Source: Ylistrum balloti (lineage: Eukaryota). From it: DNA of 64,000 nt. A program made the position numbers and the translations under genes. The notes below the pieces were generated by a model that saw nothing but the letters and a program-made list of their open reading frames with translations, was not told the DNA's origin and did not search any database. The stretch is taken from the NCBI RefSeq assembly GCF_031769215.1, contig NW_026782097.1, positions 1,922,001 through 1,986,000 on the forward strand, given 5' to 3'. Every line of letters begins with the position of its first letter. The stretch's first letter is position 1. This document shows, one piece after another, positions 1 through 64,000 of the stretch.

Positions 1-197
1 GGGTGGTAAGTTGGTATATAGTATCAAGGTGAATTGGCACAGCTTTGGGTGGTAAGTTGGTATATTGTATCAAGGTGAATTGGCACAGCTTGGGGTGGTA
101 AGTTGGTATATTGTATCGATGGAGATTTAGTTTAGTTTGGGGTGGTAAGTTGGTATATAGTAATAAGGGATATTTGGTACAGTTTGGGCTGGTAAGT
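1..197. repeat. Minisatellite, ~46-bp unit (GGGTGGTAAGTTGGTATATWGTATCAAGGTGAATTGGCACAGCTTT), ~4 copies, probably continuing off the window start
   Basis: GGGTGGTAAGTTGG recurs at 1, 47, 93 and ~140, degenerating rightwards. Confidence 0.85.
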
Positions 198-944
198 TAT
201 TGTATCATACTGATTTGGTACATCTTGAGTTTGTGCATGTAATTTGGTACAGTTTGGTATATTTTCAGTGGGTAGATTGGTACAGAAATCTGAGGAGGTA
301 GGTCTGACTAGACATGTTGCTTGTAAACCCCACAGCAGAATAATCCGTAGGTTAGTACAACATCCTGTAACGGGACTTACAATGTAGATTGGAGGAACAT
401 TTGATTAGGTAAGTGAAAAGGCCGATTAACATTTTGCGGTTGGTTTGGAGCGGTTTGATTGGAAATTGTACATTTTTATTGGAAGGTTGGATAAGTCACT
501 GTACAACTGATGGTTGGAAAACATATCAATATAAATCAAAACGAGACTGTGATCATAACGTTTCAAAGGCTTTCAACTGATCTACAAGCTCTATAAAGGA
601 AACAAATATATTAGCAATACACATTTATATTGGATAATGCGTAGTATCTTGTATTTTTATTCCACAAGTTTCTGTAGTAAACATCTAGTGGTGTGCTACC
701 TAATTTGCAGGAAGAGTATACCTTCGAGATTCTCTGCTGAAATATCGATGCATGGCTTATCAATAATTCCACGAAAAAAAATTGAACGGCTGCATTGCTG
801 CACTAGTTACATATTACCTAATTTGGTTATGAATAAGTAAAACATCATACTTTCTCAGAAGGGTAGGAATCCTACTAAAGGTGGGATTACATCGATTTCC
901 TCAGGAATAATGATCTGTAAGTGCTAATTCGTGTAGAGTCAGGT

Positions 945-980
<36 letters not shown>
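945..980 (+). repeat. Poly-G tract (36 G)
   Basis: Directly visible homopolymer. Confidence 0.95.
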
Positions 981-981
<1 letters not shown>

Positions 982-1544
982 GTGGGGGCTCGTATCAACA
1001 TATATGCATACATATTTTGTTGTGAATTCTCAATTATGTGTATGATTCAAGGTCTAGAATTGTGTCCGATTGAATAAACAGGACACGTAAACACCATCGG
1101 TTGTGTGTTGGTTCCTTTGTTCTATACAACATTGTTCTTATTTGTAAATTCCATTTATTGATATTTTGCCCTAGTGTCATTGAATTTAAATTTGGATTTT
1201 GATAATGATGCACATTGTTATTTTCTTGTTGTTTATACCAGTATTTCAAGCGACAGTGAATATTTAGAATCAGTAAAGACAGTCGTGCTTTTGGTTGTTG
1301 ATCCAGTGATTCATTGGAAAGATCTTGATTTATGTGCGTTCCGTATAAAACGTGAACCCATTGGTCAGTGTTGTCCAGCATGATATCGGGTTTGATTTTC
1401 CCTTTCCTTTCTCGATACATCTTCATATATTGTATCATTTCTAAGCGTTCGTAGTTAAAGAAAGGCAAATTGTTTCTAGTTCGAATCAAGACATATTCAT
1501 TGCAAACTTTACATGGTGTTTATAACGTTGTCCATAATAGAAAT

Positions 1545-1800
1545 CATCACGTTTATCATTCAGCTTGGTGGCAATCTGTTGGTTGATTTCGTTGTTGTTC
1601 AATTGAAAACGTGACATTACTTACTTGGATTGACCAAGGAATACATGGCGAATGTCGTTGTGAAGCTGCAGACGTTCACGCCTTGTAATTTTGCACTAGT
1701 AACCGTGTAAATCTTTCTTTTGTTCAAAGTTTTACTATAGTTGTATGGAATTTGTGTTTGGATTACGATTATGTTGAAATGCTGATATTTCCTTGGTGTC
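1545..1800 (+). mobile_element. Penelope-like element 3' terminal repeat fragment
   Basis: ACATTACTTACTTGGATTGACCAAG...GAAGCTGCAGACG...GGATTACGATTATGTTG aligns by eye with the segment that directly follows the Penelope RT remnant at 25380-25590. Confidence 0.6.
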
Positions 1801-3599
1801 ATTTGTAGAAAAAGATCGAGATAAGCGGCTTATGTTATCAACCAGAAACTCAATCAGTTTTATAATTTCGTCTTCCATACATTTCTCCCTCGATCTGGAC
1901 GAGATATACTACTATGTAGTGCACAACCTTTTATTTGTATTAACACTCACTTTTCTTGGAAAAGAAAGCTCCTATAACAAGAGAAGAAATGTTTTCCTTC
2001 AGTTTAGAATTGGTGGTGTACAGAGTAAAAAATGTCAGGTGCTCTTGTAGAAGTAATCGATTTGAAAGAGCGTCAAATATTAGCTTACATGGCTTTTTGT
2101 GAAGTTTCTAAATCCAATATAAATGGGGGAGGTCCGTATCCTTATCATGAATAGTAAATTTTAATTATCGTAATACTGCAACATGATTAGCCTAGTTTTG
2201 CTCTATTATATCTAACTCCGTATTTGTATTAAAAGGTGTTATTCACTTATGTGTCTCTTGTACAATCTCAGTCTCTGCTTTTTACTAATGTGACCTTGAG
2301 GCTTGCAGATATTTCTATTGCAATAGTGGTAATATTCACCAAGAAGTTGGTGAGATGTCTTGTACATGGCATATTGTTTAATCAATGATGATCACGATTG
2401 GCAGCTTTTAATACATTTCATTGATGTACATGTAGGTGTTCTGCGGGGAGGAAACGCTTTAGTAAAAGCGTCTTTGTGATAGGGGGCAAAGGTACTACAG
2501 GTTAAGTTTTGTTACGTGCGCACCATGCATAAAAAGCGCTTACTAATGCAAACTTTATTTCCTAAAGCGGAATCTGTATAAAATGGTACCAATAATATCT
2601 GTCCCCATGCTGAGCAGAGCCCTCATAAAAAGTAAAATGTCTTCAGCTCTTAAAATCTGGGAATATTGTCAGGATGCTTGCGGCAGAAACTGTTAAAATG
2701 TGGTATGGCGAGAGAGAAGGCAATAACTGCTTCTCGGCTTGTCTAATAATTGTCCTGGTCTTCTGAAAATGTAGAAAATGTCATCTAGGAGAAAGAAAAT
2801 TACACAAAAATGCAATATAATCGAGCTTCGTATGTCTAATGATACACAGAAAGGTAGTTATCAAAGGAATAGAGTAGATCACCGTAGTGGGAATGTCTGC
2901 TACCAGGGAACAATGTCCTGATCAAATCTTGTAATCTTCCAACAATATTTCAATTTCATGTATACTCGCGGAAAAGTTTATTTTTGATAGTTATTATTTT
3001 TACATGACTCATTAGCTCATTGTTTGGGTTTCCCGATTAGTTTATCATTACTTAATATATTTTGATGATTTTTGTTGACGAAGTTGGCGTGAATGGCGTT
3101 TAAAGAAGGGTACCATACGCCGTTTCCGATCCACATCAGACGCATGTCTGCCTACCCTTGGCTTCAGTCGTTGATCTTACTCTCCTTTAAATTGACCCCA
3201 TCAAGGTATTTATCGTTCTTTTAGGGATAGTATTCCACTTCTGAATAAGGGCCTGCGTGAGTTGAACGACGTTATATGGGACGTTACGACAAATTCTATC
3301 AACATAGGGCCTTGCGTTGCCCTGCTGCAACGAGATATGTTAGAAACACATCACTGATTGCGTACTTGTTCGTAATAAACCCCATACCAAATAAATATTC
3401 TAGTGTTTTGCTATTCGATGACATTTTAATTAATATCTGATGGGCTTTTCCTTCATTAACTTTCCCGTTTGATGAGCTGTGTTTTCGTCCACCAGGGGTT
3501 GCATTTCTGTTTTAAGGTTTCCTTGTGGTTTTGGATGCAATATTGACATGTGTCTGATTGAGGTTTTCTGTGTATTTGTCGATATCTGTTTTGCATGTT

Positions 3600-3830
3600 C
3601 TTTAAGAAAATATTTCTGCAGATTCTTTAAACAAACGCAACCAATACGCTAAGTAACGAGCATCAAACCTGTCCAGCTTCATATTGTACAAAGAAACACA
3701 ATATTTCTCAATTAAATTATTATGACGACCATCTCCATAATGTTTATCAACTTGCATTTCCTTAAATTTGAAATTTGTCAGTTGACAAAACCGTGAATAG
3801 CGGATCACTTGCGATATGTGTGTAATCTAT
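3600..3830 (-). mobile_element. Penelope-like RT C-terminal remnant
   Basis: Translation KHYGDGRHNNLIEKYCVSLYNM resembles the PLE C-terminal motif KFYGRHxxLxxKYxxSxxxM. The following GTTTGATGCTCGTT word is shared with the fragments at ~27655 and ~46685. Confidence 0.55.
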
Positions 3831-4234
3831 CGGTTAGGGATCTAGGTGGTTGCTATCCAGAAATATAAAATTTTTAATTTTAGGGAATTTTAAATCGTCA
3901 TGCAGCTTTGTCGATGTTGGCTTCGTTGTATGAAAATGTCTTTTTTGTTATGTACCTTCCTATCCTTTTGGGTATGTACAATGGACGTGGTGATTACATC
4001 TCTTGTTATTGAAAGACGTAAATAATAAATCTGAAAGTGAAATTGAAAGACCTTGCAAGGTCTTTGTGACTTGTCCTCATAAGCTCTTCGATAAATTGAA
4101 CAAAAGCATGCTAGCCTATAAAGAAACACAGTAAGTTCCCATAGTATGGTAATAGTTTGGTACATCTTATCAACTAAACTCTGTCCTTTAGGGAGACTAG
4201 ACTGTGGTGGGTATTTTTTTCTATTTGAGAAGAC

Positions 4235-4410
4235 TGCGTTTCTAACTTGAATTGACCAAGAATTAAAAAGCAGTCGTTATCAATTTAGCAGAAGACGCCT
4301 ATCTTTCCGGAACGTATTGTTGAAATGCCACTGAACTTATCGAATGGTCTCCGTGTACTTATTATTGTTATTACTGTATTTGAATTACGATTTTGTTAAT
4401 TTTTCAACGC
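4235..4410 (+). mobile_element. Penelope-like element 3' terminal repeat fragment
   Basis: ACTTGAATTGACCAAG...GCAGAAGACGCCTATCTTTCCGGAAC...TTTGAATTACGATTTTGTT matches the copies at 25385, 27715 and 35945. Confidence 0.65.
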
Positions 4411-7400
4411 TTTCTTATTATTCCAATGACTTGTTGCGCTGTTGTTGTTGTTCTTTAACTCAAAGAGTGATACCTGATGTCTACAGGTGCGCCGAGGTAC
4501 AAATTGGATGTAGTCACTGCACAGTTCTTTATACTAAATTCAGTGCAATTATGTCTATTGTGTAAATCGCTAGAAGATACATTATAGTTCTCATTATGTT
4601 ACCGCCTAAAAACATAATTTGAATGTCATCTTTAGTGGAGGATTTTTGTAAATATATTATACATTGGAATCGTATTTAAGATAAACGTCATTTATTTAAA
4701 TGCAGAGCCTGTCAATAAATTAATTAGATACGCTATGTTGCTGAAATATTGAGAAATAATTCAATAAGTGGGCCATCTAACAATAAATATCAATAAAAGC
4801 TGCTAAGGAAACAAAACTGTAATCTTATATCACGATATATAATGAGTTTCTTCTGATGTACGATATTACTGGGGGTTGTATTCAGTGTATTAATATATAA
4901 CTATCTCTTAACTGTAATAATATTAAGGATTGAGCACCGCTGCCATTTACTCCATAATTCGTTCTTGTGTCATATTTTATTTTCAATGAATATGCTGTTT
5001 TATCATTTCAATTTTCATTTTATTCTGTTGTATTCTGTAATGACATATCTGTTTTCTAACATATTTTCTTGATAAGGAATACTTTAAAATTTGCTTTCTA
5101 TTGTCATAGACATTCTATACAAATACACACGGCAAAATCAATTAACAATACTGCAGACATATCAGAACACGTAAAGTACAGTTAGTGTTTTCCCTCTCAA
5201 ATACCTACCAATTTACCATGGTAGGAAAACTACTAATTTGTTTATCGTAAAAAATCAATTAGCAGAGAACCATAACGATGTTTCTAAAATATTGAATTAA
5301 GGAAGGTTTGATGGATGAGTTCTTTTGACGTTCGTGTCTCCAATACCAACTTCAACCCTATGTCACGAAAATACTTGTTGGTTTATTATGCTTGTTCAAC
5401 ACAGTTCTTCCCTTGGTTGGTTATGTATCTGTTTAGCGAAATATTTTCAATTTGGTGAGCTTATCTGTGGACTTGTATTTGGCCTCATTGTTATATCGAG
5501 AAGAAAGTTAAATTACATTTGAAAATTGCATTATGGGATGTGATGTAAGATTTATAAATGAGGATCATCAGACTTGGAATGGTAAATAAAAACAAGCATT
5601 TCATAAGTATGCATCTATACATGTGCTGCTATACTATTATATATGATAGTGTAAATAATGATGATAGACAGATTGTTCACTTTCTGTACATATATTGATA
5701 TCGAGATAAATTCCACACGTAAATACAGTAATGCTTCATCACGAATGAAAAATTATCATCTGATTGATTGACCATAAAGGTGTGACATCCTTATAAAACT
5801 TCGCTTCTGTTACAATGGTACAATGATGCCGATAAATCTTAGCTTAATACGTTTTCATCAACACCAGTCATTGTCAGAAGCGGGCAGATAAATAGGGGGA
5901 GATAAATTCAAAATTGATGTGATCCTAGAGTCACATGTAACTATAACCTGTAACAAGATACTTATATCAACACCGAAGACGTTGCTTTCAGATAAACAAT
6001 TTTATTTATTATCAAAAGAAATGTCAATCTAAGAAAATGAAATGGAAGACTTGGCAAGGTATTCCTTTCAAATGTAGATAAGTTCTTTGATAACTGAAAT
6101 CTCGTATGAAAACAAGCAGGCAAGAGTGGGGTACATTTAGTTAGCAGGAACATTATAGCTGTCTGTTGTAAGGACTGTTTCAGCTATTCCAACAGGTGGA
6201 CTGCAATCTCCATTCCTTTCTCTTTGTATCTTAATATAAATGTTATGAGGAAATTCCATTATTTTATTTTCACAATACTGAAGAGGTACGGCCGGGTATG
6301 GTAACTTTCAAGCAAGGGCATACGATAAATTAGACCTTAGTGTGAGGAAGAACACACCGCAGACAAGAATGTGATATAAATACATGCAAAATGGTGTTAA
6401 AGCGATTGTTGTTGTACCAAGAACTAAACTGTATATATCTATATAATAAAACTAATAGGTTTAAGAAAAGCAGAACTAATATCCGTCTCATTGATTTCTG
6501 GCTTGAAAGACACGTAACTTAACAGATAAAATATACACGTGGCTGTGTAACTATTTGTGTTCTATACAAAACTGAACGTTTATCAGAAGCTTGGTCTATT
6601 CCTTTAATGTGACCTTTTCATGATGTCCTTTAATTTGAAAACAAGAGATTGTTGAATTGATACCAACCATTGTATATCTCACCAGAAGATGGAATGAAAG
6701 TCGAATCCAATTTTTGTCTCATCAACTACACTGTACAACTCAATCAGAGGAGGCAGCTTCCGCTAGGCTGTTTAAGTGATATAACGATTTCAGTGGTACA
6801 CTGAGCGTTGATATCGACAGCTAATGGGTAAACATACAACCTTAGGTATCGAGATCTGCATGTTGAAGATGACGATGGTGAACTTTCATGTCCGCAAAAA
6901 TGATTGACTTAGGAGAAAAGGTTATTCCCAGCGCGAGATGAAGTCAAACGTAAATCTAGTAGTTTCATTATGGAACTACCTCATTGGTTAGTTCAAAGTT
7001 TGTTAAAAGTAAAATATTTATACTGTAGAATGTACCGCCATTTAATACAAACAAGTAACTGTCGTCGACATTTGATGGCTGCTGATTCTATTTGAAAACT
7101 CAGTTCGTTGGCATCATCATCATCATCATCATCCGTGAATTTTAAGATACAAAATATAAATAAACGGAATACTACAGATATGTTTTCTTTAGGGTTTGAA
7201 GTAGAGTAACCCTAACACCCAAGGAGGATTGCCCTGTATTGATCTAATATCGATCCGAAGTTGCGAAAGCCTTTTTCAAATGATATTTGAAGACCATGTG
7301 TCGGCTGGCATGCTGTATAATCTTGTGATATTGTTCGGCACACCTGTTGTCCAAATACCATAGACGTGTAATGTGAGCATAATGCACATGAGAAAGCAAG

Positions 7401-7823
7401 ATCAGACAACGATTGTATATTAAATCTGGTGAATATAGAAAGGTTTTGATTAAAGTGCCTTATAAACGTCTTGTTTTAGACCATTCATATGATGGGAGAG
7501 ACATTGCTATGGCTTGATGAAGACAATAATACGCCGACATATTTTCACTAACCGTTTTTTTTTTAGATACATTGCACTTCTAGGAACCCATCCCTTGCTC
7601 GCCAATCAGAACTTGATAACGAATCATGTCTACCTTTTTATAAATATTTTACGGTATTGTATTACAAATATATATTTCATTGTTTTTAAGGATACATTAA
7701 TAATACATTACAGTTGTAAAGTAGGCTTATTTTGTTAAGGAACTATATAACAAATATCGTATTTGTTTTGTAGTTACTAGGGTGCTTGATTACATATATA
7801 TTATCAGAGTTGTTTTGTAATTA

Positions 7824-8258
7824 CCAGTATAATTATAATTACATATTAGATTTGTTTTAGTTACTAGGATAAACTATCACAGTTACAATGTACAATATCG
7901 GACTGCTTTTTACCAGTATAATTACAATTACATATTAGATTTGTTTTAGTTACTAGGGTAGTCTATTACATTACAATATGACTGCTTTTTACCAGTATAA
8001 TTACAATTACATATTAGATTTGGTTTAGTTACTAGGGTAAACTATTACAGTTACAATGTACAATATCGGACTGCTTTTTACCAGTATAATTACAATTACA
8101 TATTAGATTTGGTTTAGTTACTAGGGTAAACTATTACAGTTACAATGTACAATATCGGACTGCTTTTTACCAGTATAATTACAATTACATATTAGATTTG
8201 TTTTAGTTACTAGGGTAAACTATTACAGTTACAATGTACAATATCGGATTTTTTGTTG
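7824..8258. repeat. 89-bp tandem repeat (~5 copies) with diverged ~44-bp relatives extending to ~8640
   Basis: CCAGTATAATT recurs at 7824, 7913, 7992, 8081 and 8170. Confidence 0.9.
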
Positions 8259-9779
8259 TTATCAGTTTAGTTTTTCCTGTTACGGAGGTACTATATTATA
8301 TGCACTACTAATTGTTTAGTAATTGCTGGTATAATCACAGTTACTTGTAAGATTTGTTTTCTGTTACGAAGGTACTATATTATATGCACTACTAAACTTC
8401 TGTAATTGCTGCTATGATTACGTGTAATATTTGTTTTCTGTTACGGGGGTACTATATTACGTATAAGATATGGATTTTGCTTTGTAGTTACTACTATAAT
8501 TAGTTACGTATATGATTTGTCGTTGGTAACTTATACAATTACAGTTACATAACACATTTGATTTGTAGTAACCAGGGTAATATATTACAATTATAATGTA
8601 AGATTTGTATTGTAGTTGCTAGTATAATTGAAGTTAGATATCAGATTTATCGGTGAACAGGGTAATACACTACAGTTTGGAATCGTTTATAGTTAGGAAG
8701 AAGCTTGGAATGATGCTTCTGTCGTCTGTTTATTAGATAATTTCTTATCTACATCTAAGGTTCATTCTTTGTTAGATTACAGGACAAGCAACGTCAACGC
8801 GATAAAACACATTTGATTGTTATTCTTTTACTCAACCTATCGCTGCTTCCGTTTGGTGATATTAGTTTTGACGATATCAGGTTTGTTAAAAAATATCAAA
8901 TCATAGCTCTGCTTCAGATTGGTTTAGTATATATGCTAGACGACACATGAAGTTCTGTATACGATTAGGTTCATATGTATACTAGGTTATAGGTAAACTG
9001 ATGATAGAATGTAATGTTATCAGGGAGATAAGTCTGTGTATATAGACTGAAAAACAGGACGGTATAACATAAATTCTGCAATAAGATGGAAGATATCTCG
9101 ACATCTATGTTGGGTGTCCTGAGATACAGAGGGGTTTTAAAAGTTTTACCCTAACCCTACCTGATCTATGTAAGGATATTGTGCAAATTGGAAGCTATTG
9201 GAGACTGCAGTGGCATGTGCCCTACTATCAGTATATGATTGTATCAGAATGGTTGTATATTGACGTCCGCACCAGGGGACGTGATAGCGTGTATATCGAC
9301 ACATTATACTTATAACAGTCTTACCCTTCATTAGTATGTGGTATTTACGTGACAGCTGAAATCTAGACATAGTCATCTGAAAAAAAAATAGTGAAATGCA
9401 TTTTTATAGTATTATTTTTCTAGGCAAATGTAACCATATACAACACGTGATTGTTATCCATGCACAATATAGCTCACATGAAGGAAATGAAATATGATTT
9501 GTTGCACAGACACGATATGCAAGCACTGTCCATGAGGAAGTATGTAATAATTTCCTCATACGCAATGCAGTTCCAAATATCCAGCAATAGGTATTGGCCT
9601 TTTCGAATCGATCCTTGCTCCACCGATATCACGGAATCAGATTACATAATCTTGTGTACATTTATATATATAAGACATATTAGATGTTGATTGCTTCGGT
9701 GATGACCGTTTCAATGGTTCCCCAATTTTAACCTACAGTAGACGCTTTTTTCCTCTCCAATGAACAATAGGTAATTTTC

Positions 9780-10653
9780 AATTCACCATTACTAAGCCTT
9801 GTCCTCGCCGTATTACTAGAATGGATACAGCCTATCGCGTGGCTGAAAGGCGCGCGCGGGAGAGCCGTATGTTGGGTAGTATTATGTGTCGCCGAGCTCT
9901 CTGGTGATGAAGGTGTAATTCTTAGGTCTTCTGTGAGATGGCAGAAGTCGAGATTGAAAACACGAGGAGCGGTATATCAGCGATAGTGTTAATTTGAACC
10001 CGGGATAGATAAACACACTGCTTGATTTGTAAAAGAAATCGATAGCATATCGCATGTGTGTTTTCTAATATATAACCATCAAACTATTTTATAGTTTTGT
10101 CAAGTTTTAAACATTCTTGGCAAATTCTCTTTTTTTCTGTTTCGTGTAGACACTACCTACTCTTAAGAGACGATCTGATTGGCCATTAAGACTCGCTCTA
10201 ACTAGTGACCACGTGCTGAGCCCACTTGCTAAAATCTCTACTGAGACAAGCAGCTGTCTATCAAATATTGGTAACAAGTATCAAAGATAAATCTGTTCGT
10301 GTGCTGCTTCTGGTGGTGCCGTTATACAATACGGGTTTTTATACTATGGAATATACGTGAATGAAGTCCAAGGAGGTGTTTCATATTCTGAATGGAATAT
10401 AAAAACACCCACGTGTAAAATGGGTTCATTGCCGCGCTATTAGTATACGTATCGTCAGGTTGCTCACACACAACGAAGCTGGCTTTAACACGGAGAGGCC
10501 TTGTGTGAAGTTGTCCTTTATTAATAACAACGTGTTTTGAGCGGAATCTAGTGTATACATTGTGCAATGGTTCGTAGTTAGTACTATACGGATGTGTAAT
10601 TCTGGCTGTTTTTTTCACTAAAACAATGGAAGTTATTTAGTCAATAGGAATGA
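9780..10653 (+). promoter_or_regulatory. Candidate promoter / 5' UTR region of the nAChR gene
   Basis: Locally CpG-rich (GGCGCGCGCGGG at ~9849), inverted CCAAT (ATTGG at ~10178), E-boxes CACGTG (~10209, ~10410) and CAGCTG (~10251), immediately upstream of the first nAChR-like exon. Motif-level evidence only. Confidence 0.35.
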
Positions 10654-10854
10654 ATGCATCTTTACTTGAAAATGCCTCTCCTGGCTATTCTGGCGATTTT
10701 CCTAGGAATTGAAATTCTTGCCCTTCCAACAGACGAACAAAGACTCTTGGAGACTGTTTTATATGATTACAATCAAGCATCTAGACCAGTATTTAATGCC
10801 GCTAAAACGGTTGTTGTTAAGTTTGGGATTACCCTCACCCAGATTTCTGATATG
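10654..10854 (+). CDS. Nicotinic acetylcholine receptor subunit, N-terminal exon A (putative signal peptide + alpha1 helix to beta1 strand); an alternative acceptor would give 10706-10854
   Basis: MHLYLKMPLLAILAIFLGIEILALPTDEQRLLETVLYDYNQASRPVFNAAKTVVVKFGITLTQISDM followed by phase-0 donor GTAAGT at 10855. It matches the Cys-loop ExRLxxxL..Y....RPV......V.F...L.QI.D pattern. A phase-1 acceptor TTTTCCTAG|GA is also available at 10705/10706. Confidence 0.9.
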
Positions 10855-10904
10855 GTAAGTAAATTACTTATTAATGCAAGTCTTATGTTTGTTTCTGATT
10901 GTAG

Positions 10905-11059
10905 TTTCGTCCAAAAAGAACAATCACAGACTGCCAGATGAGCATCGTTTATTACAGAATATTCTTGCTCACTACGATACGGCTGCGAGACCTGTTTACA
11001 ATGCCTCGCATAATGTCACAGTACAATTCGGATATACCCTTACTCAAATCGCTGATATG
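10905..11059 (+). CDS. Nicotinic acetylcholine receptor subunit, N-terminal exon B (paralog of exon A)
   Basis: Acceptor TTTGTTTCTGATTGTAG|TT (phase 1), 155 nt encoding (V)SSKKNNHRLPDEHRLLQNILAHYDTAARPVYNASHNVTVQFGYTLTQIADM, then phase-0 donor GTGAGT at 11060. Confidence 0.92.
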
Positions 11060-11780
11060 GTGAGTTCTTTCTTATTTTACTAGTACCGACACCCGAGACA
11101 GGTTAACACAAGGACCCCGCAATTCATATCATGCATTTTTATACACTTTATTCACTTGTGGCACTTCATTTAAATATTCACTTTTGTAAATGAAATAATA
11201 ATAATATAATTATGATAAACATATTTTTTCTTGTAATAATCTTTGACTTCAGACTTAATGTTTCTTTCTCAAATCCTTTCATGTAGAATTTATCAAACTC
11301 ACAGTTTTTGAAAATGAGAATCATAATCTTTGATTTCTTCTTTTTCTCAGATATTTTTTAAATATGTCCAAAAACTGAAAACTATTAGAACAAAATTGTA
11401 TTTCTTAATGGGCAACGAGACGTATTTAAGATCCAGTTAGAGTCGGAGATAAAATAGTAAAAAAACATTAGCTAAGTTTCCATTGGCTCTCTATGTACAG
11501 TATCTGGTTTCATCGTCATAAGAATGTAGACGACACTTTATGCTAGATTGTATCCCTAATTACCAGACATCGTGATATTATAGGATATAGATATTTGCGG
11601 GAAGGAAGGATTGTGTAGTCCCAGCTTACATCTGTGTCTGTATAAAACAATGCAATATCAATGGACTAATAGCTACATTCAAATAAAGAATTCCGGTGCT
11701 TTGAGATTAAACAATGACAAAAGCAAATTGCCGAAAACAAAATTTATGGCGAACAGTTGTAAATAATGCACGGAAAAAAC

Positions 11781-12767
11781 CGCTTCAACATTGTATAATT
11801 TATCACTGATAAACATTAATGAATGCTTCAACATTGTATAGTTTACCAGTGGTAAACATTTATAAACGTTTCAACATTGTATAATTTACCTGATAAACTG
11901 ATAAACATTAATGAATGTTTCAACATTGTATAATTTATCACTGATAAACATTAAAAAATGCTTCAACATTGTATAGTTTATCACTGATAAACATTAATGA
12001 ATGCTTCAACATTGTATAGTTTACCAGTGGTAAACATTTATAAACGTTTCAACATTGTATAATTTATCACTGATAAACATTAATGAATGCTTCAACATTG
12101 TATAATTTATCACTGATAAACATTAATGAATGCTTCAACATTGTATAATTTATCACTGATAAACATTAATGAATGCTTCAACATTGTATAATTTATCACT
12201 GATAAACATTAATAAACGTTTCAACATTGTACAATTTATCACTGATAAACATTTATAAACGTTTCAACATTGTATATTTTATCACTGATAAACATTAATG
12301 AATGCTTCAACATTGTATAATTTATCACTGATAAACATTAATGAATGCTTCAACATTGTATAGTTTACCACTGATAAACATTAATAAACGCTTCAACATT
12401 GTATAGTTTACCACTGATAAACATTAATGAATGCTTCAACATTGTATAATTTATCACTGATAAACATTAATATGTCTTTAAACGTGTACAGTTTACCACT
12501 GATAAATGTTAATACACTTCTACAGCGATGATTTACCACCTGTAACCATAAATAAACGCTTCAACATTGTAAAGTTTACCAGTGGTAAACATTAATAAAC
12601 GCTTCGACATTGTATAACTTACCACTGGTAAACATTAATGTAAGGCTTCAAAAGTGAACAGTTTACCACTAACAAATATTAACACACTTTAACAGCGATA
12701 GATTACCACTTTGAATCATAGATAAATGCTTTAACAGTGTATAGTTTACCGATGATACATGTTAATA
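11781..12767. repeat. 41-bp minisatellite (CTTCAACATTGTATAATTTATCACTGATAAACATTAATGAATG), ~24 copies
   Basis: Clear 41-bp periodicity; each unit carries the dyad TTTATCA-C-TGATAAA or a variant. Confidence 0.95.
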
Positions 12768-13711
12768 GAAACTTCTAAAGTTAAATGCATTGGTCTGGAA
12801 TGTTATCAAACAATTGAGCGGTAAATTACTTAGAAGCAACACAATAAAAGATAATAAATGCAAGATGTTCGCCGTTATAAAGAAATGTAACTAAACAATA
12901 CAATTGAGCGGTGTATAGTCATATTATTACATAAAACAAAATTTTGATACAAGACAAATTTTCACAATAGAATATATGCCGTTATGTAAAAATGTAACTT
13001 AAGAAAACTGCATTGTTTGGTGTAAACATGAAGATCAGAAACTCTGAGATAGCCTTCAGCGTCGATAAGAAACTAAACCATGCGAATTGCGTTTGTTTAG
13101 TTTTTTTCCTATATATACATACACGATACATTGTAAAGATAAACGTGTTTGCTTCGATAATAGTTAATACGCAATTTTGATTTTAGTTTTTGAACATTAT
13201 GGTGTAAAAAAAAAGAATAGTTCTTGTATTTCTATAAAATGAATTTGTAATCAGAAAAAACGTGATTTCCAGCGTTGTTTGTTGAATGTTAGCGTGGCAT
13301 TTTGACGGATACTTGCAACTCACACACACACAGAAACAATGTCGCATGCAACACGCAGAGAATTAGAACGCAAAGCTGCAAGAACAGGTGGGAAGCCAAA
13401 CATCCATAAGATTTATTAGGTCATCGACATCAAGATAGTGAAACAGCGCCACATACATGTATGTATTACACGGCGTACCATGCAGTGATTGTATATCAAT
13501 AATATATTTAAAAGTGAAGCAGAATATTAAATAATACATAAATGATGAGATTTGTATTTAGATTCTATTATATCACAGCCGTTAAGAGGCTAAATAGATA
13601 GTAGTAACCTACAGGGATACATCTACCGTTAACTATCCAGTGCAGATGGGGGAACAGCAAAGACTGCAGGTACGATTACCTACTGTGTCCAAGGCTACCT
13701 ACATCATTACA

Positions 13712-14690
13712 TATGTCATACTGGGATTAAAACTACCAACATGTAGGTTGTGATGTGCTTTACACTGAGACTATAAATACACGTACCTACATGTAGGCTG
13801 TTATTTCTTTTACACTGAGACTATAAATACACGTACCTACATGTAGGCTGTTATTTCTTTTACACTGAGACTATAAATACACGTACCTACATGTAGGCTG
13901 TTATTTCTTTTACACTGAGACTATAAATACACGTACCTACATGTAGGCTGTTATTTCTTTTACACTGAGACTATAAATACACGTACCTACATGTAGGTTG
14001 TTATCTGTTTACACTGAGACTATAAATACACGTACCTACAAGTAGGTTCTGTTTTACACTGAGACTATCAATACATGTACCTACATGTAGGTTGTTATTT
14101 CTTTTACAATGAGACTATAAATACACGTACCTACATGTAGGTTGTTATCTGTTTACACTGAGACTATAAATACACGTACCTACATGTAGGTTGTGATGTG
14201 TTTTACACTGAGAGTATAAATACACGTACCTACATGTAGGTTGTGATGTGTTTTACACTGAGACTATAAATACACGTACCTACATGTAGGTTGTTATCTG
14301 TTTACACTGAGACTATAAATACACGTACCTACATGTAGGGTGTTATCTGTTTTATACTGAGACTATAAATACACGTACCTACATGTAGGCTGTTATTTCT
14401 TTTACACTGAGACTATAAATACACGTACCTACATGTAGGTTGTTATCTGTTTTACACTGAGACTATAAATACACGTACCTACATGTAGTCTGTTATTTCT
14501 TTTACACTGAGACTATAAATACACGTGCCTACATGTAGGCTGTTATTTCTTTTACACTGAGACTATAAATACACGTACCTACATGTAGGTTGTTATCTGT
14601 TTTACACTGAGACTATAAATAACATACCTACATGTAGGTTGTTACCTGTTTTACACTGAGACTATAATACTACCTACATGTAGGTTGTTA
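13712..14690. repeat. 50-bp minisatellite (TTACACTGAGACTATAAATACACGTACCTACATGTAGGYTGTTATYTSTT), ~18 copies
   Basis: Period 50 (e.g. TTATTTCTTT at 13801 and 13851); contains the perfect palindrome CCTACATGTAGG. Confidence 0.95.
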
Positions 14691-15110
14691 CTTGTGTCAC
14701 ACTGGGACTATAAATACATTACTTAGATGTAGGTCGTTACTTGTGTCACACTGGGATTTAAACTACCTACATATGGTCGTTACTTGTGTCACACTGGGAC
14801 CATTACTACCTACATGTAGGTCGTTACTTGTGTCACACTGGGACCATTACTACCTACATGTAGGTCGTTACTTGTGTCACACTGGGACATTACTACCTAC
14901 ATGTAGGTCGGTACTTGTGTAACACTGGGAACATTACTACCTACTTGTAGGTCGTTACTTGTGTCACACTGGGACCATTACTACCTACATGTAGGTCGTT
15001 ACGTGTGTCACACTTGGACCATATCTACCTATTGGTAGGTCGTTACTTGTGTCACACTGGGACCATTACTACCTTCATGTTGGTTGTTACTTGTGTCACA
15101 CTTGGACTAT
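14690..15110. repeat. 44-bp minisatellite (GTCACACTGGGACCATTACTACCTACATGTAGGTCGTTACTTGT), ~9 copies
   Basis: TCGTTACTTG recurs at 14821 and 14865; shares the palindromic core with the adjacent 50-mer. Confidence 0.92.
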
Positions 15111-15289
15111 ATTAGCTCATGTATTTAATTCTGCCACTTTGCAATTATGATACATTGTGGATTTTTACATTTGTTACATTAGGACAATAACCTCCTACAT
15201 GTATATATGGAACTTCTGTCACCATGATGATGAGACTACCTTGGTAGTTATACCTATATCGCACTGACACAGAATGACTACCCAGGTCG

Positions 15290-15735
15290 TTATCCTTTTT
15301 TTGTCACACTGACATAGTGACTACATAGGTCGTTATACGTTTGTCACACTGACATAGTGACAACATAGGTCGTTATACGTTTGTCATACTGACATAGTGA
15401 CAGCATAGGTCGTTATACGTTTGTCACACTGACATAGTGACTAGCTAGGTCGTTATACGTTTGTCACACTGACATAGTTACAACATAGGTCGTTATACGT
15501 TTGTCACACTGACATAGTGACAACATGGGTCGTTATACGGTTGTCACACTGACATATTGACTACATAGGTCGTTATACGTTTGTCACCCTGACATAGTGA
15601 CAACATAGGTCGTTATACGGTTGTCACACTGACATAGTGACAACATAGGTCGTTATACGTTTGTCACACAGACGCAGTGACTAGCTAGGTCGTTATGCTG
15701 TCGTCACACAGACGCAGTGACTAGCTAGGCCGTTA
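15290..15735. repeat. 40-bp minisatellite (GTCACACTGACATAGTGACAACATAGGTCGTTATACGTTT), ~11 copies
   Basis: TTGTCACACT recurs at 15301 and 15341; internal inverted repeat TGTCAC...GTGACA. Confidence 0.93.
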
Positions 15736-15849
15736 CGCTAGCACAATGAAAGTGAACATTTTGAGTATTGATATATTGGAGCTGATAATGTGATTTTTCA
15801 CAAAGGCGGTGAAAAATACAACATACACATGTGTGTCTCCGTATTACAT

Positions 15850-16460
15850 GTCCAAGTAAAGTTAAACGTATTATCGGTGGTAAATATCATCCAAGTTAAA
15901 ATACATGTATTATCAGTGGTAAATTACATCCAAGTAAAAATACATGTATTATCAGTGGTAAATTACATCCTGTAAAAATACATGTATTATCAGTGGTAAA
16001 TTACATCCTGTAAAAATACATGTATTAACAGTGGTGAATACCATCCTGTAAAAATACATGTATTATCAGTGGTAAAGAACATCCTGTAAAAATACATGTA
16101 TTAACAGTGGTAAATAACATCCTGTAAAAATACATGTATTATCAGTGGTAAAGAACATCCTGTAAAAATACATGTATTATCAGTGGTAAATTACATCCTG
16201 TAAAAATACATGTATTAACAGTGGTGAATACCATCCTGTAAAAATACATGTATTATCAGTGGTAAATTACATCCTGTAAAAATACATGTATTATCAGTGG
16301 TAAAGAACATCCTGTAAAAATACATGTATTATCAGTGGTAAATTACATCCTGTAAAAATACATGTATTAACAGTGGTGAATACCATCCTGTAAAAATACA
16401 TGTATTATCAGTGGTAAACAACTTCAAAGTAAAAATAGATGTATCCTCAGTGGAAATAAC
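15850..16460. repeat. 38-bp minisatellite (AAAAATACATGTATTATCAGTGGTAAATTACATCCTGT), ~15 copies
   Basis: AATTACATCC recurs at 15961 and 15999; contains the palindrome AATACATGTATT. Confidence 0.94.
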
Positions 16461-17139
16461 GTACCACGGTACTGCAGATCATTTAAAGTACACATGTATT
16501 ACAAACACAGGTACATATACACTATTAACGAGAACACGTGGGTGATCTAAATTAGAATATTTTGAATACACCAATAAATGAGATTCCATTTTCAATTTGA
16601 TTGAGAAACTTATCATCAACGGAAAATAATTATTCAACCAAAATATGATGTAACATATTGTCGAATGAAAATTCCGTTGCTAGTTTACATTTAAAACAGT
16701 TTGTGATCCATTAGCTGGACTACCTATTTCAATTTGGGTGAAATATTTATCAGTTTTTGAAGTCTCGCTTAATTACAATGCATTCAACATTTTACACTGT
16801 AGAAAATGTAGTCAATTAATGTTCTACCACTAAATGTATACGTGTAGAACTAGGCATCATCTGGCTTCAACGGGACTTATCAAGAGTTCAGACATTGACC
16901 AACAGAAAAAAAATATCGACTTAACTGTTAGGTCTTCCCGATTGGATGACAATAACTGAAACATAAAATTGCTACAGCACTTTTAAGTCCATAGAAATGT
17001 GTTGAAAGGCTAGTACCTGAGGGAAAGGCTCCTTATATCGCCCCCACATGTCTCTTCGGCCGGAAATGTCAGACCAATATAGTGGCTCTTAGTAGCGTTG
17101 TTAAGACGGAAATCTACATACGATTGTCCAATTGTCAAA

Positions 17140-17490
17140 CAGAATTTACTTAATTCCTTTTGTCATTCGTGCGCTGCTGACTGTCTTATTAACACAATCA
17201 TCTTCGGTTGGAATTGTAAAAAAAAATACAAATCCAGAACCAGGCTTGAACTCCTTGATCAGTTCTTTCATTCTAGGGGAAATGATAATTAAAGCGTGAA
17301 ACAAGTGTAGATTATTAAAACAGTTATTAATCTGAACAGTTCTTGTAGTGTTACAACTCAAAAGCTTAATACATGTCCACATTTCGTCAAAGATGTTCCA
17401 AGAATCTGAACGGTGACAACAAGATAAATTTACTAAAACCAATGTAGTGAACTACTCCGTGGAACCAGGCAAATACAAACTGCCAATAAG
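17140..17490 (-). mobile_element. Probable Penelope-like RT N-terminal remnant
   Basis: Translation YLPGST...MWTCIKLLSCN...INNC...MKELIK loosely parallels the PLE segment YIAGS.K...QMWILKNS...INSIKTFDFSTLY...LKEL; heavily decayed. Confidence 0.4.
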
Positions 17491-20400
17491 ATGGTTTAAA
17501 AGCCAGAACTGAAAAAAAAGATATATATGAATATTACAAATTTGTGAATGAATATTTTAACATTTGAAATCGTATGTGAATATGTTGTAAATGATATATA
17601 AAAATGTTCAAGAGAAAATTCGGAATAGTAGAATGCCAAATAATAAAGGTTACAACATGACGTATACAACACAAATGGCAAGCGCTCGATATGTAAAACA
17701 TCACCTGAGTTCTCCAAGGAGATCTGGCCATGTCTCCCCAGACAGCTGTACCAATTACAGTGTGTGTTCCACGGTTCGATCTCTTTTGTTTTATCATTGG
17801 TTATCTCCTGACCACGCTTTCCCTGTAACCTCGCGAATCATGTCATTACAAATAAGTTAAGTGCATATTGAAACTTTGATGTTTTCACTCATGCGTTGTT
17901 ATGCTTAAAGTGACAAGAAATATTCGATGAATATAAAGTGTTACAACGTTCCTGCTGTTCATTCATGTCAGTTTAAGTTGTCTAATCTTTCGCTTTCGTT
18001 TGCATGCTCTGTTAAGATTAACCGCCAGATAATCCACATGTACAAATCCTCAAATAATTTCTTACAAAACGAACGATTACAACAAGCGTAACATTTCGAT
18101 GAGTAAACTGAAAATGGTCAGAATTAAGCGTACATGAAAAAATGTCTCCCAGCTCGTATACATCCGGTAATAATACAAGGCTGAGGTGTCATGGAAGCAC
18201 TGCGGATGGTCAAAACATTGGAAGTATCAAAATGTATTTAATCAACTCAGTAACATTATGTTATATGTATCAAAAGCGTAAGATTTTATTTCTTCCACTA
18301 TTTTCTGTATATATTGATATTCATTTCTAGATATTTGATTTCCAATAAGACCATCAGGGTTGAAGAACACTGGTTTCAGATCTTAAGAAATATGTTGTCT
18401 TCTTATAGGAGAGTTTGCATACATCAGTCACCCTCCATTCCATTTATATAACTATTATGTATATAAATCACGACGCATTGTACCCGAACAAAGTCTTCTT
18501 AGTGTTCCAAGAGAATTCCTACACTTACCGACAGGTCGAGGAGAAAGCTAATCAGTTATATTCAATACTCATAAATTAAAGTAATGTTGCATTATTTAGA
18601 AATATTATGAATATACGAATAGATATCTACATATATGAAAGCTCTGCTGAATTCGGAATGACTGTCTATCATGCTTTGTGTTTAGTAGTTTCAATGTTCT
18701 TCATGTAAAGTGTATATTCGCCATCGATATTTTGTAATTCCTTTCGAAAACAAGAGGATGGCAATAGCTTTGCCATCATAGATGATATCTATGTCTTTAT
18801 AAGATCACTCAGCTGATTACTTTACTTGTGTGGCTCTCACGGAAGATTCGAAAGCTTCCAAACAGGAAAAAAAATGTTAGGAAGATAAATTGAGTCTGTT
18901 TGCCTTTCTCCGGGATTTAATATTACAAATAAGCACTGTAATGTGCAACACCACGATATTCAATGAATTCATTTAACAAGGCACAGTTAAAACAAGCACG
19001 GCAACTAAGGAGTTGAATTTAAGAAACATTAATATTGTGCTACATGTATTTGTACTTTTCTCTTGGTCCAACTCAATTACCGGAAACATTGAATGAATAC
19101 GTGATGACAGTCTCATGTAAATATGATAATAAAGAACATAACATACACTTCCGGTCTAAATGTGAATGGAGCTTCAACACTTCCCGTCACGAACGAATGT
19201 TTTACCATCATCGGAAGTCATCCTAGCAACATCGAAGGCATTGGATGGTGAAATAATGGATACAATTTCTCATTCTTTAATGCAGCGATAACTTCGTATT
19301 CACGTGCTATCTATTGTACCCTAGACGATAAAACCTCTTGACTTCATTGACAGTTCTGCATGCACGATTTCAGTATTGTTTCCATTGTTTAACGACACTT
19401 GTTAGTATGATGTATGTAGCTTAGACAGGGTTGGGATTAACTGCACACCCAAGTCATTCATTACACTCTAACATACAATCGCTAAGGATCGATCATGCAC
19501 GAGTCATGGAGATCAAACCTCCCAATCATTGTAAGTAGGAAACAAATTATTTGGACTTATTTAACACAAGTAAATAAAAATATTTCTTCACATTCAAATT
19601 TCACTTTTCACACCCGGATAAGCAAAATTCAAGCTTATATTTGCACTTTAGTTTAAATTTATCTTAAATCAAAGCCAAGGTATGGGACGATCAATATTCA
19701 CAGCATCATTTGACAAATGCTTCTGTAACATTCGGCAAAATGTTTACTTTTTGTAGAACGTTTTGCCGATATCTGATGTGAAAATATAATTCCATTACAA
19801 GATGACATTCGCTGTCAGTAAGGTGCATGGCTGGCTGTATGGGGAATAATTTGAAATGACACATCGATCACAAAATTAAATGATAAAACGGTCGTCAGTA
19901 GTCTGAATAAATCATTTGACGATGGTGAATTATCTCAGCAAAATTCTGTCTTCTCTTTTGGACGGTTTGGCAGAACGCGATTTGTTTTCTTGTCCATGAT
20001 GTCACAATAACTTTGATTGGTGTTTATTTGAAATGCACGTAGCAGCTAACAAGTTCAACCAATTAGACTGCTCGTCTTATTGAATCAGATTCGTTGCACG
20101 CTATTGGCGTAGGCGGAAAAAACTTCTACATGAGTGAAGACGAAAAACGGGAAACTGGAGAAGGGGACTCCCACACGAAATGCTTGGCTGTGTTGGAATG
20201 GCTGATGTTAGTTATCTTGCAATAGTAGAGTTCCCTACGGGAAAATAGAAACTGAAAATGTCCATAAAAATGTACTAGTAAATCAGAACAACTTTATCTA
20301 CTAAATTGATTTATTGTCAAACTAAAAAGAAAGCCAGAGAAATAACTGTTCTGCATAGGGAACGTTTACACCTAGGTCCCGCCAGCTAGGTCTCTAACCA

Positions 20401-23384
20401 GACCAATTAATCTCTCTCTTCCGGTCTTATACTTTCCGAACCCCTATCCATATCACATGTTCACACATTATAGCATGTACACATATTCCATTCATTTTCA
20501 TGAATATTTATTGCATTTTCGTAAGTATAACAATTGATGTCTGGGTCGGTCGTCATTGTTCCATAACTTTCAATGCTGTGATTAAATTTACAGTAACTGG
20601 CATTCATTGTATTATTATGTAGTAACTGACACGTCTCGAATATTGCTGAACGAACATTTCTCGGTAAATCGTTTTGACAATATGACTAGCAATGATAACG
20701 TATTATCCATCAAAAACTGATTACTTCCTTATATCATATCGTTGTGTATTAAATATTTGTGTAATTAATATTTTCAATAAACTTTGGAGCATGTATTATA
20801 GACTATATAACATGAAACTATAAGTGTACTAATGTAGCCAGCAATACCCCCATCCCAGCCCACCAAACAAAACAAAGAACAGATAAAATAATAATAATGA
20901 TGATAATGATAATGAAATGATATAAAATGAAACAAATGATAATAAAATAAATTTTAAAAACAATGGATTGTTGAGGTCGCCTAGTGATGGTGATGATTCC
21001 CCAGTCACATATTAGCAACACATCCCTTGGTACATGGCGAATTCCCTTAAGATGCACATCATATTCAAAGGAGTTATGAGAAATAATATATTTTCTGATA
21101 CAATGTGCAGCTGAACGTGTTTGAAGCTCGTTAGTTTGCTTGTTGGTTTCGTTGCTGTTTGCTATTTTTCGGATGTCACGCTACTTATTTATTTAGACCA
21201 GCATTTACGTACCACTAACCCTTCAAAAACACCTGCTCCTTTTCTCCCTTTACTTTTTCTCGATTTTTCGAGTAGGTCTTCCTTTTGTCCTAGTTCCATC
21301 GAATTTATGTTTGAACTAAGACTTCCCATGTCGGTACTGTCTTGTTTTTGTACCTAAACGAACCGCTTTTGTAGTTAATGGAAAAACATATTTTATTTCC
21401 CATATAAAGTAAATAAATTTAAATAAATTCAATGAAAACGCATGTTGTTGAAAAGAGAACGGACTGACAAATCGAAGTCCTTGACATCCGTCACTGTTTG
21501 TTATCAAAAGTCAACATCAAGCCAGAAATAGATCATGCATATGTCAAACTCCGGGTATTTCCGTACGCATAATAATAAACGTAGCTATTTTGTTACATTG
21601 AGCTCTAACAATTTAAAACTGACAATTAAACATCCATGCAGGATATTGTCTCAGTCCTCTCTCCTGGGTCAGTAATGTGTATACGTACAAAGTGAAAAAA
21701 GACAGTTAGCGACATCTTGCGGAATTGTTCCATCCATCACCCCGTATGGCTTTGACTAAAAGATTAAGGGTCTTGATGACCCCGATTGTTCCTTGATTAA
21801 TCTCAGTGTCAACAGCGCTTTGCAGCCTGATGAGAACGTGATGATCGCCGAGTGTGGTATTCTATTTATTTCCTGATTATCTACATCTGTACTTAATAGT
21901 GTAATTGGTCTGTTTAAGGCTATAACTGCACGGTCGTATGGGACGGGTGTTTACAGAGGCCTAAATACCACTAATTTTCTATTCAACACTATCATTTATT
22001 TGCATGTGGAATCGATGTTTAACGAGCCAAGGTTATCACAAGAAATAGCAAAGCCCCTGTTGCTGTGTTACGGTGCGGAGTGTTGATTATCGTTAGCTTC
22101 GAAAAGACTTTCCAATAGATAGGTTGAGCTGTAAATATATTGATTTTCCTCTCTTATTGAAGGGCTGATCGAATAATACTGACGCAAATAATTTATAAAC
22201 ACCAGACGGATTTCGTAAAACTGGTTTCGTAGGGCAAGAGTGGGGGCATTTTCGATAAACTTGCTTGTGGCCTTGAACTGCAAATTTGATTTCGATAAGG
22301 ATACGTCTGAGTCTTGACTTCTTCTCGGGTCTTTGTTACATCACATACGGCCCCAGTGTAAATGACAGACTTCTCGGCACATTTTTATAATCGAATGCCC
22401 GTTACGATGTCCAATTTAGTGTCTCGGCGACTGGAATTGGAATCCTCTACGTCAAAACGGTTTCATGGAACGGGTTGTCAGCATGGACGATTTTCGTGTG
22501 ATTCCTCGTCTGCCGTCCATTTTGCGGTTTTTTTGCTCTCTGTGTCTTGCGATTAGAGTAAACTTATCTTTATGATCAGTGTTGAGCGCTGCAATCTGCA
22601 ATATGTCAATGATTTCTATCCCCAAAATGGCATATCACTGACATTTTGAAAGGATTACATTTCTCAAACAAGTTATTTAATCCTGATGTATACGTCTTAC
22701 ATACCGTTAGCCTATGTAATAACTTAGTTAAGTGTTCATAGATATGAAATCAGCATGTATGTGTTTCTTCTTTGCGCTATTTTTCTTTCGGGGGGATAGA
22801 GGCGGGTTTGGATGGGTAATGATTGGGTGATACAGTAGTTTACTAGACAATGAGCTACTACGTTGGGTTGGAATATGAATTCGTTGACATAACGTCCAAT
22901 ACAAATTTTGTTACTTCCCAGGCAAATGTATCTATCATCTATTATGTAACTATCTGGGAAATTTTGGCTTCTGATATTTGCCTCGTAAAATGTCATGGTG
23001 TCTTTGTTTTCTTTTCAACTGGCATGGTGTTGCGCACGCAGGTGTTTTTTTTTTTTTTTTTTTATTTTCCTTAAAGCTGACTTTTAAACGCTGCCCTTTT
23101 TGCATCTTCTTTTCTTGTCATAATGTAAGGTGTTTGTTTTAATTTTTTCTTTAATACTCGCAAGAATTAATTTATAGATGTATGTGATATATTTCTTTTA
23201 TCACATATATTACGTTTTACGTCTAAAATTGTTGATATGTAGGTCCATGCATATCTTTGATTTCTGACCTTTTGATGTTTTTGTATCTATCTAAGCTTGT
23301 AAACAAACGTTTCCATACTTATCAATGACATCTGACACGAATTCTGAGTGATTGGTTCAACTTCCATTCTTATTGGAGACAGTT

Positions 23385-23640
23385 TCCTTGTTTTTGTGAA
23401 GGTGCATATTCAAGCATTGTTTGTGCCTGTTCTGAACCTTTCTGCCTATCCCCTCCCATTACTATCACTGTTTAAATCATACGCAACTTTCTGTAGTCGT
23501 CATGCTGTCTTGTATATAACGCTTCTTACGATACGGAGTAACTGTAAAAAGGTAAATAATGCGTTGTCATCGGCGAAATGATATCTTTAAGCACGATCAT
23601 TGTATGGAACTATTTGATAAAGAATGTTGTCTTCGTGTAT
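23385..23640 (-). mobile_element. Decayed non-LTR (CR1/L2-like) reverse transcriptase fragment
   Basis: FADD motif (TTCGCCGATGAC, reverse complement at 23566-23577), preceded by YND and followed, with frameshifts, by DLN...AER...KCLNMHFTKTR, the typical post-xADD RT layout. Confidence 0.55.
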
Positions 23641-24641
23641 TGTTTTGGCATCTGAATCGAGTTTCGATAGAGCGCATCATATCTTCTACAAAGTGCATTA
23701 CATTGATGAATTGTTTTGAATAAACATTTTTTCATGGTTCTGAAACACTTCGCTACAAAGGAGCCAAACCATTTTCAAACACAAAGGATGCCTGGGACCT
23801 AGATCAAATTGTTCCTATTCAGCTGCGGAAAATGACACAGAACCAGATTATTAGAGGGATTGGTTTGCTTAGACACTGAACAAAAGGGATGCTTGGCTTT
23901 AAGTGAAGTGCCAGATCCAGCTTTTAAGTCACATCTAGGTTTTAATATTATTTTCCCTCTTCTGAACAGAACGTAATCGGTTAGTCGCTTTGTCAATACT
24001 TTCACAACAAAAGTAGCTGACTACTAGCTGTTTACCATCACATCGAAAGTACATTTAAGTACATATACAGACTGTTGGGCAGATTTACATTCATTTGTAC
24101 GTGCCATACGCCATATTTCATGATGCGTTTTAATGTTTTTTTTTTTTGTTTTGTTTTTTTGTTTCGTTTATGTTTTTGTTTTTCTTTGGTAAAAAATATA
24201 CCGCTGTTATCTCTTAGTAATGGTCTATGTCCCAAGGACTTTGTAGATCAAAATGTAAACTAAAAACACAGGTCAACGTTCCTCAATCCTGATGTTAAAC
24301 CTACACTTCAAGATTTACATGACAGGCATGTTAATATGACTACAGATAAGGCGTGTAATAACTTGATCCTTGTCTGCAAACATTACTTCATGCCCTGTAT
24401 ACCAGAAGATCGAGGTTTGCTCGATAACGAGGAAAACCCCATCTGTATATTATGCAATATTGCTAAAGAAATAATAAAAGGAAATTATAATTCATAATTA
24501 GAATGATTTTAAGTAACTTCACAAAAAGCCATGTAAATAACGTTGTATTGCTGGCCCGTCTAAACTACTCACTACTAATCTTATTACTATTTAATCTGGT
24601 TACTACGGAAGCGTATTCCGACCACGTTGTATTTTATTTTT

Positions 24642-24862
24642 AGTTAGTAATCCGAAATTTTGAGAAATTAAACCGAAATTTCGAAATAGCAACTCAAAAT
24701 TTTCAGTTAGTAACTCGAAATTTCGAGTTAGTAATCCGAAATTTTGAGTTATTAAGTCGAAATTTCGAGTTGCTATCTCAAAATGTTGCGTTGCTATCTC
24801 GATATTTCGGGTAAATATCTCGAAATTTCGGATTACTAACTCGAAATTTTGAGTTACTTTCG
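24642..24862. repeat. Fold-back array of ~21-bp units built on the palindrome CGAAATTTCG (MITE/Helentron-type internal repeat)
   Basis: AGTTAGTAATCCGAAATTT at 24642 and 24726; its exact reverse complement at 24823-24841. Confidence 0.8.
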
Positions 24863-24925
24863 AGTCCCGTTTTTAAGCTGATTTGTTTTTTGTTTTCATG
24901 CGAGGCTGAATTTATCGAAGAGTGT

Positions 24926-25590
24926 ATCAAAACAGGTTACAAAGACATTGTTAAGACGTTTAATTTCACTTTCATATATATTGATAACATCTTGTACTTA
25001 AATTACAAGAACATCATTGACAACGTCAATCGTATATACTTATCATAATCAGAAATTTAGGACACAACAAAATCTTCTACATCAGCAGCTTATCTCGAAC
25101 TTTTCATACAATGACACCTAGATACAAAGATAGCATTCATTAAGCTGTATGATAAAAATAAGTATTTTAATTTCCCAATTGCAATTTTCCATTCCTGCAA
25201 AACAACAGCCATACATTCCCAACTTACAGTATCTACATTATACAGTTTATTCGATAATCATGGGCATGTTTCTATTATCACTATTTCGTACAAGAAGTCA
25301 ACTAACGTAACAGATGGTTTTAAATGTTGAGGGATAATGACAAATATGGAGTTCTACAGTCATTATTATTCGAAAAAGTGACATTACCTACTTGGATTGA
25401 CCTAGATTTCCATATCTGGTGCCTTCGATGAAGCAGAAGACGCTTACTCCTCTGAAATACCCTGTATTATACTTAGTGCATATTTTCAGGAGCCTACTTG
25501 TAAATCTTTGTTTTGTTCATATTTTGCTTTAGCGTTATTTTATCCGAGTTTGAATTATGATTATGTTGACATGTTGGTACTTTCTTATTT
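24926..25590 (+). mobile_element. Penelope-like retroelement: RT C-terminal half plus 3' terminal repeat (pseudogenised)
   Basis: IKTGYKDIVKTFNFTFIYIDNILYLN...NRIYLS*SEI*DTTKSSTSAAYLEL...KLYDKNKYFNFPIA...PTYSIYIIQFIR*SWAC matches the PLE RT pattern FNFTFRYIDDVL...IYPxELEIKDTT...SASYLDL...KLYDKRDDFNFPI...PAYGVYISQLIRY.RAC. In-frame stops are present. Confidence 0.85.
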
Positions 25591-26528
25591 TAAGGAAGAT
25601 TAGTGATATCAAAAATAGCATTTATCTTTTTTAAAAAACACACACAATCGCATGGGTTTGTCAACTTTTGTTTACTATGGATTTTTTATAAAGGGAGATG
25701 CAGTGTGATATGCCTATTCATAATTTGACGTTTAGGCCATTAGGGAACGCGCCTATATGATATAACTCGGAAGATAGGACCATGTCATTTTGGTGTATCA
25801 TTCAAACCAAGGCAGCCCTAAGGCATAATCAAGAAATCTGAACAGGCCTGTACGTCTAAGCAGGCACATAATCAATTTAAATAATCCCGTTTTTGACAGA
25901 AAACGAATGAATAAACAGCGATAGAACATGGCTGTTCTCAAAGGAAGGGACAATTGAATTGTGTAGAATATAATGGTCTGGGTATTGGACATGTACGTAA
26001 CAACACATCTTTACCGACGCTTGCTTTTTATAAGTAACAACCGACAGAGGTCTCTAGGTCACCTTAGCCATACTTCAAGGACAGAAATTGTTTAACAACG
26101 TGGAGAGGTGAATTTAGAGTACTTACGTATTTTCATAGTTTCAACGCAAGCGATATGATATATTTTTGGTACTCTTCTAAACATTATTACAAAGAATAAT
26201 GTCAAAAGTCTAGAAAAGCGTGGAAGATACTGCAAGCGACATTAAAATATTTAAATTTAAACAAGACGAGACACTGACTGCATTGCAACGATATTGCGAG
26301 AGAATAAGACACCCAACCAGACACACTAAAAAAGAACAACTACGTGTATTTAGATGCCAGAACACTAGAGGTTTGGAGAGTAAACTATATGAAACATAAT
26401 TATATTACAGTGAAAGTTGCGTGGGAAATAATTACCTATATTAGATTGCCAGTACCAGATGAGTCAGGTAACATCAACAACAAGTCAGAAAGAAGAGACA
26501 TTAAACATATCACAGTGGTCATATGTTT

Positions 26529-27190
26529 TACAATGACAATACTAGATGTGACACCGATCTATTACAATGACAATACTAGATGTGACACCGATCTATTACA
26601 ATGACAATACTAGATGTGACACCGATCTATTACAATGACAATACTAGATGTTACACCGATCTATTACAATGACAATACTAGATGTGACACCGATCTATTA
26701 CAATGACAATACTAGATGTGACACCGATCTATGACAGTGACAATACTAGATGTGACACCGATCTATTACAATGACAATACTAGATGTTACACCGATCTAT
26801 TACAGTGACAATAATAGATGTTACACCGATCTATTACAGTGACAATAATAGATGTTACACCGATCTATTACAATGACAATACTAGATGTGACACCGATCT
26901 ATTACAATGACAATACTAGATGTTACACTGATATATTACAGTGACAATACTAGATGTGACACCGATCTATTACAATGACAATACTAGATGTGACACCGAT
27001 CTATTACAGTGACAATACTAGATGTGACACCGATCTATTACAGTGACAAAACTGGATGTGACACCGATCTATTACAGTGACAATACTAGATGTGACACCG
27101 ATCTATTACAATGACAATACTAGATGTTACACCGATATATTACAATGGCAATAATAGATGCGACACCGATATGTTACAATGACAGTACTA
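26529..27190. repeat. 34-bp minisatellite (ACAATGACAATACTAGATGTGACACCGATCTATT), ~19 copies
   Basis: ACAATGA recurs at 26530 and 26564 onward. Confidence 0.95.
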
Positions 27191-27519
27191 GCAGAGACAT
27201 GCAGTTAGATGAAACACACAAGGATCAAATTATATGATAAATCCTATTCGACACAGTAATACATTTACCTATGTCACAATGCTAATATACCCTATCTTTT
27301 GCCTCGACCTTATCATAAAATTCATATGAAATGAAAATTCTCGGTCTTTTCCTACAGCGACAGGAACATCAAGATTTATGATAGGCATACTTTCCATTTC
27401 CTAGTTTTTAATGTCCCATTTCCGAATTACAAAATTTCTCTGCATCCCCAATCTGTTGTGTTTACATGTTGCATTTTATAGTAATCTAGGGCCTGTTCCC
27501 TTTATCAAGATTTTTGTAC

Positions 27520-27880
27520 AATAAGTCGTCAACTGAGGGACAAACTTTTAACACAGAGATCAAAAGATGCAGATGGCTGAAAATTATGGAGAAATTCGTC
27601 AGAATGATCTTATTAAGGAACATTATATTTTGATTAGCTATACATCTGGATGTGTTTGATGCTCGTTTAGCAGTTGGTTTCATTGTTGTATGGTTTGTTC
27701 TCATTTAAGAACGTTACATAACTTACTTGAATTAACCAAGGTTTATATCGCGGGTGTCGTCGATGAAATGAAAGTCGCTTACTCTTCCGGTATTCCTGGA
27801 TATATTCTCCTTGTACTTTTCTGGAGTCTCTTTTAAACATTCTAGGATTATGATTATGTTGACATATTTGTATTTTTTTA
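27520..27880 (+). mobile_element. Penelope-like element 3' end (RT tail + terminal repeat)
   Basis: AAACTTTTAACACAG (KLLTQ) tail, GTTTGATGCTCGTT word, ACTTGAATTAACCAAG...GTCGCTTACTCTTCCGG...GGATTATGATTATGTTGAC. Confidence 0.7.
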
Positions 27881-27893
27881 TCTATTTATTTTC

Positions 27894-27938
27894 GTAAATA
27901 ATCTCTATTTCGTCCTTATAGGACTCATCATTTATTGC
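27894..27938 (-). ncRNA. Degenerate hammerhead ribozyme motif
   Basis: Minus strand reads GCAATAA ATGATGA GTCC TATAA GGAC GAAA TAGAG ATT: perfect stem II and GAAA, but C3>A and the cleavage triplet is lost. Confidence 0.55.
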
Positions 27939-29439
27939 TATGACAACAGAATTAAAATATGGAAAAGCATATTGGGAACAAATAAAGATATATTTCACTA
28001 AAATATTTAACAACTTTTAATGTATATATATATATACATTGCTTACTATGTTGACGTATAATTTTTTAGCTAATACCACAATATTACAGGCTGGTTTTGC
28101 ACACGGGATAGACACGTCTGTCATTAAACGAGTGACTAAAGCAAGCCTTAGATTTCTTGCGGAGATATCGAACTGAGATCATACATCTGTTGGAGGTTGT
28201 TTCTGAGAACATCCTGATAACCCACGTAAGCAATTAGCAATCACTCAGAAGAACAACTACAATTCCTTTGCGTGAAAAGTGTTCTTTTCTCTCTTCAACA
28301 TACCCATCTCGCTCAAAATCTCCCAATTTAAAGCCATGAAAATGTAGCTTTGTTTTTTAATGCTTCTAAATGATAGATTTGTTGTCGGCGGTCCACTTAC
28401 TGATCACAGAACGGAGTCACCACAAGGTCATCCAGAGGTCACAGAGGAGAGAAATGAAACCTTTATGTAGCCTGCTAGTCTTGCCGCTTGTACATGGCTT
28501 GTCTTATTACTGTCTGATTATTACCTACAGGAAGACCGATTTCTTGCCTGGCCCAGACAGCTCACATTCACATCCCGAGGACCGTGGCAAGTTGACAGTT
28601 GATAAAGAGTATTCTGTTTGTCACAGATACCTAGGAAAAGAAATACAACATATTGGATGTACATGTTATCTGTTTCTAAGCATTCTAGATTATCTGAAAG
28701 ATGTTGGTCTATATGATAGACTATGACGTATCATCTTAATCTTTTGTGATGGTATATCCATTTGACACTGTTAACATTTGTCTTCCACCTTTTAATTTGT
28801 TTAATGTTATTTCCTTTATGGATCGCTGTTTTGTTCGGTTGATGGCCCTTATAACGTTTTATGTTTTGACAGGCCGTTAAGAATGTCATAATTTGTATCT
28901 AAGCAATCTAAACGGGTATCGTTATGCAATTGCATATATCTACTTTACTGTAATTACAATCATCAAAAGTAGTGCAATTTTAAAGACGATATCAATTATC
29001 ATAAGAGAAATAATCCACCACCATTGAACTGTGGTTGTATATAGAAAAGCGTCTGATAAGCCAAGTGTAACAAGACGTGAAAATATGAATATTAATCAAT
29101 CATGATTCTAAATTATGTATTCTAGCTTAAGACAATTATTATAATCACATCATTCACATTAAAAATGCTATTATAGCAAAGGTTCGACCTGTTTTCATTT
29201 TGTAGTTTTATTGTCAGTTTTTCTTAAAAAAGATGAGATGAACATTTTAGCGTAATGGCTGTAATGTGATAAAATGTTAACACACTTGTATATGTATACA
29301 TGACAAACATACATATTTTTTTGAAGTTATGAATTCATTGGGTTATTGATGTGTATATTTTATGAATTTGAATAATTGTGGATAATATTTTATATAGCGT
29401 TAGATAAGGTAGTGTATGTTTAGGATGAAAGTAAAGGGA

Positions 29440-30102
29440 TGTAAGCGGGGTTACTGGTCACTGTTGTATCGGTGTGAAATTATAGTGTTTGTATCACTGT
29501 TGTATGTGAAATTATAGTGTTGTAAGTCACGAAATTATAGTGTTGTAAGCGGGGTTACTGGTCACTGTTGTGTCGGTGAAATTATAGTTTTGTAAGCGGG
29601 GTTATTGCTCACTGTTGCATCTGTGTGAAATTATAGAGTTGTAAGCGGGGTTAATGGTCACTGTTGTATTGGTGTGAAATTATAGAGTTGTAAGCGGGGT
29701 TACTGGTCACTATTGTATCGGCGTGAAATAATAGTGTTGTAAGCGGGGTTACTGGTCACTGTTGTATCGGTGAAATTATAGTGTTGTAAGCGGGGTTACT
29801 GGTCACTGTTGTATCGGTGTGAAATTATAGTGTTGTAAGCGGGGTTACTGGTCACTGTTGTATCGGTGTGAAATTATAGTGTTGTAAGCGGGGTTACTGG
29901 TCACTGTTGTATCGGTGTGAAATTATAGTGTTGTAAGCGGGGTTACTGGTCACTGTTGTATCGGTGTGAAATTATAGTGTTGTAAGCGGGGTTACTGGTC
30001 ACTGTTGTATCTGTGAAATTATAGTGTTGTAAGCGGGGTTACTGGTCACTGTTGTATCGGTGAAATTATAGTGTTGTAAGCGGGGTTACTGGTCACTGTT
30101 GG
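29440..30102. repeat. 47/49-bp minisatellite (GTGAAATTATAGTGTTGTAAGCGGGGTTACTGGTCACTGTTGTATCGGT), ~13 copies
   Basis: GAAATTATAG recurs at 29821 and 29870; 47-bp variants lack one GT. Confidence 0.95.
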
Positions 30103-30113
30103 TTATCTTCGGT

Positions 30114-30365
30114 ACTGATCATAACGTTTAGTTGCAAATGCAATGTGTTAGTTGTCGGGGTTACTGGTCTTTAACGTGTTTTGAATGTTTTTTTCCCAAT
30201 ATTTGTTAATGGTCACTGTTGTATTGGTGTATTTTGATACTATCTGCGTGAAATTATATGTGCCTAGTAAGCGGTTATCTTTACTGATCATAACGTTTAG
30301 TGCAAATGCAATGTGTTAGTTGTCAGTCTTCAACGTGTTTTGAATGTTTTTTTCCCACAATATTT
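30114..30365. repeat. ~90-bp direct duplication flanking the satellite (30114-30205 vs 30284-30365)
   Basis: ACTGATCATAACGTTTAG(T)TGCAAATGCAATGTGTTAGTTGTC...AACGTGTTTTGAATGTTTTTTTCCC occurs twice. Confidence 0.8.
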
Positions 30366-33300
30366 GAGTATTTTGATACGAGTTTTTTTTTCTCACACGC
30401 AACCTTACTTGAAGCGTGCTTGACTACATCAATTTTGCATGATTATGAAAAAATTATCGGGATGTACATACAAATAATAGGTTTCACCATGTAACCTTGA
30501 ACTTGAGATGAAACTGTCTTGTTTATGTCGTTCACTGATGTAGATGTTGTATACTATATACAGTACGAGTATGTATTACATACGACTCGCTGCAATAAAT
30601 AAGTAAATAAATGATATGAAATGCAATGAATATAGAGATGCTTGACGGCAATGGAATGCTTTTAAAAAAAGATCCACGTATGTCGATATCTACACATCGA
30701 GGTATACCGGCGCTATCTGATAACACCTAAAACGTAGAGGTTTCTTCCTCAGTTCAGCACTTTTGGTGCATATTATAAACCATATTAACATTATACTCAC
30801 CAGCGTTTGACGTTCCACATCATTATATCTCTAGTAGCATTAACCAACATTGTGAACAGAATATTTGACCTTTCCCTGTACAAGTAGCGCAGCTCATATC
30901 TTACATCTGGTATAACTGCATACCACACATATTTACATTACGTTCAGATTAAAAAAATTGAGTATGGAACAACAAAATATTACTTGGTGATTGCCTATCC
31001 GTGTTCTTCGTATTTATGAATGTTGATGCTGGTCCTGCCTTGCAAATATACAGGATCTTTTCAACTTGATTTCGCATATTTGCACGCATTTCTTAACTAA
31101 TGTGAAAAAGTAGTATCATCCAGGCGTGTAAAAAAGTAATATTTTTCTTATAAATATAAAAATTGTTGTCGATATTTTGTTATTCGTTAAACAGCAAAAC
31201 CGAATAAAGGATACGTTAATGATATGATAAGGACTATTTTTATTAAAGGACACATGTTGCTATGTCTTATGAATGGTGGATTGTTCAAATTGTCCTTCCT
31301 TGAATTCTTCTCATTTTTCATTTGTAGGTTTCCTTTAATCCCCTTAAATTTCAAATGTAGGCTCTCCTTAATACGTGTACAATGAACACAATTATCTACT
31401 GTCAGTTTGGGACTGATCCAAGACTTAAATGCACGACTGGCGGCCATTTTGGATTTTCACAGTACAGTAAAATAGTTTCTTACTTTTAATGTATGTACTG
31501 GTAGTGTTTTCCTGATTTATGAATTGGACGATGAGGCGATGAAAGGCTTTCTGTTATATTGCTACTCCTGACCTTGCAGTTCTGACCTTTTCTTGTTTTA
31601 GAAGGCCTTAAGAATCTATTGAATCGAACAATATACTGTTAAGTCTAACCTTTTTAAAAATGTTTAGGTTTTGGGGGGTATAACTGGCCTCATTTTTTCC
31701 CTTGTTTGTCCATCAGTGGACCGATCTGGTTATATTTGGAATTGTGTGATTATTTTAAGACTCTGGAGACTTTATGTAGCCTTTGTTGTTGTATGAATTA
31801 TGTATGTGTGTATTTTTGTCTCTGGCTTTGCATAGTTCTTGAAACCTAGTGGGGTTACTTAAGACATTGTATATTTATTATCATCTGTTTGGATGTATAT
31901 GTTTTATTGTTGTTAGTTAATACCCTGGTTATCTTTGTGTTTGTTGCTGCAGTACGATTCCCCCACCTGTTGTTGTTTTTAAAGGCACGATCAGTACTAG
32001 GGATGCACGCGTCCTGAGATATTGATGAACTTAGCGTGTAAGTCTATAAACCTGTACAAGTGAAAACATATCAAAATATGCAATGCATGTGCGATGTGTG
32101 GTCGGTGAGGGATATAGATACAAACAAAGTACCACCTACTGAGATAACAATTCTTGTAATTGTCCGTATCACTATATTCAATTAAAGCAAAATACCGCCT
32201 ACCTTGTAACTCTGTAAATCGATCCGGTCGGTGTAGGGTTCCTGCAGATTAATCAACTTAGACCAATACTGTTCTACAAAACGACATCATAATATCTATG
32301 GTCTAACGATGTTGTGTAAGGGTCTAGTAATAATAGGAGTATCTGTATATACGCAATTGTTACTCCTGTCTGATCTCTTATCGTGTAAAAGGGGCTGTCG
32401 GGACCGGAATTAAGGTATCATCTGGAACGGCGTCTTTCGCATGCAGCGAATACATTCTACGAGATTAAGACACCACCGTTGAAGTATGTAGTATACTTCA
32501 AACGAATTACACCTAGAATTGTTTAAATGATTTAAGACACATTATTTTAGTTTGGACAGGCAGCCACTGATATGACAAGATATATGAGAGCATTGGATGT
32601 GATTCCTGGATGATATCATCAGTAATTACGTTAGATTTTTAACTTTTCATGCCGAAAAAGAAAATACTCACGAATGAGGTATACATATATAAACTAGATT
32701 AGGTTTTCTTTTATTGGTCAATATTTTTGCATATTGTATAACACCAAGTGTTGCTTATATAATATCCGTTTACTCACTCTGATTCTTACGATTTGAAATT
32801 CACATGAACTATTGACCTTCTCACTTAACATCAGCATCATGATATCTTACTCAAAACTTCATTGCATTACTGCCTCTTCACTGACTCATTTATTCGTTTT
32901 TTTATGAATTTTATTACGTTGATGTCCCTGTCACAATCACAATGGATATCTTTTCTAACTTTTCCATTCTTTTAACAAATATCACCAACTCTGTTTCTCG
33001 CACATATTTCTCCGTAATATATATATATATTTTTTTATCATCACTGAATGAACGGTAACTGCCGCTTCCCTATTCACTGACATATCCTACTTTTAAAGAG
33101 AAATACAGGTACCTCCATAGTTTAAAGCAATACCATGTATCGAATTAACGGTTCCTGAAGTCATAAACACTGTAAGACTTCTCTTTTTTTTCACTGCATT
33201 TTCTCTCTCACACTCTTGGTATATATTTGTTGACACTGTCGCAGCAGTTATTTCGTAATATTTTATCGATAATATTATATTACCTCTTTTCGTTCTAAAA

Positions 33301-35944
33301 GAATTGCTTAAAAGAAAAAAGGAAAAGCGCTTACTTTTTTGTAATTTTTTTTTACTGATAACAGTTTTATGCGTTAATTTGCCAAAAAGTGATAATGCGC
33401 TAGAGTTTAATAGACCGAATGAAGTAAGTTTACAGTAGATGTCTGGTGTTCCATCGCTGACTGTACTTCGCTACACTTACGTAATACGTAAACATACGAT
33501 AAAGTACCGGGAAGCTGATATTGTTGTATATAACAGTGTCGAAACCCATTCACGAACGTGGAAATGATGATCTCTAGTTAACCCGAACCTAAACCAGCGG
33601 AAATACAGAGAGTGGCTCTAGACTTCTTACAAATTATACCATCATGTATGCAACACACACACGGTAAATACCGAAAAGCAGAAGTTGTCACTTTCTATTC
33701 GTCAAGACATTTTACCTCACAGGTACTAAAATCCCGAAATGGGATGCCGTCTATCATTTTTGAAATCCGGGTTTTGACATTTCTTTTATAAATTGCTGAA
33801 CCCTAAAGAACAATCGTTGCTATATCAACAGCGTTTTAGAACTAATGGCATTTCTTGTATCACAAATGACCTTCGCATGGAGATTTGAAATTGATTAAGA
33901 CATTAAAGTCGCGTGGTGCAAAAATTGCATCAGTCTAAAGAAAACGCTTGACTTCAAGGTCGGAGTGGATGATGACAGGTGATAAGAGAGCCCGTCTACA
34001 TCAACAGAACGCTTGACTGTAAGCTGATTTCGGAGAGATATCGTATCACAGAGGATTAAAAGAGATTTGATTTTTGTTAGTTTGCACCCATTAATAACAC
34101 TACAAGGCGGTATACTTTAAAGAAGACAGATCCCACCTACGGGAGGTCGGGCACAATATAAATAAAGAAGAAGATTGAAGATTAAATTTAGACCACATAT
34201 TGAAGTCATATCCGGTTTGTATTGTTCATGGTTGAATGGCAACAAAAAGTCATTAAATTGTAGAACAGATTTTGTTTCTCTTGTCATATTTTGTAGATAT
34301 GACTGGAAATTCCTATCATTAAAACCTTCCTAGAGAGCTTTGTTACTTCATTGAAATCGCATTTGCATTCAAGTTGGTTTTAGATACTGATATAAGTGAA
34401 GTGCAGCTCTTTTCGTCTGTCACTACACTGTATGCCACATGGTGTTTATTTAGCGCATGCCTTGCAAACCTTGAGTACATATTCCAACAGAGTGAGTTGT
34501 ATGTAATTTATCTTATCGTACAAGTGATGTTTTCCACAAGAATGGAGAATATTTAATTGTTTTCCTTTTAAAAATATGCACAATGTATATACGTGTATTT
34601 AAAAAGCATGATGAAAAATAGATAATTTTCACGAGTAGGAAACACGAGGGAAATGTTTAGACAGCAACTGTCGTACGATTAAAATTCATTGTAAAAATAG
34701 TATTCAGTGTAAAACGATAAGTTATTCTTTGAATAACATTCTGTGCCAGCAAAAGCATGGTAGTTAATGAATTTCATAACGAAATCATATTTTCATTGCA
34801 ATTATGATAAGAAATATTATCATTGTGATAATGTGAATTTTCCATTGATGATATTTTCTGGTCATTGCATTGCAACCCGGCGATTTTGCTGTTCGAACAC
34901 AGATAAGGTGAAGGTTCAATAAGTTTTTATCTCACCTTTCCTGTGAGCATTTCACTTTTTTTCTATTTCGATATATACATGTAAAACAGATATGTAATCG
35001 ATATTTACCAAATAACGGTATAAAATGATACAATACAACATAAAGAAACATGTTCCTAACGCCGTCTTCTTGTCGCCAAGCATAACGTCAAACATTCTGA
35101 TAACAAAAAACGCAATAACATTTCCTGAACTTTTTTCAACTGTTTAGTTCATGTTTTGTTTCCTGTTTTTAATCCTTTTCCTAGACAAAAAGAAAACATA
35201 TTGGTTTCCCATTAAAAAGAAATTCTTGGCATAATACTATCGCTCTGACTAGGAAACAAATATGCATGCTCCATACTGATCAAAATAGGTAAATGAAGAG
35301 CCGTTGTAATCGGGAAACTAAAGATAAATCGATAACAGAATGATAAAAGTTAAAGCACCTCCAGTAATGATATCAGATACAAGTTTTATCAAATTCATAT
35401 TTGTTTGATATCCTAGAGCAAAATAATGCAATACTTCATTGTGTGATTTAAATCGTGGTCAATCCAAGTATGAAATGACACATTCCTAAATGAGAACTTG
35501 GTAAACAACAAGGAAACCTATTAACGGGCGTCAAACATGTACACCGCTTAGTTAAACGAAATGCTTTTCCGAGGGACCCTTATAACGACTCCATCTTCCC
35601 CCATCCTTTTCATTAACCTGCATCTCACTAAACCCTCTGTTGTGAGTCAGTTGCCAACATCTTGCACAAAAATCGTGATATCGTGATAAACAAGTCCTTG
35701 AATATCGAACAAAGTGTCACATGTAAACGTCACAGGTTGGGGATGCAGGAATGTTGCTCTCCAGAGATGAAATATATACAACGGGCAAACTGAAAACCAA
35801 TGTATTCGTTTTATCTGATCTCTTCTCCAGTACTTGTGTTCAAACTTTATTTTATAGATTCTTGAAAAATGTGTTCATAAAATGTTGCCTAAACCACGTA
35901 TCTTATTTAACATATTTCCCCCCTTAAATGCGAATGGATTTCAG

Positions 35945-36115
35945 TTTAGAAAGCAGAATTATGTCGTTGAAGCAGAATACGCTTACTCTTCCGGAATACC
36001 TAGTCTTATTCTCCTTGTACCTTTTCAGGAGTCTCTGTGTAAATCTTTCTTCTGTTCATATTTTGCCATAGTTTGTATTGAGTTTGAATTATGAATATGT
36101 TGCCATGTTGGTTTG
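35945..36115 (+). mobile_element. Penelope-like element 3' terminal repeat fragment
   Basis: GTCGTTGAAGCAGAATACGCTTACTCTTCCGGAATACC...TTTTCAGGAGTCTC...GAGTTTGAATTATGA matches 25420-25570. Confidence 0.7.
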
Positions 36116-39100
36116 TTGAAAGACAGCTGGATATCTATTGTAAAAGACATTACGCCTCCAATTGAATGTATGTGTCATATAATAAGGAGAAAAAAGCAAA
36201 ATGGGTTTCTAAAAAAAGGAATGGTTTGAAAATGGACTCTAGTTGGGATACAGATATGCGGTCATTTTGTAGCAAAAAAAGACAGCTCTCTATTTGCCTA
36301 AATTACAATCGATGTAAGTGTCATATTAAAGGGGAAAAGTACATAATATTGACATTATCATGCCATATATGATACGATTTAGTAAAGAAATATGCTTCAT
36401 GATATCACCAGAGAAAGAAAGGGAATCATAACGATGACATTTGTTAGGAAAAAATATAGGTGGAACAGGTAAGTATCAAATTAACCAGTATCCGCATAGC
36501 AGCAAATCTACCTGAAAATTGTACCACCTCGGCCAATCCGATCAATAAGGCTGCGGAAACAAAGCTAAAACATCGTGATTAATCCAACTACACAGAATAG
36601 CTAAAACAGATAGGATTAACGCCATGTACTGTAATCTGCAGCGAAGAACAAGAGACGAAAATAACCTGATGTGACTTCTAACCATAGTTTATCCAAAGTT
36701 TACACGAGAAAAAAGCAAGACGAACGCGTGTAATATGCAGTACTGCGTTGTGTAAATGCATCTAATCCTACTTCGGGTTGCTTTACATGCAGAAGTCGAA
36801 GAAAGTTACTATCAATAGATCGGTACAAAGGTTTCAGTGAATGATGAGTGTACGTAAAGTAGAATAACTCTGTCTTTGTTAGTGTATGATTAAAGTAATG
36901 CCTTATGAACCTTTCAAATAAAAGTGCCGGCAGTACAGATCTGCTCAGTGCGAACATAATGTGGGTCCCACAACACGACACGTAATGTAAAGCGAAGCCT
37001 TGATGACTTACCAAACCACAGTGAAATATGTGATAAGATGACATAGCCATTAAAATGGACACTGCAGGTGATGCTAGGATGAAAAGAAGTCTTATAGCCG
37101 ATAAGATATCTTCATTAGTTTAGATATATTGGATACGTAAGCATTTTACAGAGATATCGTTCTGGTGGAAATCAATCTGTCGCAAGGTAAAGACGGGTTC
37201 TATCCCGAAGGGCAACAGACCAATTGTGAAGATATAGTCCAAGATAATTGCCTTTACTTTAGAAAACTCTAAACGTGCTTTTGACGCTCACTGTCAGTCT
37301 GGCTCAAGGTATGGAGACTATTGTGTCGAGTACATGAACGTCGTAACAACATGTATAATCCATCATAAGCAAGCAACCTGTCCTTATGTCCGAAACACAG
37401 ATATACCGAGAAATGTCTTCAAGAGATCGATCGACATAGGCACTTGTTATAGTACCATTGCCAGAAATCAGCCTTATTAGTGTAAATAAGGTGAACCTGA
37501 ATGTCGGCCATGGACTAGAAATGTTATGGACAACACAATTTGCAGCTACATGAATCTCTAAGCTACTAATAGTAAATAAAAATTAACATTTATAGATCAA
37601 GATTGAAAATGGGTATATCCGCTAAAATGTCGACAAAAGTAGGATTTTCTATTGGTGAGAATTGAAACATCAGCATGTTTATTACTGTAATAACGTACTT
37701 GTAAGGGATGGTACATGTACTTCAACAAGGATAATAGAAAAAAGAATTGTATATTGACCAATAACTAGGCAGTAGTTGTTATATTGTAAGTAATATTTCA
37801 ACCTCAAATTAATGGATTTAGGTGCAGGTAAAACATCATCCAATAAAGACTGTTAAGATTTACCAATTAAATGATGCCTCGTTACATGAAACCATTGAGC
37901 GATCAGTTCAATTCGATATTTTTTGGCGTTGTCACTAAGGTAGGGATTTCAGAGAAATAGGAATAGCATTGTTCAACTTAACAAACGTACACACGTGAAA
38001 TGAACAAGCGAGTTAACTGGTTCTCTCTTTTATAAATACAAAGCATAAGTCAAGAAGGAACAACCTTCCGATGCTAGCCCTCAATATAACACACATGAAT
38101 AAAAAGACGAAATCGGAGTCACGAAGGGAATGTAGAGTAATTTCTGTTAGAATTTCGAGGAAAAAAAAAAAAAAAAAAAAAAAACGACGGTTTTCAAAAT
38201 ATGTCGGACCTCAGTCTCGTTCGAAAATTACAACGAAACATACAATTACAATACAGTGTATGGTGAAATCAATCAAAATAAGCTCAAAACACATAATTTT
38301 AAGTAATAACACTTTCATTTCTGTATCTTTATGATGATTAACTGTATACATTGCCTATATACATTATTACTCGGCAGTATCCATGACGTCATAACAAAAG
38401 GGACTATGTGCGTAACGTCATAATTTACGTATTAATGTATGTAGATATATATCAATAGAAAAAAATCATTTAAGATGAAGATATGCAACGATTCTTCGGC
38501 GGATAGCACATATCTCTAATAAATGATTGTTCGGAAAGGCGTTAAAATATACCTGCTTAGAAGTTTGATAATATTATGACTTGATATCAAATAACATTTC
38601 AAATTCTATTTACGTGGATTGTTTACAAATAATTAGAAATAGTTCGTGTAAACCCAACAATGCGTTGAAATCTAGGAAACATATTAGATTTCAAGAAAAA
38701 TGAGATAAAGTCTTCCGGAAATAAGATAAAAAAATGTTGATTTGTCAGGAAACCCCAAATACTAAAAAAGTACTTTACCTATTTGAAATCTCCTGTTTAC
38801 CGATCGCGAATAGTGATGTTTTTCATTTATTTTTAACAAAATCTACCCTTAATATATCCATACACAATGTATTTTATCTGCAGATTATAAATATTTTTCA
38901 ATTAAAGATAACATATCCGCTTTGCTTTGTTGGATGTCTTGAAAAAAATGACATGCACATTGCAACGTTGAGATGTTTAAAACAGAGCGACAAAAGAAGA
39001 AGAAATTCCCGAGGAACATTTGAAATAAAACACACACAAACACACTTAAAAAACGTCGTTGGCAACAGGTAAGAAACGAGAAAGACTTCATTCAAATAAG

Positions 39101-40674
39101 CATTTGCGATGTATTTCTTGCATTGGGTACAGCGTTATACTTAGATGATGATGCTTTCAAATTGGAAGCAAGATTAATTTAGTAAACACCATTATCATAT
39201 TGTTACAAATTGGACAAAAAACTCGATGAATTACCGGTCATGCTTGTAATAGAGCACAGCTGAAATGACACGTGATTAACACGCGACGCTCCAAAACAGC
39301 CTTTTGAGTTGTTGCTATTCCCTTTTCGGGAGTATGATATAACATTTAGGGTTCTTGATTACATTAACCAAAATCATGACGTTATTCTATCATGTATGTT
39401 GTGGATGTCATATATACTTTACCTCTGAATGAAAAGATAGTGTTATCTTTGCCGATATCAAACTTAACATTAATAAAAAAAAATCTAAAACGAAAAAAAA
39501 AAAAAAAAAAACGCTTAATGGAAACAGATTAAAAAACATTTTTTTTTATTTAAATGAAATTTTCAGATGAAGTTCTATTAAAATAACAGTACTGTTCGAA
39601 CACATGAATGTCGCCTAGGAAATTATAATGCATTAATAAATAAATAAGTTGTTGCATAAATATTCGCACATTTGTAGGACTTAGTGTTCGGAGGATCTTA
39701 CCATGTTACCTTATAAGGACAAGATGATATAGATGACTTGTACATCACTTACTGATCTCAATTGTCATTTCTTTGGCCTAAGGCAGGAAAAAGTGAAACT
39801 TCTTATTATATCTGCACGAAAACGGACAGAAGTCTCTGCTGAATGCGAAACAGTTTCTACCCATTCATCAAGTGACTTTTATTTACAGATCGGTATTATA
39901 AGACACTTTGCCATTGACCATTAGCTAAAGATATGAAGACAAACATTGATTCCATCTTAGTAAAGTTCGTTTGGTTATGAAATTCGTATTCTGAACCTCA
40001 AAGAAACATCAAAGGGATTTGTCTTCTTGATATGTTTTTAATTTGACGTTGCCTAAAATACAAACGATATTTGTCATAGTTATGTCCTGACAGAAAATAA
40101 ATGACTCTAATAATAGCAAACCACAGATGCTCGCTAAATTACAGATCACAGATGGTTGTAATCTGAAGTGAAATAAAGGCGCGTATTGTCGAATCAATAT
40201 TTTCACATTCACTTCAAAAATCGAGCTGTAATCTTTATCTCGTTACGTATCCATCTGTGTGTGAAATGAAGACAAGCTACCTTGCCGTGAGTCTATTACT
40301 AATGAGATGGAACGACACAACAGCACGTGAAAGTGTAAAGACCACAACAGCTAACATGACATCTCACTGAGCAGGAAAACTTTGGTCTTAAAGGGAATTG
40401 ATCAACAAGTGTTTTTAAAGTAAATATGTAACTAAGAAATGATAGGGACAAACCACAAGAGATTCTACTTACAGTTGCTTTCACTTTCGCATACATGATT
40501 GTCTTTAGATTAATACAAAACCAATGATTTATCTAATTTAGTTGATAAGTGATTCTCTAACAGCGGGTCAACGGGACCGTCCGATAGAACTTTGAATGGT
40601 ACGATTAAGAACATAAACATCTATCTGACAACTTTAATATTTTCTCAGTCCCCTACTTGACTATAAGGTCCTAA

Positions 40675-40718
40675 ACATAACTGACGAATCCTAGAAGGAT
40701 GAAATAACTGCATGAGGA
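40675..40718 (+). ncRNA. Degenerate hammerhead ribozyme motif
   Basis: ACATAA CTGACGA ATCC TAGAA GGAT GAAA TAACT GCA TGAGGA: intact CTGACGA and GAAA, compensated stem II (ATCC/GGAT), but triplet GCA and broken stem I. Confidence 0.65.
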
Positions 40719-43700
40719 AGTTTAATTAATCGTATTGCAAATGCGGCACGTCTTTCTAGATTTGTATTTGAAGTCGTTTTTCATTTGTCTGCAGCTCGCA
40801 AAACTCTTTAGTTAAATGTCATTCTATATGAGATGCGTGATGAATCAATTTTACACAATTTTCGTATGATTTCTGGATTCTCTGCGTAAATCTTTCTTTT
40901 GTTCATAGCTATTGGATTTGAGTTTGGATTATGATTATATTCACATGGTGGTATTTTCCTGTTGTTTCCGTAGCAACCAAAATTATATAACATTTAGTTG
41001 TTGTTGCACCACGATTTCTATGACAGAAGTTCACTGCTAATTGTACATACCTACAATGTCTAGTTTCAAGTAATGCCAGTTGATGAAAGGTCATACATGG
41101 TTTGTAGGCACGTTTATAATCTCGCATGGATAATATTACACGTAGTAAAATTCATCAAATTCAAATATCGTAAGCATATTTAGCTTTCCAATTGATGATT
41201 TTGGTCTTTGGCACCTTTTAAGAGGCCTGGACGGTAAATGTTTAAAAGCTTCAAACTCTATCCGATGCAACACAGCACTGTTATATGGTTATATTCTAAA
41301 CAAGATTTCGATTTAACAAGTCATTACATTTTGATTTGAATAGATTCACTTTCTATGCAATATAAATATGTATAATCTAAAAATACACAGAAAAAAGTAA
41401 GATAAAATAAAATGTCGACAGAACCTTAAAACTCAAATTCATTGACACTACGACGAAAATTAACAGAGAAAATACACATAGACCCCGTATAAAGCATGTG
41501 GTTTAAAGTTTAGAATTATATTTAGATATTTCATATCAGGAATATCGTTTATCTTACACAGGTATTGTGTCTATATAGTGCATCTATATGAAACAAATCG
41601 AGAAGCATTTCTACACATACATATAGATATCCATTAGCGCACTGTGGCTACTGGTAAGTAGAACACTACAGACGCATTCCTAACTACCAATTTACTATAG
41701 AATCCACTTTATTGAATTTAACGGTTAATGTATTTACGGTGCGATACCTGTACTCTTCTGTGTAAATCCTTATTAAGGTTTTCTTTTTCTTTTTTTACGT
41801 CGGATCAATTTCCTCAGAACGTTCCAAGAAAATTCAATTAATCTTACGTTAGATCCACGCCAAAATCCTTAATTAATTGCAGAATATGTTTACATGCTGG
41901 GTACAGTTCATCTTTGTGTTTTTGGCTATCAAAAGCATGGACAACCCGAAAAGGGAAACTGTAGTTTGAATTAATTGAAACGTCGATATTTGCAACATTC
42001 TGCTCGCGTTGCGTCATTTGGCAGCTGTGCTAAGCACGACGAGATATAAAACCTCTACCGAGTCAACAAGTTAAAAGGTATTTTTCCAAAATCCCGAATC
42101 TTAAGCTAATTCGTAAACGACTGAAAAAGTAAATAACATCTTTGAAAAGGAATTATATATATAATCAGTACATGTTTACGTTATGAGATGTCAAGTTAGC
42201 AAGAAAGTTCATCTGGTGAAACATATTTAGATATATAGAGGATACATCTTCTATCCATAGTAAACAGTTGTACATTGCAATCACTAAAACAGAATATTAA
42301 TAATGTTATTTAGTAACCTTTGAAATTAAAAGCAAGCAACCAATTTTCCAACATGACGGAATATTACACATGTCAATTATGTATATCTGAGTGAAAGGCA
42401 AATAATGATTCTAGTGTAAATGAAATGACTTAAGGATATACTCCTCTGATCTTTGACCGGAACGAGAGTAAGACACGATTGGTTGTGTAATGAATCAACA
42501 AAATATAATGTTTTTAAGTCTTGTTATACTCTTGTTATCTATACTTGTACTTATGAACTGAAAAGTGACTATTCATATGCTTTTTAAAAAGTTATCGGCG
42601 GCTTCGTGAATCGGTTAATAGCATCAACAATTTCAACATTTTCTGGTTGATATGATACCTCTTTTGAGTATAAACTCTGGATTTCAACTACACCTTGCTT
42701 AAACTATCATCACAAATCACAGATCTTAAAATAGTAAACTCAAGTTTGATGGACCAATTGCCTTCTTTGTTAGGACCCGAACAATGTTTTAGCTTGTTTT
42801 GCTGACAATCTAGCTATTTGAGTGAAAATTGTAAAATTTTAAGCTCATTAACCCCGTCATTTATATCAAACGAATCTCTGAAAACTACCCTCAGCAAAAC
42901 TCAAAGCTACTAAAAAGTTCAATATTAGAAGATTGATTGCTTTGTAGTTTGAAGCTAATCAAATCAAAATCAAAACTTAATCTTAGCATTTTCACATCAT
43001 TTATTTCAATAACCAAGAATAATGATATTACCTTCTCATGAAAATGATTTTTCAAAAAAGGTTGCCGCGAAAATCACAAAAAACTATTGTAATTTGGTAT
43101 GTCAAACGTAATTATTTTTTGTTTGATATATCCCAAAGTCTCTTTCGGAAAAGAAATCATACAGCAACATATCATATTTTGCTTTCGATATTGTTTCTTA
43201 AAATCTTACATTTTAAACAATCATCATCAGGAAAAAAGTTTAAATCAGGATTTGTTTTTATTTCTCAAGGGCGTATATTTTTACACAGCTGTTAAAGATT
43301 TATGAAGGTCTGCTGGCGAAAAATTCTTGCAGCTAATTTTTGCTCTGAAGTTTTGAAAGGTTTTTATTTCAGAAAGAAATTTAAACTACATGTAAACATT
43401 GAACTGCTATTTTTTACTTCAGGTATCAGAAGAACAAACAGTTTTCATATACCATTCCTATTGATTTCCCTAAATCAACAGGCATTTTATATCAATTTCG
43501 AGGCTACCCCTTTTTAATAAATTCTAATTTTCATTAAAACGTTGACGATTGATGCTTGGATATTGATAATAAATAATATATAATATGATGATATGAAAGC
43601 ACTATATTTGCCAGTTAATTTCATGAGATTAAAACTGTTATGTTATCACTTTGAAAAATATCAAACATCCTTTCATTCGCCATGTTCTGGAAGACTTAAT

Positions 43701-45822
43701 GCTTAATGAAATTGATTTTTCTCACAATCAAATACAGAAAGAGTTAAGGAGCAAGTCGAAATATAAACGTTTGGGTCAAAAATCATTGGTAGTGGTCAAC
43801 CAATTTGGGAATATCGTATTTGATGTTCTGATTTGTGGTGATAATTCATGCAAAATGTTTTCGAAATTCTATCAAAACTTATATATATACTCAAAGAAGT
43901 ATCTTACCACGGGAGAAGCTGTGAATTTGTTGATGTTTTACATGAATATAGGATGTTCGGTTGGGAAAACGTTTCCACTGACTGTATGTTTTGTGATTTT
44001 GTGGATCATGGGAACTTCTAGAGTACTGCACAACTAAATTTATCAACATGTCAATTCTTGTGTCAACATAATGGTTTTACTCTATTGCGATGAAACGATG
44101 AAATAATTTTATCAAAAGACATATTTGTTTTTATGTCGATAATGTTATTGTCAACAAGGAATATTATCATTATTGTAATTTCATTCTCATCATGAAATAA
44201 ACGACGGCATAGATAGCAAATTGAACAGTGCGCTTACAAAACCATTTGTTTCATATCTACCTAAATGGCATTTTGTATTTTTGTTATGACACCAAACGAA
44301 TTGTGAAAGACATTGACTGGTTATGATAGTTGAAAACGTTACTAAAAAACGTTAAGTAGACACTATAACGATAATTTAATCACACATTATGAAATAGTAT
44401 CTTCACAATTCATGGCGTAAAAACAGTGTTAATTGCAACGAAAACGCTGTACCATGCAGTTTGATTCATTATTTGGCTATTTTGTATCGGATGTTTAATT
44501 TGTATTGAAGGCTGCTATTCACCTGGGTGCCCTTTTAACAGTCTTAGAGTTTGAGGGTGGTAGAGATTACTAACGGACTTTTAGTCCCTGAGGTTTCCAG
44601 GCATGGCACGTCTTAATTCATTTAAATTGCGGACGAATCAGAAAATCCACATGAACACGTACTTCTGTAATTATCAGATGAAAAAAAAAATTGATTTAAT
44701 TATACTATTTCTCTTGTGTATCTTTTGTACAATATGCGATATTATTCGACACAACACCATCATGTAAGACTGAAATCCATTAACACTTTTGATAGACCAA
44801 AACGGAATCCAGAAATCTGTAGCAAATTGAATTAGGAATGCTTTCTCTCAAATTGCATTTGCACATATCTATAAGGTTTTAGTCAACATGCTCCTGTTTT
44901 GTATACACCGAAAGATTGCACATTATAAATAACCTAAAATGGCACTAAAGAGTACACCGTAGGCCTATCAATGTTTACCATTTATACACGAGATAAGTTG
45001 TGTTAATGTTTCAAACTAAGCATCAAATGTCCTTATATACCGTATCATATATACTAAATTTGATTAAGTTTTATATTTGTCAGGCTATCTGACAGGATGT
45101 ATTGTTTTGCATGCGTTCTAACTCGTCAGTGAGACCGTGCATCGTCTGCATTTGGCGCCAAATATTTTCTTTTTGTGATGAAAGATAGAGCTTGGGAGAC
45201 AGCTATCTGCAAAAGTATATCTTATATACATTGGTGTGCTGTCATAGTTCACATAAATATGATAGATCGTACATCCAACAATTTTGTTAACTTTAAGAAC
45301 GATTGTATGTCACCATTTTGTGTGTCTAATAACAAGTCCGTGTTAATACAAAAACCTTAGTACCGAAACGAGCTATCGAGTGAATGCAAAATATGATATC
45401 AATATTGATAGGTCATTGGGAAAATGAGACACGCCCTTTGAACTTTGAACTTTTAAAGTGGTATATACTAGGAAGCTGTGAGGTCGGATGAATTGTGCTA
45501 ACGTCTGTATTAGACTGTACTAAATCTAAATCTTAGTTTGTATTAAGACGTGTTATTCACTTGTGTTCTTGTTCAATCGTTTGGATTGCAAGTATAGACA
45601 CTGTTCTTGGACTTTTTCCGAAAGTTTCCCTAATCTGCACGCTATTTTATTCATTTATTCGGCAAGGCAAGGTTCAGAATATACATATGTACTTGACATA
45701 ATGTTAATGAAAGTTACTAAATATATTTACTTATTCCGCTGGTACACCAATTAAGATGATGACCTTTCTTTCGATCAATTTTGATTTTTTTCTCATAATT
45801 CTCCTAGGTTTAAAGACCCTTA

Positions 45823-45866
45823 GCATCACTAACGAGTCATAGAGGACAAAACAGCTGTATAAGTTA
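45823..45866 (+). ncRNA. Degenerate hammerhead ribozyme motif
   Basis: GCATCA CTAACGA GTC ATAGA GGAC AAAA CAGCT GTA TAAGTT: G5>A and G12>A core mutations; palindromic ACAGCTGT retained. Confidence 0.65.
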
Positions 45867-46519
45867 TTTAAGTGTATCTAGTTCGGAATTTGTATTGAAA
45901 GGTATTGAAAGGTGTTATTCCAATGTAGTTTGTGTGACATATATAACCGTCGATAACAGATGGTACACACTGCTGATAAAGTATCAGTAGCTCAGGTTTG
46001 TCGTAACCAACATGCCAGCTTACTTTCTGCAAATATAATCGTTTTTTATTGAGTTGTTGGGCTAAAGACCTCCCCTCCAAGGTTTCACAATTTAGGCCCT
46101 TTGCACCACTAACGTGTCATTGAAGGAGAGAACAGCATGACGCAGTTTCATTCACCATATGGCTTTACTGTTTCTATCTCTAAATTTGTATTGAATAATG
46201 CTGTTCTTTTTGTGTTTTTGTACAATGTTCGGGTGGAGACATTGTTTGCTCTGTGCAAGCGTTCATTATGAATATATTTCAATCACATGTACGGGCATCA
46301 CATTTCAGGAGCAGAAACAACATGACGATGTGGAGTATCGCAAACTGAAGTCCGATAATTTCTCCCTTAAGCATTGTAAAATAAAAATAGCATTTGCATT
46401 GTGAAAAACATTCTTATCTTGGTTACTTTTTTCGTCGCCGTACGTCAGGCCATGTACGAAGGTACATTTCATTGTGCAAAAACGGTGTCTATATAGGGAA
46501 GCATATAAGCGATCAACGC

Positions 46520-46900
46520 AGTCGTCGCTTCAATAACACTTAGTCAAACTGTTAGGTATTTTACTGTTTCCATATAAACATTCAGAAGGTACAGTTGATA
46601 GAAAAATATATCCTGTAGTAAGAGAAAGCAGGAATGAATTACCATGTCTTCTATCTTGCGTGGTGCGTTAAGAAATGGGATGTATTTGATGCTCGTTTGT
46701 TTGCCTGTTGGTTCTGTTCTTATATATCTAGGTTGACAAAGGAGCAAAAGACAGACACTCCAGCGAAACACATGGTCTCATTGTCTTTTATATATTTCAA
46801 AAGCCTCTTCGTATATCTTTCTTTGTTCAGATATTGCCAAAGTTTTATTTAGGTTTTTGTGTTGTATTATGATTTTGTTGGTATATTTAAAATTTGTTGT
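46520..46900 (+). mobile_element. Decayed Penelope-like 3' fragment
   Basis: GATGTATTTGATGCTCGTTTG and the downstream TATTATGATTTTGTTGG parallel the 27520-27880 copy. Confidence 0.45.
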
Positions 46901-47439
46901 GTTTCTTTAAAGTTATCACAACCCAAACGTTCAAGACTTCCGAATGTTGAAACGTAGATTATAATCTAATACGTTTTGGCAATTTTCATTACTGGAAAAT
47001 GATTTTTCAAAAATTATAGATAAATAAACATATACTGAGTCATGCCGCTAGTTATAAGAATTGCAGACTTGAATATGGAAATATCAACATGAAATCGGGA
47101 TTGAAATAATTCCGTGGTCTGCCTCTTAGACGTTACGGTTAAAAATAGAACATAATCAAAGATACAATATTTGAAGTAAAAAATGCATTGCTAGAAATCG
47201 GAAAACGGAAAAGATGTACCTTATAATATATATATCTTAATCCATGTCATACACACGAGAAAACCTTAAAACATTAGGTACACACGTTTAAGTTGGTTCA
47301 GATATGTACTGACACAGTTACGTTTACTTCATTTGCATTTTAAAGACTGCAACGCCAACTAGCATATCTGCAAATATTTTACCTTTTGAGGTTATTTTTC
47401 AGTTGTGTTATATCGCTGTATGTATCTACATCGTTAATA

Positions 47440-47680
47440 AAACTGTTGGTTCTCTGAATTTGTTAAAAACCAAACCATGTACAAGAAGCACCAACAAGCT
47501 TAAATCATGTTTTTTATATTATGGCCCTCGCCAGCTAAATATTCGTGATTGTCGTTTGAGAAATAGAGCAAAGTCACTCAATTATGACTTATTCAGAGCC
47601 AATCTCACGAACACTGCAGCTTTCTCCTGTGGGCATCCCTCCGAAGACTCCTTTCAACTGCAAACTCGCTTTTAGCTAGA
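47440..47680 (+). mobile_element. CR1-like LINE ORF2 C-terminal remnant
   Basis: CFLYYGPRQLNIRDCRLRNRAKSLNYDLFRANLTNTAAFSCGHPSEDSF follows the CR1-type tail YYG.R..NI.H.RLR....LN.DLF..NL....C.CG...ED..H. Confidence 0.65.
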
Positions 47681-48717
47681 GCTGTTCAAAAATTAATTGA
47701 TGCACGTGAGCGATTTGGCTAGCTATCTGCATTCCCCATCTTTCCTCCTTTGTACTATATACTCCCTTCTTCCCTCCTTACCTACCCTTCTTCCTACTCT
47801 TCAGTCCTTCCCTTTTGTTTCAATCAAAAATTATTATTATATATATGTTGTTTCATTGCCTGTTGTTTATACAATGCCATGGAGAGGGCTATATAATTTG
47901 GTAAAGCGTTTGCCCCATCCTGTTGTACGAACTTTCTGCACTAAAATAATCATTAAATGAAATCGTTAATATAAAAACAATTTATCACGCGTGACTATAA
48001 AGCGGGAATTCGGCTGAGTGAAACAATAGCATGCTGAATTGAACATTGAGGTCAGTTTCATTATACAAAACAAATTAGAGGAGACCACTTATCCAGAAAA
48101 AGTTAATGACACATTGATATGTATGGAATTTAGCATTCCAAAATAACCTAACGAATGATTAAAATAACATTTAACGTTCTTTGTAGTAAACCTACGAACT
48201 GTAACATTTGTTCACTTGTATACGTGTACCCTATTTTCTATGTTCCAGATGAAATAATATCACTATGACTGCGAAATCACATTCTATTTGAAGCTTTATG
48301 TGGTGCTAGTGACTTCCATTTGATAATTAGATAATAATATCACCGTAAGTGTAGCGATTAGGAGCTCGTGTATGATGTGGGTTCAAGATAAAGGTTTTTT
48401 TTTATACTGGAACGTAATAGGGGCAGTTATGAGAATTGGTCTAGAAATTTTCCGCTGCTTATGTAATCGGGAAGATCAAATTTCTGATGCCCTTGTTATG
48501 AATACGTTATCCTTTACATTCGGAGGTAGAAAATCTACAGCAACTGATGTATATATTTCCTGGTCAGTAAATGTCTTGTTTCCAGTATTGAGAGTTACCG
48601 CATTAGATGTTCTTAGACAGATTGCTCTCGGTTGATGCTTTGACAGCCCGTCTTGTATGCAATAAGGGAACTTACATTGTGAGGTTTACTCGGAAGCGAG
48701 TTGTTGCACCAGTACTT

Positions 48718-49260
48718 CGGAAACAGACACACGGTATTGTGAGTTGTTACACCAATGCTTAGAGAACAGACAGACGGTGTTGTGAGTTGTTACACTAGTG
48801 CGTAGAGAACAGACAGACGATGTTGTGAGTTGTTACACTAGTGCGTAGAGAACAGACAGACGGTGTTGTGAGTTGTTACACTTGTGCGTAGAGAACAGAC
48901 AGACGGTGTTGTGAGTTGTTACACTAGTGCGTAGAGAACAGACAGACGGTGTTGTGAGTTGTTACACTAGTGCGTAGAGAACAGACAGACGGTGTTGTGA
49001 GTTGTTGTACCAGCAGAGCAAGAACTGACATACTGTGTTGAGAGTTGCTGCACCAGTACATCAAGAACTGACACACGGTGTTGTGAGTTGTTGCACCAGT
49101 ACTTAAAGAATAGACATACTGTGTTGAGAGTTGTTGCACTAGTGATTCGAGAACTGACATACGGTGTTGAGAATTGTTGCACTAGTACTTCGATAACTTT
49201 AATGCGATGCTTCGACTTGTTGCGCTACTGATTTAGGAGATGACATATGGTGTTGCGAAT
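48718..49260. repeat. 43-bp minisatellite (GAGAACAGACAGACGGTGTTGTGAGTTGTTACACTAGTGCGTA), ~12 copies, degenerate at the edges
   Basis: TGTGAGTTGT recurs at 48781 and 48824; contains the palindrome CACTAGTG. Confidence 0.92.
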
Positions 49261-52200
49261 TTTAAACCGGTATTTCCGGAGTTGACACATCGTTTTGTCA
49301 TACTTTGTGTTGTGGGAATTGATATATGATGTTAGAGTTGAACTTTGTAAACGTTTGATCTGGAGTATTAATATTCTTTTCTGGTGATCTGTTTGTTTAA
49401 TTGTTGATATGAGAACTGAATAATATGCCTTTCTTTGGAATCTGAACATTCTGATGATCTTGTTATTGAGGGCTAGACTTGGAGTAAGTTTTTAATAAAG
49501 ACTTCGTAGAAGAAATGCCATTTTATGTTCGTCGATTTAAAAGGGCCTTCTTAGCTTTTCGTTGGAGTTTAAAAAAAAAATGGTTGTCTAAATAAAGACA
49601 CCTACGCATAGTCTAGGTCATTGACCATTTTATCAGCTATAAACTTGGTGACTAATTTTATCTACGCCTGAACCATACTTGAATCCCTATTTCGTGTCTG
49701 CTTGGTATGTTATCGGGTATCCCATCTGTCGCATTTGATGGTAGCAGCGACTAATACTTGCGAAAGATTCACGTGACACATTAGCCTTGTTAACAAATTG
49801 TTATCAGAAATGGACAAAAATGCAAATCGCAGGGTTGTTGACATTTTGTATGTTGTGAACTGCGTGCCGTTCGTGCCGTTGCATAACAGCAAGGTATTAT
49901 ATCTATCTCAAATAGTGATGTTTTTGCAAATTCTTCATAGCATCATTGTGGCGATACCAGTTTTGTCTATATTCATTTTTGTTCACCTGCTGTCTAGTGA
50001 CACAACTGATAGCGTTTGACGTCAGTTAAATTCCTCAGTAAGTTCAAGGATCAATGACTTGAAAATATTCTTAAATCGAATAGGGCAAATAGTAAAAACG
50101 CCAAGTATGCCAATGAATCCCAGGAATTCGAAAAACGTGTAAATGTGTGTGTGGTTATTATGTAATTTGAATAGATTGTAACCTTATCATTTATAGGTTT
50201 TACACGGCTAATTGTATTTTGTATTAAAAAAACCCTTTGTGAGCCGCAACCCATGATTAAACTGATATATCACAAACCTGCAAGCAGTTCCGTATCTTTA
50301 TGGTGCCCCAAACACCTTGCAACCCACCAGTATTTTCTTCAATCTGATGTGCAGTGTATAAAAAATGGCAAAGCCGGTATTTATTATGTCGGTTACGCTT
50401 TGAACCTCAACTAGTCAACATCAACTCTACATCAAATTTTAACAAAAAATTAAAAAGTTCGTTAAGGAAATATCTGATGATGGCAAATCTGTCGTTTTTT
50501 AAAAAGCGTGAAAAAGGTTACTGTAACTTGGAGTGAGATGTTACTACGACTAGTATACCATGTTTCCATAACGGAAGAAGATCACGAATGTTTGCACAAT
50601 TCTGTTACTCAAGAAAAAAAATAGGAAACTTTTGAAAACACGTGCACAGGTAGTACAATGAAAACAATATCACGTCTTACGAGAGAGTAGGTGTCAATTG
50701 ATGCACAGACAACTCCCGCAAGGAAAATTGAGGTTACACAGTATCAATATAACAATTTCAAATAAAAAGTAAGGTGCATGTTAAAACTATGTATGCTAAC
50801 GAAGATGACAAACCTTGCATGAACCATAACATCGTGAAATCGTTTGAGATGTCAATGAGATTATGTAGATGACCATGAAACATCACCGTAGTCGTTTTCT
50901 AAAGGCAACATACTTCGACGTAATTATAAAATCGAGTCAGTTTTGATATATCGATTTGTATTCCATTCTTACCTTCGGCAATTGTGAAATTATGACTAAT
51001 GATACAAGCTTTGGCGTTCAAAAAAATATCGCCACAACTAAGTAAAGTACAGATAAGAAGTAGCAATTATGTCAGTCATGTTGGAAAATGGTATTCATCG
51101 ATTGTTAGTCAACAATTCATACTCCGAAAGCCAATATTATTTCTAAATAGGATTCTCGATATTGTTCAATATTGCATAAAAGAAACTCGTGTAAAGAAAC
51201 ATGGTTTTCAAAATTATGAGTGTTCGTTATAAATCAGTGAGAAATATCGATTTCTCTGTAATGATCCAACACGGAATCGTTCACTTTCAGCAAAATGAAA
51301 GTGAAAAGATCTGGTAATATAATTATAACAAGTTATTTGCTTGTATGATACATGAGGGGAAAAGGATGGCCTATTCTGTTACATAAAAATTAATCATGAA
51401 ACATAGTTCATTAATCAAATGAAGCTGACATGGTGCAATTGAACGGTGTTCAAAACCAAGGTTCCATTCTGTCTTCTTGGGTAGAATCATGAAGTTGTAA
51501 TGAACAAGTAATATTACATAAAAAACGAACGCTTAAAATACATTTGTCTTTCTGAAACCGTGTATTAGAGATGGAAGCATGATATTCTAATTATTTCTAT
51601 TTTCTATTAGTTCTCAAGTATTGCAGAGAAATCAAGGTACTGTGTAAGTTTGAAAAAATACATATAGATTTGCAATAGGTACTGTAACGCAATGTAAGTG
51701 CATATCTGTAACGATACTTGTATTTTAATCGAACTCTGTTTGTGGCAAATACACTGTGAAACAAACACAAAATCTCATAACAAGATGTATTTCATCTAAA
51801 ATCAACAGTCGGTTTGGTGTTTCTGCAACAAACTAATATTCATGTAAACTCGGTATCTGTGATATCTGCTTAGTAATGGTAACATGTTTGCTGCCTTTCA
51901 ATTCTATAGCATATTCAAGTTGAAATCATCGTTTAAGTAGAAACGCACACAGGTATTTTTTTCGCTTACGGAACATGAGATCGGTACCTATTAAATGATA
52001 AAATATTCACCACCCACACCCCTTCTTTAAGATAAAATGAAATTGTATCATTCCAATTATATCATTACTTACGGTTTCTGATCTGTATCTGAAAAAAACT
52101 TTTCTTTGATTTGGATTTCGAAAATCAGGCTGTGAAAACATTTCTTAAGTGATGTGATGTCAAATATTTGACATCTTTATCATATTTTTATCATAATATG

Positions 52201-52927
52201 ATAATTCATAATACATAATATACTTTATACAGAAATAGATATAACACATAATATAAAAAATATTGTGTGTGCACATTTTTCGTTCATGGTTAAAACATGT
52301 AAAAACGTTCGTAGATAAACGCTGTGAGCCGTATCAGCATTGATTTGCTCATAAATGCGCCGCTCCATCTAGGCCTTTATATTCCTTTCGACTATTCTGT
52401 TTCTTTTAAATCACCTCCTAGACCTACTCATGTTAGATCGTACTACTGAATGAAATACTGTAGGATACAGTACATTACTAGGCGATACTGCATGTCATTT
52501 TAACTGTAAAATTGTAACTTTGTCATGTAATTTATTGTTCTGTTATTTGCTTTTTTAACCATCTTTGAAGAGATTGCAGGTAGTAGACTCTGAAATTGGA
52601 CTTTTATACTTTTATCTGCGATAGTTAGTGTAACTACATGTCCCGTTTGTTCTCTTACTAATAGTGACACGGTTCAGAATAAGCTTTACTTAATTTTCAA
52701 ATATGCAAATTTGAAACAACATCGAATTTATTGAATTGATGTAGGTGTACCTCTCTATGTTGGTGTTGACATTTCCTTTATGCCAATTTTGATTTGATTT
52801 GTTACGATTTAGACTCTTAGTATCACTGACCAATCCAGGAAAATTGTACATGGGGAGGGGGGGGCATTATAGCACCATTTAATAAAGATTTAAATAAATG
52901 TTGTTGAGCCTAACAGTGAAATATACT

Positions 52928-52971
52928 GAACCATACAACTACTTCGTCCTTCTAGGATTTATCAGTGATGT
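52928..52971 (-). ncRNA. Degenerate hammerhead ribozyme motif, flanked by + strand half-motifs at 52820-52838 and 52991-53012
   Basis: Minus strand: ACATCA CTGATAA ATCC TAGAA GGAC GAAG TAGTT GTA TGGTTC. Plus strand halves: GTATCA CTGACCA ATCC and GGAC GAAA CAGCT GTA TGATGC. Confidence 0.65.
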
Positions 52972-54139
52972 TAAGGCCCTAAATGTTGATGGACGAAACA
53001 GCTGTATGATGCATTTTAATAAACCATTATGATATTATGTAATACTATATGTTTTCCTAGTATTGTTGATATATATGTTTATTGCGATTATTTGTTCTTT
53101 GTCTACAGCTTTTTCATGTCTTATGTTCTTTTGATGTCCATTTTGTATTAACTTTTATTATCTTTAATTGTCTTTGTCAAATTAGAATTTTAAAAGTCGT
53201 ATGTACCAAGCTTATGCAGCATTAGATGGACATTAAGTCGTCTGAACTGCATGTACCCCGTTACTTAAATTCAGCACGAATGTCATGGTCTATTCAATAT
53301 GGTACCTTACACTGTGGCAGAGCTGTGGATGTGACATTATGTATGCAAGTGACGAACAATTATTCATTGTGCTTTTTCCTGGCCTTTGGTTAACCTACAC
53401 TAACTAGATATACAGTATAGTGCCGTGACATTCAGATCATCTTCGTGATTGTGTCTTGCTGAAGTTAATAACATCCCCATAGAACGAATGAAGGGTGTCC
53501 CCCGAATGCTTTATGATACGCACAGATCCAGATGTCTATGGAAAGTGATCCTTCTTCAACAAAATGCCAGGACAATGGTCTTTATAAGAAAGTGGACATC
53601 GACCTGCTATTCGCAATTATTTGTTTACGTGACAGTTCGTAACTACGTTACCTCGCTTTATCAATATCAGTTTGGTCATCACTTGTGTGGCCCAAGGACT
53701 TTGAGAGTGAATGCACACCCGAATAATTTACGTGCTGCTTTGCTGGAAGTGAGAAAGAAACGTCTATGGCATAAAAATAGGGTTTTAGTTCATGAATAAT
53801 TTAACTACGACTCCTGTCAGTTAAAGATTGTGGTGATTGTGGTTTTATTTGATGTGGTTTTAACTGTTTCTGATACCAGAGATTTATACAGTCATTTTAA
53901 AGGCACGTACGTATGTGGACACATGAAAATCACACCAAGTGGAGTATTATAAGACAAATTAATATCATATTTAGATAGATAAATATTGATATGGAAAAGA
54001 TCGGGATATGAAATAGAATTAAGAACGGGTCAAACTGGGAACACGAAATTTATTTTGTAGTTGTCACTTTTGGCCTCCTTTCTCTTGATCACTTTGAATG
54101 TTCTTAGTCGCCACCTAGGCTTTTTAAGTTAGGGCCTTA

Positions 54140-54183
54140 GCATCACTGACGGACTCTAGTAGGGCGAAATGGCTGTATGATGC
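54140..54183 (+). ncRNA. Hammerhead ribozyme motif (type I, minimal) with perfect stem I
   Basis: GCATCA CTGACGG ACTC TAGTA GGGC GAAA TGGCT GTA TGATGC: stem I GCATCA/TGATGC perfect, GUA triplet, A9>G and a weakened stem II. Confidence 0.75.
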
Positions 54184-54539
54184 AGTTTACTTCATTTTTT
54201 GACTGTACTGTATCTTACTCTTATTTATGAAAAGTTTACCATTCACTTGTGTGTCCATTGTACAATCTTTAAGATGGAAAGTGGTAGACACTGCTGGTGG
54301 ACTCTAAGTTTCCAAGGTCTGTCATAACCTGTACTCTACGTTTAGTTCATTCGAATAGTGGCATGGTTCAGAATATATACATGGTATTGACTTGTTCTAA
54401 AATACCTGATAAATGACAATTACGAAATTTATTTGATTATTGGATTGCTGCATCTCCCCGTCAAGATTTTGACCTTCTTTCTTGTGATCCGTTTGGATTT
54501 GTCTTAGTGACTTCCTGGGCTTCAAAATTCAGGCCCTTA

Positions 54540-54577
54540 GTATCATGTCCAAGAAGGACGAAACAGCAGTTCAATGC
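54540..54577 (+). ncRNA. Hammerhead-derived motif with the CTGAnGA core deleted (second copy of the tandem pair)
   Basis: GTATCA T GTCC AAGAA GGAC GAAA CAGCA GTT CAATGC; flanks align with those of the 54140 copy. Confidence 0.65.
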
Positions 54578-54799
54578 AGTTTACTTCATTGTTTGGCTGC
54601 ACTGTATCTTACTCTACATTATGTATTGTTGCTATTGTACATTACCACTGACATGCCTTCTTGTATTCGTGCCATGCAGAGATGACATAATCGTATATCA
54701 TGTGTCTATAAAACATATTTGAAACTATTTACACATTGAATCATGGATACGACTAGGCTTGATTGCTGATCTAGGTATACCTTTATAAGTTTCAATTTA

Positions 54800-54960
54800 C
54801 ATGGATTGCCCAAGATTTTCACTGCAGGTGTTGTCTAATCGGCTTATGACGCTTACTCTTCAGGAACACTTGGTCTTATTCTTGTTTATTCATGAGTCTC
54901 CATGTGAATCTTTCCTTTGTTCATATGGATTATGATTCTGACATATCTGTATTTTCTTAG
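54800..54960 (+). mobile_element. Penelope-like element 3' terminal repeat fragment
   Basis: GGATTGCCCAAG...GACGCTTACTCTTCAGGAACAC...GAGTCTCCATGTGAATCTTT...GGATTATGATT matches the other copies. Confidence 0.65.
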
Positions 54961-55162
54961 TTACTTTCTCTACTGTACCTAAAGTTAAGGTTCGATGCTT
55001 CCGATTATATCTAATAACAATACCACTGGTATTACAGAGTGATCAATTACTCTGTCGTGTATTTCAGAGATAGGTATATCAGTGAGTGTTTATTTACTTT
55101 TTTCCATTGGTGAACAGACTGCTGTATTTCCATCATGGTACGTCTGACGACTATATAAAAAG

Positions 55163-55193
<31 letters not shown>

Positions 55194-57509
55194 CTGTAAC
55201 AAAGAAATTATTACTGAGTTTGACAAATAATGCATTATCGCTCCACTCCACAAAGTCACAACGGGTAACACTTTACCTTCACAATTAACACAAAATACTG
55301 CTTCGCAGATGAATTCACAAAGGCAAGTTGCCTTCTGAATTTTTCAACGAGGTCTTAGTTATACAAGCTAGATTCTTTTGTCGTCTTCGCGAACAAAGCT
55401 TTCAACAAGTTATGTAACATGTCCATTAGAATCCCATTTTATGTCCATCTTAGAACATTTATTGACAGGAAGATAGAGAAAATAAAAGATTAAGCATTCC
55501 AAAGATTGCGATTGATCTGTATCTTGCTATCCCATTTGCTTTAAGACCGAAAAAATACTGGTTAACACATTATATTCCCAAGGGTCGAAGCACAAAAGAG
55601 AGAAAGTAAACATGTTGTGATAAAGTCGGTAAGTCGGTTTAACCAATGTTGAGCATTTGTCATAGCAAACCACAGTATGAAGTAAATCAATGTTACTGCT
55701 TTCATTTTGTCCTTCTGTTGTAGACTTGCCATGTAACATTTAATGCTTTGGTTTTACAACACAGACCATCTAAATCACACCCGTTTATTTTCTTTTCTGT
55801 TTGTATCTGTGTTTCCCAATGGAATAAACATATAATGCATCGTGTAATATGCAGCATAAAGTTTCCCCTTCGGAGCTATCGCGTGCCTGTTTGGATGCCT
55901 AACGTCTTTAATATGTATTTCCCTTTGTGCATTCTCCAAATATAAGCATCATAACCGCGTAATGCTAAATGGTTTTATAACTGTTAGTCTACGAATGTGT
56001 CACTTAGTAACACCAAAGACTGCTTTGATTAAACTTCTCTTTAGTCACAAATACAGTTTCTTTGATATGTGTTGATTACCTTATGATTCCATCGAGTTCT
56101 TAACTCTAAGACAATGTCAGTATTTGTCATTCTAGGTTCGGTATGTAATAAAAATAAGTTTTCTTTTTTTGCGCAGTGACGCTCTATGTGACGACGCGGT
56201 TTGTGCGTGTATTATTTATGACCCGACATCTGAGACATCTTTCACACAGCTTGCTTTCGTCTAGCAATGCTTCCCTTGTGTCATTTTCTTTGTCCTGGCA
56301 GCCCTCATCATGAATCCGCGTATCCTCGTTACATACAATATGTCAGTTTCAACTTTTCGAATAGACATGCCCTTTATTTATCTGTACATTGCCAAATATA
56401 GCCTCGTTCATCCTGATAATGCGTAAATAGGTTATTAAGATGTTGTCGTCAGATAGAAAAAGAAAACGTGTCTAAACCTTGGTATATTGAATGATCATCA
56501 CCTACACCCTACTAGGTGACGTGTACATCTTTTTATTTCTGGTTTGGATTATGATTACGTTAAATTGGTATTTTCTTGTTGATGTTGTTGTTATTTTTTC
56601 AAGTCTAGACAAAACTACACGCATTCATGTTTTACATGTAAACAATAAAGTCGTAATTACATGCATGTTCATATATCTTGTTTGAATAGCATAAGGCATT
56701 TTTTCCTTTTGTTAATAAAATTCATTATATGAAGATAAAAGATCAAATGTGTGTCATGCATGCCATTTGTTATACGCAACTGCGCTTTTAAATAAGTCAT
56801 TTACTGTTAAATCTACGTTCCTTCTAGGTTTAAACATTTTTGTCCCAGCATCACAGAGGAGCCTCAGAAAGGCGAAACAGATGTATCATACAGTGTAATT
56901 CATTATTTGGCTCTACTGTATCAAATGTTAAATTTTCTAAAATTGTTTTGAAAGACGCTAAGCATTTGTGTGTCTTTGTACGATCTTTTAGCGTTATTGT
57001 CAATAGTGGGATTTCTGCTTTTTTTCATTATAACCCTTAAGTGACTTCTTGATAATTGTCACATTTTTTCTATTTGTCAACAATTTTTCTTTTCAAATTA
57101 ATGAGGTTTATTGATCTGTACTTGTTTTTTCCGGTGCAAGTTTTTTCACTTGTTCTTTCACAGACATATACAAACCTCTTTCCTAGAGCCTTCGTATGCG
57201 AGTATGCGTATGCTGGCCTCATATGCTTCCATCCCACTGTTCTTTTCCCTGGTATTTTTCTATGCGAATTGCTTTTTTATAAATCAGGACGAATGAGTAT
57301 CATCCATGAACATGTCATAACTCGACTAGATTATTCAACCAACTATAAATGATAAAGGATAAAAAAAGTCTTCCTCGATATCAGTTGTTTCTAAGAATAC
57401 CCCTGAATCATTCAAGGTATCATGAATATAGTTTTGTTATAAGTATGATTTAACTATGAATTTTCAAGCAACTTAACATCGATTGATCAACATTTAGAGG
57501 GACCTGAAA

Positions 57510-57730
57510 CTTCATAACTTGACAAGAGTAGAACGAAATGTGTATATATTTGTGCGTTTGATAGCGATATGACAATGTATGCAGTGTCTGATCAGGTCTG
57601 AGGGTAACGTAAATATTCTGCTCGTACATATCCGGTAAGTCAGACGAAGTCCCTCCGGATGGAATCTTATTCTTCCTTGTGGAAGTTCGCAGACTAAATC
57701 GATCAAAGAAATTGATCTACCCAATGATAT
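57510..57730 (-). mobile_element. Possible decayed LINE RT fragment
   Basis: LPQGRI...SDLIRHCIHCHIAIKRTNIY loosely resembles PQGS...DL...C....YADDTxIY, but the catalytic DD is absent. Confidence 0.3.
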
Positions 57731-57944
57731 TTGAGAAAATATGTTGCTTCAAAACCATTAACCCTCAATAATAAAAACAGAAAGGATCATATCACAGGTA
57801 CAAGTCTACCTGCCTAGGAGTCAAGGGGCATATTTCTATTTGATCGGAAGTAGTGGCTTTGGATATTTTAATTTGGTTAGGAGATGTGGGTGGAGGGTCA
57901 TTTATATATGGCTATGGTTTAGGGTTAAGAGTATTTCAGTGATA

Positions 57945-59085
57945 GTTATGGGTTATGGTAAAAAGTTACTTTACTGATTATTTCTATGTAGTTATGGGTT
58001 GAGATAAAGAGTTACTTTATTGGTTATTTCTATGTAGTTATGGGTTGAGATAAAGAGTTACTTTATTGGTTATTTCTATGTAGTTATGGGTTGTGGTAAA
58101 GAGCTACTTTATTGGTTATTTCTATGTAGTTATGGGTTGTGGTAAAGAGCTACTTTATTGATTATTTCTATGTAGTTATGGGTTGAGATAAAGAGCTACT
58201 TTATTGATTATTTCTATGTAGCTGTGGGTTGAGATAAAGAGCTACTCTATTGGTTATTTCTATGTAGTTATGGGTTGAGATAAAGAGTTACTTTATTGGT
58301 TATTTCTATGTAGTTATGGGTTGTGGTAAAGAGCTACTTTATTGATTATTTCTATGTAGTTATGGGTTGAGATAAAGAGCTACTTTATTGATTATTTCTA
58401 TGTAGTTATGGGTTGAGATAAAGAGTTACTTTATTGATTATTTCTATGTAGTTATGGGTTGTGGATAAAGAGTTACTTTATTGATTATGTCTATGTAGTT
58501 ATGGGTTGAGATAAAGAGTTACTTTATTGATTATGTCTATGTAGTTATGGGTTGTGATAAAAAGTTACTTTACTGATTATTTCTATGTAGTTATGGGTTG
58601 AGATAAAGAGCTACTTTATTGATTATTTCTATGTAGTTATGGGTTGTGGTAAAGAGCTACTTTATTGATTATTTCTATGTAGTTATGGGTTGTGGTAAAG
58701 AGCTACTTTATTGATTATTTCTATGTAGTTATGGGTTGAGATAAAGAGCTACTTTATTGATTATTTCTATGTAGTTATGGGTTGTGGTAAAGAGCTACTT
58801 TATTGATTATTTCTATGTAGTTATGGGTTGAGATGAGATTAAAGAGATAAAGAGCTACTTTATTGATTATGTCTATGTAGTTATGGGTTGAGATAAAGAG
58901 CTACTTTATTGATTATGTCTATGTAGTTATGGGTTGAGATAAAGAGCTACTTTATTGATTATGTCTATGTAGTTATGGGTTGAGATAAAGAGCTACTTTA
59001 TTGATTATTTCTATGTAGTTATGGGTTGAGATAAAGAGCTACTTTATTGATTATTTCTATGTAGCTGTGGGTTGAGATAAATAGT
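57945..59085. repeat. 46-bp minisatellite (TATGTAGTTATGGGTTGAGATAAAGAGCTACTTTATTGATTATTTC), ~24 copies
   Basis: TGGTTATTTC recurs at 58021 and 58067; internal inverted repeat ATAAAG-AGCTA-CTTTAT. Confidence 0.95.
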
Positions 59086-60094
59086 TTCTTTAGTTGTAAA
59101 CGTTGTTACTTGATAGTTTAGTTTGTAGCGTATTGAGAGACATCTCTGCATGGCTGTAGAGTGAGGTTCAGGGGTATTTTTCTTTGCCGCAGAATTGTTG
59201 ATATATGTGTTCATGGATGGCAGATTACACGTATATTGGTCGGGAAATTTCGAGTCGAATTTCGGGGAAAATGATAAAACGACTTACCATTAAAATGGCT
59301 AGTCCCCTCGACAAAATGAGCTGTCGACAATAGATAGTTTATTCATTGGCTGGTTGTTATAATAACGCATTCCTTGATGTGTCTTATACATTTGCTTAAC
59401 AATATTTCAAAGGTTAAAAAGGTGCATAATTCTCTGTTGTTGTCATGAACAACCCTAACACCACTGAAATATATAGAAAAGGTTCACAGATATGACGCAT
59501 ATTTCATACATGTTGTTTTCGGCTGCATTATATAATCAACTATAATTTGAAGAATAATAAGCCTGCTGATTCACACCAGTAGATTTGAAAATCATCTCTT
59601 ATATTTCTACAGTATCATCGTCATCATCAGTGTATGTAATTGGAAAATTATTGTAAATTATCAGATATATGAAGACTGCCGCATTTATTGGATTATGGGG
59701 TTGGTGCAAATCCCGTTGTAAATGTTGAAATTTCTATAAAGTATGTTGTTTTTTCCTTAATCTTATCAGGATGTAGTTTAATTCATTTGACTTCAATGTA
59801 TCTGATTTTAAATGTGTGTCTGTTTTACAATCTGCATTTTTACGGTGTTCAGTGTGGAGGTAAATAATTTAATTCATATCAGGTTAAAATCAGCAACATG
59901 TTAAGGATGTAAATTTACAGGCATTAAACTGTTATGATGTGGCATTCATAGTCGCATTAAATGACAGAGCCTTCCAAGCAAATATCACATTGAGTGCAAT
60001 AACAAAATAAGATGCTTGCCTGTAAATTCATTTCGGTGTTTTAGATGTCATTAATCCGTTAAACGTAAATAATCTTTTTTACACACATCTGTCT

Positions 60095-60212
60095 CAATAG
60101 TTCCCTGGTCTACACGGGATCATGTACAGTCCACACAATAGTTCCCTGCTCTACACGGGATCGTGTACAGTCCACACAATAGTTCCCTGGTCTACACGGC
60201 ATCATGCACAGT
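60095..60212. repeat. 41-bp tandem triplication ~165 nt upstream of the 45-nt exon
   Basis: CAATAGTTCCCTG at 60095, 60136 and 60177. Confidence 0.85.
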
Positions 60213-60376
60213 TCTCTAACATCTAAACGTGGTCATTATAAATTATAATTTTTTGATATTATTATTGATTGATTTGTTGTAAACGCCACGTCTTGTGTCG
60301 CCATGATTGTTTTTTCATACTTTCTGTGTATTTCTATATAAAAATAAAAAGCTAATATATGATTTTATAATTTCAG

Positions 60377-60421
60377 GATGAAGTTAACCAAGTATTAACG
60401 ACTAATGTTTGGCTGGAACAG
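60377..60421 (+). CDS. Nicotinic acetylcholine receptor subunit, conserved 45-nt exon (beta1-beta2 loop to loop D)
   Basis: TTTCAG|GATGAAGTTAACCAAGTATTAACGACTAATGTTTGGCTGGAACAG|GTATGT = DEVNQVLTTNVWLEQ, matching alpha7-type DEKNQVLTTNIWLQM in sequence, length and phase. Confidence 0.95.
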
Positions 60422-61711
60422 GTATGTAATATATATAATTTTGTCTATAGATTAATACTCAATGTATCACTACTGTACAGCACAAACTAGCTCTTCAAAC
60501 CATCAATCAATTAATTCAATGACAATTCATGCCCATTAGTGAAAATATTTGTTCTGTAATAACTACCAACATTAGAGCTATTTCCAATGCGTGAGAAAAA
60601 CAATTACGGGGTCACGAAGTTTATATAATTTTTTTTTAATTTTTAACTTGTAAAGCATTAATTTCTTTTTTCCAATAATAACTGTAAGGGATCCCACATA
60701 TTCTATAGTAAGGACGAGTTATATAGTTACTAAAGAACCGCACAGTTAACGGTTATTTTCCCATACCGTCAAACAAATGGTAATTTTCTAGACCAATGAC
60801 TGCTTCCGATTTAATTCTGTCCTCACTTTTACAACGAAATGTCCGTATTTACATAATTGTGCAGTTGTGAGTACTTACTCTTATTACGTTACCGAAGTAA
60901 TTATAATAATGGCTGGGGATTAGGGAACCTCTTTTCTGATCAAGGGATGCAAAGCAACGTTACGGTTATAACCGAGGGATTTGGCAGCAACAACCATTCC
61001 GTTTTATTTCTTCCATTAAGTTTATTTATTATAGTTCACTCAGCTTTTAGCACGAACAATGCACATTTCTCCTCACAAATTTTGACATAGAGTAATTTGC
61101 CGGTCGATTACATCTGCAGTTTGTGAACTGAAACTTTGCATGGGCTTCAAAATGCATTCTTGCTTAAACACCGTTGCCTCTATGCTGCAGACGAATGAGA
61201 CATTTATTCGACATAAATTGACTTCCGGGCATTTCAAATCATCAAAAATGGTTATTTTAGAAAGATTTTACAATGCCGTGCATTATAGTGAATAATTCAA
61301 TATTCTATCGATTTTATTATTCTGTGTAAATTAAATCAATGGAGCTTATATGGAAAACCTGATATTTCTTTTCCAAATAGTCTGTTGAAATCTACCTTAA
61401 AATGATGCCGGCCATACATCGAAACACGCAGTCATTTATTCATTGACATAGTATCACAAAAAGATTACTGTCTAACCTCATACAGAATAATGTTCATTAA
61501 TGTTGTCACTGAAGAGAAATTCATTACCTGCTAAAAGCATATGTATGACCTCTTACAGATTAGTGGACACCCGCAGAATGACACCCCCTTAAACATACAC
61601 ACTTATTATTAGTGTGTGACCCCTGCAAGATAATAATTGATATCTGTGATAGGTGACCCCTTGTAACAGACTAACGTATGACGTACGGACCCACTCTCCC
61701 ACACACACAAA

Positions 61712-61866
61712 NNNNNNNNNNNNNNNNNNNNNNNNNNNNNNNNNNNNNNNNNNNNNNNNNNNNNNNNNNNNNNNNNNNNNNNNNNNNNNNNNNNNNNNNN
61801 NNNNNNNNNNNNNNNNNNNNNNNNNNNNNNNNNNNNNNNNNNNNNNNNNNNNNNNNNNNNNNNNNN
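61712..61866. other. Assembly gap (155 N) next to a CA-repeat
   Basis: Run of N. Confidence 0.99.
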
Positions 61867-62302
61867 TCTCATTAATGTCTGAACCTGTAAAGACATATAG
61901 ACTTATACGTGGACGTCAACAGACGTCTTGTCGACTGGTGTGTGACACGTTGCAGACTGTTTTATGATCATGCCCCTACTCCTCCAACAGGTCTAGATTA
62001 ATGTGTTCTATGTGACCTCCTGCAAGACATTGAGGAACGAACGTGTGACTTCCTTCCTATAATTATCAACACGTAACTCCCTGGGTATTACTATATATAA
62101 CAACATGCTAATTCATATATAACCTTGGAAGAATGCTATTGGACTGCTTTAAGATTATTGCTTTACATATTGGAAATTGAAACTTGACCTTATAGACTGG
62201 GAAATTTAATCTAAGATTGTACGTATGAAACACAATAAGAAACATACTTGAAAACAAATTAATTTTGAATCAGATAGAGAAGACTCTGATAATTAATTAA
62301 CT

Positions 62303-62346
62303 GCGTCATACAACTGTTTCGTCCTTCTTGAGCTCGTCAGTGATGC
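62303..62346 (-). ncRNA. Hammerhead ribozyme motif (type I, minimal) with intact catalytic core
   Basis: Minus strand: GCATCA CTGACGA GCTC AAGAA GGAC GAAA CAGTT GTA TGACGC. All core nucleotides are present, stem I is 5/6 paired, stem II is imperfect, and GUA cleavage is predicted between 62309 and 62308. Confidence 0.8.
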
Positions 62347-62912
62347 TAAGGGCAAAAACTGATCAAAATGAATCGAAGAAAGGTCAAAATCCGAAGGAGA
62401 ATTTGCACTAGCCTAATACTTCCATAGATTTTTTATCATTTTCATAAACATGTCACTGTTCGACAGAATTAAAAAGTAACATGCAGATTACGGTATAATC
62501 ACAAGGACTAAAAAGTCCATCAACAGTGTTCATCACCTGTAATCTGGAGGATGATAAAAAATGAATATTTCATACAAAATTTGAATTACAGTAGAACAGC
62601 AAGGTTAAGATCATTTGGACATTTTCCTAATTATGATTAACGAAAATAGAAAAATACATCTCACCAATGACAGTATTATGAATATGAAATCGAGGTTTTC
62701 AATCGTGTTAATATTTCTGTACTTATTTGACATATAGTATATATTCCTGTCGTCAAACCTTTGTGTTCTGTCACACTTAAAAAAACACTTATTAAGCAGT
62801 ATTGTTGACCTATATTGTAAAGAGGTAAAACAATAAAGCGAGATTCCGTTGTTGATTCCTTCTACTCTGCTTCTTAATGGTAAAAAAAAACCATGGAAAC
62901 AGCATTGTCTAT

Positions 62913-63245
62913 TGTCATAGTGTAACGACAATATGACATCATGTCTGTGTCATAGTGTAACGACATAATAACATCATGTCTGTGTCATAGTATAATGACA
63001 ATATGACATCATGTCTGTGTCATAGTATAACGACAATATGACATCATGTCTGTGTCATAGTATAACGACAATATGACATCATGTCTGTGTCATAGTATAA
63101 CGACAATATGACATCATGTCTGTATCATAGTATAACGACAATATGACATCATGTCTGTGTCATAGAATAACAACAATATGACATCATGTCTGTGTCATAG
63201 TATAACGACAATATGACCTAATGTCTTTGTCATAGTATAATGACA
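62913..63245. repeat. 36-bp minisatellite (GTCATAGTATAACGACAATATGACATCATGTCTGTG-type), ~9 copies
   Basis: ATATGACATC recurs at 63001 and 63037; overlapping dyads GTCATA...TATGAC and GACAT-C-ATGTC. Confidence 0.95.
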
Positions 63246-64000
63246 GAGATATGTCCTACTGTCATTGAAATTGTACATGTATAACAACATATACATGTCA
63301 GTATGATCTACCATCAGCGACATTGTAAAACAATAGAGATATGACCTACTTCCTTGAATAATTAGATTGAACAACGCAATTTCATGATGCCTTCGACATT
63401 ATGTCACCACAAAATGACTTTTTTTCTTTGAAATAAACTGATTCTCTTCTTTTAGCGGCTTTTGCAGCGGATTTATTCATGGTAATATGATTTCGGTAAA
63501 GGAAACAAAAGGAAATTAAGTTCGTTCCCACATGCATACATATTGTCTTGGAATAATCGAACATGGCATTGTCAGTTTCATTGAACGAAAAAAACTTATA
63601 TCATATTAAAAAAAAAATGTTGGTCTCAATTACGTACATTAACATGGACATTGGACTAGTTTGATGCAATTATTAAGGAAACAGAATCCAGAGAAACATT
63701 GTTGCAATGCCACAGTATCTGTAGGAGTATTGCCTCTCTGTTGTATGTTCAAGGTCGTGCTGACATTGTGCGTCTTCATGCACTTTAAATCAGCATACAT
63801 GAGACATCAAAAACCGTTTTTTCGTGACACGAAAATGTGCTCTGTAGAACTATAGAGCTGCAGGCGAATAGCTAAATGGTAGAAACCATCTAACTTAAAA
63901 AAAGATCTCTGATAATTTTAAAACTTGCTTCTGTTCCACGATGGCTGATCATCTTGGTGTGAAATTTCATAGGATTAGTGTGACGATTCCCCATACCCAT

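What the first reader, a model, noticed from the sequence alone, without database searches (positions are those of the whole stretch)
10654..11059. Tandem duplicated, probably mutually exclusive N-terminal exons in a nicotinic acetylcholine receptor gene
Seen: two adjacent exons encode the same segment of a Cys-loop receptor (alpha1 helix to beta1). They align without gaps at 24/44 identical residues (LPTDEQRLLETVLYDYNQASRPVFNAAKTVVVKFGITLTQISDM vs RLPDEHRLLQNILAHYDTAARPVYNASHNVTVQFGYTLTQIADM). Both are free of stops and both end DM|GT in phase 0, but there is only one downstream 45-nt exon. Known: mutually exclusive exons occur in insect nAChRs (alpha6 exons 3a/3b and 8, alpha4 exon 4). I do not recall a case for this N-terminal exon in a mollusc-type gene, but cannot exclude one. 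Inference: one gene makes two subunits with different N-terminal extracellular surfaces, and the divergence with intact frames suggests an old, selected switch.
Basis: partly seen in the sequence, partly recalled or inferred. Interest (0 to 1): 0.8.

Follow-up and report, generated by a model that had tools for sequence, protein, structure and literature searches.

The report
Alternative N-terminal exons in scallop nAChR
One scallop acetylcholine-receptor gene carries two diverged copies of the exon for its outermost helix and first strand; each copy belongs to its own 5' start module, so an mRNA gets one or the other, and the layout is shared by molluscs, annelids, brachiopods and ribbon worms.

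Summary
Window 10672-10854 (exon A) and 10905-11059 (exon 2B) are paralogous: 24/44 residues, tblastn E 4e-13. Across 244 kb there is only one copy of each downstream exon. The genome is Ylistrum balloti. The gene is XP_060068850.1, an alpha-type, cation-type nAChR and orthologue of Lymnaea LnAChR-G. RefSeq annotates only the exon-A form.

The two exons are not equivalent cassettes.
- Exon A has its own ATG, signal peptide and 5'UTR.
- Exon 2B is internal and starts in phase 1. I found its partner, exon 1B (ATG plus signal peptide), about 55 kb upstream, outside the window.

The layout 1B ... A, short spacer, 2B ... 45-nt exon, with the same phases, also occurs in Argopecten (A and 2B), Mytilus, Patella, Lineus, Owenia and Lingula. 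RefSeq lists both N-termini as isoforms in many of these.

Both exons are under strong purifying selection between two scallops. Spliced contigs from a close relative show both A>exon 3 and 2B>exon 3. No RNA from Ylistrum itself was available.

A 50-nt spacer and a frame clash prevent productive A+2B mRNAs.

Verdict: an ancient switch, probably promoter-coupled. It is annotated automatically elsewhere, but I found no paper describing it.

The parts
9747..10671 (+). Probable 5'UTR and promoter-proximal region of the exon-A transcript
   Evidence: Spliced contigs of a close relative (X18 record 5, X24 record 9) run from exon A upstream, colinear with the genome, to about 10204 (271 versus 261 bases between the matching blocks). 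A further contig (X24 record 8) matches 9747-10000. The block 10165-10289 is also conserved in Argopecten. The transcription start site is not mapped.
10672..10854 (+). Exon A: start codon, signal peptide, alpha1 helix, helix-strand loop and beta1 strand of the A-type isoform; phase-0 donor GTAAGT at 10855
   Evidence: Identical to the N-terminus of XP_060068850.1 (P0162). Ylistrum versus Argopecten: 32 synonymous and 4 non-synonymous differences. In a relative it is joined to exon-3 letters.
10855..10904 (+). 50-nt spacer between the donor of A and the acceptor of 2B; it must hold the branch point and polypyrimidine tract of 2B
   Evidence: It is also exactly 50 nt in Argopecten, with 30/50 bases identical. 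The spacer is 33, 60, 37 and 37 nt in Mytilus, Patella, Lineus and Owenia, and 191 nt in Lingula. It is retained in one Logan transcript contig, L012.
10905..11059 (+). Exon 2B: 155 nt, phase-1 acceptor, phase-0 donor GTGAGT; encodes a basic pre-helix stretch, alpha1 helix and beta1 strand of the B-type isoform
   Evidence: Ylistrum versus Argopecten: 28 synonymous and 1 non-synonymous difference, and the last 44 residues are identical. In a relative it is joined to exon 3 (X2 record 7) and to an upstream exon (X24 record 10). Its partner, exon 1B, lies outside the window at G000:C240:1877363-1877447 = L020:5363-5447.
60377..60421 (+). Common 45-nt exon 3 (DEVNQVLTTNVWLEQ), the shared acceptor for both 5' modules
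   Evidence: It is the only copy in 244 kb. The relative's contigs continue from both A and 2B into letters that encode DEVNQVLTTN.

Best explanation
The gene is the Ylistrum balloti orthologue of Lymnaea LnAChR-G. It is an alpha-type subunit (Cys-loop, YxCC) and cation-type (GEK before M2). It has two alternative 5' modules that encode different N-termini.

Module A is the single exon 10672-10854. It carries its own 5'UTR, ATG and signal peptide fused to the alpha1-helix/beta1 segment. It is most likely transcribed from its own promoter, which lies inside the 55-kb first intron of the other module.

Module B is exon 1B (ATG plus signal peptide, 85 nt of coding sequence, phase-1 donor, about 55 kb upstream) plus exon 2B (10905-11059).

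Either module splices to the common 45-nt exon at 60377. The products are 463 aa (A) and 482 aa (B). They share the ligand-binding loops, pore and cytoplasmic loop. They differ in the apical helix, the helix-strand loop (including N-glycosylation sequons) and strand beta1. B also has a basic extension before the helix.

Two features prevent an mRNA from productively carrying both copies.
- The donor of A lies only 50 nt from the acceptor of 2B, so the branch point of 2B is too close to that donor for the mini-intron to be spliced. This step is inferred.
- Phase 0 meets phase 1, so A+2B shifts the frame and stops in exon 3. This step is shown by translation.

The arrangement dates back at least to the common ancestor of molluscs, annelids, brachiopods and nemerteans.
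For: Gene model and identity: (P0162 is identical to my exon-A model; contig length 3058644 equals C240).

One gene only.

A has its own ATG and signal peptide, with an in-frame stop upstream.

2B has a phase-1 acceptor, and A+2B gives a stop in exon 3.

Exon 1B: 23/32 bases match the letters upstream of 2B in a relative's contig, and the match ends exactly at GAG|GTGAGT. The ORF is MYGLGLMYCWFLYVDITTAAVNREIASR, and the relative's peptide there reads ...ATVTREISTR.

Same layout, phases and 3n+2 length of 2B, solved exactly against RefSeq isoform pairs in Mytilus, Patella, Lineus, Owenia and Lingula. Argopecten.

Isoform pairs that differ only in this segment in Haliotis, Patella, Octopus, Biomphalaria, Bradybaena, Mytilus, Lineus, Lingula and Owenia.

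A and B segments never pair within a species on a tree, and the labels cluster (0 of 500 shuffles as low).

Purifying selection on both exons.

Transcript evidence: Logan contigs of one pteriomorph for both types. In a close relative, contigs show A>exon 3 (runs X24, X18), 2B>exon 3 (X2) and upstream exon>2B (X24).

This is the only tandem pair of this exon in the genome.
Against: No RNA of Ylistrum itself was available, so use of 2B and 1B in this species rests on selection and on relatives.

RefSeq models of three scallops contain only the A form, and no scallop B-type protein fragment was found in the protein collection.

The transcription start of the A transcript is not mapped. A long 5'UTR colinear with the genome makes a first exon likely but does not prove it.

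The steric block is inferred from spacer length alone. Lingula, with a 191-nt spacer, shows that short spacing is not indispensable.

The letters upstream of 2B differ between two runs of the relative, so more than one upstream exon may feed 2B.

The A/B tree rests on 46 columns and is poorly resolved.
Confidence: 0.8

Rival explanations
1. Classical mutually exclusive cassette splicing from a single promoter. Exon A would be an internal exon spliced to a shared non-coding upstream exon, and the choice between A and 2B would be made purely at the splicing level.
For: An AG lies shortly upstream of the ATG of A (10646-10647), with a T-rich run and a branch-like motif before it. The AG is kept in Argopecten. 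The very short spacer is typical of steric mutually exclusive pairs (PMC3585155).
Against: The relative's A-type contigs continue colinear with the genome for at least 466 nt upstream of the ATG, with no joint near it. Any exon joined there from the coding exon 1B would run into stops (read). A and 2B differ in length, phase and content, since A holds an ATG and signal peptide. The Argopecten polypyrimidine tract at that AG is poor.
Confidence: 0.1
2. In scallops exon 2B is an unused or nearly unused relic and only the A form is made, as the RefSeq models suggest.
For: Ylistrum, Argopecten and Pecten RefSeq models contain only the A type. No scallop B-type fragment was found in the protein collection.
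Against: Between Ylistrum and Argopecten, exon 2B has 28 synonymous differences and 1 non-synonymous difference, with intact acceptor, donor and frame, and the spacer length is kept. An intact exon 1B with a strong donor exists. A close relative (about 87-89% identical in these exons) has spliced 2B>exon 3 and upstream exon>2B contigs.
Confidence: 0.07
3. Two separate, overlapping genes: exon A and exon 2B each belong to a different receptor gene with its own downstream exons.
For: None beyond each copy having its own signal-peptide source.
Against: Only one copy of exons 3, 4, 5 and 6 exists in 244 kb. The nearest other LBD hit on the contig lies about 180 kb upstream of the window. In relatives both forms share all downstream residues.
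Confidence: 0.02

Closest known systems
Insect nAChR alpha6 mutually exclusive exons 3a/3b (PMC5111602)
   Same: A tandemly duplicated extracellular-domain exon in a nicotinic receptor gene. One copy is used per mRNA, giving subunit variants from one gene.
   Different: The insect pair is the 45-bp, 15-residue loop-D exon. Both copies are internal, of equal size and phase, and 899 bp apart in Tuta. Here the duplicated unit is the exon upstream of the 45-nt exon. One copy is fused to its own start codon and signal peptide, the other needs a distant exon 1B, and the copies are 33-60 nt apart in six of seven species.
Human GABA-A receptor beta3 alternative first exons 1 and 1A (PMC1934366)
   Same: A Cys-loop receptor gene with alternative first exons, each with its own promoter and its own signal peptide, joining common downstream exons.
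   Different: [quoted passage not shown] Here 44 residues of the folded extracellular domain (helix alpha1 to strand beta1) are exchanged as well. One module also has two exons, with the other module nested in its intron.
Steric and frame-based enforcement of mutually exclusive exons (alpha-tropomyosin exons 2/3 from my own knowledge; summarised in PMC3585155; OGDH 4a/4b, PMC7969005)
   Same: The two exons are so close that the intron between them should not be spliceable. Double inclusion breaks the frame, so surveillance would remove it.
   Different: In those cases both exons are internal and share both flanking exons. Here the lock would act on transcripts started at the A promoter, so that they skip 2B. 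No splicing assay was done here.
RefSeq isoforms X1/X2 of 'neuronal acetylcholine receptor subunit alpha-10-like' in Haliotis, Patella, Octopus, Biomphalaria, Mytilus, Lineus and Lingula
   Same: These are the orthologous genes with the same two N-termini. Exon order and phases were solved in five species.
   Different: They are automatic gene models. I found no paper that describes the pair. The main survey of lophotrochozoan nAChRs (PMC6896357) does not use the words isoform or alternative. The scallop models lack the B form.

Membership tests
Nicotinic acetylcholine receptor, alpha-type cationic subunit (orthology group of Lymnaea LnAChR-G) | Neur_chan_LBD plus Neur_chan_memb domains with four transmembrane segments | tested here: met
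   Pfam PF02931 and PF02932 are on record for P0162. An LBD hit at C240:2020295-2020639 corresponds to exon 5. Best solved relatives are the alpha4, alpha7 and alpha3 subunits, E about 1e-108.
Nicotinic acetylcholine receptor, alpha-type cationic subunit (orthology group of Lymnaea LnAChR-G) | Cys-loop (C-x13-C), vicinal cysteines in loop C (YxCC), and a GEK motif before M2 for cation selectivity | tested here: met
   Read from the assembled protein: CKIDITYFPFDDQTC, YYPCC and PPDSGEKITLG. Ion selectivity itself was not measured.
Nicotinic acetylcholine receptor, alpha-type cationic subunit (orthology group of Lymnaea LnAChR-G) | Orthology to LnAChR-G rather than to another subunit | tested here: inconclusive
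   LnAChR-G (P0152, ABA60386.1) sits among the top hits of the same group and has the B-type N-terminus. No full-length phylogeny with all Lymnaea subunits was made.
Classical mutually exclusive cassette exons | Tandem paralogous exons, exactly one of which appears in each mRNA | tested here: met
   Paralogy. One copy per product in the RefSeq isoforms and transcript contigs of relatives. Not testable in Ylistrum RNA.
Classical mutually exclusive cassette exons | Both exons internal, flanked on both sides by the same constitutive exons, with the same phase so they are interchangeable | tested here: not met
   A holds the ATG and signal peptide, with an in-frame TGA upstream and a colinear 5'UTR in a relative. 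2B has a phase-1 acceptor and needs exon 1B. Coding lengths are 183 and 155 nt.
Alternative promoter / alternative first exon usage | Each 5' module has its own start codon, and both join one common downstream exon | tested here: met
   Start codons and signal peptides. Both join exon 3 in relatives.
Alternative promoter / alternative first exon usage | Separate transcription start sites | tested here: inconclusive
   The A-type contigs of a relative extend at least 466 nt upstream of the ATG without a joint. The B-type contig L017 has a 185-nt leader before exon 1B's ATG. No start site was mapped, and contigs cannot show starts.
Steric plus frame lock of exon exclusivity | The intron between the two exons is too short to splice, or the branch point is too close to the donor | not testable with these tools
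   As a sequence feature the spacer is 50 nt here and in Argopecten, and 33, 60, 37 and 37 nt in four other species, but 191 nt in Lingula. Whether splicing is blocked needs an assay.
Steric plus frame lock of exon exclusivity | Inclusion of both exons shifts the frame and gives a premature stop | tested here: met
   A+2B translation stops in exon 3. 2B is 3n+2 in all seven species and A ends in phase 0 in all.

The most novel reading that the evidence does not exclude
This is a pan-lophotrochozoan, promoter-coupled 'nested first exon' switch more than 500 million years old, held in place by a steric and reading-frame double lock. The two N-termini (apical helix, glycosylated loop and strand beta1; the B form also has a conserved polybasic extension before the helix) give one nicotinic subunit two distinct assembly, targeting or pharmacological identities. 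That would make it the first conserved alternative-N-terminus system described for nicotinic receptors outside insects.
Probability: 0.35. Interest if true: 0.7.

Novelty: new variant of a known kind. Interest (0 to 1): 0.55.

Why it matters
Bivalves have more than 100 nicotinic receptor genes, most of them intronless retrocopies. This is one of the old, intron-rich genes, and it diversifies in a different way, through two 5' modules kept across at least four phyla.

The finding gives a concrete, testable case of how a promoter choice can be hard-wired to a protein-domain choice. One first exon is placed directly against the acceptor of its paralogue.

It points to the apical helix and strand beta1 as a functionally tuned part of an invertebrate nicotinic subunit.

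On the practical side, the scallop gene models lack the 482-residue B isoform and its exon 1B, which lies 55 kb upstream.

Tried and rejected

Exon 1B by heuristics: ORF, hydrophobicity and phase-1 donor scans of the 30 kb upstream gave no convincing site. Pairing candidates with the 10 kb upstream of Argopecten exon A gave nothing. tblastn with the Mytilus and Mizuhopecten N-termini gave nothing. A candidate at window 3914-3971 scored no better than other candidates. I dropped it once the real exon 1B was found with the relative's loose-end letters. A fuzzy regex search timed out and was replaced by a Hamming scan.

Loci not obtainable: Pecten maximus and Haliotis rubra, because the gene range is too long. 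Lingula isoform X2 is not on record, so X1 was used instead.

A profile search for scallop B-type protein fragments found none. It did find both types in one other pteriomorph.

The conserved block at window 2731-2799 versus Argopecten 791-859 is not a coding exon 1B.

X10 record 3 (organism C) matches only 38 nt of exon 2B. I treated it as uninformative.

Arthropod relatives (Procambarus, Parasteatoda) have isoforms, but these do not differ in this exon.

Full report
OBSERVATION

- Exon A (10672-10854) reads MPLLAIL...GITLTQISDM and is followed by GTAAGT.
- Exon 2B (10905-11059) follows a pyrimidine-rich acceptor, reads (x)SSKKNNHRLPDEH...GYTLTQIADM, and is followed by GTGAGT.
- The homologous 44 residues are 24/44 identical without gaps. 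Reciprocal tblastn inside the window gives E about 5e-13, while every other hit has E above 2.
- The 45-nt exon (DEVNQVLTTNVWLEQ) lies at 60377-60421.

GENE AND SPECIES

The window is G000:C240:1922001-1986000 of a 648-Mb genome. That genome has more than 150 Neur_chan_LBD hits, most of them intronless.

I took DNA beyond the window and assembled the rest of the gene, in window coordinates:
- exon 4: 97041-97150 (110 nt);
- exon 5: 98294-98829;
- exon 6: 107964-108481.

The exon-A product has 463 residues. It carries a Cys-loop, YYPCC in loop C, and GEK before M2. It is identical to XP_060068850.1, 'acetylcholine receptor subunit alpha-1-A-like [Ylistrum balloti]', whose contig length of 3058644 equals that of C240. 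Lymnaea LnAChR-G (ABA60386.1) belongs to the same group of close relatives.

Over 244 kb there is one copy each of exons 3 to 6, and only A and 2B are duplicated. In the whole genome this is the only tandem pair of this exon. Two separate genes are therefore excluded.

THE TWO COPIES ARE NOT EQUIVALENT

Exon A contains the start codon and a signal peptide, and it has an in-frame TGA just upstream. Exon 2B is 155 nt (3n+2) and begins with two bases of a split codon, so it needs an upstream exon that ends in phase 1. Joining A to 2B shifts the frame and stops in exon 3.

RELATIVES

RefSeq and other models of the orthologue have pairs of isoforms that differ only up to ...DM|DEVNQVL.
- One type has a short signal peptide directly before (P)TDEQRL...GITLTQISDM. 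This is the A type.
- The other type has a signal peptide, a basic stretch, then IPDEQ..., usually ending in ...QIADM. This is the B type.

Such pairs occur in Haliotis, Patella, Octopus, Biomphalaria, Bradybaena and Mytilus edulis. They also occur in the nemertean Lineus, the brachiopod Lingula and the annelid Owenia.

I mapped both isoforms exactly onto genomic loci of five species. In all five the order is exon 1B (ATG plus signal peptide, phase-1 donor, last base G), then 7-33 kb of intron, then exon A, then a spacer, then exon 2B (3n+2), then a long intron, then the 45-nt exon.

The spacer is 33 nt in Mytilus, 60 in Patella, 37 in Lineus, 37 in Owenia and 191 in Lingula. Argopecten irradians has the same A, 50-nt spacer, 2B arrangement as Ylistrum.

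On a tree of the 46-residue segments, A and B of one species never pair. The two labels cluster far more than shuffled labels do (0 of 500 shuffles as low). Resolution is low with 46 columns. Together with the conserved positions and phases, this places the duplication before the split of these phyla.

SELECTION IN SCALLOPS

Between Ylistrum and Argopecten:
- exon A has 32 synonymous and 4 non-synonymous differences;
- exon 2B has 28 synonymous and 1 non-synonymous difference, with the last 44 residues identical;
- the spacer is only 30/50 identical and the flanking introns do not align.

Exon 2B is therefore a constrained coding exon, not a relic.

TRANSCRIPTS

No RNA run of Ylistrum was on offer. 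Evidence from other species is as follows.

Logan contigs of one other pteriomorph bivalve carry both forms:
- a B-type contig with signal peptide and leader (L017, P0327);
- an A-type fragment (P0331);
- a contig in which the mini-intron between A and 2B is retained while 2B is spliced onward (L012);
- a contig with a different 5' exon joined to 2B (L011).

I laid contigs of four runs on window 5300-11299 at 80% likeness. This recovered a close relative, coded organism B, about 87-89% identical in these exons. Of the 14 listed differences in exon A, 11 are at third codon positions.
- X24 record 9 and X18 record 5 cover exon A and continue into 45 letters that encode DEVNQVLTTN, which is exon 3. 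Upstream they stay colinear with the genome to about 10204.
- X2 record 7 covers exon 2B and continues for 176 letters that begin with the same exon-3 sequence.
- X24 record 10 has 510 letters of upstream sequence joined exactly at the 2B acceptor, and it runs unspliced past the 2B donor.

EXON 1B IN YLISTRUM

The 32 letters before 2B in X24 record 10 have no match within 30 kb upstream of exon A. They match 23/32 bases at window coordinate -44584, and the match ends exactly at GAG|GTGAGT.

The frame fixed by the junction gives MYGLGLMYCWFLYVDITTAAVNREIASR after an in-frame stop, 85 nt in phase 1 with last base G. The relative's peptide there reads ...ATVTREISTR.

The exon lies at C240:1877363-1877447 (L020:5363-5447), 55.2 kb upstream of exon A. 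With 2B and the common exons it gives a 482-residue B isoform. An acceptor-like site 25 nt before its ATG suggests a further leader exon.

MECHANISM

Shown:
- two 5' modules, each with its own start codon and signal peptide;
- a common acceptor exon;
- a frame clash between A and 2B that is conserved in seven species;
- a short spacer in six of the seven.

Inferred:
- Module A has its own promoter inside intron 1B. This rests on a 5'UTR of at least 466 nt that is colinear with the genome in the relative.
- In transcripts started there, the donor of A cannot use the 2B acceptor, because the branch point must lie within about 20-30 nt of that donor. Such steric exclusion is a known way to enforce mutually exclusive exons, and mRNA surveillance is another (PMC3585155; PMC7969005).
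- Transcripts from the upstream promoter join 1B to 2B and treat A as intron.

WHAT DIFFERS IN THE PROTEIN

By alignment to solved alpha4 and alpha7 structures, the exchanged part is the N-terminal helix, the loop after it, and strand beta1 up to the turn before the loop-D strand.
- Scallop A has NAA where nearly all other sequences compared, including scallop B, have the sequon NAS. Scallop B has a second sequon, NVT.
- B forms carry a basic stretch before the helix in most species.
- Loops A to C, the pore and the cytoplasmic loop are shared.

My best guess, untested, is that the difference affects assembly, surface delivery or complementary-face pharmacology.

COMPARISON AND NOVELTY

The closest precedent in nicotinic receptors is the insect alpha6 3a/3b pair. 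That pair is the neighbouring 45-bp exon and is a true cassette pair (PMC5111602).

I found no paper describing the lophotrochozoan pair. The main survey of these genes does not mention isoforms (PMC6896357). Automatic RefSeq models already contain both forms in several species, so the sequences are not new. What is new is the recognition of one conserved architecture and its likely lock, and the missing B isoform and exon 1B in scallops.

LIMITS

- There is no RNA from Ylistrum.
- No start sites were mapped.
- No splicing or functional assay was done.
- The identity of organism B is coded.
- The run of 155 N in intron 3 was left untouched.

Noticed in passing
This may be a translational control element of the A transcript.
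   Followed up: partly
L011:1-40 and the loose ends at 10903 and 10912: More than one upstream exon is joined to exon 2B. In a Logan pteriomorph, one 5' exon carries an in-frame TAG (L011) while another encodes the signal peptide (L017). In organism B, the letters before 2B differ between runs X2 (...CTGCAACCAG) and X24 (...CCACTCGAG).
   Followed up: partly
L012:1-110: This transcript contig retains the mini-intron between exon A and exon 2B while 2B is spliced to exon 3. It is either a splicing intermediate of the long intron 1B, or use of the 2B donor by a transcript started at A. Either way it is non-productive, since a stop follows.
   Followed up: no
L016:1233-1307 and 10001-10075: Lingula anatina has two identical copies of the coding part of exon 1B, 8.8 kb apart.
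   Followed up: no
P0170, P0288 (Mya arenaria and Mercenaria mercenaria isoforms X2): These RefSeq isoforms skip the 45-nt exon 3 in frame (15 residues, loop-D strand). This is the same kind of skipping reported for insect alpha6 exon 3.
   Followed up: no
P0275, P0279, P0317 (Octopus and Dimorphilus): These models start at the M of ...DM|DEVNQ, with neither alternative exon and no signal peptide. They are probably partial or non-productive transcripts.
   Followed up: no
P0165 (Mizuhopecten yessoensis) and P0002 (Elysia marginata): These orthologue models are chimeric with transposon-like parts: an endonuclease/exonuclease/phosphatase domain at the C-terminus of P0165, and an unrelated 170-residue N-terminus in P0002. 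They are likely annotation errors caused by insertions in the long introns.
   Followed up: no
window 62945-63204, minus strand: tblastn picked up six short peptide matches, five of them 35 nt apart, on the minus strand in intron 3. This suggests a 35-nt tandem repeat.
   Followed up: no
L005, window coordinates 105171-105773: A 201-codon open frame in intron 5 is made of about 16-residue repeats (ELTTPVYCCHVL-like). It looks like a minisatellite rather than an exon.
   Followed up: no
G000:C240:1742249-1742569 and 1715606-1715740: Another intron-containing nAChR gene lies about 180-200 kb upstream on the same strand, seen as an LBD hit and an exon-2-like hit.
   Followed up: no

Follow-up and report, generated by a model that had tools for sequence, protein, structure and literature searches.

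Retrozymes have already been described in mussels, corals and amphibians. The metazoan non-LTR retrozymes, defined here as non-coding, low-GC units of 150-450 bp with one type I hammerhead ribozyme each, are treated in two sources as non-autonomous partners of Penelope-like elements (PMC7229834; 10.64898/2026.07.22.740005), and the second of these relates them to Penelope pLTRs. In the mussel, according to Cervera and de la Pena 2020 (PMC7229834), hammerhead repeats of 350-390 bp, amounting to about 5,000 motifs, are expressed as circles; the same paper states that invertebrate retrozyme hammerheads mostly cleave efficiently, whereas those of vertebrates must act as dimers. Newt satellite 2 and axolotl retrozymes are hammerhead repeats of ~330-350 nt with a palindromic helix III, which allows a double-hammerhead fold; this helix has one base pair in amphibians, and dimers are needed for cleavage.

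Penelope-like elements themselves carry a hammerhead near their 3' end. Their insertions are truncated at the 5' side and often form partial tandems with a truncated copy ahead of a full one, and their target duplications are hard to discern (PMC4209133, PMC8557442). Their insertion signature is the combination of 5' truncation and partial tandems (PMC8557442). In canonical metazoan type I hammerheads, helices I, II and III measure 6, 4 and 2 bp and a palindromic tetraloop closes helix III; the "minimal" Penelope-type hammerhead has no helix III (PMC4209133). Plant LTR retrozymes propagate via circular RNA, depend on Gypsy and contain a type III hammerhead in each direct repeat, true LTRs, a primer binding site, a polypurine tract and 4-bp duplications (PMC4918200).

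The repeat from the scallop Ylistrum balloti considered here matches the non-LTR retrozymes. With the retrozymes of Mytilus galloprovincialis (PMC7229834) it shares the type I helices I-III (6/4/2 bp) and the palindromic tetraloop, non-coding AT-rich units (350-400 nt in the mussel), thousands of copies, head-to-tail arrangement and the presence of Penelope-like elements; in contrast to the long tandems reported there, single or partial copies predominate here, reaching 1.6-2.2 units. The ribozyme close to the 3' end, the truncations and the partial tandems are common to it and to Penelope-like elements, but it lacks an RT/GIY-YIG ORF and its hammerhead is canonical, with helix III, rather than a min-HHR. 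Its palindromic helix III resembles that of the amphibian repeats and is two pairs long, like that of invertebrate motifs. Like plant LTR retrozymes it is non-autonomous and ribozyme-bearing, with a hammerhead in each direct repeat; unlike them, it has a type I hammerhead, no true LTRs were seen, and target duplications were not detectable. The finding is real but ordinary. In our opinion, with a probability of about 0.88, the motifs described below are inactive remnants of a non-LTR retrozyme, most likely mobilised by a Penelope-like reverse transcriptase.

Hammerhead relics in the receptor gene

The first-pass annotation of the window, i.e., of the whole 64-kb stretch of DNA that was analysed, had listed seven near-full hammerhead motifs and two halves. 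All nine are present at those places and their letters read as described. A covariance model (R1), built from 43 intact genomic hammerheads and run unfiltered over the whole window, gave 25-55 bits for the listed motifs, the next match below the relics having 13.9 bits (E 0.07), and revealed an unlisted relic at 56848. Further relics lie at 46103 and 44438, all three on the plus strand. Matches to the consensus core with three or fewer mismatches numbered three in the window versus none across 100 shuffles.

In structure, none of the motifs proved intact. When the sequences were read copy by copy, a core or stem defect was found in each of them (Table 1), and a relaxed hammerhead descriptor run over the window recovered zero intact motifs. 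The window copies stay below the RF00163 threshold: the Rfam search of the window detected no hammerhead at the gathering score and none even at E<=10. Because all these copies have lost core or stem nucleotides, cutting of the receptor pre-mRNA is not expected. The two halves proved to be one hammerhead split by a nested copy, which sits in loop 2 of the older ribozyme with junctions showing neither target duplication nor deletion.

Sixteen fragments in the window were found at E<0.01 by nhmmer with an element profile made of 19 genomic copies. This profile bore out the flanks thought to be common to the motif copies, except at 27894 (minus strand), where no flank is recognisable. It also added fragments that were absent from the first list (2191-2268, 44438-44701, 46071-46226, 56820-56986 and 59651-59762). 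The fragment at 2191..2268 falls outside the range covered by the first annotation (27894-62346).

Table 1. Element copies, receptor exons and the assembly gap in the window
Feature	Positions	Strand	Support and ends	Hammerhead
3'-terminal fragment	2191..2268	+	nhmmer 328-402, E 2.5e-10; ends GTACAATCT	
Two alternative first coding exons, Cys-loop (nicotinic-type) receptor	10654..11080	+	Pfam PF02931 positions 1-42, E 8e-6 and 2e-5	
Flankless hammerhead relic	27896..27933	-	R1 26.8 bits, E ~4e-6; no element-profile match	AUGA in place of CUGA box; helix III and cleavage triplet gone
Element fragment	40631..40738	+	nhmmer 225-338, E 8.8e-15	40675-40718 (+), R1 35.4 bits; helix II AUCC/GGAU, U16.1 to C, helix I degraded
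Head-to-tail junction fragment (one unit's 3' part followed by the next unit's 5' part)	44438..44701	+	nhmmer 299-402 then 2-176; junction read	Begins within hammerhead 3' half
Tandem of ~2.2 units with internal deletions	45508..46226	+	nhmmer 331-401, 6-384, 8-76, 243-400; terminates in GTACAATGT	45823-45864 (+), R1 32.6 bits, core changed to CUAA and AAAA; second at 46103 (+), heavily decayed
Older copy, 5' part to hammerhead loop 2	52571..52841	+	nhmmer 7-296, E 7.5e-16	5' half, 52820-52841
Nested 149-nt 5'-truncated copy	52842..52990	-	nhmmer 256-376, E 1.7e-18; ends GTACAATT	52930-52971 (-), R1 32.9 bits; core changes CUGAUAA, GAAG
Older copy, hammerhead 3' half and start of downstream part	52991..53022	+	nhmmer 293-328	3' half ending at 53012, R1 19.6 bits
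1.4-unit head-to-tail copy	54077..54650	+	nhmmer 211-402 then 2-377, E 3e-43, 5e-82	54140-54183 (+), R1 46.6 bits, CUGACGG, mismatched helix II; 54540-54583 (+), CUGACGA box deleted, R1 partial match 54547-54570, 25.1 bits
5'-truncated copy, unlisted before	56820..56986	+	nhmmer 246-402, E 8e-23; ends GTACGATCT	56848-56891 (+), R1 39.2 bits
Internal fragment	59651..59762	+	nhmmer 132-244, E 9e-9	Without hammerhead
Receptor exon 2 (DEVNQVLTTNVWLEQ), 45 nt	60377..60421	+	AG acceptor, GT donor	
Assembly gap	61712..61866	.	No copy abuts; (CA)n on left edge	
Full-unit copy with deletions	62214..62550	-	nhmmer 2-402, E 7.5e-37; ends GTACAATCT	62303-62346 (-), R1 54.8 bits, best kept in the window; core intact, one C-A mismatch in helix II, one A-C in helix I

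About ten old, broken retrozyme copies sit in introns of the receptor gene, which is set on the plus strand, and nine of the 12 window fragments are in sense orientation to it. The position of exon 2 implies that intron 1 (~49 kb) contains the copies from 27.9 to 59.8 kb. The copies nearest the assembly gap are the internal fragment on its left and the full-unit copy on its right; the latter, with the motif at 62303, lies past the gap, so its placement in the same gene depends on continuity there.

The 397-nt unit and its genomic family

The first annotation had assumed a mobile unit of at least 250 nt. Its common flanks were confirmed, and the actual size is 397 nt, which is the spacing of successive hammerheads in L002, L003, L024, L006 and L014; the window pair 54140/54540 fits this unit, its relics lying 400 nt apart. 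The unit has 38.7% G+C, no conserved ORF and one type I hammerhead, that is, the size and content of a metazoan retrozyme. Units are arranged head-to-tail over 1.5-1.6 units in L002, L003 and L024 and over 1.4-2.2 units in the window, though most copies comprise one unit or less and do not form long tandems. Whole-unit folding was no better than that of shuffled sequence (z -0.9 and -1.3), and the consensus fold of the 19 copies was weak, with no covarying second hairpin; no unusual degree of self-pairing is predicted for the unit, in contrast to the mussel circles, described as highly self-paired.

The ribozyme had been called a minimal type I hammerhead. The type stands, but in the terms of PMC4209133 the motif is canonical metazoan type I and not minimal. 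Obligate cleavage as a dimer is a purely thermodynamic prediction. The dimer-compatible loop variant AGUU occurred in 6 loci versus 5 with the incompatible AACU, so there is no signal of selection for the dimer.

Genome-wide, the exact core pattern gave 3,238 matches versus 0 for the reversed control, and a first look yielded 1,112 candidates with a query of the hammerhead plus flanks and 1,139 with an internal 150-nt query. Intact genomic copies are recognised as RF00163 type I hammerheads at 34.1-41.6 bits, the cut-off being 34 bits; the dispersed copies L005 and L009 score 34.1 and the genome-wide maximum is 41.6. The consensus proposed from the window is exactly that of the genomic RF00163 matches above the cut-off, with all core residues and helices aligned. 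Covariation between copies, which had been suggested as a check, was only marginally above controls; its absence is a weak refutation, because the copies are dead and star-like. Sampled copies are ~80% identical to one another, which suggests that the family may be extinct.

The downstream landmark GTACAATCTT, previously noted as a shared flank, is the real 3' terminus of the element. This common end (...GTACAATCTT, also given as ...GUACAAUCUU) lies 91 nt beyond the cleavage site, while the 5' starts are scattered. In 34 of 62 genomic alignments the alignment ends at unit positions 120-136, in 14 of them exactly at 129, and alignments with this 3' end have 5' starts spread over 4-395 and lengths of 169-647 nt. 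Five window copies have the terminus GTACAATCT in common. Such a sharp terminus, documented here at 91 nt beyond the cleavage site, goes unmentioned in the passages of PMC7229834 and of the 2026 preprint that were consulted. Target-site duplications were not detectable: the longest word shared by the two flanks averaged 5.3 in 28 copies versus 5.5 in mismatched pairs. A fixed 3' end with variable 5' starts is the geometry of target-primed retroposition.

It is very improbable that the family is an ordinary satellite or minisatellite spread at the DNA level, by unequal crossing-over or segmental duplication, with an incidental hammerhead-like motif. The hammerhead alone does form arrays in the genome, with a 45-bp unit repeated up to 29 times, a 49-bp internal minisatellite is present in L066 and L080, and the window is rich in tandem repeats. 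However, the hammerhead arrays lie within dispersed elements and are therefore secondary expansions, whereas the dispersed single copies, which number thousands and occur on hundreds of contigs, have a sharp 3' end in common and differ in their 5' ends, and the nested insertion at 52842-52990 also speaks against such a spread.

Short, non-coding, 5'-truncated copies with a fixed 3' end and a run of four T near it could recall a SINE, that is, an RNA polymerase III transcript mobilised by a LINE. Yet ARAGORN found no tRNA-like head in 8 loci, full copies had no 5S, 7SL or other Rfam match, an A-rich or microsatellite tail is lacking, and SINEs would not be expected to leave copies that exceed one unit. 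As both the tRNA-like head and other Rfam families were not found, this explanation was rejected as having hardly any likelihood. Copy number, ribozyme and insertion geometry together support the earlier proposal that this is a retroelement family of the retrozyme or Penelope-associated kind, high in copy number and equipped with a hammerhead.

Probable Penelope-like partner and proposed mode of copying

Autonomous Penelope-like elements occur in the same genome, where 51 GIY-YIG matches were counted; L091, a tandem element of 5.36 kb, combines RVT_1 with a GIY-YIG domain at the C terminus. A hammerhead-like motif read by eye in L091 was unrecognised by Rfam at E<=1. The Penelope 3' repeat that had been reported elsewhere in the window was not found: the window contains no ORF of at least 152 aa, and nothing in it matches the one Penelope-like element compared.

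The existence of these RT/GIY-YIG genes, together with the known Penelope insertion features (hammerhead near the 3' end, 5' truncation, partial tandems; PMC8557442), would also suit copies that are solo pseudo-LTRs or 5'-truncated ends of an autonomous Penelope-like element instead of an independent non-coding family. This is improbable, since long copies cycle into the same 397-nt unit and not into upstream coding sequence (L002, L003, L024; 54077-54650 and 45508-46226 in the window) and the internal 150 nt yields a similar number of first-look candidates (1,139) to the hammerhead with flanks (1,112). Moreover, the unit contains no ORF and shares no sequence with the one Penelope-like element compared from this genome. 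With its constant 3' end, its many 5'-truncated copies and its partial tandems, the family shows the insertion traits of a Penelope-dependent non-autonomous element.

The life cycle of this retrozyme may be inferred from the described family, by analogy with which transcription, cleavage and RNA circles are assumed. A transcript with at least two hammerheads would self-cleave behind GUA, where unit position 38 meets 39, and a host tRNA ligase would close the 397-nt monomer into a circle. This circle, or else a multimer left uncut, could then serve a Penelope-type enzyme as the template for DNA synthesis at a nicked target, with a fixed starting point (...GUACAAUCUU) that lies 91 nt beyond the cleavage site. 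Synthesis would halt at variable points, sometimes past one or two hammerhead sites, leaving more than one unit.

Tentatively, and with the odds rather against it, the insertion geometry can be regarded as a genomic footprint of reverse transcription on circular RNA; this reading is based on the single internal start of the cDNA and the read-through of one or two cleavage sites to give 1.6-2.2 units.

Within the literature searched, no paper linked hammerheads and scallops, and the earlier suggestion that the family is uncatalogued in this taxon is plausible. The data add a bivalve family to the catalogue of animal retrozymes. Anyone annotating the receptor gene may treat the copies as harmless remnants. 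Long introns here often contain such elements, which mostly lie in sense orientation but have been inactivated, and this contrasts with the intron avoidance reported for frogs. The sharp 3' terminus and the read-through of ribozyme sites offer a handle on how Penelope-type enzymes copy RNAs and make partial tandems. If the circular-RNA reading were true, the partial tandems (pseudo-LTRs) of Penelope-like elements would result from running round a ribozyme-made circle and not from template jumps, and the bivalve family would be a tractable system for testing this origin.

Genomic distribution and anatomy of the unit

The retrozyme of the window is a new family of an already known kind, and the first-pass annotation, which had proposed a high-copy retroelement family bearing hammerhead ribozymes, was essentially right. 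In the 648-Mb assembly that contains the window, a 27-base pattern of the hammerhead core gave 3,238 exact matches versus 0 for the reversed control, and more than 1,100 first-look candidates were obtained for each of two queries, the hammerhead with its flanks and the internal part. The consensus derived by eye recurs as an identical sequence in genomic matches above the Rfam cut-off for type I hammerheads, which occur both as 45-nt head-to-tail arrays and as single motifs lying between ...TTAGGCCCTTA and GTTTAATTCATTG.... Two dispersed copies, L005 and L009, have the perfect consensus and reach 34.1 bits against the Rfam cut-off of 34. The sampled copies are old; their pairwise identity is about 80% (maximum 87%).

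Two hammerheads of one copy are spaced by 393–397 nt (400 nt for the pair 54140+ and 54540+ of the window), and the unit has 38.7% G+C. It contains no conserved open reading frame, its folding energy is no better than that of shuffled sequence, and no second conserved hairpin emerged when copies were compared; a tRNA-like head and Rfam families other than the hammerhead were absent from the copies. When 62 genomic alignments, each 150 nt or longer, were mapped onto the 397-nt unit, with the hammerhead's first base as position 1, 34 of them ended at positions 120–136, 14 exactly at 129, in ...TTTTGTACAATCTT; their 5' starts were spread over positions 4 to 395 and their lengths over 169–647 nt. 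In the window, five copies share the 3' end GTACAATCT, three internal junctions run head-to-tail into TTAAGATGG...GGTAGACAC, and positions 45508–46226 hold about 2.2 units according to the profile HMM.

The work of Cervera and de la Pena (PMC7229834) describes non-LTR retrozymes as AT-rich non-coding repeats of 150–450 bp with one type I hammerhead each, expressed as unit-length circular RNA; for the mussel, it gives about 5,000 hammerhead motifs and repeats of 350–390 bp. A 2-bp helix III is common to the hammerhead studied here and to the invertebrate retrozyme hammerheads described there, and our motif fits exactly the canonical metazoan type I motif defined by the same authors in 2014 (PMC4209133). 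No paper linking hammerheads with scallops was found in the literature library searched.

Head-to-tail arrays with a period of 45 bp (once 52 bp), composed of the 44-nt hammerhead plus one A, were observed within retrozyme copies on other contigs (loci L006, L014, L022, L031–L059, L062, L063 and L068) and comprise up to 29 units. Only 57 of the 317 array units of 44 nt are structurally intact (339 array units in all), and for neighbouring units a double-hammerhead fold is predicted. Another minisatellite, of 49 bp, derives from unit positions 115–163 (L066:1339–1481 and L080:1648–1989); it crosses the junction between the element's 3' end and 5' start and must therefore have originated in copies that exceed one unit in length.

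Decayed copies in the receptor introns

At all nine hammerhead places listed in the first-pass annotation, the sequence read directly agrees with the description, and the consensus core with up to 3 mismatches has 3 matches in the window versus 0 in 100 shuffles. A covariance model trained on 43 distinct structurally intact hammerheads from the same genome outside the window, and scanned unfiltered over the 64 kb, recovered every listed motif and one additional relic, the next-best match being 13.9 bits (E 0.07, whole window). The flanks said to be common to the motifs are genuine, since a profile HMM built from 19 genomic copies detects 16 window fragments at E<0.01.

Hammerhead relics and additional retrozyme fragments of the window (scores from the family covariance model, defects from direct reading)
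Feature	Position	Strand	Bits	State or source
Relic	62303	-	54.8	core kept; one mismatch in helix I, one in helix II
Relic	54140	+	46.6	CUGACGG; helix II mismatched
Relic, newly found	56848	+	39.2	
Relic	40675	+	35.4	U16.1 lost
Relic	52930 (52928 by eye)	-	32.9	CUGAUAA and GAAG in core
Relic	45823	+	32.6	CUAA and AAAA in core
Relic	27896 (27894 by eye)	-	26.8	AUGA replaces CUGA
54540 copy, partial match	54547-54570	+	25.1	CUGACGA box absent
Hammerhead 3' half	ends 53012	+	19.6	
Fragment, newly found	2191-2268			profile HMM
Fragment, newly found	44438-44701			profile HMM
Fragment, newly found	46071-46226			profile HMM
Fragment, newly found	56820-56986			profile HMM
Fragment, newly found	59651-59762			profile HMM

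None of the window hammerheads is an intact ribozyme, and all retrozyme copies in the window are decayed. The Rfam hammerhead search of the window gave no match at the gathering score and none at E<=10, and a relaxed structural descriptor of our own found 0 matches. The compensation ATCC/GGAT noticed at 40688 is real, but its host copy is dead through other defects.

Two alternative first exons at 10654–11080 (+) match the beginning of the ligand-binding domain of neurotransmitter-gated channels, and exon 2 of the Cys-loop receptor, 45 nt with canonical AG/GT borders (60377–60421, DEVNQVLTTNVWLEQ), lies about 49 kb downstream; the copies at 27.9–59.8 kb are therefore within a first intron of about 49 kb. 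Relative to this gene, 9 of the fragments are in sense and 3 in antisense orientation. In frogs, retrozymes avoid introns according to a 2026 preprint (10.64898/2026.07.22.740005). The assembly gap at 61712–61866 adjoins no copy (the nearest are 59651–59762 and 62214–62550), and its continuity bears only on whether the 62303- copy belongs to the receptor gene. A (CA)n run forms the left edge of the gap (61690–61711) and is a likely cause of the assembly break. The same introns hold five unrelated minisatellites (29531–30101, 48696–49261, 57943–59092, 62913–63245 and 27000–27191) with periods of 49, 43, 46, 35 and 34 bp and 5 to 19 copies.

Predicted fold of the hammerhead

For the 44-nt consensus monomer, a non-hammerhead fold of -13.6 kcal/mol is predicted in preference to the hammerhead fold of -7.8 kcal/mol. 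The predicted minimum-energy structure is a double hammerhead both for two molecules (-33.3 kcal/mol) and for two adjacent array units (-30.3 kcal/mol); its helix III is 8 bp long and consists of the palindrome ACAGCUGU. The idea of cleavage as a dimer is thus supported only as a prediction. In PMC7229834, most invertebrate retrozyme hammerheads are reported to self-cleave efficiently, whereas vertebrate ones must act as dimers. No signal of selection on the helix III palindrome was found in the family. The covariation proposed earlier as a test is slight: over 90 distinct copies, 8 pairs showed double-sided change versus 4.2 expected, with a score of 0.147 versus 0.130, a result that, in dead copies of a single family, speaks neither for nor against the structure. 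The pair that closes helix I shows the clearest covarying series (G-C, G-U, A-U).

Insertion and the candidate mobilising partner

Two places described as separate halves, 52820+ and 52991+, are a single hammerhead (GTATCACTGACCAATCCAGGAA at 52820–52841 and GGACGAAACAGCTGTATGATGC at 52991–53012), the loop 2 of which is interrupted by a 149-nt retrozyme copy on the opposite strand, starting at about unit position 379 and ending in GTACAATT. The family supplies the sequence as it stood before the insertion, and the comparison shows that this insertion involved neither target duplication nor deletion. For the mechanism of insertion, the site is a control of the 'empty site' kind provided by nature. 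Around 28 other copies, target duplications were not above background.

Penelope-like elements were proposed as the mobilising partner of non-LTR retrozymes (PMC7229834), and the 2026 preprint (10.64898/2026.07.22.740005) relates vertebrate retrozymes to Penelope pseudo-LTRs. Non-autonomous Penelope derivatives with a common 3' end were also described (Craig et al., PMC8557442). In the genome, 51 GIY-YIG matches were counted, and several of them lie within open frames of 669–755 aa. One of these belongs to a Penelope-like element (L091, G000:C422:251400–256800) that stands in a tandem array with a period of about 5.36 kb, with GIY-YIG matches at C422:240415–261997, and encodes a 700-aa frame with RVT_1 and, at the C terminus, a GIY-YIG domain, preceded by a 485-aa frame. 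The retrozyme unit has no common sequence with L091, the sole Penelope-like element compared. Upstream of the ORF of L091, at about 1510–1560 of this locus, a hammerhead-like motif with palindromic ACUAGU was noticed by eye and is not recognised by Rfam.

The sharp internal start of cDNA, 91 nt past the predicted cleavage site, and the read-through of ribozyme sites fit a process in which circular or multimeric RNA is reverse-transcribed. The same pattern fits equally well the way in which Penelope-like elements ordinarily insert as partial tandems; the signature of their insertion is frequent 5' truncation with partial tandems forming pseudo-LTRs (Craig et al., PMC8557442). In our opinion, this combination of an internal cDNA start and ribozyme-site read-through is the one aspect of the family that merits specialist attention.
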